Origin: an uncultured Nitrospiraceae bacterium
GTDB lineage: Bacteria > Nitrospirota > Thermodesulfovibrionia > Thermodesulfovibrionales > Dissulfurispiraceae
Direction of reading: 5' to 3'
NCBI GenBank assembly: GCA_963705105.1
Contig: CAVPIW010000005.1
Coordinates: forward strand, 576,001 to 640,000
DNA: 64,000 nucleotides
In this document: piece after piece, positions 1 to 64,000 of the stretch
How positions within the stretch are numbered: position 1 is the first letter of the stretch
Layout: each line of letters starts with the position of its first letter
Position numbers and translations under genes: made by a program
The notes under the pieces: model-generated
The model's input: the letters and a program-made list of their open reading frames with translations, nothing else
What the model was told of the DNA's origin: nothing
Database searches by the model: none

Positions 1-327
1 CTCCGTGACCGGACCGCCGTCCTCGAGATACTCGGAAACGAACTCAAAGGCTTTCTTGTAGTTCAGCAGTTCCCGCACATCATCGGGATCGGCCTCGGGG
101 ACCGGCTTGCCTTCCAGGAGTTGCTCGGCCTGGTCCAAGGTCAGACGTGTTCCCTCGATGTGAGTGGTGTGATGGGCTTCAAGGATCAGCGCTCGACGTC
201 CCATCTCCCTCACCCAGGCCTCGGATAAAGTCGCGGCCTCCAAGAACCCCCGGGCCCGCTCGATGCGGGTCAGCCCGGCGGTGACCCGGTTGGTGATGGT
301 GAATGCGGGGTGAAAGCCTTTGGTCAT
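1..327 (-). CDS. Fic family protein, N-terminal part (runs off the window)
   Basis: Manual translation from ATG at 327, which overlaps the brxA TGA (ATGA): [29 protein letters not shown]...[14 protein letters not shown]...[11 protein letters not shown]. This is a typical Fic N-terminus ([S/T]xxIEG). The HPFxxGNGR motif would lie outside the window. Confidence 0.75.
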
Positions 328-1097
328 TTGCCACCGCCTCTCCCCGGCGAATTCTTCAGTAGGACCAGGTCATCATCCAGCCCGTGACGGAGAATGTCGA
401 GCCTGGATGACGCAGCCACAAGGCTTTCGGCGTGAATTGGCTTGATCCGGAACGGGAAGAGGCTCGGGCTATCGATCAAGTCTTTGCGCGGGGCCGAGCC
501 GTTGGCGCGGGCATGAAGGGATGCTTCGGCCAGCCAGGCTATCAGTCGGGAATCATCAACGGCCAGCGTCGTCCCGGCGGTATAAATTCCCTTTGTGCCG
601 GTCTCCTGAAGCACGCCCCAATCCAGGTACGAACGCAGTATGCGCCGGGCTGCTCGGGAAACAGTCTCCCGCTCGCCGTATTGCTCGCGGACCCGGCGCT
701 GGACATGAGCCGCGGCAGCGGAGCCCTGAAGCCTCAGAAGACGGCCGGTCTGGGTGGCTACACCCGACCAGAACGGGTAAACGGCCATGACCATCCCCCA
801 GTGGATAGCCAGATGATCGCGTCGAGGAACACGTTTGAGGAGCTCCAGTCCTTCGACGCGCAACGACTCGAGTTCGCTCGGAACCTTCAGCCACGTCTTG
901 AGGAGAATCGTGATGATCTTCTCGCGATTGCCGCGCACGGCCTGGCCGCCGACGGACACCTTGTCCTTCAGCAGCTCCTGCAAGGCATCGTTGACCGCAG
1001 CCTTGTCATTCCCTGCCAGGATCAGGTTGGCCGTCTGCTCAAGCCATTCCAGGCGCACCCGCTGACTGAATCCGATCTGGTCGGTCCGTCTGGTCAT
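324..1097 (-). CDS. brxA: BREX type 3 BrxA-like protein
   Basis: 257-aa ORF ([12 protein letters not shown]...ITILLKTW...[11 protein letters not shown]) directly after pglZ with ATGA overlap, the position of brxA in type 3 BREX. Confidence 0.7.
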
Positions 1098-2554
1098 TCG
1101 CCCCTCCTCTCAATTTGGATCAGAGGGACGATGAGTTCCTCTACTGAAACGCCGCCGTGGCTAACGGTGCGCTGTTTTTCTTGGACAAACGCCTGCCGAG
1201 CAGGGGCCAGCAGGGCGAGGTAGTCCTCCGGGAGACCAACGGGGCCCCATTCCAGCGCGGCGGGAAAACGTTCCTTCACCTTGCCGCGAAGGGCCGCGTC
1301 GGGATAGATGCGGACTCGTTCACCGCGCAGGTCCGCCACAGCTCCTTCAGACGGACGACCGCAACCTGTCGCCTCGATGTTGCCGTGATCGGAGGTCAGG
1401 AAGACCCGGAACCCATGATCCAGGAGCAGATCAAGGAGGGCGCTGAGATACGGCTGCTTGGCCCACTGGCCCACTTGGTTGTGCATCCCGGCGGTGCCCA
1501 TTTCCATCCCGTGCATGATTTTGTCTACCTTGTCCACGACCAGCCCGGCGACCCTTGCCTTGGGATGAGAAAGCGCTTCGGAAACGGTATCCAGACTGCC
1601 ATCGCCCAGCCCCTTGATGTAGACGACATCGTTTGGCATAAGGCCCTGATCCGCCCAGAATTGCGCCCAGAGAGAGGGTTCCTTGTCCGTGGTCTGGATG
1701 CTATTAGGAAAAAAGATGGGAGCCTTGCCGGCGAAGGTTGCTTGGCGCGAGACGGAGGTGAGCGAAGGAATCCAGGCAAAGACCGCCTGCTCCCGGAATC
1801 GCAGCCCAGGCTGTTTTGAGGCAAGTGCTTCGCGGACTACCAGCCATTGGTCCAAGGCAAGGCCGTCCACCACGATCAGTGCGATCTTGGCGTTGCGGTC
1901 TTCTCCCATTTGGCGGGCAAGAAATCGCGGGAGGTGATGCAACATGACCGGAGGCACCGGTGGCAGATTAACCAGCCCGGCATACCGCTTGAAGAGCCAG
2001 GCTGCGAAACCGGCATCCACCTGTGCCTGCAAGTTCTTGATGCGTTCATCCGTCGGTTCGGAAATCGCTTCGGCCTGATCGTTCGCCAGCAGGATCGTCT
2101 CCGCCCATCCGCGGGCAAAGTGGAACCAGTCCCTGTGCTTCGCGTCCTCGGCCGGAATGGATGCCTCCAGACTTTTTCCCGTAGATGTGTCTTTATCCAT
2201 AAGGCCTTCGGCTGCATGAGAGAAAGGCGCATGACCCAAATCATGCAACAAACTTGACAGTCGAACTAAAACCCTATCACGCCCTAATCCGTCATAATTG
2301 AAATCCAACTCCGATTTTAGAAAGTCACCTCGCCTTACCCGTATATGATCGAACATACGTGTAGCAACCTGCATCACTCCAAGAGAATGTTCAAAACGGT
2401 TATGCATCGCCGCCGGGTAAACCATATCCGTGAAACCAAGTTGCCGGATGCGTCGTAGGCGTTGGAAAACTGGATGATTTACGATATCTCGTTCCCACTC
2501 GTTCAAAGTAATGAAGCCGTGAATAGGGTCCCTGATTTCAGTGATTTTACCCAT
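1094..2554 (-). CDS. pglZ: Chimeric ORF: truncated HD-domain (dNTPase-like) N-terminus fused in frame to the C-terminal part of BREX-3 PglZ
   Basis: ATG at 2554 with GGAG RBS. N-part has IRDPIHG, FQRLRRIRQLG, HNRFEHSLG, LLHDLGHAPFSH (HD family). After about nt 2170 the PglZ motifs IVVDGL, PSLTSVSRQ, TSDHG, HGG follow. AT-richer DNA changes to GC-richer DNA at the junction. Confidence 0.8.
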   Translation of the reverse strand: MGKITEIRDPIHGFITLNEWERDIVNHPVFQRLRRIRQLGFTDMVYPAAMHNRFEHSLGVMQVATRMFDHIRVRRGDFLKSELDFNYDGLGRDRVLVRLSSLLHDLGHAPFSHAAEGLMDKDTSTGKSLEASIPAEDAKHRDWFHFARGWAETILLANDQAEAISEPTDERIKNLQAQVDAGFAAWLFKRYAGLVNLPPVPPVMLHHLPRFLARQMGEDRNAKIALIVVDGLALDQWLVVREALASKQPGLRFREQAVFAWIPSLTSVSRQATFAGKAPIFFPNSIQTTDKEPSLWAQFWADQGLMPNDVVYIKGLGDGSLDTVSEALSHPKARVAGLVVDKVDKIMHGMEMGTAGMHNQVGQWAKQPYLSALLDLLLDHGFRVFLTSDHGNIEATGCGRPSEGAVADLRGERVRIYPDAALRGKVKERFPAALEWGPVGLPEDYLALLAPARQAFVQEKQRTVSHGGVSVEELIVPLIQIERRGE

Positions 2555-2702
2555 GATTGCTACTCCAAAACGAAAATCTCTCCGCATGAAACAACTTGGT
2601 CGCTCGTCCACTGACCAAGTTCGTTTATGGGTATACCCGACTTGTACAGTGACTTGGTCAGTTCTGCATGGAAAATAGCCATTGATGATCCCGTTAATGC
2701 CG

Positions 2703-3818
2703 TCATGATCTCGTTTCCCGGACCTGTTCCTCGATAAAACGCTGCATCTCCTCCTTCTTCGGCAGTTCGAGTTGGTATTTGGAAACGAAAAGGCCGTTGT
2801 CCATGCCGGCCAGCGCATATTCCACAAGGGTTTGGTCGCGCTGCGTGCACAGAAGGATGCCTATGGGCGGATTGTCCCCCTCCGACATCATGTTTTTTTT
2901 GTACCAGCTCACATAGGTATTGAGCTGGCCGATATTTTCGTGGCTGAACCGTTCGAGTTTTAGCTCCACCAGTACGTGGCACTTGAGTAGTCGGTGGTAA
3001 AAGACAAGGTCCACGAAGTTATGCATATCTCCGATCAATATCCGCTTTTGGCGGGCCTCAAAACAGAACCCGTGCCCCAGCTCCAAGAGGAAATCTTGCA
3101 GTTTATCAAGGAGCTGATCCTCCAGATGCGACTCGCTCATCACTTCCCTTGGCTTCAGTCCAAGGAATTCGAACACATAGGGGTCGCGAATTGCCAGCTT
3201 GGGATCGGCAGCTTCGGCTCCTTTTTGCACCAGTTCAGTCAGTTTTTTCTTGTCCTTTGAAAGTCCGGATCGTTCGTAGTAAAGGCTGGCGATCTGGCGC
3301 TTCAGTTCACGCACCGACCAGTTGCCCCGGAGGCACTCGAGTTCATAAAATGCCCGTTTCAGGTCGTCATCGAGATCGACGAGCAATTCCAAATGGCTGT
3401 AGGAAAACCGTTGGATGATGGTATCCGGCGGGGTGCGCAATTGTGGGGACGCCGTCCCCACTTTCTCAAGGGCCTTTGTTCCAGCAGGCAACAGCTTTTT
3501 CAATTGTGCGGACAGTGTCCCCACAATCTCAGGGTAAAGGCGATAGAAACGCAGATAACGATACAGCTGACGACGGTTGCAGTTACTTACCTTCAGTTCT
3601 GTAAGGCATTTGGCAAGTTCAGCGAGGAGATTGTCGCCGTATTGGGCCCGGTCGGAACCCCGCAACTCGTACTCAGCGATGTAGCAGCCGATTAGCCAGT
3701 TACGCAGCGTCAGGCTCAGGTTAACCGCCCGACCGGCTTGCGCCGCCAACTCTTCATGAGCCTGCTGAATAGCGCCGGTCAGCTTTTCAAAGCTTATTTC
3801 GTGTTCATTCGTGTCCAT
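2703..3818 (-). CDS. DUF1016 / YhcG family PDDEXK nuclease-domain protein
   Basis: NWLIGCYI, WSVRELKRQI, IRDPYVFEFLGL, FLLELGHGFCFEARQKRI, VDLVFYH, LVELK, GQLNTY, DNPPIGILLC are all YhcG motifs. Confidence 0.92.
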   Translation of the reverse strand: MDTNEHEISFEKLTGAIQQAHEELAAQAGRAVNLSLTLRNWLIGCYIAEYELRGSDRAQYGDNLLAELAKCLTELKVSNCNRRQLYRYLRFYRLYPEIVGTLSAQLKKLLPAGTKALEKVGTASPQLRTPPDTIIQRFSYSHLELLVDLDDDLKRAFYELECLRGNWSVRELKRQIASLYYERSGLSKDKKKLTELVQKGAEAADPKLAIRDPYVFEFLGLKPREVMSESHLEDQLLDKLQDFLLELGHGFCFEARQKRILIGDMHNFVDLVFYHRLLKCHVLVELKLERFSHENIGQLNTYVSWYKKNMMSEGDNPPIGILLCTQRDQTLVEYALAGMDNGLFVSKYQLELPKKEEMQRFIEEQVRETRS

Positions 3819-3827
3819 TCGTGGTTC

Positions 3828-5291
<1,464 letters not shown>

Positions 5292-5292
<1 letters not shown>

Positions 5293-5495
5293 TAGCGATC
5301 TCCTCCTGAACCGGGCTCGTTGACACCGGCTCCGCCAGACTTCACCCACTCGTCCACTTCGTCTTTGCGGAATTTCCAAAGGCGGCCCATCCGGTGCGCA
5401 GGCATCTGCTTTTCAGAAATCCACTTGTAGACCGTATCCCGCTTGATGCCGAGATAGGCCGCAATCTCATCCACAGAAAGCCATCGATCTTTCAT
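5292..5495 (-). CDS. Excisionase-like helix-turn-helix DNA-binding protein
   Basis: MKDRWLSVDEIAAYLGIKRDTVYKWISEKQMPAHRMGRLWKFRKDEVDEWV has the HTH_17/Xis pattern; first gene of the BREX operon. Confidence 0.88.
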
Positions 5496-5568
5496 CACTG
5501 ACTCCAGTCGATTCATTTCACGTCCCAAATCTGAATACCTTCACCTTGTCGATTGACGATCGGTAGCT

Positions 5569-5599
5569 GCCGGATGAACTCCATCGGCTTTCATCCGGC
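5569..5599. promoter_or_regulatory. Perfect 10-bp inverted repeat in the BREX operon leader
   Basis: GCCGGATGAA-N11-TTCATCCGGC between the promoter and the HTH gene. Confidence 0.5.
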
Positions 5600-5622
5600 T
5601 TAATCGGAACAAACTGACCTAA

Positions 5623-5650
5623 ATTATACAAAAGGTGGCGTGCCTGTCAA
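5623..5650 (-). promoter_or_regulatory. Consensus sigma70 promoter for the BREX operon
   Basis: Minus strand reads TTGACA(5650-5645)-N16-TATAAT(5628-5623). Confidence 0.8.
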
Positions 5651-5690
5651 CTTGTTTTTCCGAGTTTCTCTAGTTTTGACCGAACGGAGG

Positions 5691-5880
5691 CTATCGGGGC
5701 CAACTGGAGCTGCCGAGAGGGGTAAGCCTGCCCGAGATCAGGCCTTCACCCACATAGAGCCAAGCCAGGAGATCGAAGTCGTTTGTCCGGACGGGGACCA
5801 GGACGCGGCGGTAGAGGCAGGTCCCGTCGGGATTGAAACCCTCCAGCCAGTCGATGGCCGAGCGGCTGGCTTCGAAACGC
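5691..5880 (-). pseudogene. C-terminal fragment of a gamma-glutamylcyclotransferase-like protein
   Basis: AIDWLEGFNPDGTCLYRRVLVPV...AWLY matches the GGCT C-terminal pattern (D.LEG...Y.R..V....AW.Y). The N-terminal FVYG motif is absent. Confidence 0.55.
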
Positions 5881-5930
5881 AAAATCAAGAAGGACGTGAA
5901 GGGTGGCGTAGGTGGGCGTGAGTATGGCAG

Positions 5931-5975
5931 AAACGACGAGACCCCGCAGGGATCAACCCACGGGGTCTTGCGTTT
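5931..5975. terminator. Hairpin just downstream of tRNA-Asn at the island edge
   Basis: AAACG(A)CGAGACCCCG...CGGGGTCTTGCGTTT inverted repeat. Confidence 0.55.
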
Positions 5976-6008
5976 TATAAGGACCGCTGAAGTCAGCGGA
6001 TTGAATGC

Positions 6009-6084
6009 TGGCTCCTGGGGAGGGATTCGAACCCCCGACCAAGTGGTTAACAGCCACCCGCTCTGCCAGCTGAGCTACCCAGGA
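6009..6084 (-). tRNA. tRNA-Asn (GTT)
   Basis: TCCTGGGTAGCTCAGCTGGCAGAGCGGGTGGCT-GTT-AACCACTTGGTCGGGGGTTCGAATCCTCCCCCAGGAGCCA: 76 nt, cloverleaf, encoded CCA. Confidence 0.97.
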
Positions 6085-6249
6085 ACAGATGATTATTATA
6101 CAAGAAGGATGGATTCAGAGGCAACAGCGCCCCGTTCAAAGAAAACGTTTTTTGTTGCAGAAACCTGTTACAGAAACATGGTACACTAAAGACATACCGG
6201 TTTTTTACATGGGACCGGCAAAGACTGTCAACGCAAAGGAGGACACACC

Positions 6250-6795
6250 ATCGCCAATCCAAGAGGAGCACCGCCCGTGCGGGTCGTCGATACAACCCGC
6301 GTCAATGAGAAGATCAGGTTAAGCAAAGCGAAAGAGATCCGTGTCGTCGCCGATGAAGGCCAAATCGGCATCATGGACATCGATTCGGCATTGAAGATCG
6401 CCGCGGAACGGGATCTGGACCTCGTGGAAATCAGCCCCCAGGCTGAGCCGCCGGTCTGTAAGATCATGGACTACCGGAAGTTCAAGTTCGATCAGGGCAA
6501 GAAAGCGCGGAAGGCCAAAAAGCAGCAAACGACCTCCACACTCAAGGAAATCAGGATGCGCCCGACCATCGATACCAACGATTATGAGTTCAAGGTGCGA
6601 AATGCGCGGAAATTCATCGAACACGGCGATAAGGTGAAGGTAACCATGCGTTTCAGAGGGCGGGAATTCAGCCGTCAGGACCTCGGGGCGGATGTTCTGA
6701 ACAGGTTTGCTTCGGATCTGGCGGATATCGCCAAAGTAGAATCGCAGCCGAAAATGGAGGGCCGCCAGATGGTCATGGTCCTGAAAGCGTCATAG
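6250..6795 (+). CDS. infC: Translation initiation factor IF-3
   Basis: RVNEKI, DLVEISPQAEPPVCKIMDY, KEIRMRPTIDTNDY, GDKVKVTMRFRGRE. Probable non-canonical ATC start at 6250 (in frame, 7 nt after GGAGG). Confidence 0.95.
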   Translation: MANPRGAPPVRVVDTTRVNEKIRLSKAKEIRVVADEGQIGIMDIDSALKIAAERDLDLVEISPQAEPPVCKIMDYRKFKFDQGKKARKAKKQQTTSTLKEIRMRPTIDTNDYEFKVRNARKFIEHGDKVKVTMRFRGREFSRQDLGADVLNRFASDLADIAKVESQPKMEGRQMVMVLKAS

Positions 6796-6827
6796 ATTTC
6801 CTCCGAGGAATGCGGGGAGAGACTTAA

Positions 6828-7039
6828 CCTTATCGTTGCAATAGGACATCCGGAAAGGCGGGGCGAAGATGCCGAGAAGCCTTGGTGCTGCGAAACCTTT
6901 GCCTTCCCATACGGATCATGTCAGGCTGACGGTTGATGACACAAAGGGTGGAATCCCGAATGTCCAATTTCAAATGATCATGCTCGCTATCAGCAAGGCC
7001 TTGAGGCACTTTGTCCCGCCTTTTGATGCAACTGGAAGG
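6828..7039. repeat. 212-bp MITE-like element (arms alpha+delta), TTAA target duplication
   Basis: TTAA|CCTTATCGTTGCA...GAAAGGCGGGGCG...GTCCCGCCTTTTGATGCAACTGGAAGG|TTAA. Near-identical reverse-complement copies at 36273, 60784 and 62737. Confidence 0.9.
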
Positions 7040-7084
7040 TTAAAAGATCTCAAACCGGAGCCTGTGAGCGTTCGTATGTGCGCT

Positions 7085-7882
7085 TCACTCCGGTTGCATA
7101 TCCTGCTGCGCTTTTTCCTCATAAGCAGGAAGGCGAAATGAAAAACACGCCCCGCCTCCCAATGTGCTCTCGCACCACAGTTCCCCGCCGAGCTTATCGA
7201 TCAGCTCCTTGGCCACCGCCAACCCGTAGCCGCTCGAAGATTCGTCCCCCGTGGGTGCGGAGCTGAGCCGGACACCCCGCTGAAACAGCTTCGCCTGGTC
7301 CTCCTCGCTCAATCCCGGTCCTTCATCGCAGACGCTGCACGCCACACCTGTCACTTCCCGTCGCACCTGAACCCGTATTTTCTTTCCGGGAAAAGAATAC
7401 TTCACGGCGTTTGACAGAAGGTTGTCCAAGACAGCCGACACGGCCACGGGATCTGTCCATACCGGAGGAATGTCGGCATTGAGCTCACAGGAAATGGAGA
7501 TATTCTTGCGGTCAGCGATGCGCCGGTAATAATTGCATACCCGCTGCACCAACGGAGGCAAATCCCACTTCAGGAACCGGAATGCGGCATCCGTGGGTGC
7601 CGACAACGTTATCAACTGGCTGACCGTGTGACGCATCAACTCCGTCACATGGGACAGTCCTTCAAGCCATTTTCGGATCTGGGGATCCGGGTTGTCTGTC
7701 AATGATATGAGGAGTAATTCAACGGTGGCCCCTGCGATCGTCAAATAGTTATTGAGTGCATGCGCCGAAAAACCGACCACTCCCGGATCGAAAGCCGGTA
7801 TCTTCTCGATCTCGCGCAGCGCCTGCTCCAGATCGGCCTGTGCCCTCAGGATCGATGCAGAAGCATGCTCTTTCTCGTTCAT
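7085..7882 (-). CDS. Soluble sensor histidine kinase (HisKA-like + HATPase_c, no input domain)
   Basis: H-box-like AHALNNYL, N-box NLLSNAVKYS, G1 DEGPG, G2 GYGLAVAK, GGGACFSF. Confidence 0.85.
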   Translation of the reverse strand: MNEKEHASASILRAQADLEQALREIEKIPAFDPGVVGFSAHALNNYLTIAGATVELLLISLTDNPDPQIRKWLEGLSHVTELMRHTVSQLITLSAPTDAAFRFLKWDLPPLVQRVCNYYRRIADRKNISISCELNADIPPVWTDPVAVSAVLDNLLSNAVKYSFPGKKIRVQVRREVTGVACSVCDEGPGLSEEDQAKLFQRGVRLSSAPTGDESSSGYGLAVAKELIDKLGGELWCESTLGGGACFSFRLPAYEEKAQQDMQPE

Positions 7883-8100
7883 GTCCCCCCCAAACTGCCT
7901 CTCTGTACCATTAGTATATACCGCCGTTTGGTAAGAGTGATGCCCTTAGGATCACGGAAACAGCCTCTGCCGTTAATTTTATCACAGGTTCGGGCAAACT
8001 GTTTCGTGAAGGACGGAAATCGCACCAAATTGCAGCATCCGACAAAAACACCGTCTTCCGTCAAAGCAAAGAGCGTCATCTCACGCCTCACCGTCATACC

Positions 8101-9000
8101 TCAGCATGCTCCTTTTCCGGAGCTGAGAACGAGGCATTCCTCCTCCGCATCGTCAGGAAGAAGGAATGCCGTTCTGTCCAGCTCATTGCCCGTGATGTCA
8201 CGGTAGACGAGCTCATCCGTTTCGAGGTCGTATTCCGGTATGGAGGGGTCCTGCCATCGCGTCTGGAAATGCTGGTACAGGGGGTTGTAAAAGCTTCCGG
8301 GATTATTGCCGTGCTTGAAGACGAACTCCGGCATCTGCCGGACATCGAGGCCGGGGTGATAGTGGCGCACATAGAGGTAGTCGCCCAGTATGGCAAGTTT
8401 GAACAGGGGGGCGTCCCGGTAGAGCTTGAGCCTGATGTTTTTCTGGATTGCCTTCAGGCCCTTGAGAAACCCGATGCTCTTCCGGATCTGTTCCTGGAAA
8501 CCCTCCTCCATGGCCGTCAGGCTCCGGGCCCGGGCGCGCGCTCCCTCTCCGCTCGGGTCGAGGAGCATGATCCTCGCCTCGCGGCAGGTGTGCAGGACAC
8601 GGTGCAGGTCTCCTGCGGGATCGGCAAGGGTCCTGTAGCCAGTGGAACCGATGATCATCACATCCCTGCCGAAGCCTTGCTTCTCTCTCAGTTTCTTCTG
8701 TCTCGTCTGTGTGAAAGGCCCGCGGACTGACGATGAAAAGACGAGCCCGGCCCCTCTCGCTATCCCGGACATGAGCCTGTCCTTCCAGCTCCTTCCCAGG
8801 TAGTTGAAAAACAGGATCAGGGTGACGGCCAGCGCGATCTCGACGGAAATGAGAAAGACCTTCTGGCTCTCGACAAAGGACCAGTACAGGAGGAATTTCC
8901 TCGCGAGAAAAGCGACGGCGGAGGGCAAGGAAAGTGCTATACCGGCGCTGAGAACGACGATGACGACATGATGCAATATCTGAAATAAATTTTTCAGCAT
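8101..9000 (-). CDS. Membrane-anchored hypothetical protein (2 TM + DUF5919/PLD-like-looking domain)
   Basis: 299-aa ORF with GAGG RBS, two hydrophobic segments, then RIMLLDP...IRLKLY..PLFKLAILGDYLYVRHY...W pattern. Confidence 0.65.
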   Translation of the reverse strand: MLKNLFQILHHVVIVVLSAGIALSLPSAVAFLARKFLLYWSFVESQKVFLISVEIALAVTLILFFNYLGRSWKDRLMSGIARGAGLVFSSSVRGPFTQTRQKKLREKQGFGRDVMIIGSTGYRTLADPAGDLHRVLHTCREARIMLLDPSGEGARARARSLTAMEEGFQEQIRKSIGFLKGLKAIQKNIRLKLYRDAPLFKLAILGDYLYVRHYHPGLDVRQMPEFVFKHGNNPGSFYNPLYQHFQTRWQDPSIPEYDLETDELVYRDITGNELDRTAFLLPDDAEEECLVLSSGKGAC

Positions 9001-9069
9001 GAGTACCTCTTTTTCTTTGTTGTTGCTGTGAAGGCGGGGGCGAAGCGCCCCGCGGGGAGAAAGAAGATG

Positions 9070-9423
9070 TCAGGAAAGCGCGATGAGTGCCATGACGAGG
9101 GAAAGCGCGAGTTCCGCTCCGGCGCTCCCGCTTTCCCGTTCTATCCGGCTGCAGAGGGAACCGATAAGCCTGAGATCGTCGTCACTCAGGGAGTTGAGTT
9201 TCTCGTGCACCTTTTCGATGAGGCGTCTGTCTCCGATCCTGACTTCGAGGATCGAAAGGATTTCGGCTATGCTGTCTTTCGACGCTGACAGTATGTGGGT
9301 TTCCGCTACGATGTGCGCAGCGCCCCTTGCGAGGGCCTCTGGTGCATGAATGGCGAATGCGAGCATGATCACCAATAGACACTTTAGAAGAATCTGAAAG
9401 AGATGATGAGATTTATTTCTCAT
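9070..9423 (-). CDS. Small exported hypothetical protein
   Basis: 117-aa ORF with GGAGG RBS, signal peptide (ALA) and hydrophobic C-terminus. Confidence 0.7.
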   Translation of the reverse strand: MRNKSHHLFQILLKCLLVIMLAFAIHAPEALARGAAHIVAETHILSASKDSIAEILSILEVRIGDRRLIEKVHEKLNSLSDDDLRLIGSLCSRIERESGSAGAELALSLVMALIALS

Positions 9424-9473
9424 GGTACCTCCCTTTTCTAACTATATCCTGAATACGACTTCAGCAATTATAA

Positions 9474-9488
9474 GCAATATGCATGCCA
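9474..9488 (-). promoter_or_regulatory. Sigma54 (-24/-12) promoter
   Basis: Minus strand TGGCATG-CATA-TTGC, about 50 nt upstream of the 9423 start. Confidence 0.75.
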
Positions 9489-9541
9489 GATAGGCATTGT
9501 CCATACATAATTAGAGCCTGTCCATAAAGTAACCTTCATCT

Positions 9542-9612
9542 GTTATGCCCGCAACCCCGCACTTGATGCGGGGGCGTCGGGAATCCTTCTGAAAGAACGA
9601 AGCCGGAATGAC
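9542..9612. repeat. GTCATTCCGG-type REP-like palindrome (copy 1)
   Basis: GTTATGCCCGCA...GCGTCGGGAATCCTTCTGAAA...AAGCCGGAATGAC; related to the reverse complement of 59489-59581. Confidence 0.65.
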
Positions 9613-9836
9613 ATACAAACTGCAACTTCCTGAGTTTATAAACAATTTGAGATGATTTTTTACCTGTGATGTAAAACCTGTCCACATAGACAGTAATCTG
9701 GTCATTCCGGTTTAAGCGTACTCCATCAGTAAAAGGACGCTCTTGTCGGATGAACCAGAAATTTGCCTGCAGATGTATATATTTTCATACACTCCGGGGC
9801 GGTCAAAATATCTGCTGCCGATCGTCGCTTTGCAGA

Positions 9837-10304
9837 TCACCCCAGGGGGATGATTTCGGCGGTGACGCCGTTTCCCCTGACCCTGAGCAGTGCCAGGGTG
9901 ACGGGCAGGCGGAACCGGCGGGGGCCGGCGCTTCCCGGGTTCAGGTAGAGGACGCTGTTGCGGGAGAAGATGGCGGGGCGGTGTGAGTGGCCATAAATGA
10001 CGGCGCTGAATCCCGATACGGACGGATTAAGGTCGAGGTCGCCGATGTCATGGAGCACATAGAGCATGACGTCGCCGACCGTGACCGTCTCCGTCAGGGG
10101 GAGATCGCGGGACCACATCATGCTGTCCATATTCCCTCTTACCGCCACGACGGGGGCGATTTTTCTCAGGCCTTCGAGGATCTCCGGCGAGCCGATATCC
10201 CCGGCGTGGAGGATCGTCTCGACACCCTTCATCGCGGCGATGGCCTCGGGGCGCAGGAGTCCGTGCGTGTCGGAGATGACGCCGATCAGATGTTCCTGTT
10301 CCAT
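9837..10304 (-). CDS. YfcE-family metallophosphoesterase
   Basis: GVISDTH, HAGD, VRGNMD, GHSH, NPGS motifs. Confidence 0.93.
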   Translation of the reverse strand: MEQEHLIGVISDTHGLLRPEAIAAMKGVETILHAGDIGSPEILEGLRKIAPVVAVRGNMDSMMWSRDLPLTETVTVGDVMLYVLHDIGDLDLNPSVSGFSAVIYGHSHRPAIFSRNSVLYLNPGSAGPRRFRLPVTLALLRVRGNGVTAEIIPLG

Positions 10305-10389
10305 AGGCGGACCGGAATATTATACGGGAAAGTCTTAGTATCTGAAAGCAGGTCATTTTCTGCTAAAATATACGATGTGTTCCACCGTC

Positions 10390-11226
10390 ATGCGCAGGTT
10401 CCTCTACCGGTCCGTCGGTGCGCTGGCAATGCTTGCCACCCTGTGCACGGCGCCTGCCTATTCCCATGAAACCATTAAGATAGGCAGCATCGGCGCCGCC
10501 GCGGGTATGATGAAAACCGTCTCCCGGGAGTTCGAAAAACACCACCGCACGATCAAAGTCAAGGTTCTCCCGATCCCGGACCCCTCGGGCGGGATCCAGG
10601 CTGTGTCGGAGAATGCGATCGACATCGGGGTGACGTCCCGCTCCCTCCGGGGGGATGAGAAGAAACGGGGACTTGTCGCCGTTCTCTTTGCCAGGACGCC
10701 TCTCATGCCCGTCTCGAACAGGGATGTCGGGATCAAGGGATTGAAGACCCACGAACTGGTGAGCATCTACCAGGGAAAAACCCTGAAGTGGCCGAACGGC
10801 AAGCAGGTGCGCCTCATCATGAGACCCGCTGCGGAGACCGACATGCAGCTCATCAGGAAGATTTCGCCGGAGATGAGGGCCGCCGTCGACAACGCCCTTT
10901 CCCGGCCGGGGATGAATCTGGCACGGACCGATCAGGACAATCTGAAAAAACTGGAGCGGGTGTCCGGCGCCGTCGGATTTGCGACATTGTCGCAGGTACT
11001 CTCGGAAGGGCGGAGCGTCAGCCCTCTTGCCTTCAACAGCCTGGCCCCGACCGTCGAAGCCGTTGCAAAGGGGCGTTATCCCGTCGTGAAGTCCTTTTAT
11101 TTTGTGAGGAAAAAAGATCCTTCCCCTGAGGAGCGGGCGTTCGTCGCTTTTCTCCTGTCGGCGAAGGGCAGGAAGATCCTGAAGGAAGCGGGCTGCGCGC
11201 CCGCTCCGGGAGCGCCGGAGAGGTAA
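10390..11226 (+). CDS. PstS-like (PBP type 2) periplasmic substrate-binding protein
   Basis: Signal peptide; SGGIQAV..AIDIGVTSRSL, IYQGKTLKWPNG, GRYP motifs. Confidence 0.85.
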   Translation: MRRFLYRSVGALAMLATLCTAPAYSHETIKIGSIGAAAGMMKTVSREFEKHHRTIKVKVLPIPDPSGGIQAVSENAIDIGVTSRSLRGDEKKRGLVAVLFARTPLMPVSNRDVGIKGLKTHELVSIYQGKTLKWPNGKQVRLIMRPAAETDMQLIRKISPEMRAAVDNALSRPGMNLARTDQDNLKKLERVSGAVGFATLSQVLSEGRSVSPLAFNSLAPTVEAVAKGRYPVVKSFYFVRKKDPSPEERAFVAFLLSAKGRKILKEAGCAPAPGAPER

Positions 11227-11228
11227 TC

Positions 11229-12611
11229 ATGCCGGAGAGAAAGAACATCACGAGGATCATCAGTTGGCTCACGGCCCTTATCCTTGCCGTCGTCCTGATC
11301 GTTCCTCCCTGCGGATATTACCTCATCTCCTACAACTATGCCGCCGGAAGTCTCGAGACGGAGGCGACGATCACGGCCGGTATCATTACCCAGATCATCA
11401 GCGCAAACCCGGGGTTGTGGGAATATGAGCAGGCAAGCCTGAAAGATCTCCTCCTTCACCGTACCGCTGAGGGTGAAGCGTATGCCGAGGTGCGCCGTAT
11501 TTATAATGCCGAGCAGCGTCTCATCGTCGAGATCGCCGAGGAACTGCACTATCCAGTCATCGTCCGGTCGAGGCCCCTCTATGATTCCGGAGTCGTCGTG
11601 GGCATGATCCAGATATCCCGGTCCCTGCGCCCCCTCCTCGTTCGTTCGGCCGTCATCGCCCTCGTGATGATCCCCCTGTGCGTCGGCGTCTTCCTCGTGC
11701 TCCGCCATCTACCCATCCGCACGATCGAGGAGGCGGAGGAAGCCCTTAAGCAGGCCAAGCAGCGGTACCAGAGGATTGTCGAGGACCTGCCGGACCTCGT
11801 CTGCAGGTACAAGCCCGATACGACGATCACCTTCGTCAACGACGCGTACGCCCAGTTTTTCGGCAAGACCGCCGATGAGCTCATCGGGACGAGCTTCCTC
11901 GCCCTCGTGCCCCGGGAGACCCACGAATACATCCTGCAGAGCATCGCCTCGCTGACCCGCGAATTGCCTGTCATTTCCATGGAGCACGAGGTACGCGCTC
12001 ACGACGGGTCTGTGCGATGGCAGCACTGGCGTGACCGGGCCTTCTTCGACGAGACGGGAACGATGACGGAGATCCAGTCCATCGGCCAGGACATCACCGA
12101 GCGGAAGGAGATGGAGGAGAAACTCAAAACCCTTTCGATCACCGATGATCTGACGGGCCTCTATAACCGCCGGGGATTTTACGCCCTGGCGGAGCAACAG
12201 ATGAAGATGGCGCGCCGGATGAAGGCCGACATGGTCATCCTGTCGGCGGACCTCGACAATCTCAAGGAGATCAATGACACCCAAGGCCACCAGAGGGGCG
12301 ATCAGGCAATTTCGGAAGCGGCCCGGGCCATACAGGAATCATTCCGCGCGTCCGATATCATCGCCCGCGTCGGAGGCGACGAGTTCGCCGTTTTTCAGAT
12401 AAAAAACAGCGCTGTCGACACCGGCATCCTCACGAACCGCCTGGCGTCGAAGCTCGAACAGATCAACAGGGAGGGGAGAAACGGGGTGGTTGTTGCCATG
12501 AGCGTCGGCGTGGCGTCCTTCCCGGCCGATTCACCCTGTACGATCGACGAGATGCTCGACCGGGCGGACAAGCTCATGTATGAGCAGAAACGACTGAAGC
12601 GGGGGGCATGA
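11229..12611 (+). CDS. Membrane-bound PAS-domain diguanylate cyclase
   Basis: Two TM helices, PAS/PAC (GSVRW...GQDITERK), TDDLTGLYNRR, ARVGGDEF. Confidence 0.93.
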   Translation: MPERKNITRIISWLTALILAVVLIVPPCGYYLISYNYAAGSLETEATITAGIITQIISANPGLWEYEQASLKDLLLHRTAEGEAYAEVRRIYNAEQRLIVEIAEELHYPVIVRSRPLYDSGVVVGMIQISRSLRPLLVRSAVIALVMIPLCVGVFLVLRHLPIRTIEEAEEALKQAKQRYQRIVEDLPDLVCRYKPDTTITFVNDAYAQFFGKTADELIGTSFLALVPRETHEYILQSIASLTRELPVISMEHEVRAHDGSVRWQHWRDRAFFDETGTMTEIQSIGQDITERKEMEEKLKTLSITDDLTGLYNRRGFYALAEQQMKMARRMKADMVILSADLDNLKEINDTQGHQRGDQAISEAARAIQESFRASDIIARVGGDEFAVFQIKNSAVDTGILTNRLASKLEQINREGRNGVVVAMSVGVASFPADSPCTIDEMLDRADKLMYEQKRLKRGA

Positions 12612-13514
12612 TCAGGCGCTCCCGCTCTCCTCTTCCCCCATCTTCCGGAGGAGGGGAGTGAAAGCGGCAGGGAGCCTGCTCCCAAATGCCATAACCGTGC
12701 CTGTGACGGGGTGCCTGAATGTGATCGACGAGGCATGGAGGGCGAGGCGGCCGATCGGGTTCGTCCGTGAGCCGTATCTCCTGTCGCCCGCCACGGGATG
12801 GTCGATCGAGGCGAGGTGCACTCTGATCTGGTGTTTCCGCCCCGTCACGAGCTTCACTTCCACAAGTGCGTGGTCCCTTCCCCATCTCAGCACGCGATAC
12901 TCCGTGACGGCAAGCCGGGCGCCGCTCGTTTCCCCGGCGACGTAAACCTTGAGGGTGCTCATCTCGCTCACATAGCCGCTGATCACACCCTCCCGCCGTC
13001 CCGGCACGCCATCGACGACGGCGAGGTACCGTTTTTCCACTGATTTCCATTGATTGCGGAGCCGTTGCTGGACATTTTCCGACTTCGCGAAGATCAGCAG
13101 CCCCGATGTGTCGCGGTCGAGACGGTGGACGATGAAGACGCGCTCTCCCTTGTCCGGGCTTTTCGCCTTCAGGTACTCGTTCAGCAGAAAGTAGAGCGTG
13201 TTACGCCTTTCCGACTCCGTCGCCATTGTCAGCAGACCGGCCGGTTTTTCGACGACCATGATGGCATCGTCCTCGTAACGGATTGCGATGCCCGAACGGC
13301 GGATGACATCGGTTGCGACGCCGGCGGACGATGTCCTGACGGTGATCCTGTCGCCCGGCGAAAGGGGCATTTCGGGATGGCGGACCGCCTCGCCGTTGAC
13401 CGAGAGTGCCTTGTATTTAAGGAGTTGCCTGATCCTGTTCCTGCTGTAGCCGTGGCGCAGGAGCAGGCCCGAAAGAGTGTCATTGTCGCGGACGGTGTAG
13501 GTGATCACGTGCAA
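12612..13514 (-). CDS. RluA family pseudouridine synthase
   Basis: S4-like N-terminus, VVEKPAGL, VHRLDRDTSG, TGRKHQIRVH, LALHA. Confidence 0.95.
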   Translation of the reverse strand: MHVITYTVRDNDTLSGLLLRHGYSRNRIRQLLKYKALSVNGEAVRHPEMPLSPGDRITVRTSSAGVATDVIRRSGIAIRYEDDAIMVVEKPAGLLTMATESERRNTLYFLLNEYLKAKSPDKGERVFIVHRLDRDTSGLLIFAKSENVQQRLRNQWKSVEKRYLAVVDGVPGRREGVISGYVSEMSTLKVYVAGETSGARLAVTEYRVLRWGRDHALVEVKLVTGRKHQIRVHLASIDHPVAGDRRYGSRTNPIGRLALHASSITFRHPVTGTVMAFGSRLPAAFTPLLRKMGEEESGSA

Positions 13515-13759
13515 TTATACCCGAAGGACCGGCCCGGATAAAAGTGCCCTGTGAATCTTGCAGCTGCATGAAAAGGCGGGGAAATGATGCCACGAAATAT
13601 TGGACAATAGACTTAGTCGGAACAAGGCCAAAAACACAATGACGGGAGCACTGCTCACAGCAATGTTTTCGATGTTTGGTGAACTGCCGGCGCAGCGTTC
13701 CCTTTTCACCGGAACCATGATATCATGTCACTGGGATCTGATAATTTCAAGGAGGCTCT

Positions 13760-15223
13760 ATGAAACAGGACGGCGGAGAGATCCTTATCGCAAAGGGAAA
13801 GCATGATATGTCTCTGCTCCTCGGTATGGCGAACCGTCACGGGCTTATCGCCGGCGCAACCGGCACCGGCAAGACCGTCTCGCTGCGTGTCATGGCAGAG
13901 CAGTTCAGCACGAACGGTGTGCCTGTCTTTATGGCTGACGTCAAGGGTGACCTTTCAGGTATGGTCCATCCGGGCGGTGACAACCCGAAAGTGGCGGAAC
14001 GGGCGGAGAAACTCGGCCTCGAGGGCTTCGGCTACGAGGGATACCCGGTCGTGTTCTGGGATGTTTTCGGGGAGCAGGGACACCCCGTGCGCACCACCAT
14101 ATCGGAGATGGGGCCGCTTCTTCTCGGCAGGCTGCTCAATCTGAACGATATTCAGAGTGGCGTCCTGACGATCATCTTCAAAATCGCCGACGACAACGGC
14201 TTCCTTCTCCTCGATCTCAAGGACCTGAGGACAATGGTCGAGTTTGTCGGAGACAACGCCGCCCAATTCAAGACGTCCTACGGGAACATATCCGCTGCCA
14301 GCATCGGCGCGATTCAGCGGAATCTCCTGGCGATCGAAGAGCAGGGCGGCAATCAGTTCTTCGGCGAGCCGGCCCTGAATCTCGAAGACCTCATGCAGAC
14401 CGGTGCAGACGGCAAGGGGATCATCAACATCCTCGCCTCAGACAGACTCATAAGCGCCCCGAAACTCTATGACACCTTCCTGCTCTGGATGCTCGCAGAG
14501 CTTTTCGAACAGCTTCCCGAGGTCGGAGACCCGGAAAAGCCGAAACTCGTCTTCTTTTTCGACGAGGCCCATCTCCTCTTCGACGACGCGTCGAAAGCGC
14601 TCAAGGAGAAGGTGGAGCAGGTGGTCCGCCTCATCCGGTCGAAGGGCGTGGGGGTGTATTTCGTGACCCAAAATCCCCTCGATCTTCCTGATGAAGTACT
14701 CGGGCAGCTCGGCAACAGAGTGCAGCACGCCCTCAGGGCCTTCACACCGAGGGACCAGAAGGCCGTCAAGGCGGCTGCCCAGACCTTCCGGTCGAACCCG
14801 AAGCTCAATGTGGAAACGGCCATCACGGAACTTGCCACCGGCGAGGCCCTTGTGTCCTTCCTCGACGGGAAAGGGTCCCCGGGCGTCGTGGAGCGCGCCC
14901 TCGTCTGCCCGCCCCGGAGCCGCCTCACGCCTCTGGCGGCAGAGGAGAGGTCGGAGGTGATCAGGTCTTCGGTCCTCTTCGGGCATTACGAAGAGGCGGT
15001 GGACAGGGAATCGGCCTATGAGAAACTGAAGGAGAAGGCCTCGCAGGCGCAGCCGGATCAGGCTGAGACGCCCCGGGAGAGCGGGCGGGCCTCAGAGGTG
15101 ACGAGCCAGGCGGGGGTGCTCGTGAAGGCCCTTGCAAAGAGCGCCGCTCATGCCATCGGGAGCCAGATAGGGCGTCAGATCATCCGCGGCGTGCTCGGGT
15201 CCATATTCGGCGGCAAGCGGTAA
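13760..15223 (+). CDS. DUF853 / YjgR HerA-like ATPase
   Basis: [49 protein letters not shown]. Confidence 0.95.
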
Positions 15224-15235
15224 ACATTCCGTCTC

Positions 15236-15469
15236 CCTTTCTGTTTCATGAAAAGGCGGGGCGAAGCGCTCTGAAAAACAGTGACAGTGTGAGTGACAGT
15301 GTCACTGTCGGTGTCACTGCCGCTGCCTGCGGGAAGGCAGATATGGTTCAGAGCCTTTCCGTCCGAGTGTTCGTGGCCTGGTTATGACCGTCGAATGTTT
15401 TAATGACTCAATGACTTTATGGTGGCGCATACGCCCCGCCTTTCCAGGGAGTGTATTGCAACGATGAGG
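15236..15469. repeat. Modular element (arms gamma+epsilon) with a collapsed solo inner site
   Basis: Matches 47188-47559 except for a precise 138-bp deletion between AGCCTTTCC and AGCCTTCCC. Confidence 0.88.
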
Positions 15470-15559
15470 TAACATTGCCATCGGGAAGGCGAATGACACC
15501 GGTAAGGTTAAGGATTTTTCCCGACACTGACACTCACACTGTTTGCAGAATGATAAGAT

Positions 15560-16606
15560 TTACGGGATGAGATACTCGTTGACGCGGCCCACGTCGAACC
15601 GGTCGGCAAGGAGCACCTTCCGGACGAATGTGAAGAGCTTCCGGCGTACGTCCGGTGACAGGTCGGGATAGAAGACCGGGTTGGCAACGACGACGCCCCG
15701 GAAGGCGAAGAAGGGGGCGACGACCGCAAGGATTTCCTCGTCACCCGTCATCGAGACGTAGTCGTCGAAGAACAGGCGCAGGCCCTCGATGAACGGCCCC
15801 CGCACGTCACCGAAATAACGCAAGGAGAAAAAGATGTAATTGATCGTGAGGGCCGTCACGTCGTCGGCGGCATCGCCCCAGGGTCCCCGGGAACGGTCGA
15901 GGAGCGTGAAGTCCCCGCCGTTGCGGAACCAGATGTTGCCGGGGTGGAAATCGCCGTGAATCATGCAGAGCCGGTCCGTTTTCCTCTTGAGCCTTGCCCT
16001 CCAGTCAATGCAGAGCTTCTCGATCTCCGCCATTTCCTCATACCTGAGGGTCCCGTCGGGATAGGTGTCGAAGACTCCCATGAGACACTCGCCGTGGCCG
16101 ACGGTATCCCGGATCTTCCGCCAGTAAAGCTGCCGGGATATCTTTTTTACGGCATGGATGCCGGCGAGGTATGAAACCATGGCCCGGATCTTCGCGCGGT
16201 CTTGCTCGTCGAGACAGCTTTTGTCCGTGAAAGACCGTAGGTCCTCGAAGTAGTCCGTTCCTTCGGCCCGCTCCATGAGGAGGTAGTATTCCCTGCCTCC
16301 CCCGATCGATTTTATCGAACCATCTTCCATCTCGGCGAGGACGTCGACGGCGCGCACATGCCCAGGCAGATTGGCGAACTCGTCGAGGTCGAGGAGAAAG
16401 ACGGAGGCACGGTCGGCGGGATAGTCGTGGCCGAGTCCCTCGGGGATGAGGGCCTTGACGACGTATGACTGCGTTCCCCCTGGCCCCTGCATTTCGATAA
16501 GGAACCCCGCTCCCTGCACGCCCGCCCCGAGCTTGCGGATCGTCACCCCTTTTGTATCAGGGAATTCCTGCAGGATGTATCGTGTGATCGCTTCTTCGTT
16601 GATCAT
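15560..16606 (-). CDS. Aminoglycoside-phosphotransferase-like (APH) kinase
   Basis: G-rich loop LGAGVQG, VVK, HGDFHPGNI, LLD. Confidence 0.88.
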   Translation of the reverse strand: MINEEAITRYILQEFPDTKGVTIRKLGAGVQGAGFLIEMQGPGGTQSYVVKALIPEGLGHDYPADRASVFLLDLDEFANLPGHVRAVDVLAEMEDGSIKSIGGGREYYLLMERAEGTDYFEDLRSFTDKSCLDEQDRAKIRAMVSYLAGIHAVKKISRQLYWRKIRDTVGHGECLMGVFDTYPDGTLRYEEMAEIEKLCIDWRARLKRKTDRLCMIHGDFHPGNIWFRNGGDFTLLDRSRGPWGDAADDVTALTINYIFFSLRYFGDVRGPFIEGLRLFFDDYVSMTGDEEILAVVAPFFAFRGVVVANPVFYPDLSPDVRRKLFTFVRKVLLADRFDVGRVNEYLIP

Positions 16607-16637
16607 CAGTCTTACCTCAGCGTTCTATACGCCCTCC

Positions 16638-16771
16638 GGGAAGGCCGATATGGTTCAAAGCCTTTCCAATGCGATGAAGAGACATCTTCAGGTGTTCGGC
16701 GTCTGGTGCCTGACGGGCTTTTGTCATCGAATAACACGGCAAAGGGTAGTTTTCACCACATCAGCCTTCCC
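16638..16771. repeat. Free-standing inner (GGGAAGGC-type) element, internally shortened
   Basis: GGGAAGGCCGATATGGTTCAAAGCCTTTCC...TTTTCACCACATCAGCCTTCCC; homologous to 47283-47450 and 56553-56720. Confidence 0.85.
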
Positions 16772-16873
16772 GTCCCGGTGTTCGTGGCCTTGTTCCGAAT
16801 GACGTCTGACGACTGCCGATCGACGACGACAACTGATGTGTTGACGCATTTCTATCCCGCCTTTGCCGAAGTG

Positions 16874-17803
16874 TCATTCCCCGAAGTTTTCACGGTAACG
16901 CGTGATGAACTCGGCGTATGTGTAGGAATGCTCCTGGGTCCCGTAATGCTCCACAGCATAGGTTGCAGCAACGGCCCCCATCTTCGCCGAGTTGATGATG
17001 TCCTTTCCCATGGATATCCCCTTGAGAATGCCTGCCCTGTATGCGTCGCCGGCGCCGGTGGGGTCGACGACGGCGGACACAGAGGCTGCTGGAATGGAGA
17101 ATTCGCCGTCCCTCGTGCTGATGAGGGAACCCTTCTCTCCGAGGGTGGTGACGATCATGCCCGTCATTGCGAGGAGGCCCCTCTTGTCCTCTCCCGTCAT
17201 CGTCATGATGAGTTCAAGCTCATAGTCGTTCGAGATGAGCAGCTCCGATCCGTTAATCCACTCCCGGAAGGCCCCCTTCTCCCACGCCGTAAGGGACTGC
17301 CCGGGATCGCAGATGTAGGGAATGCGTCGTTTCCTGCAAATCCGCGCGTATTCCTCCATGTCGCCGAGGTTGCCCGGCGCAATCAGGAGGAGCGTGTCTT
17401 CGGGCCCGTCGCCTTCGAAAGTGCATCCCGACGGGAATTTCATCGCGCCGGGATTGAACCCTGTTATCTGGTTGTCCGATCGGTCCGTCGTGATGTACGC
17501 ACCGGCGGTGAACTCTTCGGGGATGACCCTGATCCCTTCCACTGGTATTCTATGTTCGCGGAGCCATTCGAAGTACCGCTCATAATCCTTCCCGATCGTG
17601 GCGAGGATATGGGCTTTCTCGCCGAGGAGGCTCAGGGAATAGGCGATATTGCCCGCCGTGCCGCCGAACTTCTCGACCATGCCGTTGACGGTGAAGCAGA
17701 CGTTCAGGATGTGGATCTTGTCCGGGAGAATATGGTCCGAGAACTTTCCCGGGAAGTCCATGATCCTGTCATAGGCAAGGGATCCCGAAACGTAGATTTT
17801 CAT
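16874..17803 (-). CDS. PfkB family nucleoside/carbohydrate kinase
   Basis: SGSLAYD, FGGTAGNIA, TTLGEKG, DPTGAGDAYRAG. Confidence 0.93.
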   Translation of the reverse strand: MKIYVSGSLAYDRIMDFPGKFSDHILPDKIHILNVCFTVNGMVEKFGGTAGNIAYSLSLLGEKAHILATIGKDYERYFEWLREHRIPVEGIRVIPEEFTAGAYITTDRSDNQITGFNPGAMKFPSGCTFEGDGPEDTLLLIAPGNLGDMEEYARICRKRRIPYICDPGQSLTAWEKGAFREWINGSELLISNDYELELIMTMTGEDKRGLLAMTGMIVTTLGEKGSLISTRDGEFSIPAASVSAVVDPTGAGDAYRAGILKGISMGKDIINSAKMGAVAATYAVEHYGTQEHSYTYAEFITRYRENFGE

Positions 17804-19572
17804 ATGGTCTCCTTTTTTCTTAGTGCGTCGAGAAGCTTCTCGGCGAGGGGCCTGCTGAATCCTTTCACCCCGGCGATATCGTCCACCCCGGAGGACCGTA
17901 TCCGCTCGATGCTGCCGAAGGCGCGCAGGAGCGCCAGCCTTCGTTGTTTGCCGATCCCCGGCACCTGCTCCAGGGGCGATTCCATGAGACGCTTGTCCCG
18001 CAGCTTTCTGTGGAACCCGATGGCGAAGCGGTGGACCTCGTCCCGTATTTTTCTAAGCAGGAGCGACGACCTGCTCCTGTCCCCGAGCTCCACGACCGTC
18101 CCGTCCAACAGGAACGCCCTGTCGGGCTTCTTCGCAACGGCGATCAGGCCGCTCCTGACTCCCAGGTCCTCCATGGCCTTCCGGGCGATTTCGAGCTGCC
18201 CCTTCCCGCCGTCGATGACGACGAGGTCCGGCACGACGTCGCCGCCCTTTTCGAGCACCCGCGTCACGATCTCTCCGATCATGGAATAGTCGTCGACGCC
18301 TTCGACGGTTTTGATCCTCAGTCGCCGGTAGAGCTCTTTCCTGAATTCCCCCCTTTCCCAGAACACAAAGGCCCCGACGGACTCGCCCCCCTGGATCGTC
18401 GAGGCATCGAAGGCTCCGATCCGCAGGGGGACATTGTAGAGGCCGAGCCGCTCCTGCAGCTCCCTCGGGGTTTCGTCTTCCCTTCGCTTTTTTGCAACAA
18501 GGGCGAGCCCCGCGTTCTCATTCGCCATGCCGAGGAGTTCCCGCTCCTTTCCTTCCTGCGAGACCCTGATCCGCACCCCTTCTCCCCGTCTTTTTGAGAG
18601 AAAAGCGCTGAGATCGTCCGCCAGGTCCGGCAGGACATGCACGATTATGTCGCCGGGCGGGATGATCTCCTTTGTGTAGAAAAGCTCGATGAAGCTGTGC
18701 AGGATCTCCGGGTCGTCCGCTCCCAGGAGGTTGTCCGTCACGAAGGACTTCGTTCCGATGAGCATGCCGTTTCTGACGAACAGGATCTGCAGGGCGCTCC
18801 GGTCCCCGTCGTGGGCGCTGCCGATGATGTCGAGGTCCTCCAGCTCCGGCGCGATGATCTTCTGCGACTCGAAGGCCTTCCGGATGAGGGTGACGCGGTC
18901 GCGTATCTTCGCCGCCTCCTCGAATCTCAGCTCATCTGCGAGGCGCTGCATCTTCTCTTCAAGGCTATCGATGAGGGCGCCCTTTTCCCCCCTCAGGAAG
19001 AGCTCCACGTCCCTGACGATCCTGAGGTATTCATCCCTGCCGATGCCCCCTGCGCAGGGCGCGGGGCAGCGCTTCATCTGGTGCTGCACGCAGGGTCTCC
19101 TCCGCCTTTCCATATTGTAGCCGCACCGCCTGATGAAGAAGTTCCTCCTGATGAACGAGAGGACCTCCCACATCCCCTGTGCCGGCACATAGGGACCGAA
19201 GTAGAGGTTGCCGTCTCTCCTGATTCTCCGCACCACTTCGATTCTCGGCCATTCCTCGGTCACGGTGAGACAGATGTAAGGATAATTCTTGTCGTCCCTG
19301 AGGATGATATTGAACCGCGGCTTGTATTGCTTGATGAGGTTCGCCTCGAGGATGAGGGCCTCCAGTTCGGTGTCCGTGACGACGGTCGAGAAGTCCCTCA
19401 CCTGCCTGACCATCGCGAGCTTCCTCTGATCGAGGGCCGCTGATTCCTGGAAATAGCTCCTCAGGCGGTTCCGCAGGTTCTTCGCCTTGCCGACATAGAG
19501 GACCTTCTCGCCCCGGCCCTTGAAAATGTAAACACCCGGCCGCTGCGGGACATCGGAAAGATCGGGAATCAT
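17800..19572 (-). CDS. uvrC: Excinuclease ABC subunit C
   Basis: GIY-YIG (PGVYIF...YVGKAKNL), UVR domain, DGGKGQ, RDEVHRFA, HhH. Confidence 0.97.
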   Translation of the reverse strand: MIPDLSDVPQRPGVYIFKGRGEKVLYVGKAKNLRNRLRSYFQESAALDQRKLAMVRQVRDFSTVVTDTELEALILEANLIKQYKPRFNIILRDDKNYPYICLTVTEEWPRIEVVRRIRRDGNLYFGPYVPAQGMWEVLSFIRRNFFIRRCGYNMERRRRPCVQHQMKRCPAPCAGGIGRDEYLRIVRDVELFLRGEKGALIDSLEEKMQRLADELRFEEAAKIRDRVTLIRKAFESQKIIAPELEDLDIIGSAHDGDRSALQILFVRNGMLIGTKSFVTDNLLGADDPEILHSFIELFYTKEIIPPGDIIVHVLPDLADDLSAFLSKRRGEGVRIRVSQEGKERELLGMANENAGLALVAKKRREDETPRELQERLGLYNVPLRIGAFDASTIQGGESVGAFVFWERGEFRKELYRRLRIKTVEGVDDYSMIGEIVTRVLEKGGDVVPDLVVIDGGKGQLEIARKAMEDLGVRSGLIAVAKKPDRAFLLDGTVVELGDRSRSSLLLRKIRDEVHRFAIGFHRKLRDKRLMESPLEQVPGIGKQRRLALLRAFGSIERIRSSGVDDIAGVKGFSRPLAEKLLDALRKKETI

Positions 19573-19627
19573 AGACTAATATAGCATATCATCCTTGTCC
19601 AAAATATCTTGCAGCCGGACTTTGAAA

Positions 19628-20130
19628 ACGAGGATGGGGTGTGGTTTCTGAAGCATAATTCACGGTTGCCTTGCACGAAAAGACGGTGCAAAACGCTCCG
19701 AAAAACAGTGTCAGTGTCAGTGTCAGTAAAAGGTTCACTTTTCTTCAGACGTCTGCCTGAAATGGTCTGTACGGGAAGGCAGAGGTTTCGCAGCGCCGAT
19801 GCTTTTCGGCTCATACGCCCCGTTTTTCCTGAGATCTCATTGCAGTGATACGGGTTTACCTTATCGTTGCAATGCGCGCCCGGGAAAGGCGGGGCGTATG
19901 CGCCGAAAACCTTGCTGCGGCGACACCTGTATCAAAACGAAAGATGAACTATACGCTAATGGTCGATGACACAAAGAGTGAAATCCTGAAACACGAAGAT
20001 GACGAGGCGTATCGTCGCCTTCAGCAAGGCTTTGAGGCGTTTCGCCCCGCCTTTCCTGATATCTCATGGCGGTGATAAGGGTTTATTATGCGAAGAAATC
20101 ATGCCCCATCCTCGTGTCACATTATTTTTG
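19628..20130. repeat. Composite locus: two tandem modular elements (gamma+alpha; beta+delta at 19859-20081 with TTTA duplication) bracketed by inverted ACGAGGATGGGG modules
   Basis: CAGTGT microsatellite arm, GGGAAGGCAGAGGTTTCGCAGC arm, TTTA|CCTTATCGTTGCA...GATAAGGG|TTTA. Confidence 0.85.
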
Positions 20131-20208
20131 AATTTCAATGATAGCGTCTGAACGAAACGCAGGAATGCAGAGATGAGACTCCCCTGATGCCCTTTGGTAT
20201 AATAAGAC

Positions 20209-21987
20209 ATGTCGTTTCGTCGCAGCCTCCGTGTCTCCCTCATCATCGTCATGTCCGTGATCGTCGGCGCAGTCGGCGGTTTCATCGTCTGGGTCCTCAA
20301 CGACCTCCCCGAAATCAGGAGCCTCGAGGATTACAAACCCCTGGAATCGTCCTTCGTCTATTCCTCCGACGGGAAGGTGCTTGCCGAATTTTACCTGGAG
20401 CGCAGGAATTTCGTCCCTCACCACAAGATCCCGGAGCGGGTCAAGAAAGCATTCATCGCCATAGAAGACCAGCGTTTCTACTCCCATCCCGGCGTGGACG
20501 TCATCGGCATTCTCCGGGCCCTCTACAAGGACATCCTCTCCCAGAGGATTGTCGAAGGGGGCAGCACGATCACGCAGCAGCTCACGAAGATGCTGTTTCT
20601 CAAGCCCGAGAAGAGTTTCGCCCGCAAGTTCAAGGAGGCGATCATCGCCGCGCAGATCGAGAAGCGGTATACAAAGGACGAAATTCTCGGCATGTACCTC
20701 AACAAGTCCTATTTCGGCACAAGGGCATATGGTATAGAGGCGGCGGCCCAGACCTATTTCGGCAAGCCCGTCGCGGACATCTCCCTGTCCGAGACGGCCC
20801 TTCTTGCCGCCCTCCAGAAGGCGCCCTCGGCATTCTCGCCCTTCAAGAACCCTGATCAGGCCAGGACGAGGAGAAACATTGTACTCAGGAAGCTGCTCGA
20901 AAACGACGACATTTCGCAGGAAGAGTACGACAGGGCGGTCAGGGACCCCCTTCCCCAGAAGCCCTTCTACCGGAAATACGAGGCGCCCTACTTCGTCGAA
21001 TTCCTCAGGCAACAGCTCGAGGCGCGATACGGGGAGAGGATCTATACTTCGGGATTCCGTATCTACTCGACCATTGACTACTCCATGCAGAAGATCGCCG
21101 AAGAAGCCCTCCGGCAGGGCATCGCCGCCATAGGACAGCGCTCGTCCCCGGGGGTGCAGGCCGCACTGATCGCCATCGACCAGAGGAATGGAGAGATCAG
21201 GGCGATGGTGGGAGGAACGGACTTCTGGGAGACCCAGTTCAACAGGGTGACGATGGCCCTGAGGCAGCCGGGATCGGCTTTCAAACCCTTCGTCTACGTC
21301 ACGGCTCTCGAAAAGGGCATGACCTCGGACTCACAGGTCCTCGACTCGCCGATTTCCTTCCCCGGGGCGAAGGCGAACAGCGTGTGGTCGCCAAGAAACT
21401 ACGACAACGAGTACCACGGCCCCGTCTCCCTGAAGACGGCCCTTGCCCTCTCCCTGAACACCGCAACAGTGAGGCTTTCCCATTCCGTCGGCATTCGGGA
21501 TGTCATAGAAACGGCGAAGAAATGCGGGATCAGGAGCAACCTTGAGCCCTACCTCCCCGTCGCCCTCGGCGCCTCCGACGTCACCCTCCTGGAGCTCACA
21601 TCGGCCTATGTCTCCCTCGCCACGGGAAGGCGGATCGAGCCGATGGCGTACGAAAAGATCCTGAACAGGGAAGGCATTGTCCTTGAGGAAACCTCGCCCT
21701 ATTCCTCGGATATCCTCGATCCCGAGGTCGTCAGTGACATGAGGGTGCTCCTGCGGGCCGTCGTCGAGATGGGGACGGCACAGAAAGCCAAAGAACTCCA
21801 GAGGACCGTCTACGGAAAAACGGGGACGACGAACGATTTTTCCGATGCCTGGTTCGTCGGCTTCGACGACCGCCTCGTCCTGGGCGTCTGGGTCGGGAGG
21901 GACAACCACCGGCCGATCGGCGTCAAGGAGACGGGGGCGAAGGCCGCCCTGCCGATCTGGATGGAGTTCATGAGGAATATGCCCTGA
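20209..21987 (+). CDS. Class A penicillin-binding protein (PBP1A family)
   Basis: TM anchor, EDQRFYSHPG, GGSTITQQL, RQPGSAFKP (SxxK), SLN, KTGT. Confidence 0.95.
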   Translation: MSFRRSLRVSLIIVMSVIVGAVGGFIVWVLNDLPEIRSLEDYKPLESSFVYSSDGKVLAEFYLERRNFVPHHKIPERVKKAFIAIEDQRFYSHPGVDVIGILRALYKDILSQRIVEGGSTITQQLTKMLFLKPEKSFARKFKEAIIAAQIEKRYTKDEILGMYLNKSYFGTRAYGIEAAAQTYFGKPVADISLSETALLAALQKAPSAFSPFKNPDQARTRRNIVLRKLLENDDISQEEYDRAVRDPLPQKPFYRKYEAPYFVEFLRQQLEARYGERIYTSGFRIYSTIDYSMQKIAEEALRQGIAAIGQRSSPGVQAALIAIDQRNGEIRAMVGGTDFWETQFNRVTMALRQPGSAFKPFVYVTALEKGMTSDSQVLDSPISFPGAKANSVWSPRNYDNEYHGPVSLKTALALSLNTATVRLSHSVGIRDVIETAKKCGIRSNLEPYLPVALGASDVTLLELTSAYVSLATGRRIEPMAYEKILNREGIVLEETSPYSSDILDPEVVSDMRVLLRAVVEMGTAQKAKELQRTVYGKTGTTNDFSDAWFVGFDDRLVLGVWVGRDNHRPIGVKETGAKAALPIWMEFMRNMP

Positions 21988-22033
21988 TCCTGTCCCGTGT
22001 TTGGTTGCAGCAGGGCGTTCCTGGTACTGTAAA

Positions 22034-22238
22034 CCTTATCGCTGCAATACACTTCCGGGAAAGGCGGGGCGTATGCGCTCTGAAAAAAGTGTCAGTGACA
22101 GTGTGAGTGTCAGGAAGAGGCGCGCATTTCAAACATCGCTTTGAACCGTTGTCTCTTGTGATGGTGCAGGTGTCGCCGCACCAAGGTTTTCGGCGCATAC
22201 GTCCCGCCTTTCGGTCGGGCGTTATTACAACGGCAAGG
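22034..22238. repeat. Modular element (arms gamma+beta)
   Basis: CCTTATCGCTGCA...GAAAGGCGGGGCGTATGCGCTCTGAAAA...CAAGGTTTTCGGCGCATACGTCCCGCCTTTC; its core is the reverse complement of about 25905-26061. Confidence 0.88.
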
Positions 22239-22242
22239 CAGA

Positions 22243-23919
22243 TCAGAGCCTGAAGGTGTCCTTGTCCGTCCCGGTCTTCCGTTCCCGCTCCATCCGCTTG
22301 AGCACGGCCCGCTTGATCTTGCCGCTTATCGTCTTGGGGAGCTCCTCGATGAACTCGATCTCCCGCGGGCATTTGTAGGAAGCGGTCTTCTGCCTGACGA
22401 ATTTCTGGATGCTCTGGGCGAGCTTCTGCGTCGCCGTATAGCCCGGCGCGAGGACGACGAAGGCCTTGATCATCTCTCCTCTCAGCGAATCGGGACTGCC
22501 GACGACGGCGCTTTCCGCAACGGCCGGATGTTCCTGGAGCACGCTCTCGACTTCGAAGGGACCCACCCTGTATCCCGATGACTTGATGACGTCGTCGGCC
22601 CTGCCGAAGAAGTAGAAATATCCGTCCGCATCCTTGTACGCCTTGTCGCCCGTGAAATACCAATCACCCCGGAAGGCCACGCGGTTTTCGTCCTCATCGT
22701 CGAGGTACTCGTCAAACATCCCGACGGGCTTGTCCGGCTTCACCCTGACGCAGATATGGCCGATCTCTCCCGGCGGTAACGGATTGCGGTCGTCGTCGAG
22801 GACCTCGATCGCCATATCCGGCACAGGCTTTCCCGTGGACCCCGGCTTCACATGCTGGCAGGGATAATCGGCCAGGAGGACCGAAGACTCCGTCTGACCG
22901 TACCCTTGGTGGATCGTCAGGTTCGTCGCTCGTTGCCATGTGTAGATAACCTCGGGATTGAGGGGCTCCCCCGCCGAGGTGCATCGTCTCAGCCCGGAGA
23001 AGTCATAGGATGAGAGGTCCTCGAGAATCAGCATCCGGTAGACCGTCGGTGGGGCGCAGAACATGGTTATACCCTGTGACGTCAGCAGTTTCATCGTCAG
23101 GCGGGGCAGGAACTTGCCTTCGGCATTATGGACGAAAATGGCGGCCCCTGCAATCCATTGCCCGTACATCCCCCAGGCCGCCTTCGCCCACCCTGTGTCG
23201 GAGAGGACCCATATGAGGTCATGGGGCTTGATATCGTGCCAGAGCAGGGCCGTCCGCAGATGGCCGAGGGGATAGGAACAGCGGTGGAGCACCATTTTGG
23301 GGTATTTCGTGGTGCCCGACGTGAAATAGATCATGAAGGGGTCCTCCGCGGACGTCGTTTCGTGCGACCCCGGCGCCAGGCGGAGGGGGGCATCGGCGGT
23401 CATCTCCCCGAGATCGGTCCACCCGGCGGCGCCCCCGTCGATGAGCACTTTGTGTTTCAGAGCGGGGAATGCCGTTGCGGCACAGGCGGCGTCCACCTTC
23501 GGGGCGTTCGCCAGGTTTGTGATCACCGCTGCGGCCTGTCCCCTCATGATGCGGTATTCAATGTCCGAGGGCGTCAACATAACCGGGGCGGGCATGACGA
23601 CGGCGCCGATCTTGTGGCATGCGACCATGACGAAGTACCACTCAGGGAGCCTCGGTAGCATGATGAAGACCCGGTCACCCTTCCCGATGCCGAGAGAGAG
23701 AAGGGCATAAGCTATCTTGTTGGAGTGGCTGGAGACATCCCAGTAGGTAAACTTTCTGATCTCCCTTCCCAGCGGGTCCGTCCAGGCGAGGGCAAGCTTC
23801 GTCCTGTCCGCGGCGTGGCGGTCGATGACGTCGAAGCCGAAGTTGAAGCGGTCAGGGACGGGGATCGTGAACGTCTCCTTCGCCTTTTCATAATCCGTCA
23901 TGTCATAGGAAAAGAGCAT
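22243..23919 (-). CDS. Acyl-CoA synthetase (AMP-forming, ACSM-like)
   Basis: YFTSGTTKYPK, YGQTE, TGD, GRADDVIKSSGYRVGP, LPKTISGKI. Start chosen 9 nt after AGGAGG. Confidence 0.93.
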   Translation of the reverse strand: MLFSYDMTDYEKAKETFTIPVPDRFNFGFDVIDRHAADRTKLALAWTDPLGREIRKFTYWDVSSHSNKIAYALLSLGIGKGDRVFIMLPRLPEWYFVMVACHKIGAVVMPAPVMLTPSDIEYRIMRGQAAAVITNLANAPKVDAACAATAFPALKHKVLIDGGAAGWTDLGEMTADAPLRLAPGSHETTSAEDPFMIYFTSGTTKYPKMVLHRCSYPLGHLRTALLWHDIKPHDLIWVLSDTGWAKAAWGMYGQWIAGAAIFVHNAEGKFLPRLTMKLLTSQGITMFCAPPTVYRMLILEDLSSYDFSGLRRCTSAGEPLNPEVIYTWQRATNLTIHQGYGQTESSVLLADYPCQHVKPGSTGKPVPDMAIEVLDDDRNPLPPGEIGHICVRVKPDKPVGMFDEYLDDEDENRVAFRGDWYFTGDKAYKDADGYFYFFGRADDVIKSSGYRVGPFEVESVLQEHPAVAESAVVGSPDSLRGEMIKAFVVLAPGYTATQKLAQSIQKFVRQKTASYKCPREIEFIEELPKTISGKIKRAVLKRMERERKTGTDKDTFRL

Positions 23920-24045
23920 CGTATTCATCCTCCTGAATGCAGAAGTTGTGATAGAAGATAGCACTTCGCGGAAGGGAAGGTCAATGGAAACAGCATGATC
24001 CGTCCCGAAACGGGGCGATCTCTGATACAATAGGGGGAAGCACTC

Positions 24046-24582
24046 ATGAATGCCCTCGACATATCCATCGCCGCGGTCCTCTGCATCGCTGCCGTTCACG
24101 GCATGTGGAAAGGCCTTGTCAGGCAGCTTGCCTCAGTCGCCGGCATCGTTGCCGGGTTTTTCATCGCCTCAGGATACTATGAGCGGTTCGCGTATCTCGT
24201 TCCCCATGACGATCCCGGGGTACGGAAGCTGCTCTGCTTCATCGTCCTCTTCCTGGGTTGCCTCATTATCGCAGCCTTTGCCGGGTGGCTGATCGCAGGG
24301 ATTACAAAGAAGTCAGGCCTGGGGTGGCTGAACAGGCTCACCGGCGGCATCGTCGGGTTTCTGAAGGGCTTTCTTATCATCCTCGTCATGACTATCCCTG
24401 TCATTCTGCTGCTGCCTGCGGACAGCCGACTGGTCCGGAACTCCCTAGCGGTCCCCTACGTCCTTTCCGGTGCCCGGTTCCTGTACGGCGCCGTCCCCGG
24501 TGAGTTCAGGGATGCCTATGCTGAGAAGGTCAGAGCCCTGACGGGAGGCCAGGGGAAGTCAGACCGGAAAAAGAAGAATTGA
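24046..24582 (+). CDS. cvpA: CvpA family membrane protein
   Basis: MNALDI...G.WKGLVRQ...LNRLTGGIVGFLKG, four TM segments. Confidence 0.9.
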   Translation: MNALDISIAAVLCIAAVHGMWKGLVRQLASVAGIVAGFFIASGYYERFAYLVPHDDPGVRKLLCFIVLFLGCLIIAAFAGWLIAGITKKSGLGWLNRLTGGIVGFLKGFLIILVMTIPVILLLPADSRLVRNSLAVPYVLSGARFLYGAVPGEFRDAYAEKVRALTGGQGKSDRKKKN

Positions 24583-24595
24583 AGGCGCGTCTCCC

Positions 24596-25883
24596 GTGAG
24601 TGATCTGATCGCATATGGCGGACTCGTTCTTGCCGTCGCCGTCTTGATCCTGCTGATGCTGAACATGCGTCGACGTCCGCTCGGAGGAACAGTCCAGTCT
24701 CGAAGGGAGGATCGCATCCGTTGAGCGGATGCTCGGGGCGATGGAGCTGCGCATGATGGAGGAGCACGCCCGGAATCGCGAAGAAGGGACCCTGAACGCC
24801 CAGAGGCTCAGGGATGAAGTGAGCGGCACTCTCCACTCACTCAACAATTCTCTCCTGTCGCGGCTTTCGGAGTCATCGGGACAGCAGAGAAGCCAGATCG
24901 AGACCCTGGCAGACAATGTGCAGCGCAGGCTCGAACGGATGCGCGATACCCTTGACGAACGGCTGAACATGGTCCGGGAAGAAAACGCGAAAAAGCTTGA
25001 CGAGATGAGGGCAGTCGTGGACGAGAAACTCCATGCGACACTTGAACGCAGACTCGGCGAGTCCTTCAGGCTTGTGAGCGAGAGACTCGATCTCGTTCAC
25101 AGGGGGCTCGGGGAGATGCAGTCCCTGGCATCGAGCGTGGGAGACCTCAAGAGGGTTTTCGCAAACGTGAAGACAAGGGGGATCTGGGGCGAGGTGCAGC
25201 TCGGAAGCCTCCTTGAGCAAGTGCTGACAAAGGACCAGTTCGAGTGCAATGTGGCCACGAAAAGGGGAAGCGCCGAGCGGGTGGAATTTGCGATACGGCT
25301 GCCGGGCAGGGACGACACGGGAGAAATCATCCGGCTCCCCGTGGACGCGAAATTTCCCCACGATGATTATGAAAGGCTCGTCGAGGCGCAGGAGCGCGGC
25401 GACGTCCCCGGTGCAGAGGACGCCGCCCGGAGCCTTGAGGTGAGGATAAAGACCTGCGCACGGGAGATCCGGGACAAGTACCTTGATCCCCCCTTCACGA
25501 CGGATTTCGCGGTCCTGTTCCTGCCCATCGAGGGGCTCTACGCCGAGGTCCTGCGGAGGCCGGGCATCTGTGAACTGCTTCAGAGGGAGTACCGGGTGAC
25601 CGTGACGGGACCAACGACACTCGCCGCATTTCTCAACAGCCTCCAGATGGGATTCAGGACGCTGGCCATCGAACGCCGTACCGGAGAGGTATGGCGACTC
25701 CTCGGCGCCGTCAAGACGGAGTTCGGCAAGTTCGGCGATATCCTCGACAAGACGCACCGGAAGCTCCAGGAAGCGAGTTCTTCCATAGAGACGGCGACAC
25801 GGAAGAGCCGCACGATCGAGAGGAAATTGCAGGAAGTGCAGGAGATGCCGCCGGAGGAGTCACTGCCCGGCGTTGATCAATAA
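24596..25883 (+). CDS. rmuC: DNA recombination protein RmuC (N-terminal TM segment apparently frameshifted)
   Basis: KTRGIWGEVQL, LPVDAKFP, TTDFAVLFLPIEGLY, GPTTL. A TM helix from GTG 24596 is one base out of frame with the 24729-25883 ORF. Confidence 0.9.
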
Positions 25884-25884
25884 A

Positions 25885-26190
25885 CCTGATCGTTGCATAT
25901 GATCTCCGGAAAGGCGGGGTGTATGCGCCGAAAACCTTGCTGCGGCGACACCTGTACCATCACAAAAGACACCGGTTTAAAGCGATGTTTGAAATGCGCG
26001 CCTCTTCCTCACACTCACACTGTCACTGGCACTTTTTTCAGAGCGCTTTGCCCCGCCTTTCGGCGCATCTGCCAAAATGGTCCTCATCATCGCATTGGAA
26101 AGGCTTTGAACCATATCTGCCTTTCCGGAGGCAACGTCGCTATCAATAAGGCTTCGAGGCATTTCGTCCCGCCTTCTCATGTAACCGCCA
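25885..26190. repeat. Composite modular element (beta+gamma, then inner-site+delta)
   Basis: Starts right after the rmuC TAA (TAAA|CCTGATCGTTGCA); contains GGAAAGGCTTTGAACCATATCTGCCTTTCC. Confidence 0.85.
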
Positions 26191-26193
26191 ATT

Positions 26194-26229
26194 AAAGAGG
26201 GCGGCTCAGTCAGATTGAAGAGCCGCCCT
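26194..26229. terminator. Intrinsic terminator-like hairpin
   Basis: AGGGCGGCTC...GAGCCGCCCT, with TCTTT following on the minus strand. Confidence 0.6.
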
Positions 26230-26480
26230 GTCGACTATGGCAGCGAGTCCTCCGGGGGGTCGTATGCACGCAAGAAATACCCTTCAATGAGGGGAAGATG
26301 ATCGTGTGTCCTTCCCGAGCCCTCCCAGCACTGCGACAGACTACCACAGGTTTCTTTCAGTCATAACGGCGTCCCCGCCCCGTGATGATCCCGACCGCAC
26401 CTCGTCCCATTCACCGGGATCCGGACTGCGGGGCCGCGCTTACCTATGTTATCGTCACTGCCCCCGGAAACTTGATTTTA

Positions 26481-26915
26481 ACTCCTCGTTGCATACTCGT
26501 TCGGGAAAGGTGGGAAAAGGCGCCACTCACTCCGGCGGGAAGGCTGATGTGGTGAAAAGCCTATCCGCGAAGATACCTTGTTCATCCCCAGATCACCTTT
26601 TTCCGTAGTCCATTGATAGGAAGAGCCCGTAAGGCAACAGGCGCTGAACACCCCGATATGCACACCCATAGGCCCGACCGAATGGCGCGGTGAAGCGCCG
26701 AAAAGCATCGGTGCTGCGAAACCGCTGCCGTCCCGCTGAGTGTATGTAAGCAAAACTGTTGATGATACAGAGGATGAACTCTTCAACAAACAATAATAAA
26801 TAATCATGCTCGCTATCAGCGAGGCGTTGAGGCGCTTTGCCCCGCCTTTCGGCGCATCTGCCAAAATGGTCCTCATCATCGCATTGGAAAGGCTTTGAAC
26901 CATATCTGCCTTCCC
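26481..26915. repeat. Triple-nested locus: outer end, inner 168-bp element (26537-26915), ~211-bp alpha+delta insert
   Basis: Compared with 56553-56720, the extra ~211 bp sit between GATATG and CTCATCATCGCATTGG. Confidence 0.85.
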
Positions 26916-26931
26916 GTCAGAACATGGTTCG

Positions 26932-28188
26932 TCAGCGCATTCCCTCTCCGATGAGGGACAACAGGGACGAGAAAGGGATCTCGCCCTGCTCACCCTTTTT
27001 CAGATGCTTCCATTTGATCATGCCCGCCTTGAGCTCTTCGTCTCCGATGATCAGGGCATAGGCGGCGCCGAGACGGTCCGCCTTTCGCAGTTGGCTCTTG
27101 AGGGACGCGCCGCCATAGTTCGGCTCGACGCGGTGGCCCGCTTTTCTGAGCGTTTCGGCGATCCGCAGGCCCTCGATGCCGGCATCCTCCCCGAGGGTCG
27201 CAACAAATACTGCCGGGCCCGGTCCGTCGATACACGTTTTCTCCTTCAGCAGCGCCGTGATCCTTTCCATGCCCATGGCAAAACCGATGGCCGGCGTGGG
27301 TGACCCGCCGAATTCCCCGACGAGACCGTCGTAGCGTCCGCCGGCAGAGACGGCCTTCTGGGCGCCGAGATGTTCGCTCGTCACCTCGAAGGTCGTTCTC
27401 GTGTAGTAGTCAAGACCCCTGACGAGGTTGGGATTGACGACGTGGGTGATCCCCAGGAGTCTCAACCGCCTCAGGACATCGTCGAAGTGGCATCGGCAGT
27501 CCGGGCAGAGGTGGTCCTGGATGGACGGCGCCCCTTTCCTGAGTTCGACGCACCTGTCGACCTTGCAGTCGAGGATCCTCAGGGGATTGGTCCCGTACCG
27601 GCGCTGGCAGTCGGGGCAGAGCTGGGGCAACAGGTCCCGGAAATGGCCGAGAAGGGCCTGCTTGAAGGCGGGCCTGCACTCTTCGCAGCCGATCGAGTTG
27701 ATCTCGAAGGAAATCCCCTCGATCCCGATCCGTTCGAGCAGGCTCTGCAGCATCGTAATCATCTCGGCATCGAGAGACGCCTCGGCAACGCCGAACGCCT
27801 CAGCCCCGATCTGGTAGAACTGCCTGAACCGTCCCTTTTGAGGGCGTTCGTACCGGAACATCGGTCCGGTGTAATAAAACTTCTGGGGAGAGGGGAGGGT
27901 GTGGAGGTGATGTTCGATATAGCAGCGCACGGCCGGCGCCGTGCCCTCAGGCCGCAGGGTGATGCTCCTGCCCGCCCTGTCGAGGAAGGTGTACATCTCC
28001 TTTTCGACGATATCCGTCGTCTCGCCGATGCTGCGCGTGAAGAGATCCGTCGATTCCACGACGGGAAGACGGATCTCCTGATATCCATAGAGGGAGAAGA
28101 CCTCGCGGGCCGCCGACTCGACGTGCTGCCAGATCGCAATCTCCGGGGGCAGGATGTCCTGCATCCCCTTCGGGGCGCTAAACTTCAC
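26932..28188 (-). CDS. hisS: Histidine--tRNA ligase
   Basis: APKGMQD, KEMYTF, LRPEGTA, FRYERPQKGRFRQFYQ, VRGLDYY, GGRYD. Confidence 0.98.
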   Translation of the reverse strand: MKFSAPKGMQDILPPEIAIWQHVESAAREVFSLYGYQEIRLPVVESTDLFTRSIGETTDIVEKEMYTFLDRAGRSITLRPEGTAPAVRCYIEHHLHTLPSPQKFYYTGPMFRYERPQKGRFRQFYQIGAEAFGVAEASLDAEMITMLQSLLERIGIEGISFEINSIGCEECRPAFKQALLGHFRDLLPQLCPDCQRRYGTNPLRILDCKVDRCVELRKGAPSIQDHLCPDCRCHFDDVLRRLRLLGITHVVNPNLVRGLDYYTRTTFEVTSEHLGAQKAVSAGGRYDGLVGEFGGSPTPAIGFAMGMERITALLKEKTCIDGPGPAVFVATLGEDAGIEGLRIAETLRKAGHRVEPNYGGASLKSQLRKADRLGAAYALIIGDEELKAGMIKWKHLKKGEQGEIPFSSLLSLIGEGMR

Positions 28189-28654
28189 CGGAGTCTTCCC
28201 CTTCTCTCACCTTGTCGAACTCGAGCATCCTCATGTGGCCCTCGATCAGCCTCTTCAGCTCTTCCTTGAAATGCTGCCTGATCCCCTTCAGGTCGACGAT
28301 ATCCTCATGGATTTTCACGACCTTCTCCTGGGCGCCCTTGATCAGGGTGTCGGCGTTCAACTCCGCCTCTCTTATGATGAGCTCGGCTTCCTTCTTTGCA
28401 TTCCCCTTGTACTCCTCGACCATCTGCTGCGCCGTCAGGAGCGTCTCGCGGAGAGTACTCTCCATCTGCCTGTATTCTTTGAGCTGTTCGTCGGTCCTGC
28501 TGATCTGCTCCTTCAGCGTGGCGTTTTCCCTGAGGATCTCTTCCATTTCCTCCCTGACGAGTTCAAGGAACGAGTAAACCTCTTCGACGTCAAAGCCGCG
28601 GAAAAGCCTCACGGGAAACTGCTTCTGCTGGATGTCGAGCGGCGTGATCCTCAT
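28178..28654 (-). CDS. DivIVA domain protein
   Basis: ITPLDIQQKQF...FRGFDVEEV..FL, followed by coiled coil. Confidence 0.92.
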   Translation of the reverse strand: MRITPLDIQQKQFPVRLFRGFDVEEVYSFLELVREEMEEILRENATLKEQISRTDEQLKEYRQMESTLRETLLTAQQMVEEYKGNAKKEAELIIREAELNADTLIKGAQEKVVKIHEDIVDLKGIRQHFKEELKRLIEGHMRMLEFDKVREGEDSGEV

Positions 28655-28965
28655 ATGATCCCACCTCCTTTCATTTTGTACCCTAGTTCGACAAGGGAAT
28701 GAATGATGAATTTTTGAACAAATATAATAGCAAGAATGACGACGAGAGGTGAAATATCGATGGGACCGAGACGGTGGCCGATCACTCGCCTGATGGGACG
28801 GAAAACGGGCTCCGTCACGGCATGCAGAAAGCGGACGATCGGGTTGTAAGGATCAGGGCTCACCCAGCTGATGATAGCCGAGATGATGACGATCCACGTG
28901 TATATGTCGAGCCCGATGTCGAGAACCCTGGCGACGGCGATAATGAAATTAGCAAAAATGAACAC
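28651..28965 (-). CDS. yggT: YggT family membrane protein
   Basis: SWVSPDPYNPIVRFL...TEP...PIRR...IDISP. Confidence 0.93.
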   Translation of the reverse strand: MFIFANFIIAVARVLDIGLDIYTWIVIISAIISWVSPDPYNPIVRFLHAVTEPVFRPIRRVIGHRLGPIDISPLVVILAIIFVQKFIIHSLVELGYKMKGGGII

Positions 28966-29754
28966 CTAATCCCTCCTTCCCAATTCCTCTGCCCGTCTGA
29001 GTGCAGCGCCGAGGGCGCTCTTCACACATTCACGGAACCCCAGCTCCCCGAAGACGCGGAGGCCCGCCGCCGTCGTTCCCCCCGGCGAGGTGACCATCTC
29101 CCGGAGCCGCGCCGGGGGCATCCCGTTGTCGAGGAGTCTTGCCGTCCCGAGAGTGGTCTGTACGGCCAGTTCGCGCGCCGCGTCTTCATCGAGTCCCATG
29201 GAGACGCCGCTTTCGATGAGGGCTTCGACAAAGAGAGCGATAAAGGCGGGCCCGCTTCCCGAGAGGGCCGTGACGGCGTTCTGATATTTCTCGGGCAACG
29301 TGAGGACCTTACCGACAGACATGAATATGTCGCGGACAATGGCAATATCCCTGTCCGAAAAACACTCGCAGAGTGACAGGACAGACATCCCCTCCTGGAC
29401 GATGGCGGGCGTGTTCGGCATGACCCGCACGAGTTTCCTGGTCCTGACCCTGGAGGAGAGATACGAGAGGGGCACTCCGGCCGCTATGGAGACGACGGTC
29501 TGATCCTCCCTGACGGCGCCGCCGATCTCGTCAAGGACGGCAGGGAGCATCTGGGGTTTGACGGCAAGGATGATCACCTGCGAGGTGTCGACGACCTCCC
29601 TGTTCGACGATGTGACCGTGATGCCGTATGCCGACCGGAGGCGTTCCCTCTTATCCGTTTCGGGTTCCGAGACGATGATCGCGCGGGAACCGCGTGATGT
29701 CATGCCCCGGATGAGCGCCTCCGCCATGTTGCCGCCGCCGATAAAACCGATCAT
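28966..29754 (-). CDS. proC: Pyrroline-5-carboxylate reductase
   Basis: IGFIGGGNMA, LAVKPQ, RVMPNTP, TALSGSGPA, VTSPGGTT. Confidence 0.97.
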   Translation of the reverse strand: MIGFIGGGNMAEALIRGMTSRGSRAIIVSEPETDKRERLRSAYGITVTSSNREVVDTSQVIILAVKPQMLPAVLDEIGGAVREDQTVVSIAAGVPLSYLSSRVRTRKLVRVMPNTPAIVQEGMSVLSLCECFSDRDIAIVRDIFMSVGKVLTLPEKYQNAVTALSGSGPAFIALFVEALIESGVSMGLDEDAARELAVQTTLGTARLLDNGMPPARLREMVTSPGGTTAAGLRVFGELGFRECVKSALGAALRRAEELGRRD

Positions 29755-29890
29755 ACCATCTCCTTTCGTTATCATAAGTCTACCCTACTGCTGGAACACG
29801 CCCTCCGGAAAAGCGGGACGTAGATGCCACAGAAACAGCGGATAATAGACAGTAGTCAGTAGTCACAGGCACTGACCACCCTGATATGTA

Positions 29891-30218
29891 CATATCGCTT
29901 CATACACTCTCCGGAAAGGCTGGGTGAACGCGCCGAAAAGCATCGGTGCTGCGACACCGCTGCCGTCCCATGCAGAGCATGCAAGGGTGACTGTTGATGA
30001 TACAAAGGATGAAAACTTTAAAATCCAATAATAAACAATCATTCTCGCTATCAGCGAGGCTTTGAGGCGCTTCGCCCTGCCTTTCCACATATCTGCCGAA
30101 ATGTCTCATCATCGCATTGGAAAGGCTTTGAACCATATCTGCCTTCCCGCAGGCATCGGCAGTGACACTGACACTGTCACTGTTTTTCAGAGCGCTTCGC
30201 CCTGCCTTTCCATGCAGG
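29891..30218. repeat. Composite modular element (alpha+delta, then inner-site+gamma)
   Basis: CCGAAAAGCATCGGTGCTGCG, TCGCTATCAGCGAGGCTTTGAGG, GGAAAGGCTTTGAACCATATCTGCCTTCCC, ACACTG repeats. Confidence 0.85.
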
Positions 30219-30226
30219 GTATAGCC

Positions 30227-30922
30227 TCACGCCCTCTCGCCGAATATGGCTGTGCCGATCCGGACGAGAGTCGCTCCTTCCTCGACGGCGACGGTGAAGT
30301 CATGAGACATGCCCATGGACAGCTCGGGGAGCGGGAATCCCCGTTTTTCTGCATCGTCCCTCAGCTCCCTGAGTTTCCGGAAATAGGGCCTCGTCTCCTC
30401 GGCCTCCAGATACGGGGGCATGGTCATGAGGCCGAGAGGATGGAGATTCCGCAGGGACGATATCCCTTCAAGAAGCGGAATGAGTCCCTCCACGGGGACG
30501 CCGTGCTTCGTCTCCTCTTCGGAGAGCTTCACCTGGACGAGGACCTTCTGCACCTTGCCGAGCCTTTCGGCGTGATGATCGAGCACGGTTGCGAGCTCAA
30601 GGGAGTCAACGGTATGGATCATGTCGAAGAGAGAAACGGCGTGCTTCGCCTTGTTTTTCTGAAGATGGCCGATCAGGTGCCACTCGATCGTGCTCCTCAG
30701 GGGACCGAGCTCTGCCGATGTCACCTTGTCCTGTGCCTCCTGCACCCTGTTTTCCCCGAACACCCTGAGACCGGCATGATGGGCCTCCAGAACACGAGGG
30801 GCCTGTATGGTTTTCGTGACTGCCACGAGCCGGACTTCCGCCGGGTCTCTTCCGGCACGCATGGCGGCATGGCTCATCTGTCTGTATATCCCGGATGCCC
30901 TCTCCAGGATCGTATCTGCCAT
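30227..30922 (-). CDS. yggS: YggS family PLP homeostasis protein
   Basis: LVAVTK, FGENRVQE, WHLIGHLQKNK, GLMTMPP, LSMGMS.D, VRIGTAIFGER. Confidence 0.97.
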   Translation of the reverse strand: MADTILERASGIYRQMSHAAMRAGRDPAEVRLVAVTKTIQAPRVLEAHHAGLRVFGENRVQEAQDKVTSAELGPLRSTIEWHLIGHLQKNKAKHAVSLFDMIHTVDSLELATVLDHHAERLGKVQKVLVQVKLSEEETKHGVPVEGLIPLLEGISSLRNLHPLGLMTMPPYLEAEETRPYFRKLRELRDDAEKRGFPLPELSMGMSHDFTVAVEEGATLVRIGTAIFGERA

Positions 30923-30970
30923 ACAAAACCTCTTATGTCCTGCTCATCGTATTGTCAAGACGATGGTATA

Positions 30971-31245
30971 CCTCTCGGTTGCGTGAAGAGGCGGGGCGAA
31001 TGCGCTCTGAAATACAGTGTCAGTGACAGTGTGTGTGTCAGCAAAAAGTTCACCTTTTTCAGCCGTCGGCCTGAAATAGCTTCATCGATGTCGGGCCGTT
31101 CGGGGAACGGCTCCTACAGTAATCCACTCTTTGTGTCAAAGACCACCGGTGTATAGTTCGTCTGCCCTTTTGATACAGGTGTCGGCGCAGCAAGGTTTTC
31201 GGCGCATACACCCCGCCTTTCCGGAACGCGTATGCAACGATACCG
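30971..31245. repeat. Modular element (gamma+beta, long core) containing a GTAG-type REP at 31093-31117
   Basis: Reverse complement of the outer element at 62659-63120; includes the reverse complement of GTAGGAGCCGTTCCCCGAACGGCCC. Confidence 0.88.
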
Positions 31246-31293
31246 TGAAAAGGCTAATTTGTCATGACGGTTAAGGTTAGCCTCTCAGCCCCT

Positions 31294-31324
31294 GCAACTC
31301 GTAACTCGCAACCCGTAACCCGTA
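31294..31324. repeat. Heptamer tandem repeat (GYAACYC) x4
   Basis: GCAACTC GTAACTC GCAACCC GTAACCC GTA. Confidence 0.7.
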
Positions 31325-31431
31325 TAGTAAGTATCTCCGGTGATTTTATGCAAGAGAAGGCCATGCAAAGGGGAGGAGGAAAAGCCCGCGGCGACGCTGA
31401 CGGCCGCAGGATGAGTGTGCTAATATAGACC

Positions 31432-32877
31432 ATGTTGAACCGGCTGACCTTCTCGCTCAACATGAAACTCATCCTCATGATGCTTTTCCTGAGTTTCGTC
31501 CTCATCTCCATGATCCTTGTCCTTTATTCGCAGTCTGAAAAAACGCTCTTCCGCGAAATCGAGCGTCAGACGGCGGAGCTCGCAAAGGCGATCCAGATCG
31601 GTGTCGAGGAAATCACCGCCTCGGGTACCACCGATGAGGCCCGTCTCGAGCACTACCTGAAGAACCTCAATGCGAAGGGTGTCAACGAGATATCGATCAT
31701 CAGCAATTCCGAAGAGATCGTCGCCAGCAGCAATCCCTCGAAGGTCGGCCAGCCGATCACGCACAAAAGGAAGGAACTGATCATCAGGGCCGAGCTCGGC
31801 GAGCCCGTGTCGGAGGAAGGAATGGCGTATAACATGATCCTGCCCGTCATCGCCGGGGGAACCCAATATGGATACATCCACCTCAAGATCAACAAGGACG
31901 ACTTCTCCGACGTTCTGCGCCAGAACGCCATCAGCAGGATCCTGGCGACCCTTGCCGTTTTCGGACTGGGGATCATCATGACCCTCGTGCTGTCGAAACG
32001 CTATACCCGTCCGATCCAGGACGTCGTCGACGGGGCCGTGCGGGTGGCGGCGGGGGACCTGAACCAGAACATACCCGTCAAGGCGCGCGACGAGATCGGC
32101 CAGTTGGCGGAGGCGTTCAATTATATGGTCGAGAAACTGAAGGAAACGAGGAAGATCGAAGAGCGGCTCCGTGAAGCGGAGCATCTCTCCGGCCTCGGCC
32201 AGCTCTCCCGGAATATGGCTCATGAGATCAGAAACCCCCTCAATTTCATCAACCTCAGCATCGACCACATCGGCGGCAAGTACCGGCCCGAAGACCCCGG
32301 CGATCAGGAGAAATTCCTGAACCTCATCGGCGGCATAAAGCAGGAGATCCAGCGCCTGAACAAACTCGTCAACGACTTCCTCGATTACAGCAGACAGATC
32401 AAGCTCAACCTGCAGACCGTGCGTATCGACAGTCTCCTCGAGGACGTTATGGACCTTGTCTGGGCCAAAGCGGAAGCCGACGGGATCAGGATCGAAAAGG
32501 CGTACCTGGCGGCGGTGGAGCTGAAGGTCGACCCGGACCTGTTCAAGTCATGCATATTCAACATCGTGACAAACGCCTTTCATGCCATGGCCGACCTGGA
32601 CCGCGAGAAAGTGCTGAAGGTGAAAACGGATATTGAAGGGGCCGATTACGTACTGACGATCTCCGACAGCGGCGAAGGAGTGTCCCCCGAGAACCTGCCG
32701 AGGATATTCGAGCCCTTCTTTTCGACGAAACAGAACGGTCTCGGACTCGGTCTTCCCATGACGAAGAGAGTGATGGAGGAACACCACGGGAGAGTGGAAT
32801 TCTCGAGTGTCAAAGGCGCCGGGAGCGAAGTGAGGCTGGTCCTTCCCGTCGAGGCCCAGGGACCGGGTCCGGAATAA
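31432..32877 (+). CDS. Membrane sensor histidine kinase with HAMP domain
   Basis: 2 TM, DEIGQLAEAFN, AHEIRNPL, N-box, DSGEG, FEPFFSTK, GLGLGL. Confidence 0.95.
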   Translation: MLNRLTFSLNMKLILMMLFLSFVLISMILVLYSQSEKTLFREIERQTAELAKAIQIGVEEITASGTTDEARLEHYLKNLNAKGVNEISIISNSEEIVASSNPSKVGQPITHKRKELIIRAELGEPVSEEGMAYNMILPVIAGGTQYGYIHLKINKDDFSDVLRQNAISRILATLAVFGLGIIMTLVLSKRYTRPIQDVVDGAVRVAAGDLNQNIPVKARDEIGQLAEAFNYMVEKLKETRKIEERLREAEHLSGLGQLSRNMAHEIRNPLNFINLSIDHIGGKYRPEDPGDQEKFLNLIGGIKQEIQRLNKLVNDFLDYSRQIKLNLQTVRIDSLLEDVMDLVWAKAEADGIRIEKAYLAAVELKVDPDLFKSCIFNIVTNAFHAMADLDREKVLKVKTDIEGADYVLTISDSGEGVSPENLPRIFEPFFSTKQNGLGLGLPMTKRVMEEHHGRVEFSSVKGAGSEVRLVLPVEAQGPGPE

Positions 32878-34271
32878 TGGCTGTGATCGTTGTTATCGAT
32901 GATGAGCGCCGCCAGCGGGAAATCCTGAAGACCATCCTCGATGAGGAAGGGTACGAGGTCCACACGGCTTCATCCGCCGAGGAGGGCCTGGACTTCATCA
33001 CGACCCTGAGGCCCGATGTCGTCATCACCGATCTGAAAATGGGAGGCATGAGCGGCCTCCAGCTCCTGGAACATATCCCCGATGAAGCGGTGAAGCCCTC
33101 GGTGATCATCATGACCGCCTACGGGACGATCTCTTCCGCTGTCGACGCCATGAAGAAGGGCGCCTTCGACTATGTCACGAAACCTCTCGAAAAAGACGCC
33201 ATCATCCTGACCATCGGCAAGGCGGTGGAGCGTATCGAGCTGCTGAAAGAGAATATCCGCCTTCAGGACGCCCTCTTTGACAGGTTCAAGATCGAAGGGA
33301 TCGTGGGGAACTCCGGAAAGATGAAGGAAGCGATGGAGGTTGTCCGCAAGGTGACTCCCACGTCAGCGACAGTTCTCATTCTTGGCGAGAGCGGCACGGG
33401 AAAGGAGCTCATCGCCCGGGCGATTCATTACAACAGTCCGCGCAGGACCGGACCCTTTACGGCGATCAACTGCGCCGCCATCCCTGAGAATCTGATCGAG
33501 AGCGAACTCTTCGGGTATGAACCGGGATCGTTCACCGGGGCGACGCATAGGAAGCTCGGTCTCTTCGAATCAACCGATGCCGGCACGCTCTTCCTCGATG
33601 AAGTGGGAGACCTGCCGCCCCTGACGCAGACAAAGATCCTGAGGGTGATGCAGGACAAGGAAGTCAGGAGACTGGGCGGCAAGAACTCCATCAAGGTCGA
33701 CGTAAGGATCATCGCCGCGACGAACAAGGACCTCGACCGGGAAGTGAAACAGGGGAGGTTCCGCGAGGACCTCTACTACCGGTTCAAGGTTGTTACCGTT
33801 GAACTCCCCCCTCTCCGGGAGAGAAAGGAGGATATCCCGACCCTTGTCACGTATTTCGTCGACAAGTACAACAAGGAGTTCGGCAAGCGGATCAGGGAGG
33901 TGAGCGACAGTGCGATGAAGGCGCTCGTCAGCTACCACTGGCCGGGAAACATCAGGCATCTCGAATCGGTCGTCGAGCGTGCCGTCATCCTCTGTGACAG
34001 CGATTCCATCAACCTTCACGACATCAGGAGCGAACTTCGGGTGTCCCAGGACAAGAGCGCCCTCGATCTCGAAATCCCCGATGAAGGGATCAATTTCGAG
34101 GAACTCGAGAAAGAGCTGATCAAGAAGGCGATGATCAAGGCGAATAACGTGGCCGCAAAGGCTGCGCGATACCTCGGCATGAGCTATAAGACTTTCTGGT
34201 ACCGTCTCGAAAAATTCGGCCTGTCGTCCGTATCCCCAAAAGAGGATGTCATTCCCGAAAAGAGAACTTGA
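32877..34271 (+). CDS. Sigma54-dependent (NtrC family) response regulator
   Basis: REC domain, GESGTGKE, ESELFG..GSFTGA, FLDEV, FREDLYYR, WPGNIR, Fis HTH. Confidence 0.96.
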   Translation: MAVIVVIDDERRQREILKTILDEEGYEVHTASSAEEGLDFITTLRPDVVITDLKMGGMSGLQLLEHIPDEAVKPSVIIMTAYGTISSAVDAMKKGAFDYVTKPLEKDAIILTIGKAVERIELLKENIRLQDALFDRFKIEGIVGNSGKMKEAMEVVRKVTPTSATVLILGESGTGKELIARAIHYNSPRRTGPFTAINCAAIPENLIESELFGYEPGSFTGATHRKLGLFESTDAGTLFLDEVGDLPPLTQTKILRVMQDKEVRRLGGKNSIKVDVRIIAATNKDLDREVKQGRFREDLYYRFKVVTVELPPLRERKEDIPTLVTYFVDKYNKEFGKRIREVSDSAMKALVSYHWPGNIRHLESVVERAVILCDSDSINLHDIRSELRVSQDKSALDLEIPDEGINFEELEKELIKKAMIKANNVAAKAARYLGMSYKTFWYRLEKFGLSSVSPKEDVIPEKRT

Positions 34272-34334
34272 ATTCAGCCGTCATTCTTCGGTATGCTCTT
34301 GTCTGTATTATGATTCATGTGCAGGCCCCGGTCC

Positions 34335-34349
34335 TGGCATCGAGCTTGC
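34335..34349 (+). promoter_or_regulatory. Sigma54 (-24/-12) promoter
   Basis: TGGCATC-GAGC-TTGC, 60 nt upstream of GTG 34409. Confidence 0.78.
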
Positions 34350-34408
34350 TTTAAGTCATGTGGCCAAAATTGGGGATTGATACAGAAACGAAAGGAGGTG
34401 ATTCAAGA

Positions 34409-34921
34409 GTGAAGAAAGGTTTCGCATTGATCGTTGCTATTCTTTTTGCATTCTCAATGACTGCAGTGTCATTCGCAGCCGAGAAGCCCGCGGCAGCGCC
34501 GGCTCCTGCTCCTGCTGAGAAGAAGGCGGCAGCCCCTGCTGAGAAGAAGGCGGCAGCCCCTGCCGAGAAGAAAGCCCCTGCGAAGAAGCATCAGGTGACC
34601 GGTGAAGTTGCAGCAGTCGACGCAGCAGCTAACTCCATCACCATCAAGGGGAAGAAGGGTGACGTCGTTATCTCCGCAGACGCGAAGATGCTCGCAGACG
34701 TGAAGGTTGGTGACAAGGTCGTCGCCAAGTACGAGGAGAAGGACGGAAAGAACGTTGCCAAGAGCGTAAAGAAGTCCGCCGCGAAGGCAGAGAAGAAGGC
34801 CGAGCCGAAGAAGGCCGAGCCTGCAAAGGCTGAGCCGAAGAAGGCCGAGCCCGCAAAGGCTGAGCCGAAGAAGGCCGAGCCCGCACCTGCTGCCAAGCCG
34901 GCTGAACCTGCCAAGAAATAG
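34409..34921 (+). CDS. Exported Ala/Lys/Pro-rich protein with a central small beta (CusF/DUF5666-like) domain
   Basis: GGAGG RBS, GTG start, signal peptide (SFA-AE), APAEKK and AEPKKAEPAK repeats, VTGEVAAVD...VKVGDKV core. Confidence 0.8.
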   Translation: MKKGFALIVAILFAFSMTAVSFAAEKPAAAPAPAPAEKKAAAPAEKKAAAPAEKKAPAKKHQVTGEVAAVDAAANSITIKGKKGDVVISADAKMLADVKVGDKVVAKYEEKDGKNVAKSVKKSAAKAEKKAEPKKAEPAKAEPKKAEPAKAEPKKAEPAPAAKPAEPAKK

Positions 34922-34932
34922 TTCTTGCAACA

Positions 34933-34979
34933 GGAAAAAAGGGGACGGCCTCATGACGGGTCGTCCCTCTTTTTTTTCC
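34933..34979 (+). terminator. Intrinsic terminator
   Basis: AAAAAAGGGGACGGCC...GGTCGTCCCTCTTTTTTTT. Confidence 0.85.
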
Positions 34980-35104
34980 CTTATCCGGAATGCTGTTTTT
35001 TTTACGTTTGATGCACAGCAGAATTATGCGAAAACGGGGACGTTGACGGCTCATATGCCCCGTGCCTTTTGATGCAGTAATCCAGCAAGCAAGGAGGCCG
35101 CAGC

Positions 35105-36271
35105 ATGATCACGATTCAGATGGCGGACCGTGTCCGGAACCTGCCGCCCTATCTCTTCGCGTCCATCGATAAGATGAAACAGGACGCCCTCGCCCAGGGG
35201 ATGGACCTCATCGATCTGAGCATCGGAGATCCCGACATCCCGACGCCGGACCCTATCGTTGAGGCCATGAAGAGGGCCGTCGACAAACCTGAACATCACC
35301 GCTATCCCTCCTATGAGGGGATGCTCTCATACAGAGAAGCCGTGAGCGCCTGGTATCGAAGGAGATTTGGCGTGGATCTCGACGCGAAGACGGAGGTGCT
35401 GTCTCTCATCGGGTCGAAGGAAGGCATCGGGCACGTGCCCCTTGCCTTCGTCAATCCCGGTGATGTCGTTCTTGTCCCCTCGCCCGGATACCCTGTCTAT
35501 CCCGTTGGAACGCTCTTTGCGGGTGGAGAATCCCACATCATGCCGTTGACGGAAGAGAACGATTTCCTTCCTTCCTTCGACGCAATCCCGGCGTCGGTCC
35601 TGGGAAGGGCGAAGATGATGTTTTTGAACTATCCCAACAACCCGACGTCTGCCGTCGCCCCCCCATCGTTCTACCGGCAGGCTATAGAAATAGCGGCCAG
35701 GCACAATATCATCATCTGCCATGACGCTGCCTACTCGGAGATGTACTTCGACGAAGAACGGCCCATGAGTTTCCTCGAAATCGAAGGAGCCAGGGATGTA
35801 GGTATAGAATTCCATTCCCTCTCCAAGACCTATAACATGACCGGGTGGAGGATCGGGTTCGCCGTCGGCAACAGGGAGATCCTCGCAGGACTGGGAAAGA
35901 TCAAGACCAACCTCGATTCGGGTGTTTTCCAGGCCATCCAGGAAGCGGCCATTGTCGCGATGGAAACCGACGACACCGTTCTTGCCGCCATCAGGAGGAC
36001 ATACGAAGAGAGGAGGGACGTGCTCTGCTCAGGCCTCGAGCATCTCGGCCTGAAGGTCAGGAGGCCGAAAGCCACTTTTTACTGCTGGGTGAAGGTCCCG
36101 GAGGGGTTCGACTCGTCGTCTTTCGTCGCCCACCTGCTGAAAAATACGGGCGTGCTCGGGACGCCTGGTGTCGGCTTCGGCAGTCCCGGCGAGGGGTACA
36201 TCCGGTTTGCCCTGACCCAGCCTGTCGGCCGGATCAGCGAGGCCGTCGGGCGGATCGGGAAGGTCCTGTAA
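35105..36271 (+). CDS. dapL: LL-diaminopimelate aminotransferase
   Basis: LPPYLFA, IGDPDIPTP, LIGSKEGI, NYPNNPT, HDAAYSE, SLSKTYNMTGWRIG. Confidence 0.9.
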   Translation: MITIQMADRVRNLPPYLFASIDKMKQDALAQGMDLIDLSIGDPDIPTPDPIVEAMKRAVDKPEHHRYPSYEGMLSYREAVSAWYRRRFGVDLDAKTEVLSLIGSKEGIGHVPLAFVNPGDVVLVPSPGYPVYPVGTLFAGGESHIMPLTEENDFLPSFDAIPASVLGRAKMMFLNYPNNPTSAVAPPSFYRQAIEIAARHNIIICHDAAYSEMYFDEERPMSFLEIEGARDVGIEFHSLSKTYNMTGWRIGFAVGNREILAGLGKIKTNLDSGVFQAIQEAAIVAMETDDTVLAAIRRTYEERRDVLCSGLEHLGLKVRRPKATFYCWVKVPEGFDSSSFVAHLLKNTGVLGTPGVGFGSPGEGYIRFALTQPVGRISEAVGRIGKVL

Positions 36272-36272
36272 A

Positions 36273-36484
36273 CCTCTTAGTTGCATGGAAAGGCGGGACA
36301 AATTGCCTCAAAGCCTTGCTGATAGCGAGCATGATCATTTGAAATGGGACATTGAGGATTCCACCCTTTGGTTCATCAACCGTGAGGCTGAAATGATCCG
36401 TATGGGAAGGCAAAGGTTTCGCAGCACCAAGGCTTTTCGGCATCTTCGCCCCGCCTTTCCTGATAACCTATTGCAACGATAAGG
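36273..36484. repeat. 212-bp MITE-like element (delta+alpha)
   Basis: Reverse-complement homologue of 6828-7039, inserted immediately after the dapL TAA. Confidence 0.9.
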
Positions 36485-36498
36485 TAACCATTCTGTAC

Positions 36499-36993
36499 AT
36501 GTCTCGCGTATTCATCGGGATAGGGTCCAACCTCGGCGACAGGAGGGCGAACTGCCGGGCTGCCGTGAGAATGCTGGAAGAGAGAGGCATCAGGGTGGTG
36601 AAAACATCCGCCCTTATCGAAACTGAGCCCTGGGGGGTGAAAGAACAGCCCCCGTTCATCAATATGGCGCTCGAGGCCGAAACGGAACTCGATCCGCAGA
36701 TGCTCCTCGGCGCACTCAAGGATATCGAGCGCGCACTGGGCAGACAGGAGACCCTCCGATGGGGACCCCGGACGGTGGATCTCGACATCCTGTTCTATGA
36801 CGATCTCGTCATGAACGGCGAAACGCTCCGGATCCCCCATCCCCTTCTCCATGCGAGGGATTTCGTCCTGATCCCTCTCGCCGGGATCGCGCCGGACAAG
36901 GTCCATCCCATACTCAAGAAAACAATTGCGGAGCTCAGGAGGGAATTAGAACATGACGCATACACTGACGATCAAGAGCAGGGCGAAAACTGA
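36499..36993 (+). CDS. folK: 2-amino-4-hydroxy-6-hydroxymethyldihydropteridine pyrophosphokinase
   Basis: IGIGSNLG, ETEPWG, FIN, RWGPRTVDLDIL, IPHP, RDFVL. Confidence 0.96.
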   Translation: MSRVFIGIGSNLGDRRANCRAAVRMLEERGIRVVKTSALIETEPWGVKEQPPFINMALEAETELDPQMLLGALKDIERALGRQETLRWGPRTVDLDILFYDDLVMNGETLRIPHPLLHARDFVLIPLAGIAPDKVHPILKKTIAELRRELEHDAYTDDQEQGEN

Positions 36994-37345
36994 GTTCATC
37001 GACATCACCGACGACGTGCAGAGGCTGGTCAGGGAGTCAGGAGTGAACAGCGGTGTCTGTTTCCTCTATGTGCCGCATACGACGGCGGGGATAACGATCA
37101 ACGAAGGCGCCGATCCGTCGGTGAAGCGGGACATTCTGGCGACGGTGAACCGTCTCATCCCCTTCGACGGCGACTACCATCACAGGGAGGGCAACTCGGC
37201 TGCCCATATCAAGTCGACCATCGTCGGCGTGTCTCTCTTCCTGCTCATCGAGGACGGCCACCCCATGCTCGGCACGTGGCAGTCCGTCTATTTCTGCGAA
37301 TTCGACGGGCCGCGCCACCGGAGGGTGCTCGTCAGGATCACGTAA
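36953..37345 (+). CDS. yjbQ: YjbQ (UPF0047) family protein
   Basis: PHTTAGITINE.ADP, H.EGNSAAHIK, LGTWQ..YFCEFDGPR. Confidence 0.95.
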   Translation: MTHTLTIKSRAKTEFIDITDDVQRLVRESGVNSGVCFLYVPHTTAGITINEGADPSVKRDILATVNRLIPFDGDYHHREGNSAAHIKSTIVGVSLFLLIEDGHPMLGTWQSVYFCEFDGPRHRRVLVRIT

Positions 37346-37348
37346 CTA

Positions 37349-37691
37349 TACAGTGTCAGTGACAGTGTGAGTGTGAGTGAAAGGATTACAGAGGCGTCGA
37401 GCACCAGGAACTTTTCGGCATCCTGGCGCCGCCCTTCCGGATGTCCTGTTGCAATGCACTTCCGGGAAAGGCGGGGCGTATGCGCCGAAAACCTTGCTGC
37501 GGCGACACCTGTATCAAAACGAGAGATGAACTATACGCCAATGGTCGATGACACAAAGAGTGGAATCCTGAAACACGAGGCTGACGAGGCGTATAGTCGC
37601 CTTCAGCAAGGCTTTGAGGCGCTTCGCCCCGCCTTTTCATGCAACAGAAAGGTTTACAGTGTCAGTGAGAGTGTGAGTGTGAGTGAAAGGA
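37349..37691. repeat. Modular element (partial alpha end; beta+delta) flanked by 37-bp direct repeats
   Basis: TACAGTGTCAGTGA(C/G)AGTGTGAGTGTGAGTGAAAGGA at 37349-37385 and 37655-37691; core nearly identical to 19865-20055. Confidence 0.88.
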
Positions 37692-37790
37692 ATATATTCT
37701 CAGGCATAGCGCACCCAAAGGGCACAAAATGAAACAGGGGTAGCGGCAGGAAAGGGAGTCTCTCCCTATGGGTGTATGCGAGCGTGAGCA

Positions 37791-39512
37791 TTAATAATAT
37801 TCCAGGGGTATCTTTGCGAGCAGCTCCTCGAATGTCGTCATGCCGGCCTTCACCTTGTTCCATCCGTCCTCGAAGAGAAACACCACCCCTTCCCCCTTCG
37901 CCGCTTTGAACAGTTCGTCCTCGCCGGCATTCCGCGAAATGAGCCTGCGGAGGTTCGGTGTGATCGGGAGAAACTCATAGACGGCCAGCCTGCCTGAATA
38001 GCCGGTATGAAAGCATTGGGGGCACCCTTTGCCGGCATAGCACGTTGCGATCTCCGGCAACCGGTGTTGCTCGCAAATTAAAGCGACCTCGTCGGGCAAG
38101 GGGATCTCCTGCTTGCAGTTCATGCAGATTTTTTTAACGAGCCGCTGGGCGAGAAGACCGCTCAGGGCGGAACTGAGGAGATAGGAGGGGATGCCGATGT
38201 TGATAAGTCTGGTGATTGTGGCCACGGTATTGTTCGTGTGAAGGGTGGACATGACGAAATGACCGGTGAGTGCCCCCTTGATGGCGATTTCGGCGGTCTT
38301 GAAATCGCGGATCTCACCCACCTTGATGACATCGGGGTCCTGGCGCAGCACGGACCGGAGGACCGCAGGGAAGGTGCGGTTGACAGACTCATCGACCTGC
38401 ACCTGTGTCACACCGTCGAGCTTGTATTCGACGGGATCTTCTATGGTGATGATATTTCTCTTCTCGGAACGGATCAGGTTGAGGCAGGAATAGAGGGTTG
38501 TCGTTTTTCCGCTGCCCGTCGGCCCGGTGACGATGAACATCCCCTGGGGGCGGTTCAGCATCTCCAGGAGAGGTTCCTTGATGTAATCGGGCATGTGGAG
38601 TTCGTCGAGGGAGACGATGCCCGTGCTCTGGTTCAGCAGGCGGATGACGATCTTTTCGCCATATATGGAGGGGAGCGTCGATATTCTCAGGTCGACGAGA
38701 TTTCCCTGAAACGACACATGGGTGCCGCCGTCCTGCGAGAGGCGCCTGTTCGTGATGTCGAGGCCCGAAATGATCTTGATTCTCGACACGACGGAATCAT
38801 GGATGTTCTTGTCATATTTGTAAATGTTGCGGAGGTCTCCGTCGACCCTCAGTCTCACCTGAACAAACCGTTCCCGCGGTTCGATATGGATGTCGCTCGC
38901 CCTCGCCTGGACAGCCTCCGCGATGACCATTGCCACGAGTTTCACGATAGGCGGCGATTTGCTCTTTGAATAGAGCGACTCCAGGTTGACATCGCCCTCC
39001 GCGGACCTGTCCTCGACGAACTGCACTTCCTCGTCGACGGCCATATTCAGGCTGAACAGGTCGGGCGCCTTTGCGCCGCTCGGCTGTCCGTTCCCGTAAT
39101 TCCTGTCGATCGCGTCGATGAGGTTCTGCTCATAGGCGATGACGGGAGACACCTTCAGTTTCGTCTTGAACGTTATCTCGTCGATCACCTTATAATCGAG
39201 GGGATTCGCCATGGCGAGGATGAGAACGTCATTTTTCCTTTCAATGGGGAGCACAATCTCTCTCTTTGCCAGCAGCCTGCCGACATAGTCCTTCAGATCA
39301 TTGGGCACAACGAGATCGGTACAGTTGATGATCGGTATCCTGAGTTTTTTTGACAGGGCCTCGGTGATCTGGTCTCTCGTCACATAGCCCAGTCCGACAA
39401 GGATCCTGCCGATTTTTTGTCTCTTTATCTTTTGAATTTCCAGCGCCTGCTCGATCTGCGCCTCCGTCAGCAGGCCCAATTCCACAAGTATCTCGCCCAG
39501 CTTTTTATTCAT
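37791..39512 (-). CDS. GspE/PilB family secretion ATPase with MshEN-like N-terminus
   Basis: KKLGEILVELGLLT...KIGRILVGLG, ASDIHIEP, GPTGSGKTT, TIEDPVEY, LRQDPD, STLHTN, CxxC...CxxC. Confidence 0.95.
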   Translation of the reverse strand: MNKKLGEILVELGLLTEAQIEQALEIQKIKRQKIGRILVGLGYVTRDQITEALSKKLRIPIINCTDLVVPNDLKDYVGRLLAKREIVLPIERKNDVLILAMANPLDYKVIDEITFKTKLKVSPVIAYEQNLIDAIDRNYGNGQPSGAKAPDLFSLNMAVDEEVQFVEDRSAEGDVNLESLYSKSKSPPIVKLVAMVIAEAVQARASDIHIEPRERFVQVRLRVDGDLRNIYKYDKNIHDSVVSRIKIISGLDITNRRLSQDGGTHVSFQGNLVDLRISTLPSIYGEKIVIRLLNQSTGIVSLDELHMPDYIKEPLLEMLNRPQGMFIVTGPTGSGKTTTLYSCLNLIRSEKRNIITIEDPVEYKLDGVTQVQVDESVNRTFPAVLRSVLRQDPDVIKVGEIRDFKTAEIAIKGALTGHFVMSTLHTNNTVATITRLINIGIPSYLLSSALSGLLAQRLVKKICMNCKQEIPLPDEVALICEQHRLPEIATCYAGKGCPQCFHTGYSGRLAVYEFLPITPNLRRLISRNAGEDELFKAAKGEGVVFLFEDGWNKVKAGMTTFEELLAKIPLEYY

Positions 39513-39656
39513 CCCTGTTTTCCCCTCGATGGAGACTGGTTTTCAGAAAGTGCTACTTATTATTTCGGGCAAAGGGGGAAAAACTTTACGCGGAGAGGCA
39601 CTTACGGAAACCTGCGCCAGGACGGGACCGGTCCGGTCGTCGCCCCCGCGGAGCGG

Positions 39657-39686
39657 TTGCCCTTGCGATGATCCCTTTGTTATAAT
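39657..39686 (+). promoter_or_regulatory. Sigma70 promoter (extended -10) for tRNA-Met
   Basis: TTGCCC-N18-TATAAT with TGn before the -10. Confidence 0.65.
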
Positions 39687-39703
39687 GAAAATCTTCATAC
39701 GGC

Positions 39704-39777
39704 GGCGGCGTAGCTCAGTTGGTCAGAGCATGCGGCTCATATCCGCAGTGTCCGGGGTTCAAATCCCTGCGCCGCCA
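39704..39777 (+). tRNA. tRNA with CAT anticodon, probably elongator tRNA-Met; CCA not encoded
   Basis: GGCGGCGTAGCTCAGTTGGTCAGAGCATGCGGCT-CAT-ATCCGCAGTGTCCGGGGTTCAAATCCCTGCGCCGCCA. G1-C72 is paired, so it is not an initiator. Confidence 0.93.
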
Positions 39778-39925
39778 CTTTTTCTCTTCCGCCTTTTCAA
39801 ATGCAAGGTATATTCAACGGTGGAACAGCTGAAATCGGATCGGATGATGTCATTACCATTTTTCCACGCCCATCAAGTATAATACGGGACTGTTTTCTTG
39901 CACCGAGGTCATCAGGGAACAAGGT

Positions 39926-40768
39926 ATGGTCACTTTCGCACAGAGCCGTGATATTGCTTTTCTCGAGGAACAGGCCCGGCGGGTACGGATCGAGATCCTG
40001 AAGATGCTCGCCAAGTCCGGCTCCGGACACACGGGCGGGTCCCTCTCTGCGGCGGACATCGTGACGGCCCTGTATTTCTATAAAATGAGACACCGCCCCG
40101 AGGAGCCTTCCTGGCCCCTGCGGGACCGGTTCATCCTCTCGAAGGGACACGCGGCGCCTCTCCTTTATGCCATGCTCGCCCTGACCGGGTATTTCGACCC
40201 TGCCCTGCTTTCAACCCTGAGAAAAATCGGGAGTCCTCTCCAGGGACATCCTTCGTCGAAGCTGCTTAAGGGCGTCGAGGTCTCGACGGGATCTCTCGGG
40301 CAGGGCCTTTCCATCGCAAACGGCATCGCTCTCGGACTGAAGATGGACGGGTCGCCGGCCCGCGTCTACTGTCTCACGGGAGACGGGGAGATCCAGGAGG
40401 GCCAGGTCTGGGAAGCCGCCATGTCAGCAAACCATTACCTGCTTGACAACGTCTGCGCTATCGTCGACCTCAACGAGCTCCAGATCGACGGCAGGTGCTC
40501 CGATGTCATGAAAATAGAACCGGTGGCAAAAAAATGGACCGCTTTCGGGTGGCACGTCTTCGAAATCGACGGACATGACATGAAGCAGATCACCGATGCC
40601 CTCGATGCGGCGGAGAGGATCAAAATGAAGCCCTCCGTCATCCTTGCCAGGACGGTCAAAGGCAAAGGAGTTTCGATCTTCGAAGGGAAGGTCGAATACC
40701 ACGGCATGGCTCCCACGGCGGAGGAACTCGAAAAGGCACTGCAGGAGCTGGGCGGCAATGGGAAGTAG
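39926..40768 (+). CDS. Transketolase, N-terminal subunit
   Basis: SGHTGGSLS, RDRFILSKGH, LQGHP, STGSLGQG, GDGE..EG..WEA. Confidence 0.96.
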   Translation: MVTFAQSRDIAFLEEQARRVRIEILKMLAKSGSGHTGGSLSAADIVTALYFYKMRHRPEEPSWPLRDRFILSKGHAAPLLYAMLALTGYFDPALLSTLRKIGSPLQGHPSSKLLKGVEVSTGSLGQGLSIANGIALGLKMDGSPARVYCLTGDGEIQEGQVWEAAMSANHYLLDNVCAIVDLNELQIDGRCSDVMKIEPVAKKWTAFGWHVFEIDGHDMKQITDALDAAERIKMKPSVILARTVKGKGVSIFEGKVEYHGMAPTAEELEKALQELGGNGK

Positions 40769-41735
40769 AGGAGAGCAGACGGAACAGACCTCCGGCTTCT
40801 GCCGGATCGCCGTGGCGACGCGTGATGCCTACGGGACGGCCCTCGTGGAACTCGGCAGGAGGAACGAGCATGTCGTCGTCCTCGATGCCGACCTCTCCTG
40901 TTCCACAAAGACCGCCAAATTCGCCTGCACCTTCCCCAAGCGGTTCTTCAACATGGGCATCTCGGAACAGGACCTCATCGGCACGGCCGCCGGACTTTCG
41001 CTGGTCGGGAAAATACCCTTCGCGTCCACGTTTGCCGTTTTCGAAACGGGAAGGGCCTGGGACCAGATCCGTCAGACCATCTGCTACTCGAACCTGAACG
41101 TGAAGCTCGCTGCGACGCACAGCGGCGTCACCGTCGGCGAGGACGGCGCCTCCCATCAGGCCCTGGAGGACATTGCCCTCATGAGGGTGCTTCCGAATAT
41201 GACCGTCATCGTGCCGACGGACGGGTTCGAAACGGCACAGGTTATCGATACCGTTGCGGAATACGTCGGTCCTGTCTATGTCAGGCTCGGCAGATCGAAG
41301 ACCCCCGGCGTCATGCCCGAGGACTACCGCTTCAGGATCGGAAAGGCCCACACCTTCAGGAAAGGCCGTGACGTGAACATAATCGCCGCCGGAACGATGG
41401 TCGCCCCTGCCCTGGAGGCTGCTGAACTGCTCGTCAGGGAAGGTGTCGACACGGGGGTGACGGCGATGCCGACGATCAAACCTCTCGATGAAGATGCCGT
41501 GCTCGAACTTGCGGAGACATCACGGCTCATCGTGACCGCCGAGGAGCATTCGATCATCGGCGGGCTCGGCAGCGCCGTATCCGAGGTGGTCTCGGAGAAG
41601 CACCCCGTCCTGGTCAGGCGTGTGGGTACCCGCGACACTTTCGGCTGTTCCGGCACCCCCCAGGAGTTGCTCAACCTCTTCGGACTTACCGCTGCCGGGA
41701 TCGTCGAAACGGCAAAGCAAGCAGTCAAATGGTAA
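40758..41735 (+). CDS. Transketolase, C-terminal subunit
   Basis: ATRDAYG, LDADL, NMGISEQ, GEDGASHQ, TIKPLD, EEHS.IGGLG. Confidence 0.96.
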   Translation: MGSRGEQTEQTSGFCRIAVATRDAYGTALVELGRRNEHVVVLDADLSCSTKTAKFACTFPKRFFNMGISEQDLIGTAAGLSLVGKIPFASTFAVFETGRAWDQIRQTICYSNLNVKLAATHSGVTVGEDGASHQALEDIALMRVLPNMTVIVPTDGFETAQVIDTVAEYVGPVYVRLGRSKTPGVMPEDYRFRIGKAHTFRKGRDVNIIAAGTMVAPALEAAELLVREGVDTGVTAMPTIKPLDEDAVLELAETSRLIVTAEEHSIIGGLGSAVSEVVSEKHPVLVRRVGTRDTFGCSGTPQELLNLFGLTAAGIVETAKQAVKW

Positions 41736-42391
41736 CATTCGAAAATGTTACGAAATACTTTGACAAACAGGTCATCTTAAGGAACATCACCTTTTCCGTC
41801 GAAAAGGGTGAGATGGCCTTCCTGACAGGGCCGACAGGAGCGGGAAAGTCGACGCTCCTCAAGCTGATGTACCGTGCCGAACGTCCCGACGAGGGAGATA
41901 TCACCGTCGGCAACTTCCATCTCGCATCGATGAAGATGTCGGAGGTCCCCCGTCTCCGGCGGACCATCGGCGTCGTCTTCCAGGATTTCAAGCTTATCGA
42001 CAATCTCACCATCTTCGACAATGTCGCCCTCGCCCTCAGGATAAGAGGCATGAATGAGGTTGAAATTAAGACGACCGTTTTCGATACCCTCAAGCGTGTC
42101 TATCTGCGCCATCTCGCAGACGGTTATCCTCCCAGGGTGTCGGGAGGGGAGCAGCAGAGGACCGTCATCGCCCGTGCCATCGTGGCGAGGCCCCAGTATC
42201 TCTTCGCTGACGAACCGACGGGAAACCTCGACCCCAATACCGCACTCGATATCATGAAACTTTTCCAGGAGATCAACATCCAGGGAACAACGGTCATCAT
42301 CGCGACGCACAACCGTGAGCTTTACCGGTATTCCGGGAAGCGGGTCATCAGGCTCGACGGCGGCGCCATCGCAGGCGAGGAGATCGGCTGA
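41729..42391 (+). CDS. ftsE: Cell division ATP-binding protein FtsE
   Basis: GPTGAGKST, IGVVFQDFKL, SGGEQQR, ADEPTGNLD; upstream of ftsX. Confidence 0.93.
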   Translation: MVTFENVTKYFDKQVILRNITFSVEKGEMAFLTGPTGAGKSTLLKLMYRAERPDEGDITVGNFHLASMKMSEVPRLRRTIGVVFQDFKLIDNLTIFDNVALALRIRGMNEVEIKTTVFDTLKRVYLRHLADGYPPRVSGGEQQRTVIARAIVARPQYLFADEPTGNLDPNTALDIMKLFQEINIQGTTVIIATHNRELYRYSGKRVIRLDGGAIAGEEIG

Positions 42392-43266
42392 TGGGGGTTC
42401 CGTACCCCTTCATATCGGCGGCGAAGAGCCTCTGGAAGGACCGGTGGATCAACCTACTCTCCATCCTTACCGTCGCGACAAGCCTTCTCATTGTGACGCT
42501 CGCCTTTATTTCTCTTTATAACTTCGACCTCTTTGCAAAACAGGTGTCCGCGAAGTTCTCAATGGTCGTCTACCTCAAAGATACGGTGAGCACTCAGGAG
42601 AGGCAGGCCGTCGTTGCAGCTCTCAAGCAGAGGCGGGAAATCGCCATGTTCAAATACATATCGAAGGACGAAGCCCTCAAGGAACTGAAGACCGCCCTGA
42701 AAGACACGGCGGCCATCATCGAAGGGCTCGGAGAAAATCCCCTCCTGCCATCTATAGAGGTGACGCTCAGGCAGGAGTTCGTCGCCGCCCAAACGGCCCG
42801 CGAGCTTGCGGAGATCATCGGGAAGATGCAGGGAGTGGACGCCGTCTCGTACGGCGAGAAGGCTGCCGAGACGATCTCACTCCTGAAACGTTCCGTCGAG
42901 GGCGCAGGCATCATTCTCCTCGTGCTCATCTCGACGGGCATCGTCTTCGTCATTTACAGCGCCGTCAAGATTCTCTTTTATCGGAGGACCGACGAGATCG
43001 AGATTCTGAAGCTCCTCGGGGCGACGTCGGGGTTCATCAGGGGGCCCTTTGTCATCGAGGGCGGGATCATCGGGATCCTTGCGGGGGTCCTCGGTGCGCT
43101 GGGGTCTTTCCTGTTTCACCTCCTCGTGACGGAACGCCTCAGCGCAGCCGCGCCCGTGCTGAAGGCCGTCGTCTTCCCGCAGGAAGTAATTCTTGCCCTG
43201 CCCGTCATTGGTCTTCTGCTCGGCATCATCGGCGCCTTCATCGCTCTCGGCAGACTCAGGCTTTGA
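42391..43266 (+). CDS. ftsX: Cell division permease FtsX
   Basis: YISKDEAL, NPL, RR.EIEI.KLLGAT..FIRGPF..EG. Confidence 0.93.
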   Translation: MGVPYPFISAAKSLWKDRWINLLSILTVATSLLIVTLAFISLYNFDLFAKQVSAKFSMVVYLKDTVSTQERQAVVAALKQRREIAMFKYISKDEALKELKTALKDTAAIIEGLGENPLLPSIEVTLRQEFVAAQTARELAEIIGKMQGVDAVSYGEKAAETISLLKRSVEGAGIILLVLISTGIVFVIYSAVKILFYRRTDEIEILKLLGATSGFIRGPFVIEGGIIGILAGVLGALGSFLFHLLVTERLSAAAPVLKAVVFPQEVILALPVIGLLLGIIGAFIALGRLRL

Positions 43267-44489
43267 TGAAAGGGCGGTACGACGGATCGGCAAAGGTGAC
43301 CGGACAAGCCATTCTCCTCATCAGCCTCGTTTTTCTCCTGTCTCTGCCGGCGCCGCCCGCCTGGGCTGAAAGCCCCCGGGATGAGTATCGCCAGATCCAG
43401 AGGGATCTCCGGAAAGAAAAGAAGAAGCTCGAATCGGTCAAGCGCGAGGAGCGTTCTGCCGTTGATGCGCTGAAGAAGGCCGAGGAGGAGCATCAGAAAA
43501 TACAGGAGCAACTGAACGCGAAACGGGGAAGCATCGCCCAGATTCAGAAAAATATGAATTCGCTCCAGTCCGAGATCAACGCCCTGAAGGATGCCCTCCG
43601 TGAACAGGGGGACCTGCTGAGGAAACGTCTGCGGACACTCCAGCGGACGAGCAGGGAGACGGACCCCCTTCTCATCGTGCTCAGCGGTGAAGACATTTCC
43701 CGGTCCCTGAGGATTGTCCGGTATCTGAGGGATATCTCAGCCCGCGACTATGCGCTGATGAACAGATACGCCCAGTCGGTGCGGAACCTCCAGGAAAGAC
43801 AGGACCGCCTCGCAAAACTCCACGGCGATCTGAAGAAAGAGGAGCGGGAGCTCGGGAAACTGGAAGACTCTCTGGAGCAGAAGAAAAAGGAGAAGCAGCT
43901 TCTGCTGGTGGCCGTAAAGAAGGAAAAATCCGCCCATGAAAACATGATCAGGGAGCTCCGTGAATCTTCATCGAGACTCCAGAGGATCATTCAGGAGTCC
44001 GAACGGAAGGAGCAGGAACAGAAACGGAAGAAAAAGGGAGAAAAGCCGAAACCGGGCGTAAAGGAGGAGCCCGAGGAGGAGAGCGCCTTCAGCCGCATGA
44101 AAGGAAGACTCCCCTGGCCGGCGAGCGGGTCCGTCACCATGCGGTACGGCTCACAGGTCGATCCCCTCTTCAATCTGCCCCTCTTCAGGAGCGGCATCCA
44201 CATCTCGACCCCCAAAGGTTCGCAGGTGAAGGCGGTGTTCGAGGGCAAGGTCGTCTATGCGGAGGAATTCAAGGGATACGGTCAGCTCGTCATTGTGAGC
44301 CACGGAGGCGGGTATCACACGCTCTATGGAAACCTGTCGAGGATTTTTTTAAGAAACGGCGCTATAATAAAGAATAGTCAGACCATAGGGGAATCCGGAG
44401 ATTCCGGTGCTGCGGGCACGCCGGGGCTCTACTTCGAGGTCCGGTACCGTGGAAAGCCCCTCGATCCCCAGCAGTGGCTGAAGAGATAG
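43263..44489 (+). CDS. envC: Murein hydrolase activator EnvC family (coiled coil + M23-like)
   Basis: Long coiled coil, KGRLPWP, GYGQLVIVSHG, LYFEVR...DP; the M23 HxH is degenerate, as in EnvC. Confidence 0.88.
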   Translation: MMKGRYDGSAKVTGQAILLISLVFLLSLPAPPAWAESPRDEYRQIQRDLRKEKKKLESVKREERSAVDALKKAEEEHQKIQEQLNAKRGSIAQIQKNMNSLQSEINALKDALREQGDLLRKRLRTLQRTSRETDPLLIVLSGEDISRSLRIVRYLRDISARDYALMNRYAQSVRNLQERQDRLAKLHGDLKKEERELGKLEDSLEQKKKEKQLLLVAVKKEKSAHENMIRELRESSSRLQRIIQESERKEQEQKRKKKGEKPKPGVKEEPEEESAFSRMKGRLPWPASGSVTMRYGSQVDPLFNLPLFRSGIHISTPKGSQVKAVFEGKVVYAEEFKGYGQLVIVSHGGGYHTLYGNLSRIFLRNGAIIKNSQTIGESGDSGAAGTPGLYFEVRYRGKPLDPQQWLKR

Positions 44490-44499
44490 ACGGAGGAGG

Positions 44500-45801
44500 A
44501 TGATGTTTCCAAAAAAGAGCTGGCTGATCGTTCCCGTAACCATATTGATCGCGGTCATGGGGGTTTTTGTGGGGCGTTGGTCCACAGAGATCGTGAGTGC
44601 CGACAACAGTTATGAGGATCTCAGGACTTTCACCGAGGTGCTGACGATCATCAAGAAGAGCTATGTCGATGAGGTGAAGACAAAGGATCTCATCAACGGC
44701 GCCGTCAAGGGGATGATCAATTCTCTTGACCCTCACTCGGGGTACCTGTCGCAGGAGGCATTCAAAGACTTTCAGGTCGAAACGAAGGGTGAATTCGGCG
44801 GCGTCGGCATACAGCTCGGGATCAAGGACGGCATCCTGACCGTCATCGCCCCCATCGAAGACACTCCGGCATACAAGGCCGGCATCAAGGCCGGCGACAA
44901 GATCGTAAAGATTTCAGCACAGCTGACCAAAGATATGGCGATTCACGATGCCGTCACGAAGATGAGAGGACCGAAGGGGACATCCGTCACGATAACGATT
45001 GTCCGTGAAGGGTGGAAGGAGCCGAAGGACTTCACCCTGGTGCGGGATATAATCAAGATCAAGAGCGTCAAGGCGAAGATGATCGACGAGGGGGTCGGGT
45101 ATATCAAACTGACTCAGTTCCAGGAGATGACGGCTTCAGAGCTCACGGCGGCGCTCGAAAAGCTGAAGAAAGAGGGGATGAGCTCTCTCATCCTCGATCT
45201 CAGGAATGACCCGGGTGGTCTTCTCAACAGCGCCGTCGAGGTGACGGAGCAGTTCCTGCCTCCCAAGAAGCTCGTCGTATCGATCAAGGGAAGGGACGGA
45301 GAGAAAAACGAGTATTATACCGACGGCGAGAAGCCTTACACGGAAACGCCGATGGTCGTGCTCGTCAATCAGGGTAGTGCAAGCGCGTCGGAAATCGTCG
45401 CCGGGGCTCTCAAGGACTGGAACAGGGCGATCATCATCGGTGTGCAGACCTTCGGCAAGGGCTCCGTCCAAAGCCTCATTCCCCTCAGTGACGGATCGGG
45501 GCTGCGCCTGACAACGGCGAAATATTACACGCCCAAGGGCACGAGCATCCAGAGCGTCGGGATAACACCCGATATCATCGTCAAGATCGAACCGAAGGAC
45601 GGCAAAGACCACACGGTCATACGGGAGAAAAACCTTGATCGTCACCTGAAGAACGAGCAGCAGCGCGACCAGGCGCCGGAGGAAGAGCTCGAAAGGATGC
45701 CCTTTGAGGTCGAAGAGAAAGACGATACCCAGCTTCAGCGCGGCATTGAGACCCTGAAAACCTGGAAGATCTTCGAGAAGATGCTCAAGAAAGCGGCGTG
45801 A
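44500..45801 (+). CDS. ctpA: S41 family carboxy-terminal processing protease
   Basis: LDPHS, PDZ, LDLRNDPGG, SASASEI, TFGKGSVQ. Confidence 0.95.
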   Translation: MMFPKKSWLIVPVTILIAVMGVFVGRWSTEIVSADNSYEDLRTFTEVLTIIKKSYVDEVKTKDLINGAVKGMINSLDPHSGYLSQEAFKDFQVETKGEFGGVGIQLGIKDGILTVIAPIEDTPAYKAGIKAGDKIVKISAQLTKDMAIHDAVTKMRGPKGTSVTITIVREGWKEPKDFTLVRDIIKIKSVKAKMIDEGVGYIKLTQFQEMTASELTAALEKLKKEGMSSLILDLRNDPGGLLNSAVEVTEQFLPPKKLVVSIKGRDGEKNEYYTDGEKPYTETPMVVLVNQGSASASEIVAGALKDWNRAIIIGVQTFGKGSVQSLIPLSDGSGLRLTTAKYYTPKGTSIQSVGITPDIIVKIEPKDGKDHTVIREKNLDRHLKNEQQRDQAPEEELERMPFEVEEKDDTQLQRGIETLKTWKIFEKMLKKAA

Positions 45802-46487
45802 GTCGCATCATTTTCGATATAGAGACGGCCGGGACGGACTTCGAAGCGCTGGACCCGGCAACACAGGAATACCTGCTGAAGTGGGCCGACAGCGAGGAAG
45901 ACAAGGGTCGGGTCCGCGAGAGTCTCTCCTTCCATCCCGTCACGGCGGAGATCATCACTATCGGGATGCTCAACCCCGACACGAACAGGGGGGTCGTCTG
46001 GTTTCAGTCACCGAACGGGCCTGTTCCTCCCTTCGAGGAGAACGGGATCAAATATGAATGCGGTGATGAGAGGGAGCTGATCGGGAAGTTCTGGACGACC
46101 GTCAAGGCCTATGACCAGTTTGTCACCTTCAACGGCAGGACCTTTGACTGTCCCTTCATCATGGTCCGTTCGGCAGTGCACGGGATCGCCCCGACGCGTA
46201 ACCTCATGCCCAACCGGTACAGCGGTCCCCACATCGATCTTCTCGACCAGCTCACTTTCTTCGGCGCCACGAGGAGATTCAACCTCGACATGTGGTGCAG
46301 GACCTTTTCGATCAGGAGCCCGAAGGAGAGCGGGATCACCGGCTACCAGGTGAAGGACCTCTTCAGGTCGGGACGAAGCGCCGACATCGCCCGCTACTGC
46401 GCGGGAGACCTCGAGGCGACAAAGGAACTGCTTCTCGTGTGGGAAAAGTACATCCGGTTTCCCCCGCAGGGCCCGGTCGGTGACTGA
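45798..46487 (+). CDS. PolB-type 3'-5' exonuclease (RNase H-like) protein
   Basis: FDIET, VTFNGRTFD, HIDL, YCAGD. Confidence 0.88.
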   Translation: MSRIIFDIETAGTDFEALDPATQEYLLKWADSEEDKGRVRESLSFHPVTAEIITIGMLNPDTNRGVVWFQSPNGPVPPFEENGIKYECGDERELIGKFWTTVKAYDQFVTFNGRTFDCPFIMVRSAVHGIAPTRNLMPNRYSGPHIDLLDQLTFFGATRRFNLDMWCRTFSIRSPKESGITGYQVKDLFRSGRSADIARYCAGDLEATKELLLVWEKYIRFPPQGPVGD

Positions 46488-46881
46488 CGACCCCGAGCCC
46501 GGTCCGGAGGCTTCGGCGGAAAGCCTTGACGACCTTCCGATCCCTGCAGAGGAGAAGCAGAGGATCGTTGCCGCACTCCTCCGCATGATGGAGATGGGTA
46601 TGAGCGGGGTCTACGGCATCGAAGACGAGGGGATACCCGATGCCGCGCCGCCTTGCTCGTCGCTGATGCAGGAGTGCAATGCCGAGTGCTGCTCCCTGTC
46701 CTTCGCTCTGACAAAGGAGGAAGTGCAGCGGGGGATCGTCGCGTATGACCCGAAAAGGCCCTTCTTCATAGCCCGCGGCGAGGACGGTTACTGCGCGCAG
46801 ATAGACAGGAAAACGTTGCGGTGCACCGTTTATGAAGACCGTCCGCTCCGCTGCAGGAGGTATGACTGCAGGCATTCTTAG
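46480..46881 (+). CDS. YkgJ family (CxxCxxCC) cysteine-cluster protein
   Basis: C...ECNAECC...GYC..ID....CTVYEDRPLRCRRYDC. Confidence 0.88.
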   Translation: MTDDPEPGPEASAESLDDLPIPAEEKQRIVAALLRMMEMGMSGVYGIEDEGIPDAAPPCSSLMQECNAECCSLSFALTKEEVQRGIVAYDPKRPFFIARGEDGYCAQIDRKTLRCTVYEDRPLRCRRYDCRHS

Positions 46882-46910
46882 ACCTGCCCGGCGCCCGACA
46901 TAAAAAAAGC

Positions 46911-46939
46911 TTGACAAACGCTGTAAAAAGCTGTATAAA
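46911..46939 (+). promoter_or_regulatory. Strong sigma70 promoter with no downstream ORF
   Basis: TTGACA-N17-TATAAA preceded by an A-tract. Confidence 0.8.
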
Positions 46940-46945
46940 TTAATC

Positions 46946-47107
46946 AAGAAGCGGGCTTACCAAAGTGGTGGTCCTGCTCTTCTTAGAACCGGCAGCCCGA
47001 TTGTGAAGTCTCAGGACGTAGGTTTCAGACGGAAGAGTCTCAGGCTGTATGTCTCAGGATGTACAATCTGCCGGGTGACGAGAGGAAGCAGGCACCACTT
47101 TTTTTTG
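46946..47107 (+). ncRNA. Candidate ~160-nt small RNA with four tandem GTCTCAGGA-like repeats
   Basis: Own promoter; AAAGTGGTG.TCCTGCT.TTC pairs with GAGGAAGCAGG.CACCACTTT; ends in a T9 tract; several GGA motifs. Confidence 0.6.
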
Positions 47108-47187
47108 TTGACTGCCTTCTCTGAGCCCGATTGTCACGCTACCTGCCGTCGGAATCAGCGTCTTTTCCTTCCTACCCGGAGTCTTTA

Positions 47188-47559
47188 CCTTTCTGTTGCA
47201 TGAAAAGGCGAGGCGAAGCGCTCTGAAAAACAGTGACAGTGTGAGTGACAGTGTCAGTGTCGGTGTCACTGCCGCTGTCTGCGGAAAGGCAGATATGGTT
47301 CAGAGCCTTTCCAATGCGATGATGAGACATCTCAAGGTGTTCAGCGCCTGTTGCCTGACGGGCATTTGGTATCAATAGACACGGCAAGGGGTGGTCTGGG
47401 GATGAACAAGGTATCTTAGCGGAAAGGCTTTTCACCACATCAGCCTTCCCGTCCGAGTGTTCGTGGCCTGGTTATGACCGTCGAATGTTTTAATGACTCA
47501 ATGACTTTATGGTGGCGCATACGCCCCGCCTTTCCCGGGAGTGTATTGCAACGATAAGG
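47188..47559. repeat. Modular element (gamma+epsilon) with nested 168-bp inner element (47283-47450), TTTA target duplication
   Basis: TTTA|CCTTTCTGTTGCATGAAAAGGCG...CGCCCCGCCTTTC...TGCAACGATAAGG|TTTA. Confidence 0.92.
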
Positions 47560-48034
47560 TTTATTGAATGATAATCTGTTGTTGCTCTCAGCAAGACTTT
47601 TTGCGCCTTCCCCCCTTTTTTCACGCAGTTGTAAGGTTTATGAAATCCCCCGGGAGAGCCCGTTGCGGACAGTGGCCGCGTTGAGGATCGTAACAATCTT
47701 TTCATCCTGATGTAACGTCCTCTTCATCTGAACTGAGTATCATATACAAAGAGACAGGATTCCCGTGATGCCGGCGCGGAATTGAAAAAAAAAACATTCT
47801 TCGGTTATACTAAAGTAATACATATCACTTACCGCCAAGAGCAGCTCTCTTTCGCACCGACCGTCACGGCACCCTGTCAACCACGAAAAATAATACAGAG
47901 CATTGGTTGTTTCCATCCGCGACGGCCGGTCCGTGCGGAGAGATGTATGCGGGCCTTTGAGCGGATGAGTGCCGGCAAGGCGCTCATATCCCATTTTCGG
48001 GGTTATCCGCTCCGGGAGGCCAGGGAGGACAATA

Positions 48035-49696
48035 ATGAAAACAGAACAGAACAAGATCGTCTATGTTATAGGGCACAGGAATCCGGATACGGATTCGGTC
48101 TGTTCGGCCATCGGCTACGCCTATTTTAAGAACATCACGGACAAGAGGTTTCTTTTTACTCCCGCAAGGGCGGGCCGGCTCAATGAGGAGACGCTGTTCG
48201 TGCTGAAAAAGTTCGGCGTGGACTCGCCGCAGGAAATGGAGAGTCTCATTCCCACCGTGAGCGACCTCGAGCTCAGGCGTCCGATCTCGATCCACACGCG
48301 GGATTCCGTGCAGTCCCTTGCGCTCCTCATACAGGAAAAGGGCCTGCAGGTCGTTCCTGCAGTGGACGACGGCGACCGGCTCGCCGGCATCGTCGGGCTC
48401 AAGGACATTGCGCGGCACTACATGAACAGCGTCGGATTTGGCGAGAGAGACAAAGCCCCTCTGTCCCTCGACATGCTCATCGGGACCCTCAACTGCCTGG
48501 TCATCAGCAATCCGCGGAAGATCGAGGCCCTGTCGGGACGGATCCATCTGGCATCACTGCAGAGGGGCACGATCATCAACAGGGTGCAGGAAGGAGACGT
48601 TGTGATCATCGGAGACCAGCACGACATCCAGATCGACCTCATCCACGCGGGGTGTTCGGCCCTTATCGTCACCGACGGGATCCCGATAAGCAGCGACGTC
48701 GTCTCTGCGGCCGAGGAAAAGGGAACGCTCCTGCTCTTGTCGCCTCATGATGCCTTTGCGACGTTCCAGCTCATGACCATGTCCGTGCCTGTTGAGACGA
48801 TCATGCATCACGGCTGCCCGACGGTATCCCTCCATTCGACGATCTCCGATCTCAGGAAGCGTATCGTCGAATCGGACTATCATTCCGCCGTCGTTGTTGA
48901 CAATGATGAGCGTCTTGTCGGCTTCGTCACGCGGACCGATCTCCTGAATCCCGTTGAGAAACGGGCGGTCCTCGTCGATCACAATGAGATATCCCAGGCC
49001 GTCGACGGGATAGAGGAGGCGGAGATACTCGAAATCATCGATCACCACCGCGTCGGCGACATTTCCACGGTCGCGCCGATCTATGTGTATAACGACCCGG
49101 TGGGGAGCACCTGCACCCTCGTGGCGGGGACCATGTTCCTTCATCAGGTGCGCATTCCCGCCGACATCGCCGGGCTTCTCCTGGCGGGCATCCTTTCCGA
49201 CACGCTCCTGCTCACCCTCTCGACGACGACGGACCGGGACCGTCAGACGGCGGAGAAGCTCGCGGAGCTTGCCGGTCTCTCCTTGAGGGAGTTCGGCAAG
49301 GAACTGCTTCACGCAAGCATCAACACCACGGGCAAGACCGCGGCTGAACTCATTGAGGCGGACTTCAAGGAGTTCCAGATCGGGGGTAAGAGCCTCGGTG
49401 TCAGCCAGATGATGGTGCTCGACTGCGAGGAGATCGACCTGATGGAGGAGGACCTCCTGTCGGAGCTCGACCGGATACGGGAGTCGAAGGGGTATGATCT
49501 CACCGCCCTGCTCGTGACGAATCCGCTCAGCTCGGGGCATGAGAGGATCCTGTTGAAGGGAGAGACGTGGCTGGTCGAGAAGGCCTTTGGCGTTGAAGTG
49601 GAAGGAGATACCTGCGTGCTTCCGGCGGTGCTTTCGAGGAAGAAGGACTTCATCCCTGCCATCGGCAGGGCGCTCAGGATGGCCGGCAGCAACTGA
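48035..49696 (+). CDS. Manganese-dependent inorganic pyrophosphatase with CBS and DRTGG domains (family II)
   Basis: GHRNPDTDS, CBS pair, DRTGG-like region, LVDHNE, IIDHH, SDT, SRKK; GGAGG RBS. Confidence 0.95.
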   Translation: MKTEQNKIVYVIGHRNPDTDSVCSAIGYAYFKNITDKRFLFTPARAGRLNEETLFVLKKFGVDSPQEMESLIPTVSDLELRRPISIHTRDSVQSLALLIQEKGLQVVPAVDDGDRLAGIVGLKDIARHYMNSVGFGERDKAPLSLDMLIGTLNCLVISNPRKIEALSGRIHLASLQRGTIINRVQEGDVVIIGDQHDIQIDLIHAGCSALIVTDGIPISSDVVSAAEEKGTLLLLSPHDAFATFQLMTMSVPVETIMHHGCPTVSLHSTISDLRKRIVESDYHSAVVVDNDERLVGFVTRTDLLNPVEKRAVLVDHNEISQAVDGIEEAEILEIIDHHRVGDISTVAPIYVYNDPVGSTCTLVAGTMFLHQVRIPADIAGLLLAGILSDTLLLTLSTTTDRDRQTAEKLAELAGLSLREFGKELLHASINTTGKTAAELIEADFKEFQIGGKSLGVSQMMVLDCEEIDLMEEDLLSELDRIRESKGYDLTALLVTNPLSSGHERILLKGETWLVEKAFGVEVEGDTCVLPAVLSRKKDFIPAIGRALRMAGSN

Positions 49697-49755
49697 CCGA
49701 TCCGGCTGGACTTCGCTCTGGTCATCGGGGGGCCTGTGATATAAAGCAGGAAAGT

Positions 49756-49781
49756 CAGGGAGGGGTGGAGACCCCTCCCTG
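49756..49781. terminator. Hairpin between convergent genes
   Basis: CAGGGAGGGGT-GGAG-ACCCCTCCCTG. Confidence 0.75.
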
Positions 49782-49787
49782 GTTGTT

Positions 49788-51500
49788 TTAGAAGCGCACG
49801 TCGAAGGAGAAGTAGAGGTCCCAGGCGTGCTTGAGCGGGGCGAAGAGCTGCGTCTTCGTCACGTCGTTGGCGCTCAGATCGCCGATCTTGAAGGACTGGC
49901 CGACCCAGTTGCCGCTGCCCGTGTAGTCGAAGTCGTAGTACTGCCACCCCAGCCTGAAGAAGGCGAGACCCCTCTTCGAGATGGGAATGTTGAAGAGTTC
50001 CTGGATGGCATAGATCTCATAGACCTTGCCTCTCGCGCCGAGCTTGGACGTCCAGATGTCGTCTCCCGCCGGAACGAAACCGATCCAGTTGCCCGATCCG
50101 TAGTTGAATTCGAGGCCGATCTTCGTCCTCGTCGGCTTGATGTCATACCTGCCGCCGACATAGAACATATGGCCCGTATGGCTCTCCTCGTCCACTCCCG
50201 GCGTGGTCGGGTCGTCGTTGAAGCCGAGTCCGAAACCGCCGTTGAGCACCTGGTCCGGAATGCCGTCACCGTTGATATCGACGAGGGCAAAAGGCAACGA
50301 GAAGAGGTTGCCGTTCGGGTGGGTCTTGCTCAGGGCGGCAGCACCGAAGAGATGGAGATCTCCCGGGCCGAGGTCCTTGATCTTGCCCATGACGAGACCG
50401 CCGAGCCAGTCGATGTCGCCCAGGTTCGTCGTCACCGGCGTGGTCACGTTGATGAAGCTGCCCGTGGTTTGGGGCGGATTCTGGAGGAATCCCGGATCGA
50501 CCTTCGTGACGAACCCGTCCGGCGGGTTTGTAAAGATTTCAAATCCGCGCTGCCATTGAAGGGTTACGAAAAGATTCTCCGTTTCGTACGGAGTAATATT
50601 AATACCGAAGAAATTCACGTCTTCAAGGTTCGAACTGAACCCGTTATCGAATCCCCGGCCCGCTCAAAGCTTCGCATAGGCGCCGGGAAGACCCGGAATC
50701 TCGGGCTGAACCCCGAAAGACGCCCCGTCAAAGGCGTAATCCACGAGGAAGCAGGGAATGCCTGCCGTGCCCTCCTTCTCCTCGTTCATCCGCAGGTGTG
50801 AAGGCGGGCCGTTCGTCGAAGGCCTCCTTCCGACGGAGAGCCAGATGGGCTGATCGGCGATGTTGGCCCAGGTGACAATGGCCCTGTCCACCCTGACCTC
50901 GCCGTCCGTCGGCACATGTCCTATCGTGCCGTCAAAGGGCCCGAAGGCCCTGTCGGCAAAGAACTGGCCGTCCGTGGGCTGTGACGTCTGGTGGCCCCAG
51001 ATTTTGTACATCAGGAGCCTTCCCTTGAAGTTGATGTCCTCCGTCGGCTTCGCCTTGATGTCGAGCCTCAGGCGGTTGGTGAGCAGTGAGTCGTTCTCGG
51101 CGTCGAAGGCCTGCTGAGGCCTGGCCAGGAATGTCGTCACTGCGCCCGGAACGGGGAAGTTGGGGGCGCGGATCGCCGTCCCGAGGGCCGGAGCGAACTG
51201 GTCATACTGAACGTAGTCCACAGTCCTGCCCTGGAGAATGTCGTGACGCGACCTGAAGTCACCGCCGATCTCGAGCCAGGACGGCCAGCCTTTCGGCTCG
51301 TCGGCCTTTTTCTCGACCTTGGTGATCCTCTCTTCCTTGACCGTCTCCTGCTTCTGCATCTCCTGCATCTGCTGTTTGAGTTTCTCCAATTCCCTGGAGA
51401 GATCATCGATCTTCTTCATCAGATCTGCCTGATCGACAGCGAGCGCAGGGAGCGGCAGCAGCAGGGAGAAGGCAAGGAGCACCGCTGCAAGAGTGCGCAT
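49788..51500 (-). CDS. DUF3373-family outer-membrane protein with one in-frame TGA (50664-50666); candidate selenoprotein
   Basis: ORFs 50664-51500 and 49788-50618 are in the same frame and joined by ...AYAKL-TGA-AGRGFDNGFSSNLEDVNFF. Signal peptide, coiled coil, GGDFRSR, GRRPST.GPP, VDYAFDG and C-terminal Phe. Confidence 0.8.
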
Positions 51501-51611
51501 ACAAACCTCCTTTCTCTATTCAGGGATGATCAGCGGTCATCCCCAAAAAAATTTGGTCACCGCCAATGGCGGTGGTTCGAAACGTCTTATGTACAGAAAA
51601 ATGTAAAGTTT

Positions 51612-51626
51612 GCAAATGCCGTGCCC
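51612..51626 (-). promoter_or_regulatory. Sigma54 (-24/-12) promoter for the DUF3373 gene
   Basis: Minus strand GGGCACG-GCAT-TTGC. Confidence 0.7.
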
Positions 51627-51781
51627 CCGTCAAACCGGGGGTCGATCAGTACACCGATTAAGAATTACTATTGAAAAAACAATGTTTTCCCCGGCGCCGC
51701 TCCGGACTGCGCGAAGCGCTGCTGTTTATCCCTCTTAACGATCCTGTAAAGTTAACAGAGTCATACCATATAATACCAGCA

Positions 51782-53656
51782 TCAGACTGGCAAGCCGAGC
51801 CCTTTCCTCTTCTCGTTGATGTGGTTGATCATGAGGTCGGCCGCCTTGTCCGGATCCGGCTCCACGGCGAAGCAGGCCCCGAAGATGTCGCTGAGTCCCT
51901 TCGTCGCAAGCTCCGTCACCTTGCTGCTGCCCAGGATAGGCGGCATGACGCCGAGAATGGTGAAAATGCCGCTCGCCATGGCATAGAAGGCGATCGTCGC
52001 CGCCTTTTCCGAATACCACTCCGGCGCCGCGCCGGCAAGGGGAAGCTTGTCGATGTCGACGCCGATCGCGTTTGCGAGGGCGCAGGCGATGACGATGATC
52101 CTCGAGTTGTCGACGCAGGACCCCACATGGAGACTCGGGGGGATACCGAGAAGAGAACAGACCTCTTTCAGTCCCGGGCCGGCCAGATCCTTCGCCTCCG
52201 GCACCTGGAGGCCCGCCTTGCCCGCTGCGACGTTCGCGCATCCCGTCGTCAGCACGAGGACGTCGTTGGCGATCAGTTTCCTGATGAGATTGACGTGGCC
52301 GTAATCCTGCCTGATCTTCGGGTTGTTGCACCCGACGACGCCGGCGGCGCCCCTGATTTTCCCTGCCTTGATAGCGTCGATGAGAGGAGTGAGACTGCCG
52401 CCGAGGGCGCCGACGATGGCCTCGACGGAGAAGCCTGTCATGCTTTTTACCGGCTTCACGGGGATGTTCACCCGAGCCGGGTTTCTCCGGCTGAAGTTCT
52501 CCACGGCCTCCCTGACGATGCGGGATGCCTGTTCCTTTGCGTTGTCGGGAGTGAACTCGACGTGCTCCATGAAGGGGAATTGGGCCTTGTCGGAGGTCGA
52601 ATAGAGTTTCGTGTGGTAACATTGGGCGACGTGGCCGAGGGACGGCATGATGCATTGGTAATCGACGATGATCGCCTCCGCCGCACCCGTCACCAGGACG
52701 AGCTCCGTCATGAGATGGTTTCCCGCCATGGGCACCTGTTTGCGCATCATCAGCTCGTTGCCGGTGCAGCACAACCCTGTAAGGTTGATCCCCGAGGCGC
52801 CCTTCGACCGGGCGAACTCCTTCAGCTCCTTGTCTTCCACGGCGAGGTATATCATCTCTGAAACGAGGGGGTTGTGACCGTGGACGAGGATATTGACCGC
52901 ATCTTCCCTGAGCACCCCCAGGTTCATCTCGGAGAAGCCCGGTGACGGCGTCCCGAAGATGATATCCGACACCTCCGTGCCGATCATGGAGCCGCCGTAT
53001 CCGTCGGCAAGGCTCGTGCGCACGGCATGGAGCAGAAGTGAGGCATAGTTGTTGTCGACGCCCATGTGTGTCCGGTGCATCGCCTCCGACGTCTCACGGT
53101 CGATGCCGCGCGGCATGACCCGCAGTTTTTCCCAGAGCGCCCTTCTCTGCTGCGGAGCCCGGTTGACGAAGGTGATCTGCTTCTTCTTCGTCCCGAAATC
53201 TTCCATCATCGTTTCGGCCAGTTCTTTCGCGATCTCCCCAACGGGGCGTCCGTCCGTGGCGACGCCGTATTCCCCGGCGATGCTCTTCAGTTTGTCCGGG
53301 TCCCTGATCTCGTAGCCCGGGGCTTCTCCCATGCCGACCCTGTGCATCACCTCGACGAGGTCTCTCCCGTGGTCCGAATGAGAGGCTGAGCCTGCGGCGA
53401 TCATCCGCGTCAGGTTCCGGGCGACGATGATATGGGCGTCAGCCCCGCAGATCCCCATCTGCGGTCCTTCGCCGAAGGGGTCGATCCGGCAGGGTCCCAT
53501 GACGCAGTTGCGGCAGGAGACGCCGAGTTCACAGTAGCCGCAGTGAGGCTGCTGCTTCTCCAAACGGTCCCAGACGGTCTCGACGCCGTCCGCTTCAGCC
53601 TTTCTGATCATCTGTATCGCGTCGTCACATATGGAGTATTTCCTGAAATCCCGCAT
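51782..53656 (-). CDS. cooS: Anaerobic Ni,Fe carbon monoxide dehydrogenase catalytic subunit
   Basis: C..C..G.SCRNC.MGPC, ICGA, HSDH, HGHNP, CCTG.E, DYQC, GCNN, TGC, GSCVD, EKA. Confidence 0.97.
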   Translation of the reverse strand: MRDFRKYSICDDAIQMIRKAEADGVETVWDRLEKQQPHCGYCELGVSCRNCVMGPCRIDPFGEGPQMGICGADAHIIVARNLTRMIAAGSASHSDHGRDLVEVMHRVGMGEAPGYEIRDPDKLKSIAGEYGVATDGRPVGEIAKELAETMMEDFGTKKKQITFVNRAPQQRRALWEKLRVMPRGIDRETSEAMHRTHMGVDNNYASLLLHAVRTSLADGYGGSMIGTEVSDIIFGTPSPGFSEMNLGVLREDAVNILVHGHNPLVSEMIYLAVEDKELKEFARSKGASGINLTGLCCTGNELMMRKQVPMAGNHLMTELVLVTGAAEAIIVDYQCIMPSLGHVAQCYHTKLYSTSDKAQFPFMEHVEFTPDNAKEQASRIVREAVENFSRRNPARVNIPVKPVKSMTGFSVEAIVGALGGSLTPLIDAIKAGKIRGAAGVVGCNNPKIRQDYGHVNLIRKLIANDVLVLTTGCANVAAGKAGLQVPEAKDLAGPGLKEVCSLLGIPPSLHVGSCVDNSRIIVIACALANAIGVDIDKLPLAGAAPEWYSEKAATIAFYAMASGIFTILGVMPPILGSSKVTELATKGLSDIFGACFAVEPDPDKAADLMINHINEKRKGLGLPV

Positions 53657-53658
53657 CC

Positions 53659-54256
53659 CTATCTCCTCCTGAGCTCTTCCATGTGTGCCTGATAGGCCCT
53701 GAGCGCTGAAAAACCGGTCACGGGCGCCTCTTTCTCCCGGATCCCCAGGTAGACTATGTCAGCCATCCGGTCCGTTTCCCTCTTCATAAAGACATTCGAC
53801 ATCCTCGAACAGGAGGGCGCCGGCCTTGCAGACCTCCACACAGGCGGGAATATGCCCCGTCTTCTGTCTCAGGATGCATTGGTCGCACTTATGGGCGGCC
53901 GGCCGTTTGACGGCAGGTGAAAGATGGAACCGCACAACCCCGAAGGGACAGGCCATGGCGCACATGCCGCAGTTGATGCACCGTTCGGGATTGATGAGGA
54001 CCGCTTCAGTCACGTCTTCCCGGTAGATGGCTGCAGACGGGCAGGACATCTCGCAGGGCGCCGGCTTGCAGTGCCTGCATTTGTTCGGAAAGGATTCCCC
54101 CCTGCTGCTCAGGCCGATGTGGATCCGGGGTTTCGACAGGACCGGCTCATAGATTGCGGTATAGGGCGAGCGCGAGGACGAGTGCGCCACAGCGCAGGCG
54201 AACCTGCACTGGAGGCAACCGACGCAGCGCTCAGGTCTGACAATGACCGTTTTCAT
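53659..54256 (-). CDS. cooF: CooF-like 4Fe-4S dicluster protein (annotated frame stops at 53759; probable frameshift near 53797)
   Basis: CVGCLQCRFAC, CRHC..APC...CP, CINCGMCAMACPFG, KCDQC...PACVEVC; AAGGAGG RBS. Confidence 0.9.
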
Positions 54257-54275
54257 CAGTTCCTCCTTCGGTGGA

Positions 54276-54420
54276 ACGAGGATTGGGCATGATTTCTTCG
54301 CAAAATAAACTACCTCTTCTCTTATGTCTATCAGCCTCATAAACCAATAATAAACAATCATACTCGCAATCAGCGAGGCTCTGAGGCGTTTTGCCCCGCC
54401 TATTCATCCAACGACGGGGT
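54276..54420. repeat. Degenerate modular element (ACGAGGAT module + delta arm + outer end)
   Basis: ACGAGGATTGGGCATGATTTCTTCGC; CAATAATAAACAATCATACTCGCAATCAGCGAGGCTCTGAGGCGTTTTGCCCCGCC. Confidence 0.75.
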
Positions 54421-55623
54421 AAACAGATCTGCCGGCGTTACATCGCCGTCCACGATCGCCCGGGGAGACACTCGAAGGGGCCGGCCTTTTCTGATAAGGT
54501 TCAGATACGGGCCCGCTTCTTCCGTGTTGTTGTAAAAGGCCAGTCCCACGGGAATACCGTCCCGCAGGGCAAGCTTCCTGAGCTGGTTTCGCCCCCGGAT
54601 ATACCGTTCGACCGTCGTGACCCCCTTGCCCCGGAGGATTCCCCCTGTCACGAGGTGGAGACCCGGCAGTTTCAGGCTGTTCACGGCCATGCTTCCCCGG
54701 TAGGGAGAAGGGATGCCCGCCATGTTCAGCGCGGCATAATATCCCTGTTCCGTCGCCACCGGCCAGATTGCATTGACCCACGGAACGCCACGGACGAAAT
54801 CGATGTTCTCACAGCAATCGCCTGCAGCGTAATGATCTTTGATCGACGTTTCAAGATGCTCGTTCGTTCTGATCCCGAGATCGATGTCCACGCCGGCCCG
54901 TCGCGCCAGTCCTGCCCGCGGTCGCACCCCCTTGCCGACGACGATGACATCGGCATCCAGAACGGTTCCCGATTTCAGGGCGACCCTTGTGCAGTCCCGT
55001 CCCGCCTTCACGGAGGCGACGTCCTCGCCGGTGCATATGTCGACGCCCATGCCCCGCAGGTCCCGCTCCACGAGACGGGCGACCTGTTCGTCCACGTTGA
55101 GGGAAAGGATGTGCCCCGACGAAACGACGAGGGTCGGCCTGATTCCCCGTTGGACGAAACCGCAGGCGGTCTTGATGCCCACGAAGCCCCCACCCACGAC
55201 GACAGCGCTCCTGTCAAGAAACCGGTCTATCATGCTGGCGTCATGAAGATATCTCAAATTGAAACAGCGGTTTTCCTCCGTCACATAATCGGGCTTGATG
55301 GGGGAGGCGCCGGTGGCGAATAGGAGTTTGTCGTATGAAAGGCGCTCCCCGCCTGAAAGCACGAGGGTCGTATCCTTCACATGCACTTCCTCGACACGTT
55401 TGCCGAGCAGAAAAGTGATGCACGAGGCATATGACGAGGGGTCCTTCAGGATCATCGTCTCCCTGCGAAATTCCCGCGCAAAGGCATATGTCAGCATGAT
55501 CCTGCTGTAGGGGAGGCAGTCTTCCTCGGAGATGACGGTGACCTTCAGGTCAGGGGAAAGGGCGACGAGGGTGTCGAGGCAGGACAGACCGGCGGCGCTT
55601 GCACCGATTATGGCAATGTGCAT
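54400..55623 (-). CDS. FAD/NAD(P)-dependent oxidoreductase (FNOR/NirB-like) of the CODH cluster
   Basis: IIGASAAG, PYSR, YDKLLFATG, VVGGGFVG, YAAGD, W..A.EQG..AA.NMAG. Confidence 0.92.
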   Translation of the reverse strand: MHIAIIGASAAGLSCLDTLVALSPDLKVTVISEEDCLPYSRIMLTYAFAREFRRETMILKDPSSYASCITFLLGKRVEEVHVKDTTLVLSGGERLSYDKLLFATGASPIKPDYVTEENRCFNLRYLHDASMIDRFLDRSAVVVGGGFVGIKTACGFVQRGIRPTLVVSSGHILSLNVDEQVARLVERDLRGMGVDICTGEDVASVKAGRDCTRVALKSGTVLDADVIVVGKGVRPRAGLARRAGVDIDLGIRTNEHLETSIKDHYAAGDCCENIDFVRGVPWVNAIWPVATEQGYYAALNMAGIPSPYRGSMAVNSLKLPGLHLVTGGILRGKGVTTVERYIRGRNQLRKLALRDGIPVGLAFYNNTEEAGPYLNLIRKGRPLRVSPRAIVDGDVTPADLFTPSLDE

Positions 55624-55812
55624 ACCCTTCTCCTCCTTCAGGATTACAGTATACCATCTTATGGACGCAATTCAAGAAAAAGACCGTGTCAGTGTCAGTG
55701 TGAGTGTCAGCCCGGGGCTCTATGAGCGTTTTGACGTCCGGTAGGTTCTATGGCAAAAACGGCCCTGTCCTGCTAAACTATCGGAAGATTTCAATCCCAT
55801 CAAGGAGGTTGC

Positions 55813-56403
55813 ATGAAGGCCAAACTGTCATGGACGTTGTTTTTCCTTCTGGCACTTTCTCTCGTCGCCTATGGAGAGGTAAAAACAAAGACATTCACGA
55901 AAGGGGAGATCAAAAAGATGGCTGAAACAAAGGCAGTGATCGAGACGAAGTTCGGGAACATGGAGCTGAAGTTCTTTCCCGATGTGGCGCCGAATCATGT
56001 GAGCAATTTCATCGACCTTGCAAAGAAGGGCTTTTATGACGGCACGACCTTTCACCGCGTCATCCCGGGCTTCATGATCCAGGGTGGTGACCCCAATTCG
56101 AAGGACCCCGACAAGTCGAAGCACGGTATGGGCGGCCCGGGGCACACGATAAAGGCGGAGTTCAACGAGAAACCTCACAAGAAGGGGATCCTCTCGATGG
56201 CAAGGTCGGCCAGTCCCGACAGCGCCGGGTCGCAGTTCTTCATCTGCGTCGCCGACGCCCCCTTCCTGGACAGGAAGTACACGGTCTTCGGCGAGGTCGT
56301 CTCGGGCATCGAGGTTGCCGACAAGATCGTGAGCCAGCCCAGGGACGCCAGGGACAACCCGAACGAGCGGATCGAGATGAAGGTCAAAATAATCGAAAAA
56401 TAG
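55813..56403 (+). CDS. Cyclophilin-type peptidyl-prolyl isomerase
   Basis: AP.HV.NF..L...GFYDG..FHRVIPGFMIQGGDP, LSMAR, SAGSQFFI, YTVFG. Confidence 0.96.
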   Translation: MKAKLSWTLFFLLALSLVAYGEVKTKTFTKGEIKKMAETKAVIETKFGNMELKFFPDVAPNHVSNFIDLAKKGFYDGTTFHRVIPGFMIQGGDPNSKDPDKSKHGMGGPGHTIKAEFNEKPHKKGILSMARSASPDSAGSQFFICVADAPFLDRKYTVFGEVVSGIEVADKIVSQPRDARDNPNERIEMKVKIIEK

Positions 56404-56552
56404 CGATCGACTTATCGACCGGGGTCCTCGTTCCCTCGGGCCCCGGTCATGTTTCAGCGGACTTTCCCCACCGGTGCTATTATTTAAAAAACAGTAGACA
56501 ATAGACAATGGACACCAGGCAAAGACAGGAAGGGGACGAGAAAGGCACCGAC

Positions 56553-56785
56553 GGGAAGGCTGATGTGGTGAAAAGCCTTTCCGCTAAGATACCGTATTCG
56601 TCCCCGGACCACACTTTGCCGTGTCTACCGATACCAGATGCCCGTCAGGCAACAGGCGCTGAACACCTCGATATGTCTCATCATCGCATTGGAAAGGCTT
56701 TGAACCATATCTGCCTTCCCGGAGGCAGTGTCGCCTTCAGCAATGCTTTGAGGGGCTTCCCCACGCCTTTCCATGCAATTGAAAT
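56553..56785. repeat. Intact 168-bp inner element (56553-56720) followed by delta arm and outer end
   Basis: GGGAAGGCTGATGTGGTGAAAAGCCTTTCC...GGAAAGGCTTTGAACCATATCTGCCTTCCC. Confidence 0.9.
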
Positions 56786-56792
56786 GTGAGCG

Positions 56793-58790
56793 ATGGTATT
56801 CGAATTTCTCAAGGACCTCGTCATCATTTTCGGCATCTCCGCCGTTGTCGTGTATACGCTGGGGAGGCTGAGGGTCCCTTCCATCGTCGGCTTCCTCCTT
56901 GCCGGCGTCATCATGGGGCCTCACGGCTTCGGTCTTATCGGGTCCGTCCACGAGGTCGAGGTCTTTGCCGAGATCGGCGTCATCCTCCTCATGTTCACCA
57001 TCGGGCTCGAATTTTCTCTCAAGCACCTCCTGATGCTCAGGACCGCCGTGCTCGGAGGAGGTTTTCTCCAGGTGGCGGCATCGGTCGCCCTGATCGTTGC
57101 TCTCGCCGTCTTCGTCTTCCAGGACACTCTCCGGATCGCGCTCTTCGACGGGGCCCTTGTCGCTCTGAGCAGCACGGCGATCGTCATCAAGCTCCTGATG
57201 GACCGGGCCGAGATCAACTCACCCCACGGCAGGTCGATCGTCGGCATCCTCATCTTCCAGGACCTCTGCGTCGTCCCCTTCATGCTCCTCATACCCATCC
57301 TGGCAGGGACGGGCGGCAGCGCGCAGGACATACTCATCACCATGATCAAGGCCGCCATGGTCATCGGCGCCGTCATCGCCTCGTCCCGGTGGGGAGTCCC
57401 GCACCTCCTGCACCAGGTCGTCCGCACCAAGAGCAGGGAACTCTTCGTGATCACCATCATCCTGCTCTGTATCGGGACGGCGCTCCTCACCTGGGAACTG
57501 GGCCTATCCCTCGCCCTCGGCGCCTTTCTCGCGGGCATCGTCATTTCCGAATCCGATTATGCCGCACAGGCCATTTCCGATGTCGTCCCTTTCAAGGAGA
57601 GCTTCACGGGGCTCTTTTTCATCTCCATCGGGATGTTGATGGACCTGCGGTTTCTCGGGCACAACCTGCATCTCATTCTGCCCGTTGTCATTACCATCCT
57701 TGCTCTTAAAATACTGAGCGGGACCCTTGCCGCTTATGCCATAGGGCAGACGGTGCGACACTCCGTCATGACGGGATTCTATCTCTCCCAGATCGGTGAG
57801 TTCTCTTTCATCCTCGCCCAGTCCGGCAAGGCGCAGGGCCTCATGACGGAAGACCTCTATCAGGTGTTCCTCTCCTCATCGGTGCTGACCATGCTGACGA
57901 CTCCCCTGATGGTCGCCCTGTCGTCTCCCGTGTCGTCATGGCTCGTTTCACGAAAACTCCTCGGCCGTTTCGACCGGTCTCAGCGGGGGGTGGCGAAGGA
58001 CAGCTATCCGAAGAAGAAATCAGGCCATGTCATCATCGTCGGCTTCGGCATCAACGGGAGGAATCTCGCGAGGGTCCTCAGGGAGTCGGAAATCCCCTAC
58101 GTCATTCTTGAACTCAACAGCAACACCGTCAAGGCGATGAAAAAAAAGAGCGAGCCCATTTACTTCGGTGATGGCACAAGCCCGGAGATTCTTCAAAAAT
58201 TGCGCATTCATGCCGCGCGCATGCTCGTTATCGCCATTTCCGATGCTGCGGCGACGCGGAGGATCGTCCAGGTCGCCCGCCGGGAGCATCCGGGGATCCA
58301 GATACTGGTGAGAACGCGCTATGTCGCCGAGGTTGATGACCTGAAGGAGCTTGGGGCGAATGAAGTCATCCCGGAGGAATTCGAGACCTCCGTCGAGATA
58401 TTTTCGAGGGTCCTGAGCCAGTACGGCCTTTCCGGAAATGCCATCAACGATCACGTGGAGAAGGTCAGGAAGGACAGTTACCGCATGCTGAGGGGGCTCG
58501 ATCTGCCCCGGAAGGAACTGGCTGACCACTACGAATTTCTGAAGGGCCTGTCGACCGAAACATACCGGATACCGGAAAATTGTGCGGCTGACGGCCGTTC
58601 GCTCCAGGAGATCCAGCTCCGGTCGCGGACCGGGGCGACGATCATCGCCGTCCAGCGCGCGCTGATGATCTATCAGAACCCTTCTCCCGATTTCGTCTTC
58701 AGGGCCGGGGACATCATCCTGCTCATCGGCGACCGGGAGAGCATTAACGGGGCTATCGACTACATAGGAACCACAGGGAGGAAATCATGA
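56793..58790 (+). CDS. CPA2 (Kef-type) cation:proton antiporter with TrkA-N and TrkA-C domains
   Basis: Many TM segments, AEIGVILLMF.IGLEF, LSSTAIV, ILIFQD, SQIGEF, IVGFGING, TrkA-C tail. Confidence 0.95.
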   Translation: MVFEFLKDLVIIFGISAVVVYTLGRLRVPSIVGFLLAGVIMGPHGFGLIGSVHEVEVFAEIGVILLMFTIGLEFSLKHLLMLRTAVLGGGFLQVAASVALIVALAVFVFQDTLRIALFDGALVALSSTAIVIKLLMDRAEINSPHGRSIVGILIFQDLCVVPFMLLIPILAGTGGSAQDILITMIKAAMVIGAVIASSRWGVPHLLHQVVRTKSRELFVITIILLCIGTALLTWELGLSLALGAFLAGIVISESDYAAQAISDVVPFKESFTGLFFISIGMLMDLRFLGHNLHLILPVVITILALKILSGTLAAYAIGQTVRHSVMTGFYLSQIGEFSFILAQSGKAQGLMTEDLYQVFLSSSVLTMLTTPLMVALSSPVSSWLVSRKLLGRFDRSQRGVAKDSYPKKKSGHVIIVGFGINGRNLARVLRESEIPYVILELNSNTVKAMKKKSEPIYFGDGTSPEILQKLRIHAARMLVIAISDAAATRRIVQVARREHPGIQILVRTRYVAEVDDLKELGANEVIPEEFETSVEIFSRVLSQYGLSGNAINDHVEKVRKDSYRMLRGLDLPRKELADHYEFLKGLSTETYRIPENCAADGRSLQEIQLRSRTGATIIAVQRALMIYQNPSPDFVFRAGDIILLIGDRESINGAIDYIGTTGRKS

Positions 58791-59296
58791 GAATCGAGAA
58801 TGGACGCATGCGGTTTATTGTCCCCGTTGTCTTTGTCTTATCGGTGATGACCTTTTTGACGGAACGCATCTGCGCTGCATCGGAACCGGAGATGTCGAAG
58901 GGTCAGGTCGTCTATGTGCCGGCTTATTCACATATCTATGTGGGCGACAAACCCCTTCAATTCAATCTTGCCGTTACTCTCTGCATCAGAAATACCGATA
59001 TGAGCAGGGACATACGGATCCTGTCGATCGAATACCGCGATTCGAAGGGGAAACTCATCAGGACCTATCTCAAGGATCCCCTGAAGATCGGTCCATTGGC
59101 ATCGGCTGATTTCTTCGTGAAGGAAAGCGACGTGGCCGGAGGAGTAAATGCCCACTTTCTCGTGCAGTGGGCGGCGGGCCAGGAGGTCAACGAGCCGATC
59201 ATAGAAACGATCATGATCGGCGCCCGGTCAGGCCAGGGCATATCCTTCATCGGCAGGGGGAAGGTGATCGGCCCGTCGAAGCCCCTCAAGCCCTGA
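58787..59296 (+). CDS. DUF3124 family exported protein
   Basis: GQVVYVPAYSHIY, TL.IRNTD, D..GG..A.F.V.W, EPIIE..M, QGISF. Confidence 0.88.
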   Translation: MRIENGRMRFIVPVVFVLSVMTFLTERICAASEPEMSKGQVVYVPAYSHIYVGDKPLQFNLAVTLCIRNTDMSRDIRILSIEYRDSKGKLIRTYLKDPLKIGPLASADFFVKESDVAGGVNAHFLVQWAAGQEVNEPIIETIMIGARSGQGISFIGRGKVIGPSKPLKP

Positions 59297-59307
59297 GCTG
59301 AAGTTAT

Positions 59308-59450
59308 ACGAAAATGCGGGGCAAGACGCCTCAACGCCTCCTGAAAGCGGCGCTGTCTCCGGGAAGGCAGATATGGGTCAAAGCCTTCCCGTCTGAATGT
59401 TCTCAATGTGGTTGTGGCCCTTGATTGCGACGAATGACTCAATGACTTGG
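59308..59450. repeat. Degenerate modular element (delta arm, solo inner site, epsilon arm)
   Basis: GAAAATGCGGGGC...GGGAAGGCAGATATGGGTCAAAGCCTTCCCGTC...AATGACTCAATGACTT. Confidence 0.75.
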
Positions 59451-59488
59451 TAACGTGGCAACCAAACAGATGAACCATCCTACGCTTT

Positions 59489-59581
59489 GTCATTCCGGCT
59501 TGTCCGGAATCCTTCTCATTTTCAGAAGGATTGCCGACGCGCGGAGCCTGTCCCGGCTTGACCGGGGCTTGCGGCAATGAC
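59489..59581. repeat. GTCATTCCGG-type REP-like palindrome (copy 2)
   Basis: GTCATTCCGGCTTGTCCGGAATCCTTCT...AGAAGGATT...GCGGCAATGAC. Confidence 0.7.
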
Positions 59582-59626
59582 GGCTTTACAAGTATTCAAT
59601 AGCCGGGTTAATAATGACTGATGTCG

Positions 59627-60754
59627 TCAGATCAGGAGGGCGCCCTTTTCTATAAGGGTGATGGTTTCGCCGTTCTTTGTGGAAAGGCGGACGGTGGGCT
59701 TGAAGAAGACGAAGTCGAGATGAAAGGGTGTCTTGACCTTTCCCCCGAATGAGCTGTTGTCGCCGAGGGCGACGTGAATGGTGCCGAGAATCTTCTCCGA
59801 TTCGAGGATGTTGTCGGGCCGCCTGGCCCTCTCGTTCGTCCCGATGCCGAACTCGGCGATGTTCCGGTTTTCCTCCCGTTCAGCGAGCTTCGATTTCAGG
59901 TATGATGCGAAGGGACCGTCCCCGATGATCTCCCTCGCTGTGCCGTCCTTCACGGACAGCTTTATCGGTGCGGCGAGCTTTTTCGTGGGGGACCATTCGA
60001 GCACAAGCTTCCCGTTCGCCGTGCCCTCGAGGGGCGCGAGGAAGACCTCGCCGGCGGGGAGGTTGCCGAAGGCGCCCGATGCGCTCAGGATGCCCGTATC
60101 GGACAGGGCCTTCCGCTTCTCCTTTGAGAGGGTGAGGCGTGTCCCGTTCGGTGTGCTGATGTCGACGAGGACGGCCTTGTTGACCACTGCCGCGACAGCC
60201 TTCGTCAATTTCTCGAGCTTCCTCCAGTTGACGTTCATGACGCCTTCGAACATCGAGACATCAAATAGGGGCATGCTGGCGTAGCGGCAGCCGCAGATCC
60301 TTGTCAGAAAGTCCCTGAAGCGCGTATGGCTCGTCGAATAGTTGGAGAGGGCGATGACGACATTCGCGGCATCCTTCCGGTGCCGACCGATGAGGGCCTC
60401 AGCAGCCGCCGTCTCCTCTTCGGAGCTTTCCTTCTGCAGGAGGGCGGGCAGGAGCCCTCCCCTTATCAGCTTGTCCACCAGTCTCTCGCCGAAGGCCCTC
60501 CGCCAAAGCTCCTCCGGCGGCTCAACGCCGTGATTGCCCGTCGACGGGTACTCAAGGTAGACGACCTTTTTCGCAAAGGACTTGCCGATCTCGGCGGTCA
60601 GCAGGGCCACGTCCCGCAGCCGCTCCCTGCGGCAGAAGTCGTGTTCCGGGACGATCTCACGGGGTGAAATGGTGTCCGTAAAGACGAGGACCTTCTCATC
60701 CCGTCGCACCCTGAGGTTGGTCGTATAGATGGCCTGAATCGTTTTTGTCATCAT
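59627..60754 (-). CDS. Aminopeptidase (M29 / aminopeptidase T-like)
   Basis: GNLPAGEVF.AP, NIAEFGIGTN, ESEKILGTIHVALGDN, HLD. Confidence 0.88.
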   Translation of the reverse strand: MMTKTIQAIYTTNLRVRRDEKVLVFTDTISPREIVPEHDFCRRERLRDVALLTAEIGKSFAKKVVYLEYPSTGNHGVEPPEELWRRAFGERLVDKLIRGGLLPALLQKESSEEETAAAEALIGRHRKDAANVVIALSNYSTSHTRFRDFLTRICGCRYASMPLFDVSMFEGVMNVNWRKLEKLTKAVAAVVNKAVLVDISTPNGTRLTLSKEKRKALSDTGILSASGAFGNLPAGEVFLAPLEGTANGKLVLEWSPTKKLAAPIKLSVKDGTAREIIGDGPFASYLKSKLAEREENRNIAEFGIGTNERARRPDNILESEKILGTIHVALGDNSSFGGKVKTPFHLDFVFFKPTVRLSTKNGETITLIEKGALLI

Positions 60755-60783
60755 GATGCGGATCTCCCGTTGAGATGTATTGA

Positions 60784-60995
60784 CCTTCCAGTTGCATGAA
60801 AAGGCGGGACAAAGTGCCTCAAAGCCTTGCTGATAGCGAGCATGATCATTTGAAATGGGACATTGGGGATTCCACCCGACCTGTCATCAACCGTCAGCCT
60901 GACATAATCCGTATGGGAAGGCAAAGGTTTCTCAGCACCAAGGCTTTTCGGCATCTTCGCCCCGCCTTTCCGGATGTCCTGTTGCAGCGATAAAG
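60784..60995. repeat. 212-bp MITE-like element (delta+alpha), TTGA target duplication
   Basis: TTGA|CCTTCCAGTTGCA...TGCAGCGATAAAG|TTGA. Confidence 0.9.
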
Positions 60996-61019
60996 TTGAT
61001 AGGCTGCGGCCCGGCGCCG

Positions 61020-62462
61020 TCATGAGAAGACAAGCTCCATCTGCTGCACTTCTCCCTCTTCCTCCTCGGGGAAGAGGATGGGATAGTTGTTGTCGAAGCA
61101 GGCGAAGCAGTAATCCTCCGGATGAGGGATCGTCTGCCTGACTCCCTCCAGGCTCAGGTAGGCGAGGCTGTCGGCGGTGATGTATTTCCTGATCTCCTCC
61201 GTCTTGTGGCTCGATGCGATCAGTTCCTGCCTCGTCGGCGTGTCTATGCCGTAAAAACAGGGGCCGATGGTGGGAGGCGACGATATCCTCATATGCACCT
61301 CCCGGGCGCCGCCCACTTCACGGATCATCTTCACGATCTTCTTGCTCGTCGTTCCCCTGACGATGGAATCATCGACGACGACCACTCTTTTGCCTTTCAG
61401 GAGGTCCCGTATGGGGTTCAGCTTGATCTTGACGCCGAAATGGCGTATGGTCTGCTTCGGTTCTATAAAAGTCCTGCCGATATAGTGGTTTCTGATCAGC
61501 CCGAAATCGAAGGGAATCCTGCTCTCCTCGGAGAAGCCGATCGCCGCGGGAACACCGGAATCAGGCACGGGGATAATAATATCTGCGTCGATGAAAGACT
61601 CCCGCGCAAGTTGTCTGCCGAAATTCTTCCGTACCGTGTTCACACAGTTGTGGCCGAAAATGTAGCTGTCCGGCCTCGCGAAGTAGATGAACTCGAACAC
61701 GCAGTGGGCTTTCCGCAGGCTCGGGATCACCCTGACGGAGTGGAGGCCCTGTTCATTGATGATGACCATCTCTCCCGGCTCGACATCCCTGATATACTCG
61801 GCCCCGATGAGATCGAAGGCGCATGTCTCCGATGCGACGACATAGGCGCCGTCGAGGGTGCCTATCGAGAGGGGCCGCACGCCGTAGGCATCCCTGACCG
61901 CGATCAGCTCCGATTCACGGAGGAAGAGGAGGCTGAAGGCGCCGCTCAGTTGCTCGAGCACCTCCGTTATCCGCCCGTGCGGGTCGTCACGTCTCGACCG
62001 GGCGATCATGTGCAGGATGACCTCGCTGTCCGATGTGGACTGGAAGATGGCGCCCTCCCTCTCGAGCCGTCTCCTGAGATGGTCGGCGTTGGTGAGATTG
62101 CCGTTGTGGCAGAGTGCGATCGTACCGAGGGCGTAAGTTGCGATGAAGGGCTGTACGTTTCTCAGGACACTGCTGCCCGCCGTCGAGTACCTGTTGTGCC
62201 CGATGGCCGAGCTTCCCACAAGCCGTTTCAGCCTCTTCTCGCTGAAGATATCGGCGACGAGCCCCATGGACCGTTCGACAGAGAAGGACCGCCCGTCGGA
62301 GGAACAGATCCCCGCCCCCTCCTGTCCGCGGTGCTGGAGCGCGTAAAGGCCGAGGTAGGTAAGGTTCGCCGCTTCGGGATGGCCGTAAACACCGAAGACG
62401 CCGCACTCCTCGTGGATGTCGTGAAAAAGGCGGTTAATCGTGAAAGGGCAGGATGAATTCAC
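61020..62462 (-). CDS. purF: Amidophosphoribosyltransferase
   Basis: [50 protein letters not shown]. Confidence 0.98.
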
Positions 62463-62610
62463 GGGAACATGCTCTCTCTCGGCATGTGCCAGCAGGGGGA
62501 ATCGTGGATATGTCCGCTCATATGCGAATCATGTTTCAATAATGATGAATGGAAACGCGCCATCTTGCCAGATGTTCTGAAGTATTTTACCATAATACAT
62601 AAGTGGCGTC

Positions 62611-63120
62611 CAAAATAATCTGACACGAGGATAGGGCATGATTTCTTTGCACAACAAGCCTTATCACTGAATGGACACACGGGAAAGGCGGGGCCGGGGT
62701 GAATGCGCCGAAAACCTTGCTGCGGCGACACCTGTACCTTCCAGTTGCATGAAAAGGCGGGACAAAGTGCCTCAAAGCCTTGCTGATAGCGAGCATGATC
62801 ATTTGAAATGGGACGTTGGGGATTCCACCCGACCTGTCATCAGCCGTGAGCCTGACATGATCCGTATGGGAAGGCAAAGGTTTCGCAGCACCAAGGCTTT
62901 TCGGCATCTTCGCCCCGCCTTTCCGGATGTCCTATTGCAACGATAAGGTAAACTATACGCCAATGGTCGATGACACAAAGAGTGGAATCCTGTAGGGGCC
63001 GTTCCCCGAACGGCCCGACATCGATGAAGCTATTTCAGGCCGACGGCTGAAAAAGGTGAACTTTTTGCTGACACTCACACTGTCACTGACACTGTATTGC
63101 AGAGCGTTTCGCCCCGCCAT
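62611..63120. repeat. Nested locus: beta+gamma element interrupted by a 212-bp delta+alpha element (62737-62948); GTAG REP at 62992-63016
   Basis: Outer parts match the reverse complement of 30971-31245; inner part matches 60784-60995. Confidence 0.9.
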
Positions 63121-63143
63121 AGACCACCCTGAAGAGGAATAAT

Positions 63144-64000
63144 ATGGAATTTGTGCTCCGCTCCGATTTTGAACCGAAAGGGGACCAGCCGAAGGCGATC
63201 GGGGAGCTGACGGAGGCCCTCCGAAAGGGGAGCCCCCATCAGGTGCTCCTCGGGGTGACAGGCTCGGGGAAGACATTCACGATCGCCAATGTGATACGGA
63301 ACCTCGGCAAGCCGGCCCTCGTCATCGCCCATAACAAGGCCCTGGCGGCTCAGCTCTACGGCGAGTTCAGGGACCTCTTCCCCGAAAACGCCGTCGAGTT
63401 CTTCGTCAGCTACTATGATTACTACCAGCCCGAAGCGTACATCCCGACGACGGACACTTACATAGAAAAGGACTCCCTCATCAATGACGACATCGACCGA
63501 CTGCGCCATTCGGCAACCATGTCGATCCTCGAACGGACCGACGTCATCGTTGTCGCTTCCGTCTCGTGCATTTACGGCATCGGCGCCCCCGAGGACTATC
63601 TCTCCATGCACCTCTTCATCGAGGAGGGGATGAGGACCCGCCGTGACGACATCCTGAGGCGGCTCGTCGAGATGCTCTATGTGCGGTCCGAGGGGGAATT
63701 CAAGCGCGGCGTTTTCAGGGTGAGGGGAGATGTCGTCGAGGTCTACCCCGCCTTCTCTCTGGACAAGGCCGTCAGGATCGAGTTTTTCGGCGATGACATC
63801 GACGCCCTCACGGAATTTCATCCCCTGTCGGGTGAGCGGATCCGGAAGCTGAACAGGGTCGCCCTCTACCCGAACAGCCACTGGATCACGCCGGCGCCGA
63901 AACTCGAGAGGGCCTTCGGGACCATCGAGGACGAACTGGAGGAGAGGATACGGTACTTCCGTCAAAGGGGCGACGAAGTCTTCCGCCAGAGAATCGAACA
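63144..64000 (+). CDS. uvrB: Excinuclease ABC subunit B, N-terminal part (runs off the window)
   Basis: Manual translation: [19 protein letters not shown]...[15 protein letters not shown]...[11 protein letters not shown]...[13 protein letters not shown]. Confidence 0.97.

Follow-up and report, generated by a model that had tools for sequence, protein, structure and literature searches.

BOX elements are composed of boxA, boxB and boxC, and REPINs and BIMEs consist of REPs with a 5' GTAG or GTGG tetranucleotide at their ends. The IS1380 family includes ISEcp1, a main carrier of resistance genes, and the transposition pathway of this family is stated to be unknown (PMC9330008). Bacterial MITEs such as Correia, RUP, ERIC, Nezha and Chunjie are described as short, non-coding and intergenic, with terminal inverted repeats, a target duplication and a long-stem fold, and as moved in trans (PMC3184786); the repeats reported here share these features and were probably likewise moved in trans. 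We analyzed them in a window of 64,000 nt of contig CAVPIW010000005.1, which is the whole stretch examined (positions are counted from its start), and followed the family through the genome.

Results

Asymmetric ends frame a family of about 775 loci

Exploring the window, we found 34 end motifs at 19 separate loci occupying ~4.0 kb (Table 1), and a genome-wide count placed the family at ~775 loci, or 3.2% of the genome. The original prediction had described one frame in which five arms (alpha, beta, gamma, delta and epsilon) are combined between shared ends, and frame and arms were found where it had placed them. Its lists proved incomplete: a sixth arm with heptamer repeats and a shared core (K) of 170 bp must be added, and further members begin at 13556, 16615, 26481, 29783, 54335 and 56489. 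The symmetry attributed to the frame was not borne out, as 254 of the 265 complete copies carry one short end (a 13-bp terminal inverted repeat, 2 nt and an inner repeat) and one long end (the terminal repeat, 11-12 nt and the inner repeat), the remaining 11 having two like ends. The strict CCTTnnnGTTGCA pattern fits no more than 5 left and 5 right ends in the window, where many copies are degenerate.

A position-weight scan of the genome gave 1,438 matches of at least 12 bits; in the control, one mononucleotide shuffle of contig C5, matches per strand numbered 9, 2, 1 and 0 at 12, 14, 16 and 18 bits. Of the 499 inward-facing neighbour pairs formed by the 1,264 ends retained genome-wide, 483 lie within 500 bp, and the longer pairs contain host genes or inserted IS1634, IS3 or ISL3, whose transposases are passengers with their own termini. 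The elements are thus short, lack a transposase gene and are present in high copy number. No transposase family was matched in the 34 window ORFs scanned (170 listed), in agreement with the original prediction. Rfam returned two tRNAs in the window and matched no element, disposing of a group II intron or a known structured RNA. A CRISPR leader or repeat origin was ruled out by the target duplication, the genome's CRISPR repeat being different, and a coding remnant was rejected given that alpha and beta interiors have no stable frame in common.

Table 1. Members of the element family and associated features in the window
Position	Strand	Feature	Remarks
6828..7039	-	212-bp delta-alpha MITE	long end left, short end right; exact TTAA target duplication
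6934..6956	.	palindrome M, GGAnTTCAC-N5-GTGAAnTCC type	degenerate at this locus; distance to short end 84 bp, to long end 107 bp
13556..13640	+	remnant: short end and heptamer-type arm	right limit approximate
15236..15469	+	gamma-epsilon element	core K shrunk to a single hybrid palindrome; carries hexamer and octamer repeats; decayed duplication
16615..16813	+	long-type end joined directly to partly deleted K core	
19663..19853	+	gamma-alpha element	degenerate ends
19859..20080	-	beta-delta element	two long ends; interior 99% identical to copies with normal short end
22034..22238	+	gamma-beta element	two long ends
25885..26195	-	beta-gamma element fused to K-delta fragment	right limit approximate
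26481..26930	-	composite: alpha-delta element between K right part and K left part	
29783..30225	-	composite: heptamer arm, alpha-delta element, K fragment, gamma arm	right limit approximate
30971..31245	+	gamma-beta element, 235-bp-core family	with GTAG-type REP
36273..36484	+	212-bp delta-alpha MITE	inserted at TAA stop codon
37348..37694	-	beta-delta element (~37441-37652)	between hexamer-repeat units and alpha remnant
47188..47559	+	gamma-K-epsilon element	K core complete (170 bp); TTTA duplication exact
54335..54419	-	lone delta arm and its short end	
55679..55711	+	gamma-type hexamer-repeat unit	without MITE ends
56489..56786	-	delta-K-heptamer-arm element	long end lost
59308..59450	+	degenerate delta-epsilon element	collapsed K; right limit approximate
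60784..60995	+	212-bp delta-alpha MITE	exact TTGA duplication; 96% identity to 62737 copy
62659..63118	-	beta-gamma host element, REP-bearing family	REP ~62992-63016; split by nested copy
62737..62948	+	nested 212-bp delta-alpha MITE	13 bp of host element lost at junction

The elements are non-autonomous transposons

The 265 complete copies carry the 13-bp terminal motif at both outer ends as terminal inverted repeats, and 135 of them are flanked by a 4-bp TNNA target duplication, compared with 14.9 expected after shuffling. The duplication persisted where the outer base is not T or A (12/22 and 20/28), was present in 41/77 gamma-beta copies, and amounted to exactly 4 bp of host consensus in four of five nested insertions. 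Comparison with related strains revealed absence of three window copies (22034, 26481 and 36273) from contigs: 21991-22237 is missing in runs X3 and X5, where 7 letters also take the place of 26477-26930, and 36272-36498 is missing in X2, X3 and X5. None of the three empty alleles is a clean single-TNNA site. Element ends begin with CCTT and REPs occur only as internal passengers, so these are not the ends of a REPIN or BIME. The original prediction recognised no described BIME, REPIN or MITE family; with their target duplication and IS1380-type ends, the copies are non-autonomous transposons (MITEs).

Ends and target match an IS1380 clade of related genomes

An IS1380 clade of related genomes has ends and a target that match those of the MITEs. 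In 93 distinct IS ends of this clade we found the same terminal motif with TNNA flanks, exact in 43/85, and the same 4-bp TNNA duplication is present in the MITE set and the IS set. Transposases of the clade matched IS1380 model NF033539 (4/4, the member shown exceeding the cut-off). When scored with an IS end profile that is conditioned on GTTGCAT, its end set having been collected with a pattern seeded on this motif (121/168 loci), MITE short ends scored as IS left ends in 224/258 cases and long ends as IS right ends in 255/272. No cognate transposase was found in the MITE-bearing assembly, which is 99% complete, using PF13701, tblastn and a clade profile, so that the partner is assigned by sequence only; genome G494 has the cognate transposase and 126 such ends. 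The search for a full-length IS with the family's ends came back empty in the assembly itself and succeeded among the relatives. The elements encode no transposase and are not autonomous IS, and these matches suggest that they were moved in trans by a transposase of this clade.

The clade is far from the studied IS1380 members, the best plasmid matches being 24.5% identical. BLAST of MITE interiors against the IS gave no similarity apart from the motifs (best E 0.16), and nhmmer with an IS-leader profile, an uninformative search here, did not detect the MITEs. Other sources were considered. PF01609 is represented by 15 loci (five of them IS1634), none with family ends by eye, and three candidate units of 0.5-4 kb with family ends and TNNA duplication look like host DNA between two MITEs. 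The exact long-end pattern had no match in genome-contig or metagenome-contig collections, from which the genome itself may be left out; the short-end pattern had one match among 67 family genomes, and the interior type of the MITE-bearing genome was absent from 30 relatives apart from one marginal match.

An internal palindrome keeps its distance from both ends

In the IS, a palindrome lies 84-85 bp from the left end in 42/49 long-leader and 106-107 bp from it in 30/43 short-leader members. In the 212-bp MITE the palindrome is 84-85 bp away from one end and ~106 bp away from the opposite one, and the same two-end spacing recurs in ~213-bp MITEs of several related genomes. A matrix built from the IS sites alone and then run on the MITEs selected position 85 in 88/103 beta-delta copies and 84-85 in 24/35 alpha-delta copies, as opposed to 1 after shuffling in either set; in G046 palindrome scores were weak, with the expected place selected in 3/8. 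The distances of 84-85 and ~106 bp are whole helical turns apart. The palindrome is most likely a second binding site of the transposase, which may also be the protein that moved the MITEs. The ribosome-binding site and GTG start of short-leader IS overlap the palindrome, and this may inflate the match.

Interiors are decoupled from ends

Arms pair as {delta, gamma} x {alpha, beta, epsilon, heptamer arm}, a strict two-sided rule that follows from the presence of a short and a long end in each copy. All four combinations of delta or gamma with alpha or beta are common (152, 117, 91 and 43 copies) and four left-right combinations recur for the epsilon and heptamer arms, upholding the earlier view that the family is more than a single MITE and its simple deletion derivatives. 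Of the kit of reshuffled modules that it proposed instead, the decoupling of interiors from shared ends stands, and free mixing gives way to the pairing rule. Nor are the modules unrelated parts, since a single blueprint underlies alpha, beta, delta and the 170-bp core, which are homologous but diverged. Short tandem repeats are found in the other arms, and roughly one in four matches to these repeats is not near any end motif. Arms are thus homologous or captured repeats, and the family is a recombining MITE superfamily and not a free kit of unrelated modules.

Within the 212-bp class, alpha and beta lineages never swap halves (136/136 and 83/83); this class moves whole. Analysis of interior twins of at least 97% identity revealed ends differing at 4 or more of 40 nt in 13/13 non-212 copies compared with 12/48 of the 212 class, and by cluster in 5/5 versus 2/11 (Fisher p 0.005). 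An own exact duplication was kept in 15/25 twin-interior copies with differing ends. On the right-half tree, the delta/gamma label changes 39 times, an upper bound as the tree rests on 96 bp, and alpha/beta 3 times. Nearest relatives were at most 50 kb apart in 16 cases versus 4.5 expected. Every copy has a GC-rich inverted repeat just inside its ends; an inner inverted repeat of at least 10 nt was found in 99/103 beta-delta MITEs and in 8/93 IS. Together, these patterns are best explained by gene conversion of interiors other than the 212-bp class into existing shells. Linkage decay inside single families was weak and uneven, the older duplications predicted for converted shells did not reach significance (19/23 versus 15/25, p 0.12), and between strains no same-site replacement of an interior was seen. 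Even twins vary at the short end (14% versus 1.6% inside), for which a mutagenic end reaction could also account.

Discussion

We consider it probable that two layers are superimposed, a MITE shell moved by an IS1380 transposase and interiors exchanged by gene conversion. For the shell, target duplication, identity of ends and target with the IS clade, and palindrome position were observed. A trans-acting DDE transposase of one IS1380 clade, now missing from the assembly, would have made hundreds of insertions of a ~212-bp MITE at TNNA sites, in many cases stop codons, and left a 4-bp duplication, the MITE keeping the 13-17 bp IS terminal repeats and the internal palindrome at its IS distance from the end. 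For the interiors, dispersed copies would recombine with the GC-rich inner repeat or inner shared motifs as bounds, so that one interior overwrites another; left arms could replace only left arms, which would give the two-sided pairing. The gamma, epsilon, heptamer and K types may have acquired tandem repeats, REPs and the interior of a second MITE lineage, lost the palindrome spacing, and spread mainly by conversion. Decoupling and pairing are seen in the copies themselves, and conversion is the likely route.

Hybrids might instead form during transposition, the transposase using outer ends of neighbouring or nested copies, with microhomology deletions to follow and each hybrid transposing itself, so that no conversion in place is needed. 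IS1380 members are described as misrecognising ends and carrying adjacent DNA (PMC9330008), nested and clustered copies with junction deletions are common, hybrids such as gamma-beta carry duplications, and 11 of the 265 complete copies have two like ends. Transposed hybrids should nevertheless have twins with matching ends, and 0/5 non-212 clusters do; no two complete copies among the 265 abut within 6 bp, yet the copies with degenerate ends at 19663 and 19859 are 5 bp apart. We regard this origin as unlikely. Descent on a tree with insertions and deletions and no exchange between copies is barely credible: alpha and beta are clonal lineages within the 212-bp class and the delta/gamma label is still clustered (39 changes versus a shuffled mean of 64), but the occurrence of all four left-right combinations, for alpha/beta and again for epsilon/heptamer arms, largely refutes it, and twin interiors sit in different ends.

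Misjoined or homogenised repeats are a concern in a 19-contig assembly with ~775 repeats, all the more so as the strain comparison used contigs only. Duplications are, however, locus-specific, 1.4-kb IS256 copies lie inside contigs with their own duplications, pointing to long reads, most copies differ from one another by 5-12%, twin flanks are unrelated in 57/59 listed cases and the family is present at high depth in four independent runs, making an assembly or polishing artefact very improbable. We give equally little credence to specialised shuffling machinery, either a site-specific recombinase or a RAYT/REPIN-like system, that would put free modules together within common ends and might serve the host. 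The genome has four Y1_Tnp genes, GTAG REPs lie near ends in 44/62 and 13/20 cases, and consensus elements fold strongly (z -2.2 to -8.6). Against this, the Y1_Tnp genes, read by eye, are flanked by unrelated repeats and none by the family's own; the duplication is of DDE type and the ends are those of IS1380, which already contradicts such a system; pairing is two-sided with alpha and beta lineages intact, junctions differ between families and convergent gaps are not favoured (54/248 versus 412/2,018).

Beyond the two layers, we tentatively entertain a bolder scheme, which we would not yet favour. IS1380 transposition would need the internal palindrome at a set helical phase, and the 212-bp MITE would be tuned so that one site is in phase with both ends, fixing its length across a bacterial class; its shells would have been colonised by non-transposing cassettes via conversion between inner inverted repeats, a gene-less, homing-like second-order parasite. 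Hundreds of natural mini-substrates and 92 IS leaders point to a precise end requirement, terminal repeat plus palindrome at 84-85 or 106-107 bp. The family is also a rare measurable case in which interiors move between dispersed repeats independently of the ends, and such exchange may explain other 'modular' bacterial repeats.

Comparison with known systems

We found no description of IS1380-linked MITEs or of such a palindrome in the literature, which is weak evidence as most subscription papers and ISfinder lay outside the search; the main text of a MITE census (PMC11602168), whose supplements or ISfinder tables may list such elements, does not appear to mention IS1380 or Nitrospirota. Within IS1380 as described (NF033539; ISEcp1, ISPme1, TMos; PMC9330008), one clade shares the terminal motif, left/right asymmetry, TNNA duplication and palindrome. 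piggyBac and piggyBat likewise have a 4-bp AT-rich target and asymmetric ends, with internal palindromes that are bound by transposase (PMC11707139), as is predicted for the palindrome here. The predicted fold of the IS transposase resembles Tn5 and piggyBac transposases (TM 0.4-0.45). piggyBac differs in being eukaryotic and in reading its palindrome with a cysteine-rich domain (PMC11707139), no such separate domain being apparent in the 463-residue IS transposase model. The BrickBuilt MITE of Porphyromonas gingivalis likewise has tandem repeats between shared leader and tail parts, but is described with 19 copies and one 23-nt repeat (PMC4596501), whereas hexamer, heptamer and octamer repeats occupy different arms here, in hundreds of copies. 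BOX elements, BIMEs and REPINs have a similarly modular or mosaic look (PMC3184786, PMC3733652), and GTAG REPs are passengers in our elements; REPs are the building blocks of BIMEs and REPINs, which are linked to RAYT (PMC3733652), whereas our elements contain REPs as rare inserts and are framed by a DDE transposon end. Unlike the bacterial MITEs described in PMC3184786, the window family combines IS1380-type ends and a 4-bp TNNA target with several interchangeable interiors within one pair of ends and a palindrome that derives from the IS and keeps a fixed distance to either end.

Extent of the family and its target duplication

The outer frame and the five arms (alpha, beta, gamma, delta and epsilon) described in the original prediction are present where it had placed them. 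Genome-wide, the source genome (G000) carries 1,264 end motifs, with 483 inward-facing pairs at most 500 bp apart, and a scan of a shuffled contig gave zero matches at 18 bits. BLAST with family consensuses found ~775 loci, corresponding to 3.2% of the genome. The window covers C5:576001-640000 of G000 and, with 34 ends vs a contig mean of ~19 per 64 kb, is denser. Contigs C1 and C3 (GC 45% and 67%) contain zero end motifs, unlike the remaining genome, and are possibly foreign. Matches to tandem repeats and to the GTAG REP lie near element ends in ~70% of cases, the rest elsewhere.

Examining the 265 copies having both outer ends, we found an exact 4-bp duplication in 135, compared with 14.9 for shuffled flanks, and no comparable excess of any other duplication length at the same boundary. 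The target is TNNA, and outer target bases other than T or A still match across the element in 12/22 and 20/28 cases, indicating a duplication length of 4 bp rather than 2. The copies are DDE-type MITEs. All five nested insertions belong to the class of ~212-bp delta-alpha and delta-beta elements (212-bp class), four of them duplicating exactly 4 bp of the host-element consensus. By crude gene calls, 33 duplications contain a stop codon and convergent intergenic gaps show no insertion bias. Copies of IS1634, IS3 and ISL3 are inserted into family elements. The search for empty sites in other strains bore out the expectation in part: three stretches are missing from their contigs, and because these alleles lack slightly more than the element, they speak for mobility or loss and not for clean empty sites.

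Features of the window and of G000 (window positions unless a contig is given)
Position	Feature	Remarks
324-5379	Island with PglZ, DUF6079 and YhcG-type genes	Adjoins tRNA (6012-6084); presumably a BREX-like defence remnant; no MITE copy in it
21991-22237	Stretch missing from other strains	
26477-26930	Stretch missing from other strains	
34792-34896	15-bp tandem repeat, at least 5 units	Within ORF 34358-34921; Lys/Ala/Glu/Pro-rich coding repeat
36272-36498	Stretch missing from other strains	
36485-36498	14 extra bases between MITE and next start codon	Stop joins start directly in other strains; look like a remnant of a second short end
59470-59600	Long palindromic repeat (GTCATT...AATGAC type)	Follows a degenerate element; unrelated to the family; similar copies at other G000 sites
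62737	Fifth nested copy	13 bp lost
C6:516380-517752 and 522936-523599	Two CRISPR arrays, near-identical repeats	Unrelated to MITE ends

IS1380 as the partner family

The CC start and the 4-bp duplication of the MITE ends pointed to IS1380, of which G000 contains no transposase. Among 30 IS1380 loci fetched from order-mates, three loci of one clade share the terminal motif of the MITEs. A wider search recovered 168 loci with the clade's transposase (both ends located in 121; 93 distinct). The end profile, obtained by a search seeded on the word GTTGCAT and therefore conditioned on it, gives CC-N-CAGTTGCATAAA for the left end and CC-N-ACGTTGCATAAA for the right; the flanks are TNNA, exact in 43/85. 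MITE short ends score as IS left ends in 224/258 and long ends as IS right ends in 255/272. The clade's transposases match the IS1380 model NF033539, the nearest plasmid-borne IS1380 being only 24.5% identical to them, and one predicted model resembles the Tn5 and piggyBac transposases. Judged by sequence, IS1380 is the partner family, and we are highly confident that the family is real and that its outer frame is explained as an IS1380-type MITE superfamily. The inner inverted repeat is absent from the IS of the clade. As to the RAYT genes for which a search had been suggested, G000 has four RAYT-like Y1_Tnp genes (L001-L004), each bordered not by REPs but by long inverted repeats of its own.

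The exact IS left-end word occurs in 13-126 copies in each of ten other genomes among 389 in the class. Four of the six sampled from these ten (G494, G180, G258 and G046) carry MITEs of 211-218 bp with the motif order of G000. The palindrome described below lies at 85 and 105-109 in 4/5 of these MITEs in G494, 2/3 in G180, 1/1 in G258 (213 bp) and, weakly, 3/8 in G046. G155 has homologues of 204 bp, and one 235-bp copy of G522 has the palindrome 107 from both ends. The inner inverted repeat is lineage-specific, its sequences being unrelated between lineages.

A phased palindrome in IS and MITEs

Counted from the left end, the palindrome GGAnTTCAC-N5-GTGAAnTCC begins at 84-85 bp in 42/49 long-leader IS. 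Short-leader IS have a related site that begins at 106-107 bp (30/43) and extends over the ribosome-binding site and the start codon, hinting at autoregulation. Among the IS loci L060-L230 (first 120 bp), the short-leader elements have their start codon at 120-121 bp, again counted from the left end, in 30/43, despite divergent leaders. With a matrix derived only from IS sites, the best site fell 85 from the short end in 88/103 beta-delta copies and at 84-85 in 24/35 alpha-delta copies (shuffled, 1 each); its distance of ~106 from the long end follows from the total length of 212 bp. The palindrome links IS and MITE. It may be a second transposase site, a prediction resting on analogy with piggyBac and piggyBat ends (PMC11707139); that it inhibits or autoregulates transposition is just as plausible. 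Gamma- and K-type elements (K, the "other core") lack the palindrome at the expected place, and therefore it is not needed for a copy's existence.

Arm pairing and probable exchange of interiors

The short end goes with delta and gamma, the long end with alpha, beta, epsilon and a sixth, heptamer-repeat arm. Automatic classification found 459/476 pairs conforming to this two-sided rule; inspection by eye of the remaining 17 revealed 13 mislabelled arms and 4 true exceptions. The six pairings listed in the original prediction make up exactly a 2 x 3 table under the rule. In the 212-bp class, halves were never swapped between alpha and beta lineages, and gamma left arms are joined to many right halves. 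On the right-half tree, built on a 96-bp alignment, the gamma/delta left arm changes 39 times, an upper bound, vs 3 for alpha/beta (shuffled mean 64). The K core is 170 bp long (74/95 full copies), has inverted ends of its own and almost never carries its own terminal repeat (3/151 and 1/131). Aligned with the interior of the common plan of which alpha, beta, delta and K are diverged homologues, K gave z 5.6-9.3 with six of eight representatives and 1.3 and 3.5 with the other two. K belongs to a second MITE lineage, whose interior it forms.

Interior twins of at least 97% identity were found for 61/225 standard copies (mean divergence 1.6%). For 25 of the 61, even the closest twin has at least 4 mismatches among the 40 end bases, which at the interior divergence rate would occur in <1%; 15 of these 25 keep an exact duplication. 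Differing-end twins account for 13/13 non-212 copies vs 12/48 of the 212-bp class (by independent cluster, 5/5 vs 2/11, p 0.005), and twins identical at both ends occur only in the 212-bp class (6 copies). On the simplest reading, elements of the 212-bp class would transpose as a whole unit, while other interiors (cassettes) would be copied by recombination into pre-existing ends (shells), bounded by the common inner repeat. The main rival, that hybrids form during transposition, fits the end misrecognition reported for IS1380 (PMC9330008). Counting against shells and cassettes, short ends vary in general, and a comparison of strains showed no site at which one interior had been replaced by another; a duplication-age test of the reading was not significant (p 0.12). 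We consider the shell-and-cassette model likely but unproven.

Relation to known systems

In the limited literature covered, we found no description of an IS1380-linked MITE or of this palindrome. MITEs as such have been described, as have MITEs that contain tandem repeats (PMC4596501) and repeats of mosaic structure (PMC3184786, PMC3733652, PMC4133298). IS1380-type MITEs of G180 (loci L293-L320) also took up heptamer tandem repeats, paralleling the gamma, epsilon and heptamer arms of the G000 family. IS701, according to PMC2266710, makes 4-bp duplications as this family does, but its end motifs differ.

Follow-up and report, generated by a model that had tools for sequence, protein, structure and literature searches.

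Omp50 of Campylobacter jejuni, a protein for which kinase activity has been reported, was the only PDB entry recovered at sequence level with the profile of the protein described here (E 1.1e-26, positions 4-438 of 501). Its structures (PDB 10aw and 10dn) display a 16-stranded trimer in which L3 is folded into a narrow pore that is closed by Y204 (PMC13759207). Like Omp50, our protein combines a long N-terminal helix with a beta-barrel, and it also displays a signal-peptide-like start (by eye) and a C-terminal Phe. The columns of our residues 250 and 279 are both occupied by Ala in Omp50, in contrast to our protein, and there is therefore no thiol or selenol chemistry at these places in Omp50. 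The pore-closing Tyr204 has no counterpart here, since the HMMER alignment placed it on Ile248, two residues before Cys250, at a position displaying Val, Ile or Thr in homologues.

A list of 119 prokaryotic selenoprotein families published in 2026 is almost entirely composed of redox enzymes and of metal or sulfur handlers, and just two of its families, GSU2204 and a TonB receptor, are outer-membrane barrels (PMC13188914). GSU2204/OmcL (NF041027), catalogued there as a selenoprotein barrel of the MtrB/PioB type, is a CXXCH-bearing barrel of cytochrome conduits, whereas our protein displays no CXXCH. The TonB-dependent receptor FCYXU (NF049945), predicted in the same source to be an outer-membrane selenoprotein with a Cys partner, carries a CxxU motif; ours is an apparent porin without CxxU, in which the Cys and the predicted Sec are 29 residues apart. 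Our protein matched neither NF041027 nor NF049945. The sequence-only reading that preceded this work knew of no described Sec-containing member of DUF3373 (PF11853), and the domain is indeed absent from Table 1 of the 119-family list, as far as the available part of that article extends (PMC13188914). No Sec was reported in DUF3373 in the accessible parts of the literature mentioning this domain, within a search that mostly lay outside subscription journals. The available main text and supplementary file of the BSepDB paper (PMC13326102) yielded no DUF3373 match, and the part of the deep-Sep article at hand (PMC12013277) mentioned neither DUF3373 nor a porin. A new selenoprotein family, relying on a recoding system that is itself known, is well supported by the computational evidence given here.

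Cys-type DUF3373 proteins of Nitrospirota and other anaerobes were 45-62% identical to ours and shared the strand motif K-x-C-[YF]-G-[KR]-G; they displayed one Cys, at position 279, and Gly, Ala, Ser or Asn at position 250. The clade of our protein differed from them by a stop at 279 (TGA where visible), by Cys250 and Ala280, and by a conserved hairpin.

The window, by which the whole analysed stretch of 64,000 nucleotides is meant, carried the gene on its minus strand at 49788..51500. As previously proposed, translation from 51500 to 49788 gave a single DUF3373 frame of 570 codons with one internal stop, a TGA at codon 279 (50664..50666, minus strand; context AYAKL-*-AGRGF) within barrel strand 275-284. 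With this TGA read as Sec, the product would be an Omp50-like outer-membrane beta-barrel. All accompanying features lay on the minus strand: a Shine-Dalgarno sequence AAGGAGG (51506..51512) five nucleotides ahead of the ATG, a signal-peptide-like N-terminus covering approximately residues 1-21 (51438..51500, judged by eye), and the long helix 24-67 (51300..51431), which resembles the periplasmic three-helix bundle of Omp50. An 11-bp G+C-rich inverted repeat, read from the sequence just past the stop codon and between convergent genes (49756..49781, no strand assigned), looked terminator-like; the terminator scan raised no flag there. The Pfam model of DUF3373 spanned the TGA, with profile positions 2-143 before it and 146-409 after it, and scored 427 bits as one match containing one TGA (profile 2-409), against a gathering cut-off of 26.1. 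NCBIfam held no model matching the protein. According to a profile search, the genome (4.2 Mb, 99% complete) carried just this one DUF3373 gene.

All four members of the 90% cluster of this protein, gathered from Logan, JGI and NCBI/ENA, were 278 residues long and ended at the same Leu, which makes an assembly error unlikely. Contigs from three DNA runs (X1, X2 and X5, of which X1 is perhaps not independent of the assembly) bridged the TGA, and the differences listed for them, beside 191 outside the listing, included no change at 50664-50666, which agrees with a true TGA and is no proof of it. One contig from an RNA run nearly bridged it, with 30 letters on one side; such RNA contigs are no proof of expression. 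TGA279 is in all likelihood read as selenocysteine in a functional porin. Judged from the sequence comparisons below, the product would very probably be a selenium-containing porin whose family is not listed among known selenoproteins.

The column of the TGA had been expected to align with Cys in homologues, and it proved to be a near-invariant Cys. Among tblastn loci, 45 of the 46 non-self ones displayed TGC or TGT at column 279 and one displayed TGA, a few of these loci being one genome taken from two sources. Cys279 was present in 145 out of 149 homologues of alignment A1, of which 139 displayed exactly one Cys in the mature chain, at this very position. After clustering at 50%, 128 of the 150 representatives covered the region and 86 of them carried Cys279; distant, Omp50-like rows mostly displayed Ala, while Ser, Gly or aromatic residues also occurred. 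Retention of a lone Cys across the wide DUF3373 family points to a function, and its replacement by Sec would mark Cys279 as chemically active in a widespread and abundant porin family of anaerobes.

The Sec form was rare. An order-wide search over 317 genomes gave matches in 109 of them, and only two of the 112 matches displayed a stop within the 140-residue query, both being TGA at 279. The second of these genes (genome G013) belonged to another genus, was 58% identical to ours and occurred in a genome with selA and selB; a further lineage with TGA at this column, the lack of which had been named as an argument against recoding, is therefore at hand. This gene also displayed Asn at 250 and a TAG in its N-terminal helix, and because of the additional TAG it may be dead or mis-assembled. 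Its genome holds a distant paralogue as well. selA was present in all three Cys-type genomes tested, and most Sec-using relatives retain Cys at 279. Extension of the search to the phylum (401 genomes, 88 matching) revealed no TGA gene beyond these two; one weak match with stops (E 2.8e-4) was disregarded. Metagenomes scanned with a pattern of the TGA motif gave three matches, all in unrelated sequence, and no further TGA gene.

Protein databases were richer in truncated relatives. The 172 cluster representatives considered, drawn from the best 120 of 180 plus the best 120 of 337 protein matches, included 28 that ended early; seven ended exactly at residue 278 while the remaining ends were scattered. 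Six of these seven clusters (P0003-P0007 and P0017) were 61-68% identical to our protein over residues 130-278 and 61-88% identical within the group, and one truncated cluster had eight members. The stop codon of these six clusters is presumably TGA, as in the two genes seen at DNA level. A second profile search, started from the truncated proteins, added 52 proteins and no new truncated cluster. A search for second halves gave four matches, one of which, P0140, may complete the truncated gene of a relative. In annotations, genes of this kind are wrongly split into two fragments.

Since a single base change turns TGC or TGT into TGA, the gene might have died by such a mutation, or might be split into halves that are made separately. 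The second stop of the G013 copy, the paralogue in that genome and the storage of a second half in databases as an ORF of its own (P0139) would agree with such a fate. It is nevertheless very improbable: the stop occupies the same column in eight lineages that are 61-88% identical, 110 other matches were free of any stop, and both halves were equally conserved. Identity to the G013 gene was 61% before the TGA and 62% after it, and our protein retained 53 of 58 near-invariant positions before the TGA and 62 of 68 after it, so that the downstream decay which the sequence-only reading had named as a sign against its proposal was not observed. Furthermore, long contig pieces of related strains ran through the coding region without a gap, the gene is the sole DUF3373 gene of its genome, and a separate second half would possess no signal peptide.

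The Sec machinery, which had been left to be checked, was present: selA, selB and selD passed curated cut-offs, selD displaying a TGA of its own, and tRNA-Sec (selC) was found with ARAGORN. Some 16 other in-frame TGAs were located at Sec-like motifs of the genome, namely selD and 15 picked by motif among the best 130 of the 232 candidates from a genome-wide read-through scan. When four of these candidates were compared with NCBIfam, two ExtKL/MccSep and one NuoB scored over the cut-off and one was RtcB-like; Sec-type rhodanese and YeeE candidates were found as well. Avoidance of U after UGA (one of 16 candidate Sec codons versus 145 of 623 stops) was too weak to be retained, Ala280 also occurring in Cys-type genes.

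Of 1189 long ORFs, 623 ended in TGA, more than in any other stop, and the genetic code is therefore standard; this stands against a variant code or a suppressor tRNA by which UGA279 would be decoded as Cys or Trp. The genome did contain a second, unusually long tRNA-Cys of 96 nt (C10:176596-176691, minus strand; the normal tRNA-Cys has 74 nt), which we take to be a possible member of the tRNA-Sec-like Cys tRNA class. Its anticodon is GCA, the only UCA tRNA found was tRNA-Sec, and a Cys or Trp reading is scarcely credible.

Several of these loci deserve separate mention. The two ExtKL/MccSep multiheme selenoprotein genes were adjacent (C6:766176 and 767824, plus strand). In NuoB (C5:32940, minus strand), the TGA coincided with the first Cys of a tandem Cys-Cys. 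The Cys of the D-I-N-C-G motif of RtcB binds the catalytic metal of this RNA ligase, and precisely this Cys was replaced by TGA in the RtcB-like gene (C12:322015, plus strand), the 491-codon frame of which was otherwise intact; it is a possible Sec-RtcB. RtcB is absent from the 119-family table in the available part of its source (PMC13188914). An array of 23 tRNA genes (C4:10181-12340) and a 9-kb contig (C3) with five tRNAs and 67% G+C, compared to ~57% for the genome, may represent foreign or mobile sequence within the bin.

A candidate SECIS element was found downstream of the TGA. The published bSECIS model comprises a loop of 3-9 nt with G in its first two positions, a stem of 4-16 bp, a distance of 16-37 nt from the UGA and an MFE of at most -7.5 (PMC13188914). 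The preferred hairpin (50626..50642, minus strand; +22 to +38 after the UGA) displays arms GGGUUC and GAACCU around the loop AGUUC, that is, a loop of 5 nt in which G stands second and U follows, a stem of 6-7 bp and a loop starting 27 nt past the UGA. Its energy was -6.8 in our gene and -7.0 kcal/mol in the G013 gene when bare, and -11.8 and -9.2 kcal/mol, respectively, with the best extension, so that it lies within the ranges of this model once the best extension is counted in its energy. The hairpin previously proposed at +10 to +27 (50637..50654, minus strand), which shares one arm with the preferred one, can be drawn; it is weak (-3.7 kcal/mol, and -1.5 in G013), its loop starts 15 nt after the UGA, and it was rejected as SECIS, being weaker than the +22 to +38 hairpin in both TGA genes.

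Seven codons overlapping the preferred hairpin (285-291; 50628..50648, minus strand) were DNA-identical in the G013 gene, against a background of 37% of same-residue codons. They include two different Ser codons and encode a loop that is variable among Cys homologues, yet their DNA is identical. Such a run had a probability of ~0.001 at a fixed place and, by a loose test, of 0.17 anywhere. This RNA-level conservation rests on two sequences, in which covariation cannot be seen. Other measures were less distinctive: a comparable hairpin occurred in seven of 62 Cys-type genes, and the 45 nt from the UGA were no more stable than shuffled sequences (z 0.06 in our gene, -0.66 in G013). The inner pair of the preferred hairpin had a probability of 0.34 in our gene, where competing folds were near in energy, and of 0.96 in G013. 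Its loop was farther from the UGA than most other candidate SECIS loops in the genome, and Rfam gave nothing near a gathering score over the region. In the proposed mechanism, the single conserved Cys of the family would be replaced by selenocysteine in an Omp50-type outer-membrane channel; SelB would bind the hairpin 22-38 nt past UGA279 and deliver Sec-tRNA, giving a full barrel with C-terminal Phe, whereas translation without Sec insertion would end at residue 278 with half a barrel.

Residue 250 (50751..50753, minus strand) is the Cys that had been suggested as a selenium-sulfur partner. It had been placed 25 residues upstream of the TGA codon and actually lies 29 residues upstream. The tripeptide P-C-F at 249-251 was displayed by all seven truncated clusters, ours included, while Cys250 occurred in only two of 177 rows of Cys279 homologues and in none of 49 further rows. 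This co-occurrence speaks for the suggested partnership. Two loci outside the branch described below, L022 (G052) and L097 (G316), displayed Cys at both 250 and 279 and are possible disulfide versions of the pair.

A quick tree was built from residues 70-278 of 147 out of 187 rows, after removal of near-duplicates (197 columns, column 250 among them). It united all nine stop rows within one branch of 14 rows (SH-aLRT 89), which also included five nested Cys279 rows displaying Gly or Asn at 250. The simplest reading of this pattern would be that Sec and Cys250 were gained together once, with later reversions; several origins of Sec may be considered as well, branch support being below 95 and the rows not being independent.

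The same five nested rows, which suggest reversions, would fit a near-neutral drift from Cys to Sec in a selenium-rich lineage, by which porin synthesis would at most be tied to the supply of selenium. TGA was likewise found at Cys sites of unusual targets (NuoB and RtcB) and in just two of the 112 matches of the order. On the other hand, the stop was kept across clusters 61-88% identical, and Cys250 tracked it, being present in eight of nine stop rows and in none of the five nested Cys rows. Near-neutral drift is disfavoured because of this tracking and, granted Sec, is unlikely.

AlphaFold2, run on alignment A1, gave a model (pLDDT 90) with helix 24-67 followed by a barrel, Foldseek matches were porins, and the predicted fold is that of an Omp50-like porin. 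In this model, residue 279 belongs to strand 275-284 and Cys250 to the long loop 226-257 (the L3 equivalent) after the fifth barrel strand. Column 279 was flanked by invariant Gly259 and Gly281 and belonged to an alternation of invariant Lys277, a hydrophobic residue at 278, Cys279 and an aromatic residue at 280 (Ala280 in our clade). Because this strand alternation puts K277 in, L278 out and Y/A280 out, residue 279 would face the lumen. U279 is predicted to lie beneath the constriction loop that bears Cys250, and from this arrangement both residues would be in contact.

Given Sec, a Cys250-U279 selenenylsulfide acting as tether and redox gate would be the most likely working mode, at somewhat less than an even chance. 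Through this reversible bond, the constriction loop would be fastened to the wall of the barrel, and the pore would be tuned as thiols of the periplasm or arriving (poly)sulfur species open or close the tethered loop. The wider proposal, in which a Nitrospirota clade gained Sec on the barrel wall and the loop Cys together and uses the resulting Se-S-gated channel to respond to polysulfide or periplasmic redox, is put forward tentatively and, taken as a whole, is rather unlikely. Arrival of Cys250 with Sec gives a precise two-residue model with one bond and a measurable conductance. If true, a Se-S-gated porin would be a candidate for the passage by which sulfur species cross the outer membrane of sulfur-respiring anaerobes; Se-S gating would also assign a chemical function to the lone Cys of DUF3373 as a whole.

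That lone Cys was ancestrally without partner (139 of 149 homologues), so that column 279 matters without a disulfide, and U279 might instead be a free selenol, a nucleophile in the lumen that accepts or passes on sulfane sulfur, a selenium species or a soft metal, Cys250 serving as resolving residue or second ligand. The gene content of the genome would suit such a function, with dsrA, the two MccSep/ExtKL selenoproteins and the candidates for a Sec-type rhodanese and YeeE. According to the MccSep paper, as available, it is not known how polysulfide crosses the outer membrane (PMC13510729). In Dissulfuribacter disproportionating thiosulfate, a DUF3373 protein also figured in the top 20 by abundance, in a table row that holds no fold change (PMC13490349, available part); any major porin would be highly abundant, however. 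A rough motif search placed a TlpA/ResA-like periplasmic gene after the porin, in the same orientation, in 10 out of 28 loci, but this neighbour was absent from both TGA genomes and no sulfur gene adjoined ours. The Ala, Ser, Gly or aromatic residues of distant members at the column likewise weigh against a free selenol, which is possible, given Sec, and on the unlikely side.

The surroundings of the gene were compared among homologues. Multiheme cytochromes occurred near the porin in six of 28 loci; like the TlpA/ResA-like gene, they were absent beside the porin in both TGA genomes. Past the TlpA-like gene of many Cys-type loci, a small ORF without Pfam match was observed (L041:8284-8658, L049:8317-8691, L051:8190-8546 and L045:8260-8703); in the two cases read, it was lipoprotein-like with two further Cys. 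Upstream of our gene and on the same strand lie genes for a FAD oxidoreductase, a 4Fe-4S protein and CODH (cooS), at 51782..55623 (minus strand). The claim that the gene follows a CODH operon holds insofar as cooS is directly upstream; the link was rejected as a conserved one, none of 60 neighbour ORFs from 13 homologue loci displaying it. The G013 gene (L008, C10) directly adjoins a transketolase-ftsE-ftsX-envC-ctpA cluster, and ours lies ~4 kb from the same cluster.

The sigma54 promoter proposed earlier corresponds to a -24/-12-like site, GGGCACGGCATTTGC, with one mismatch (51612..51626, minus strand), 112-126 nt upstream of the gene. The site is present, and the five such matches in the window, versus 2.97 expected, are not significant alone and remain at chance level. 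Across the family, sigma54-like sites preceded nine of 58 genes, ours included, versus none of 58 on the reverse strand. The leader between this site and the ATG (51495-51602, minus strand) displayed no Rfam match; it can form two hairpins (z -2.27, with 4 of 200 shuffles as stable), which are possibly involved in regulation of the porin.
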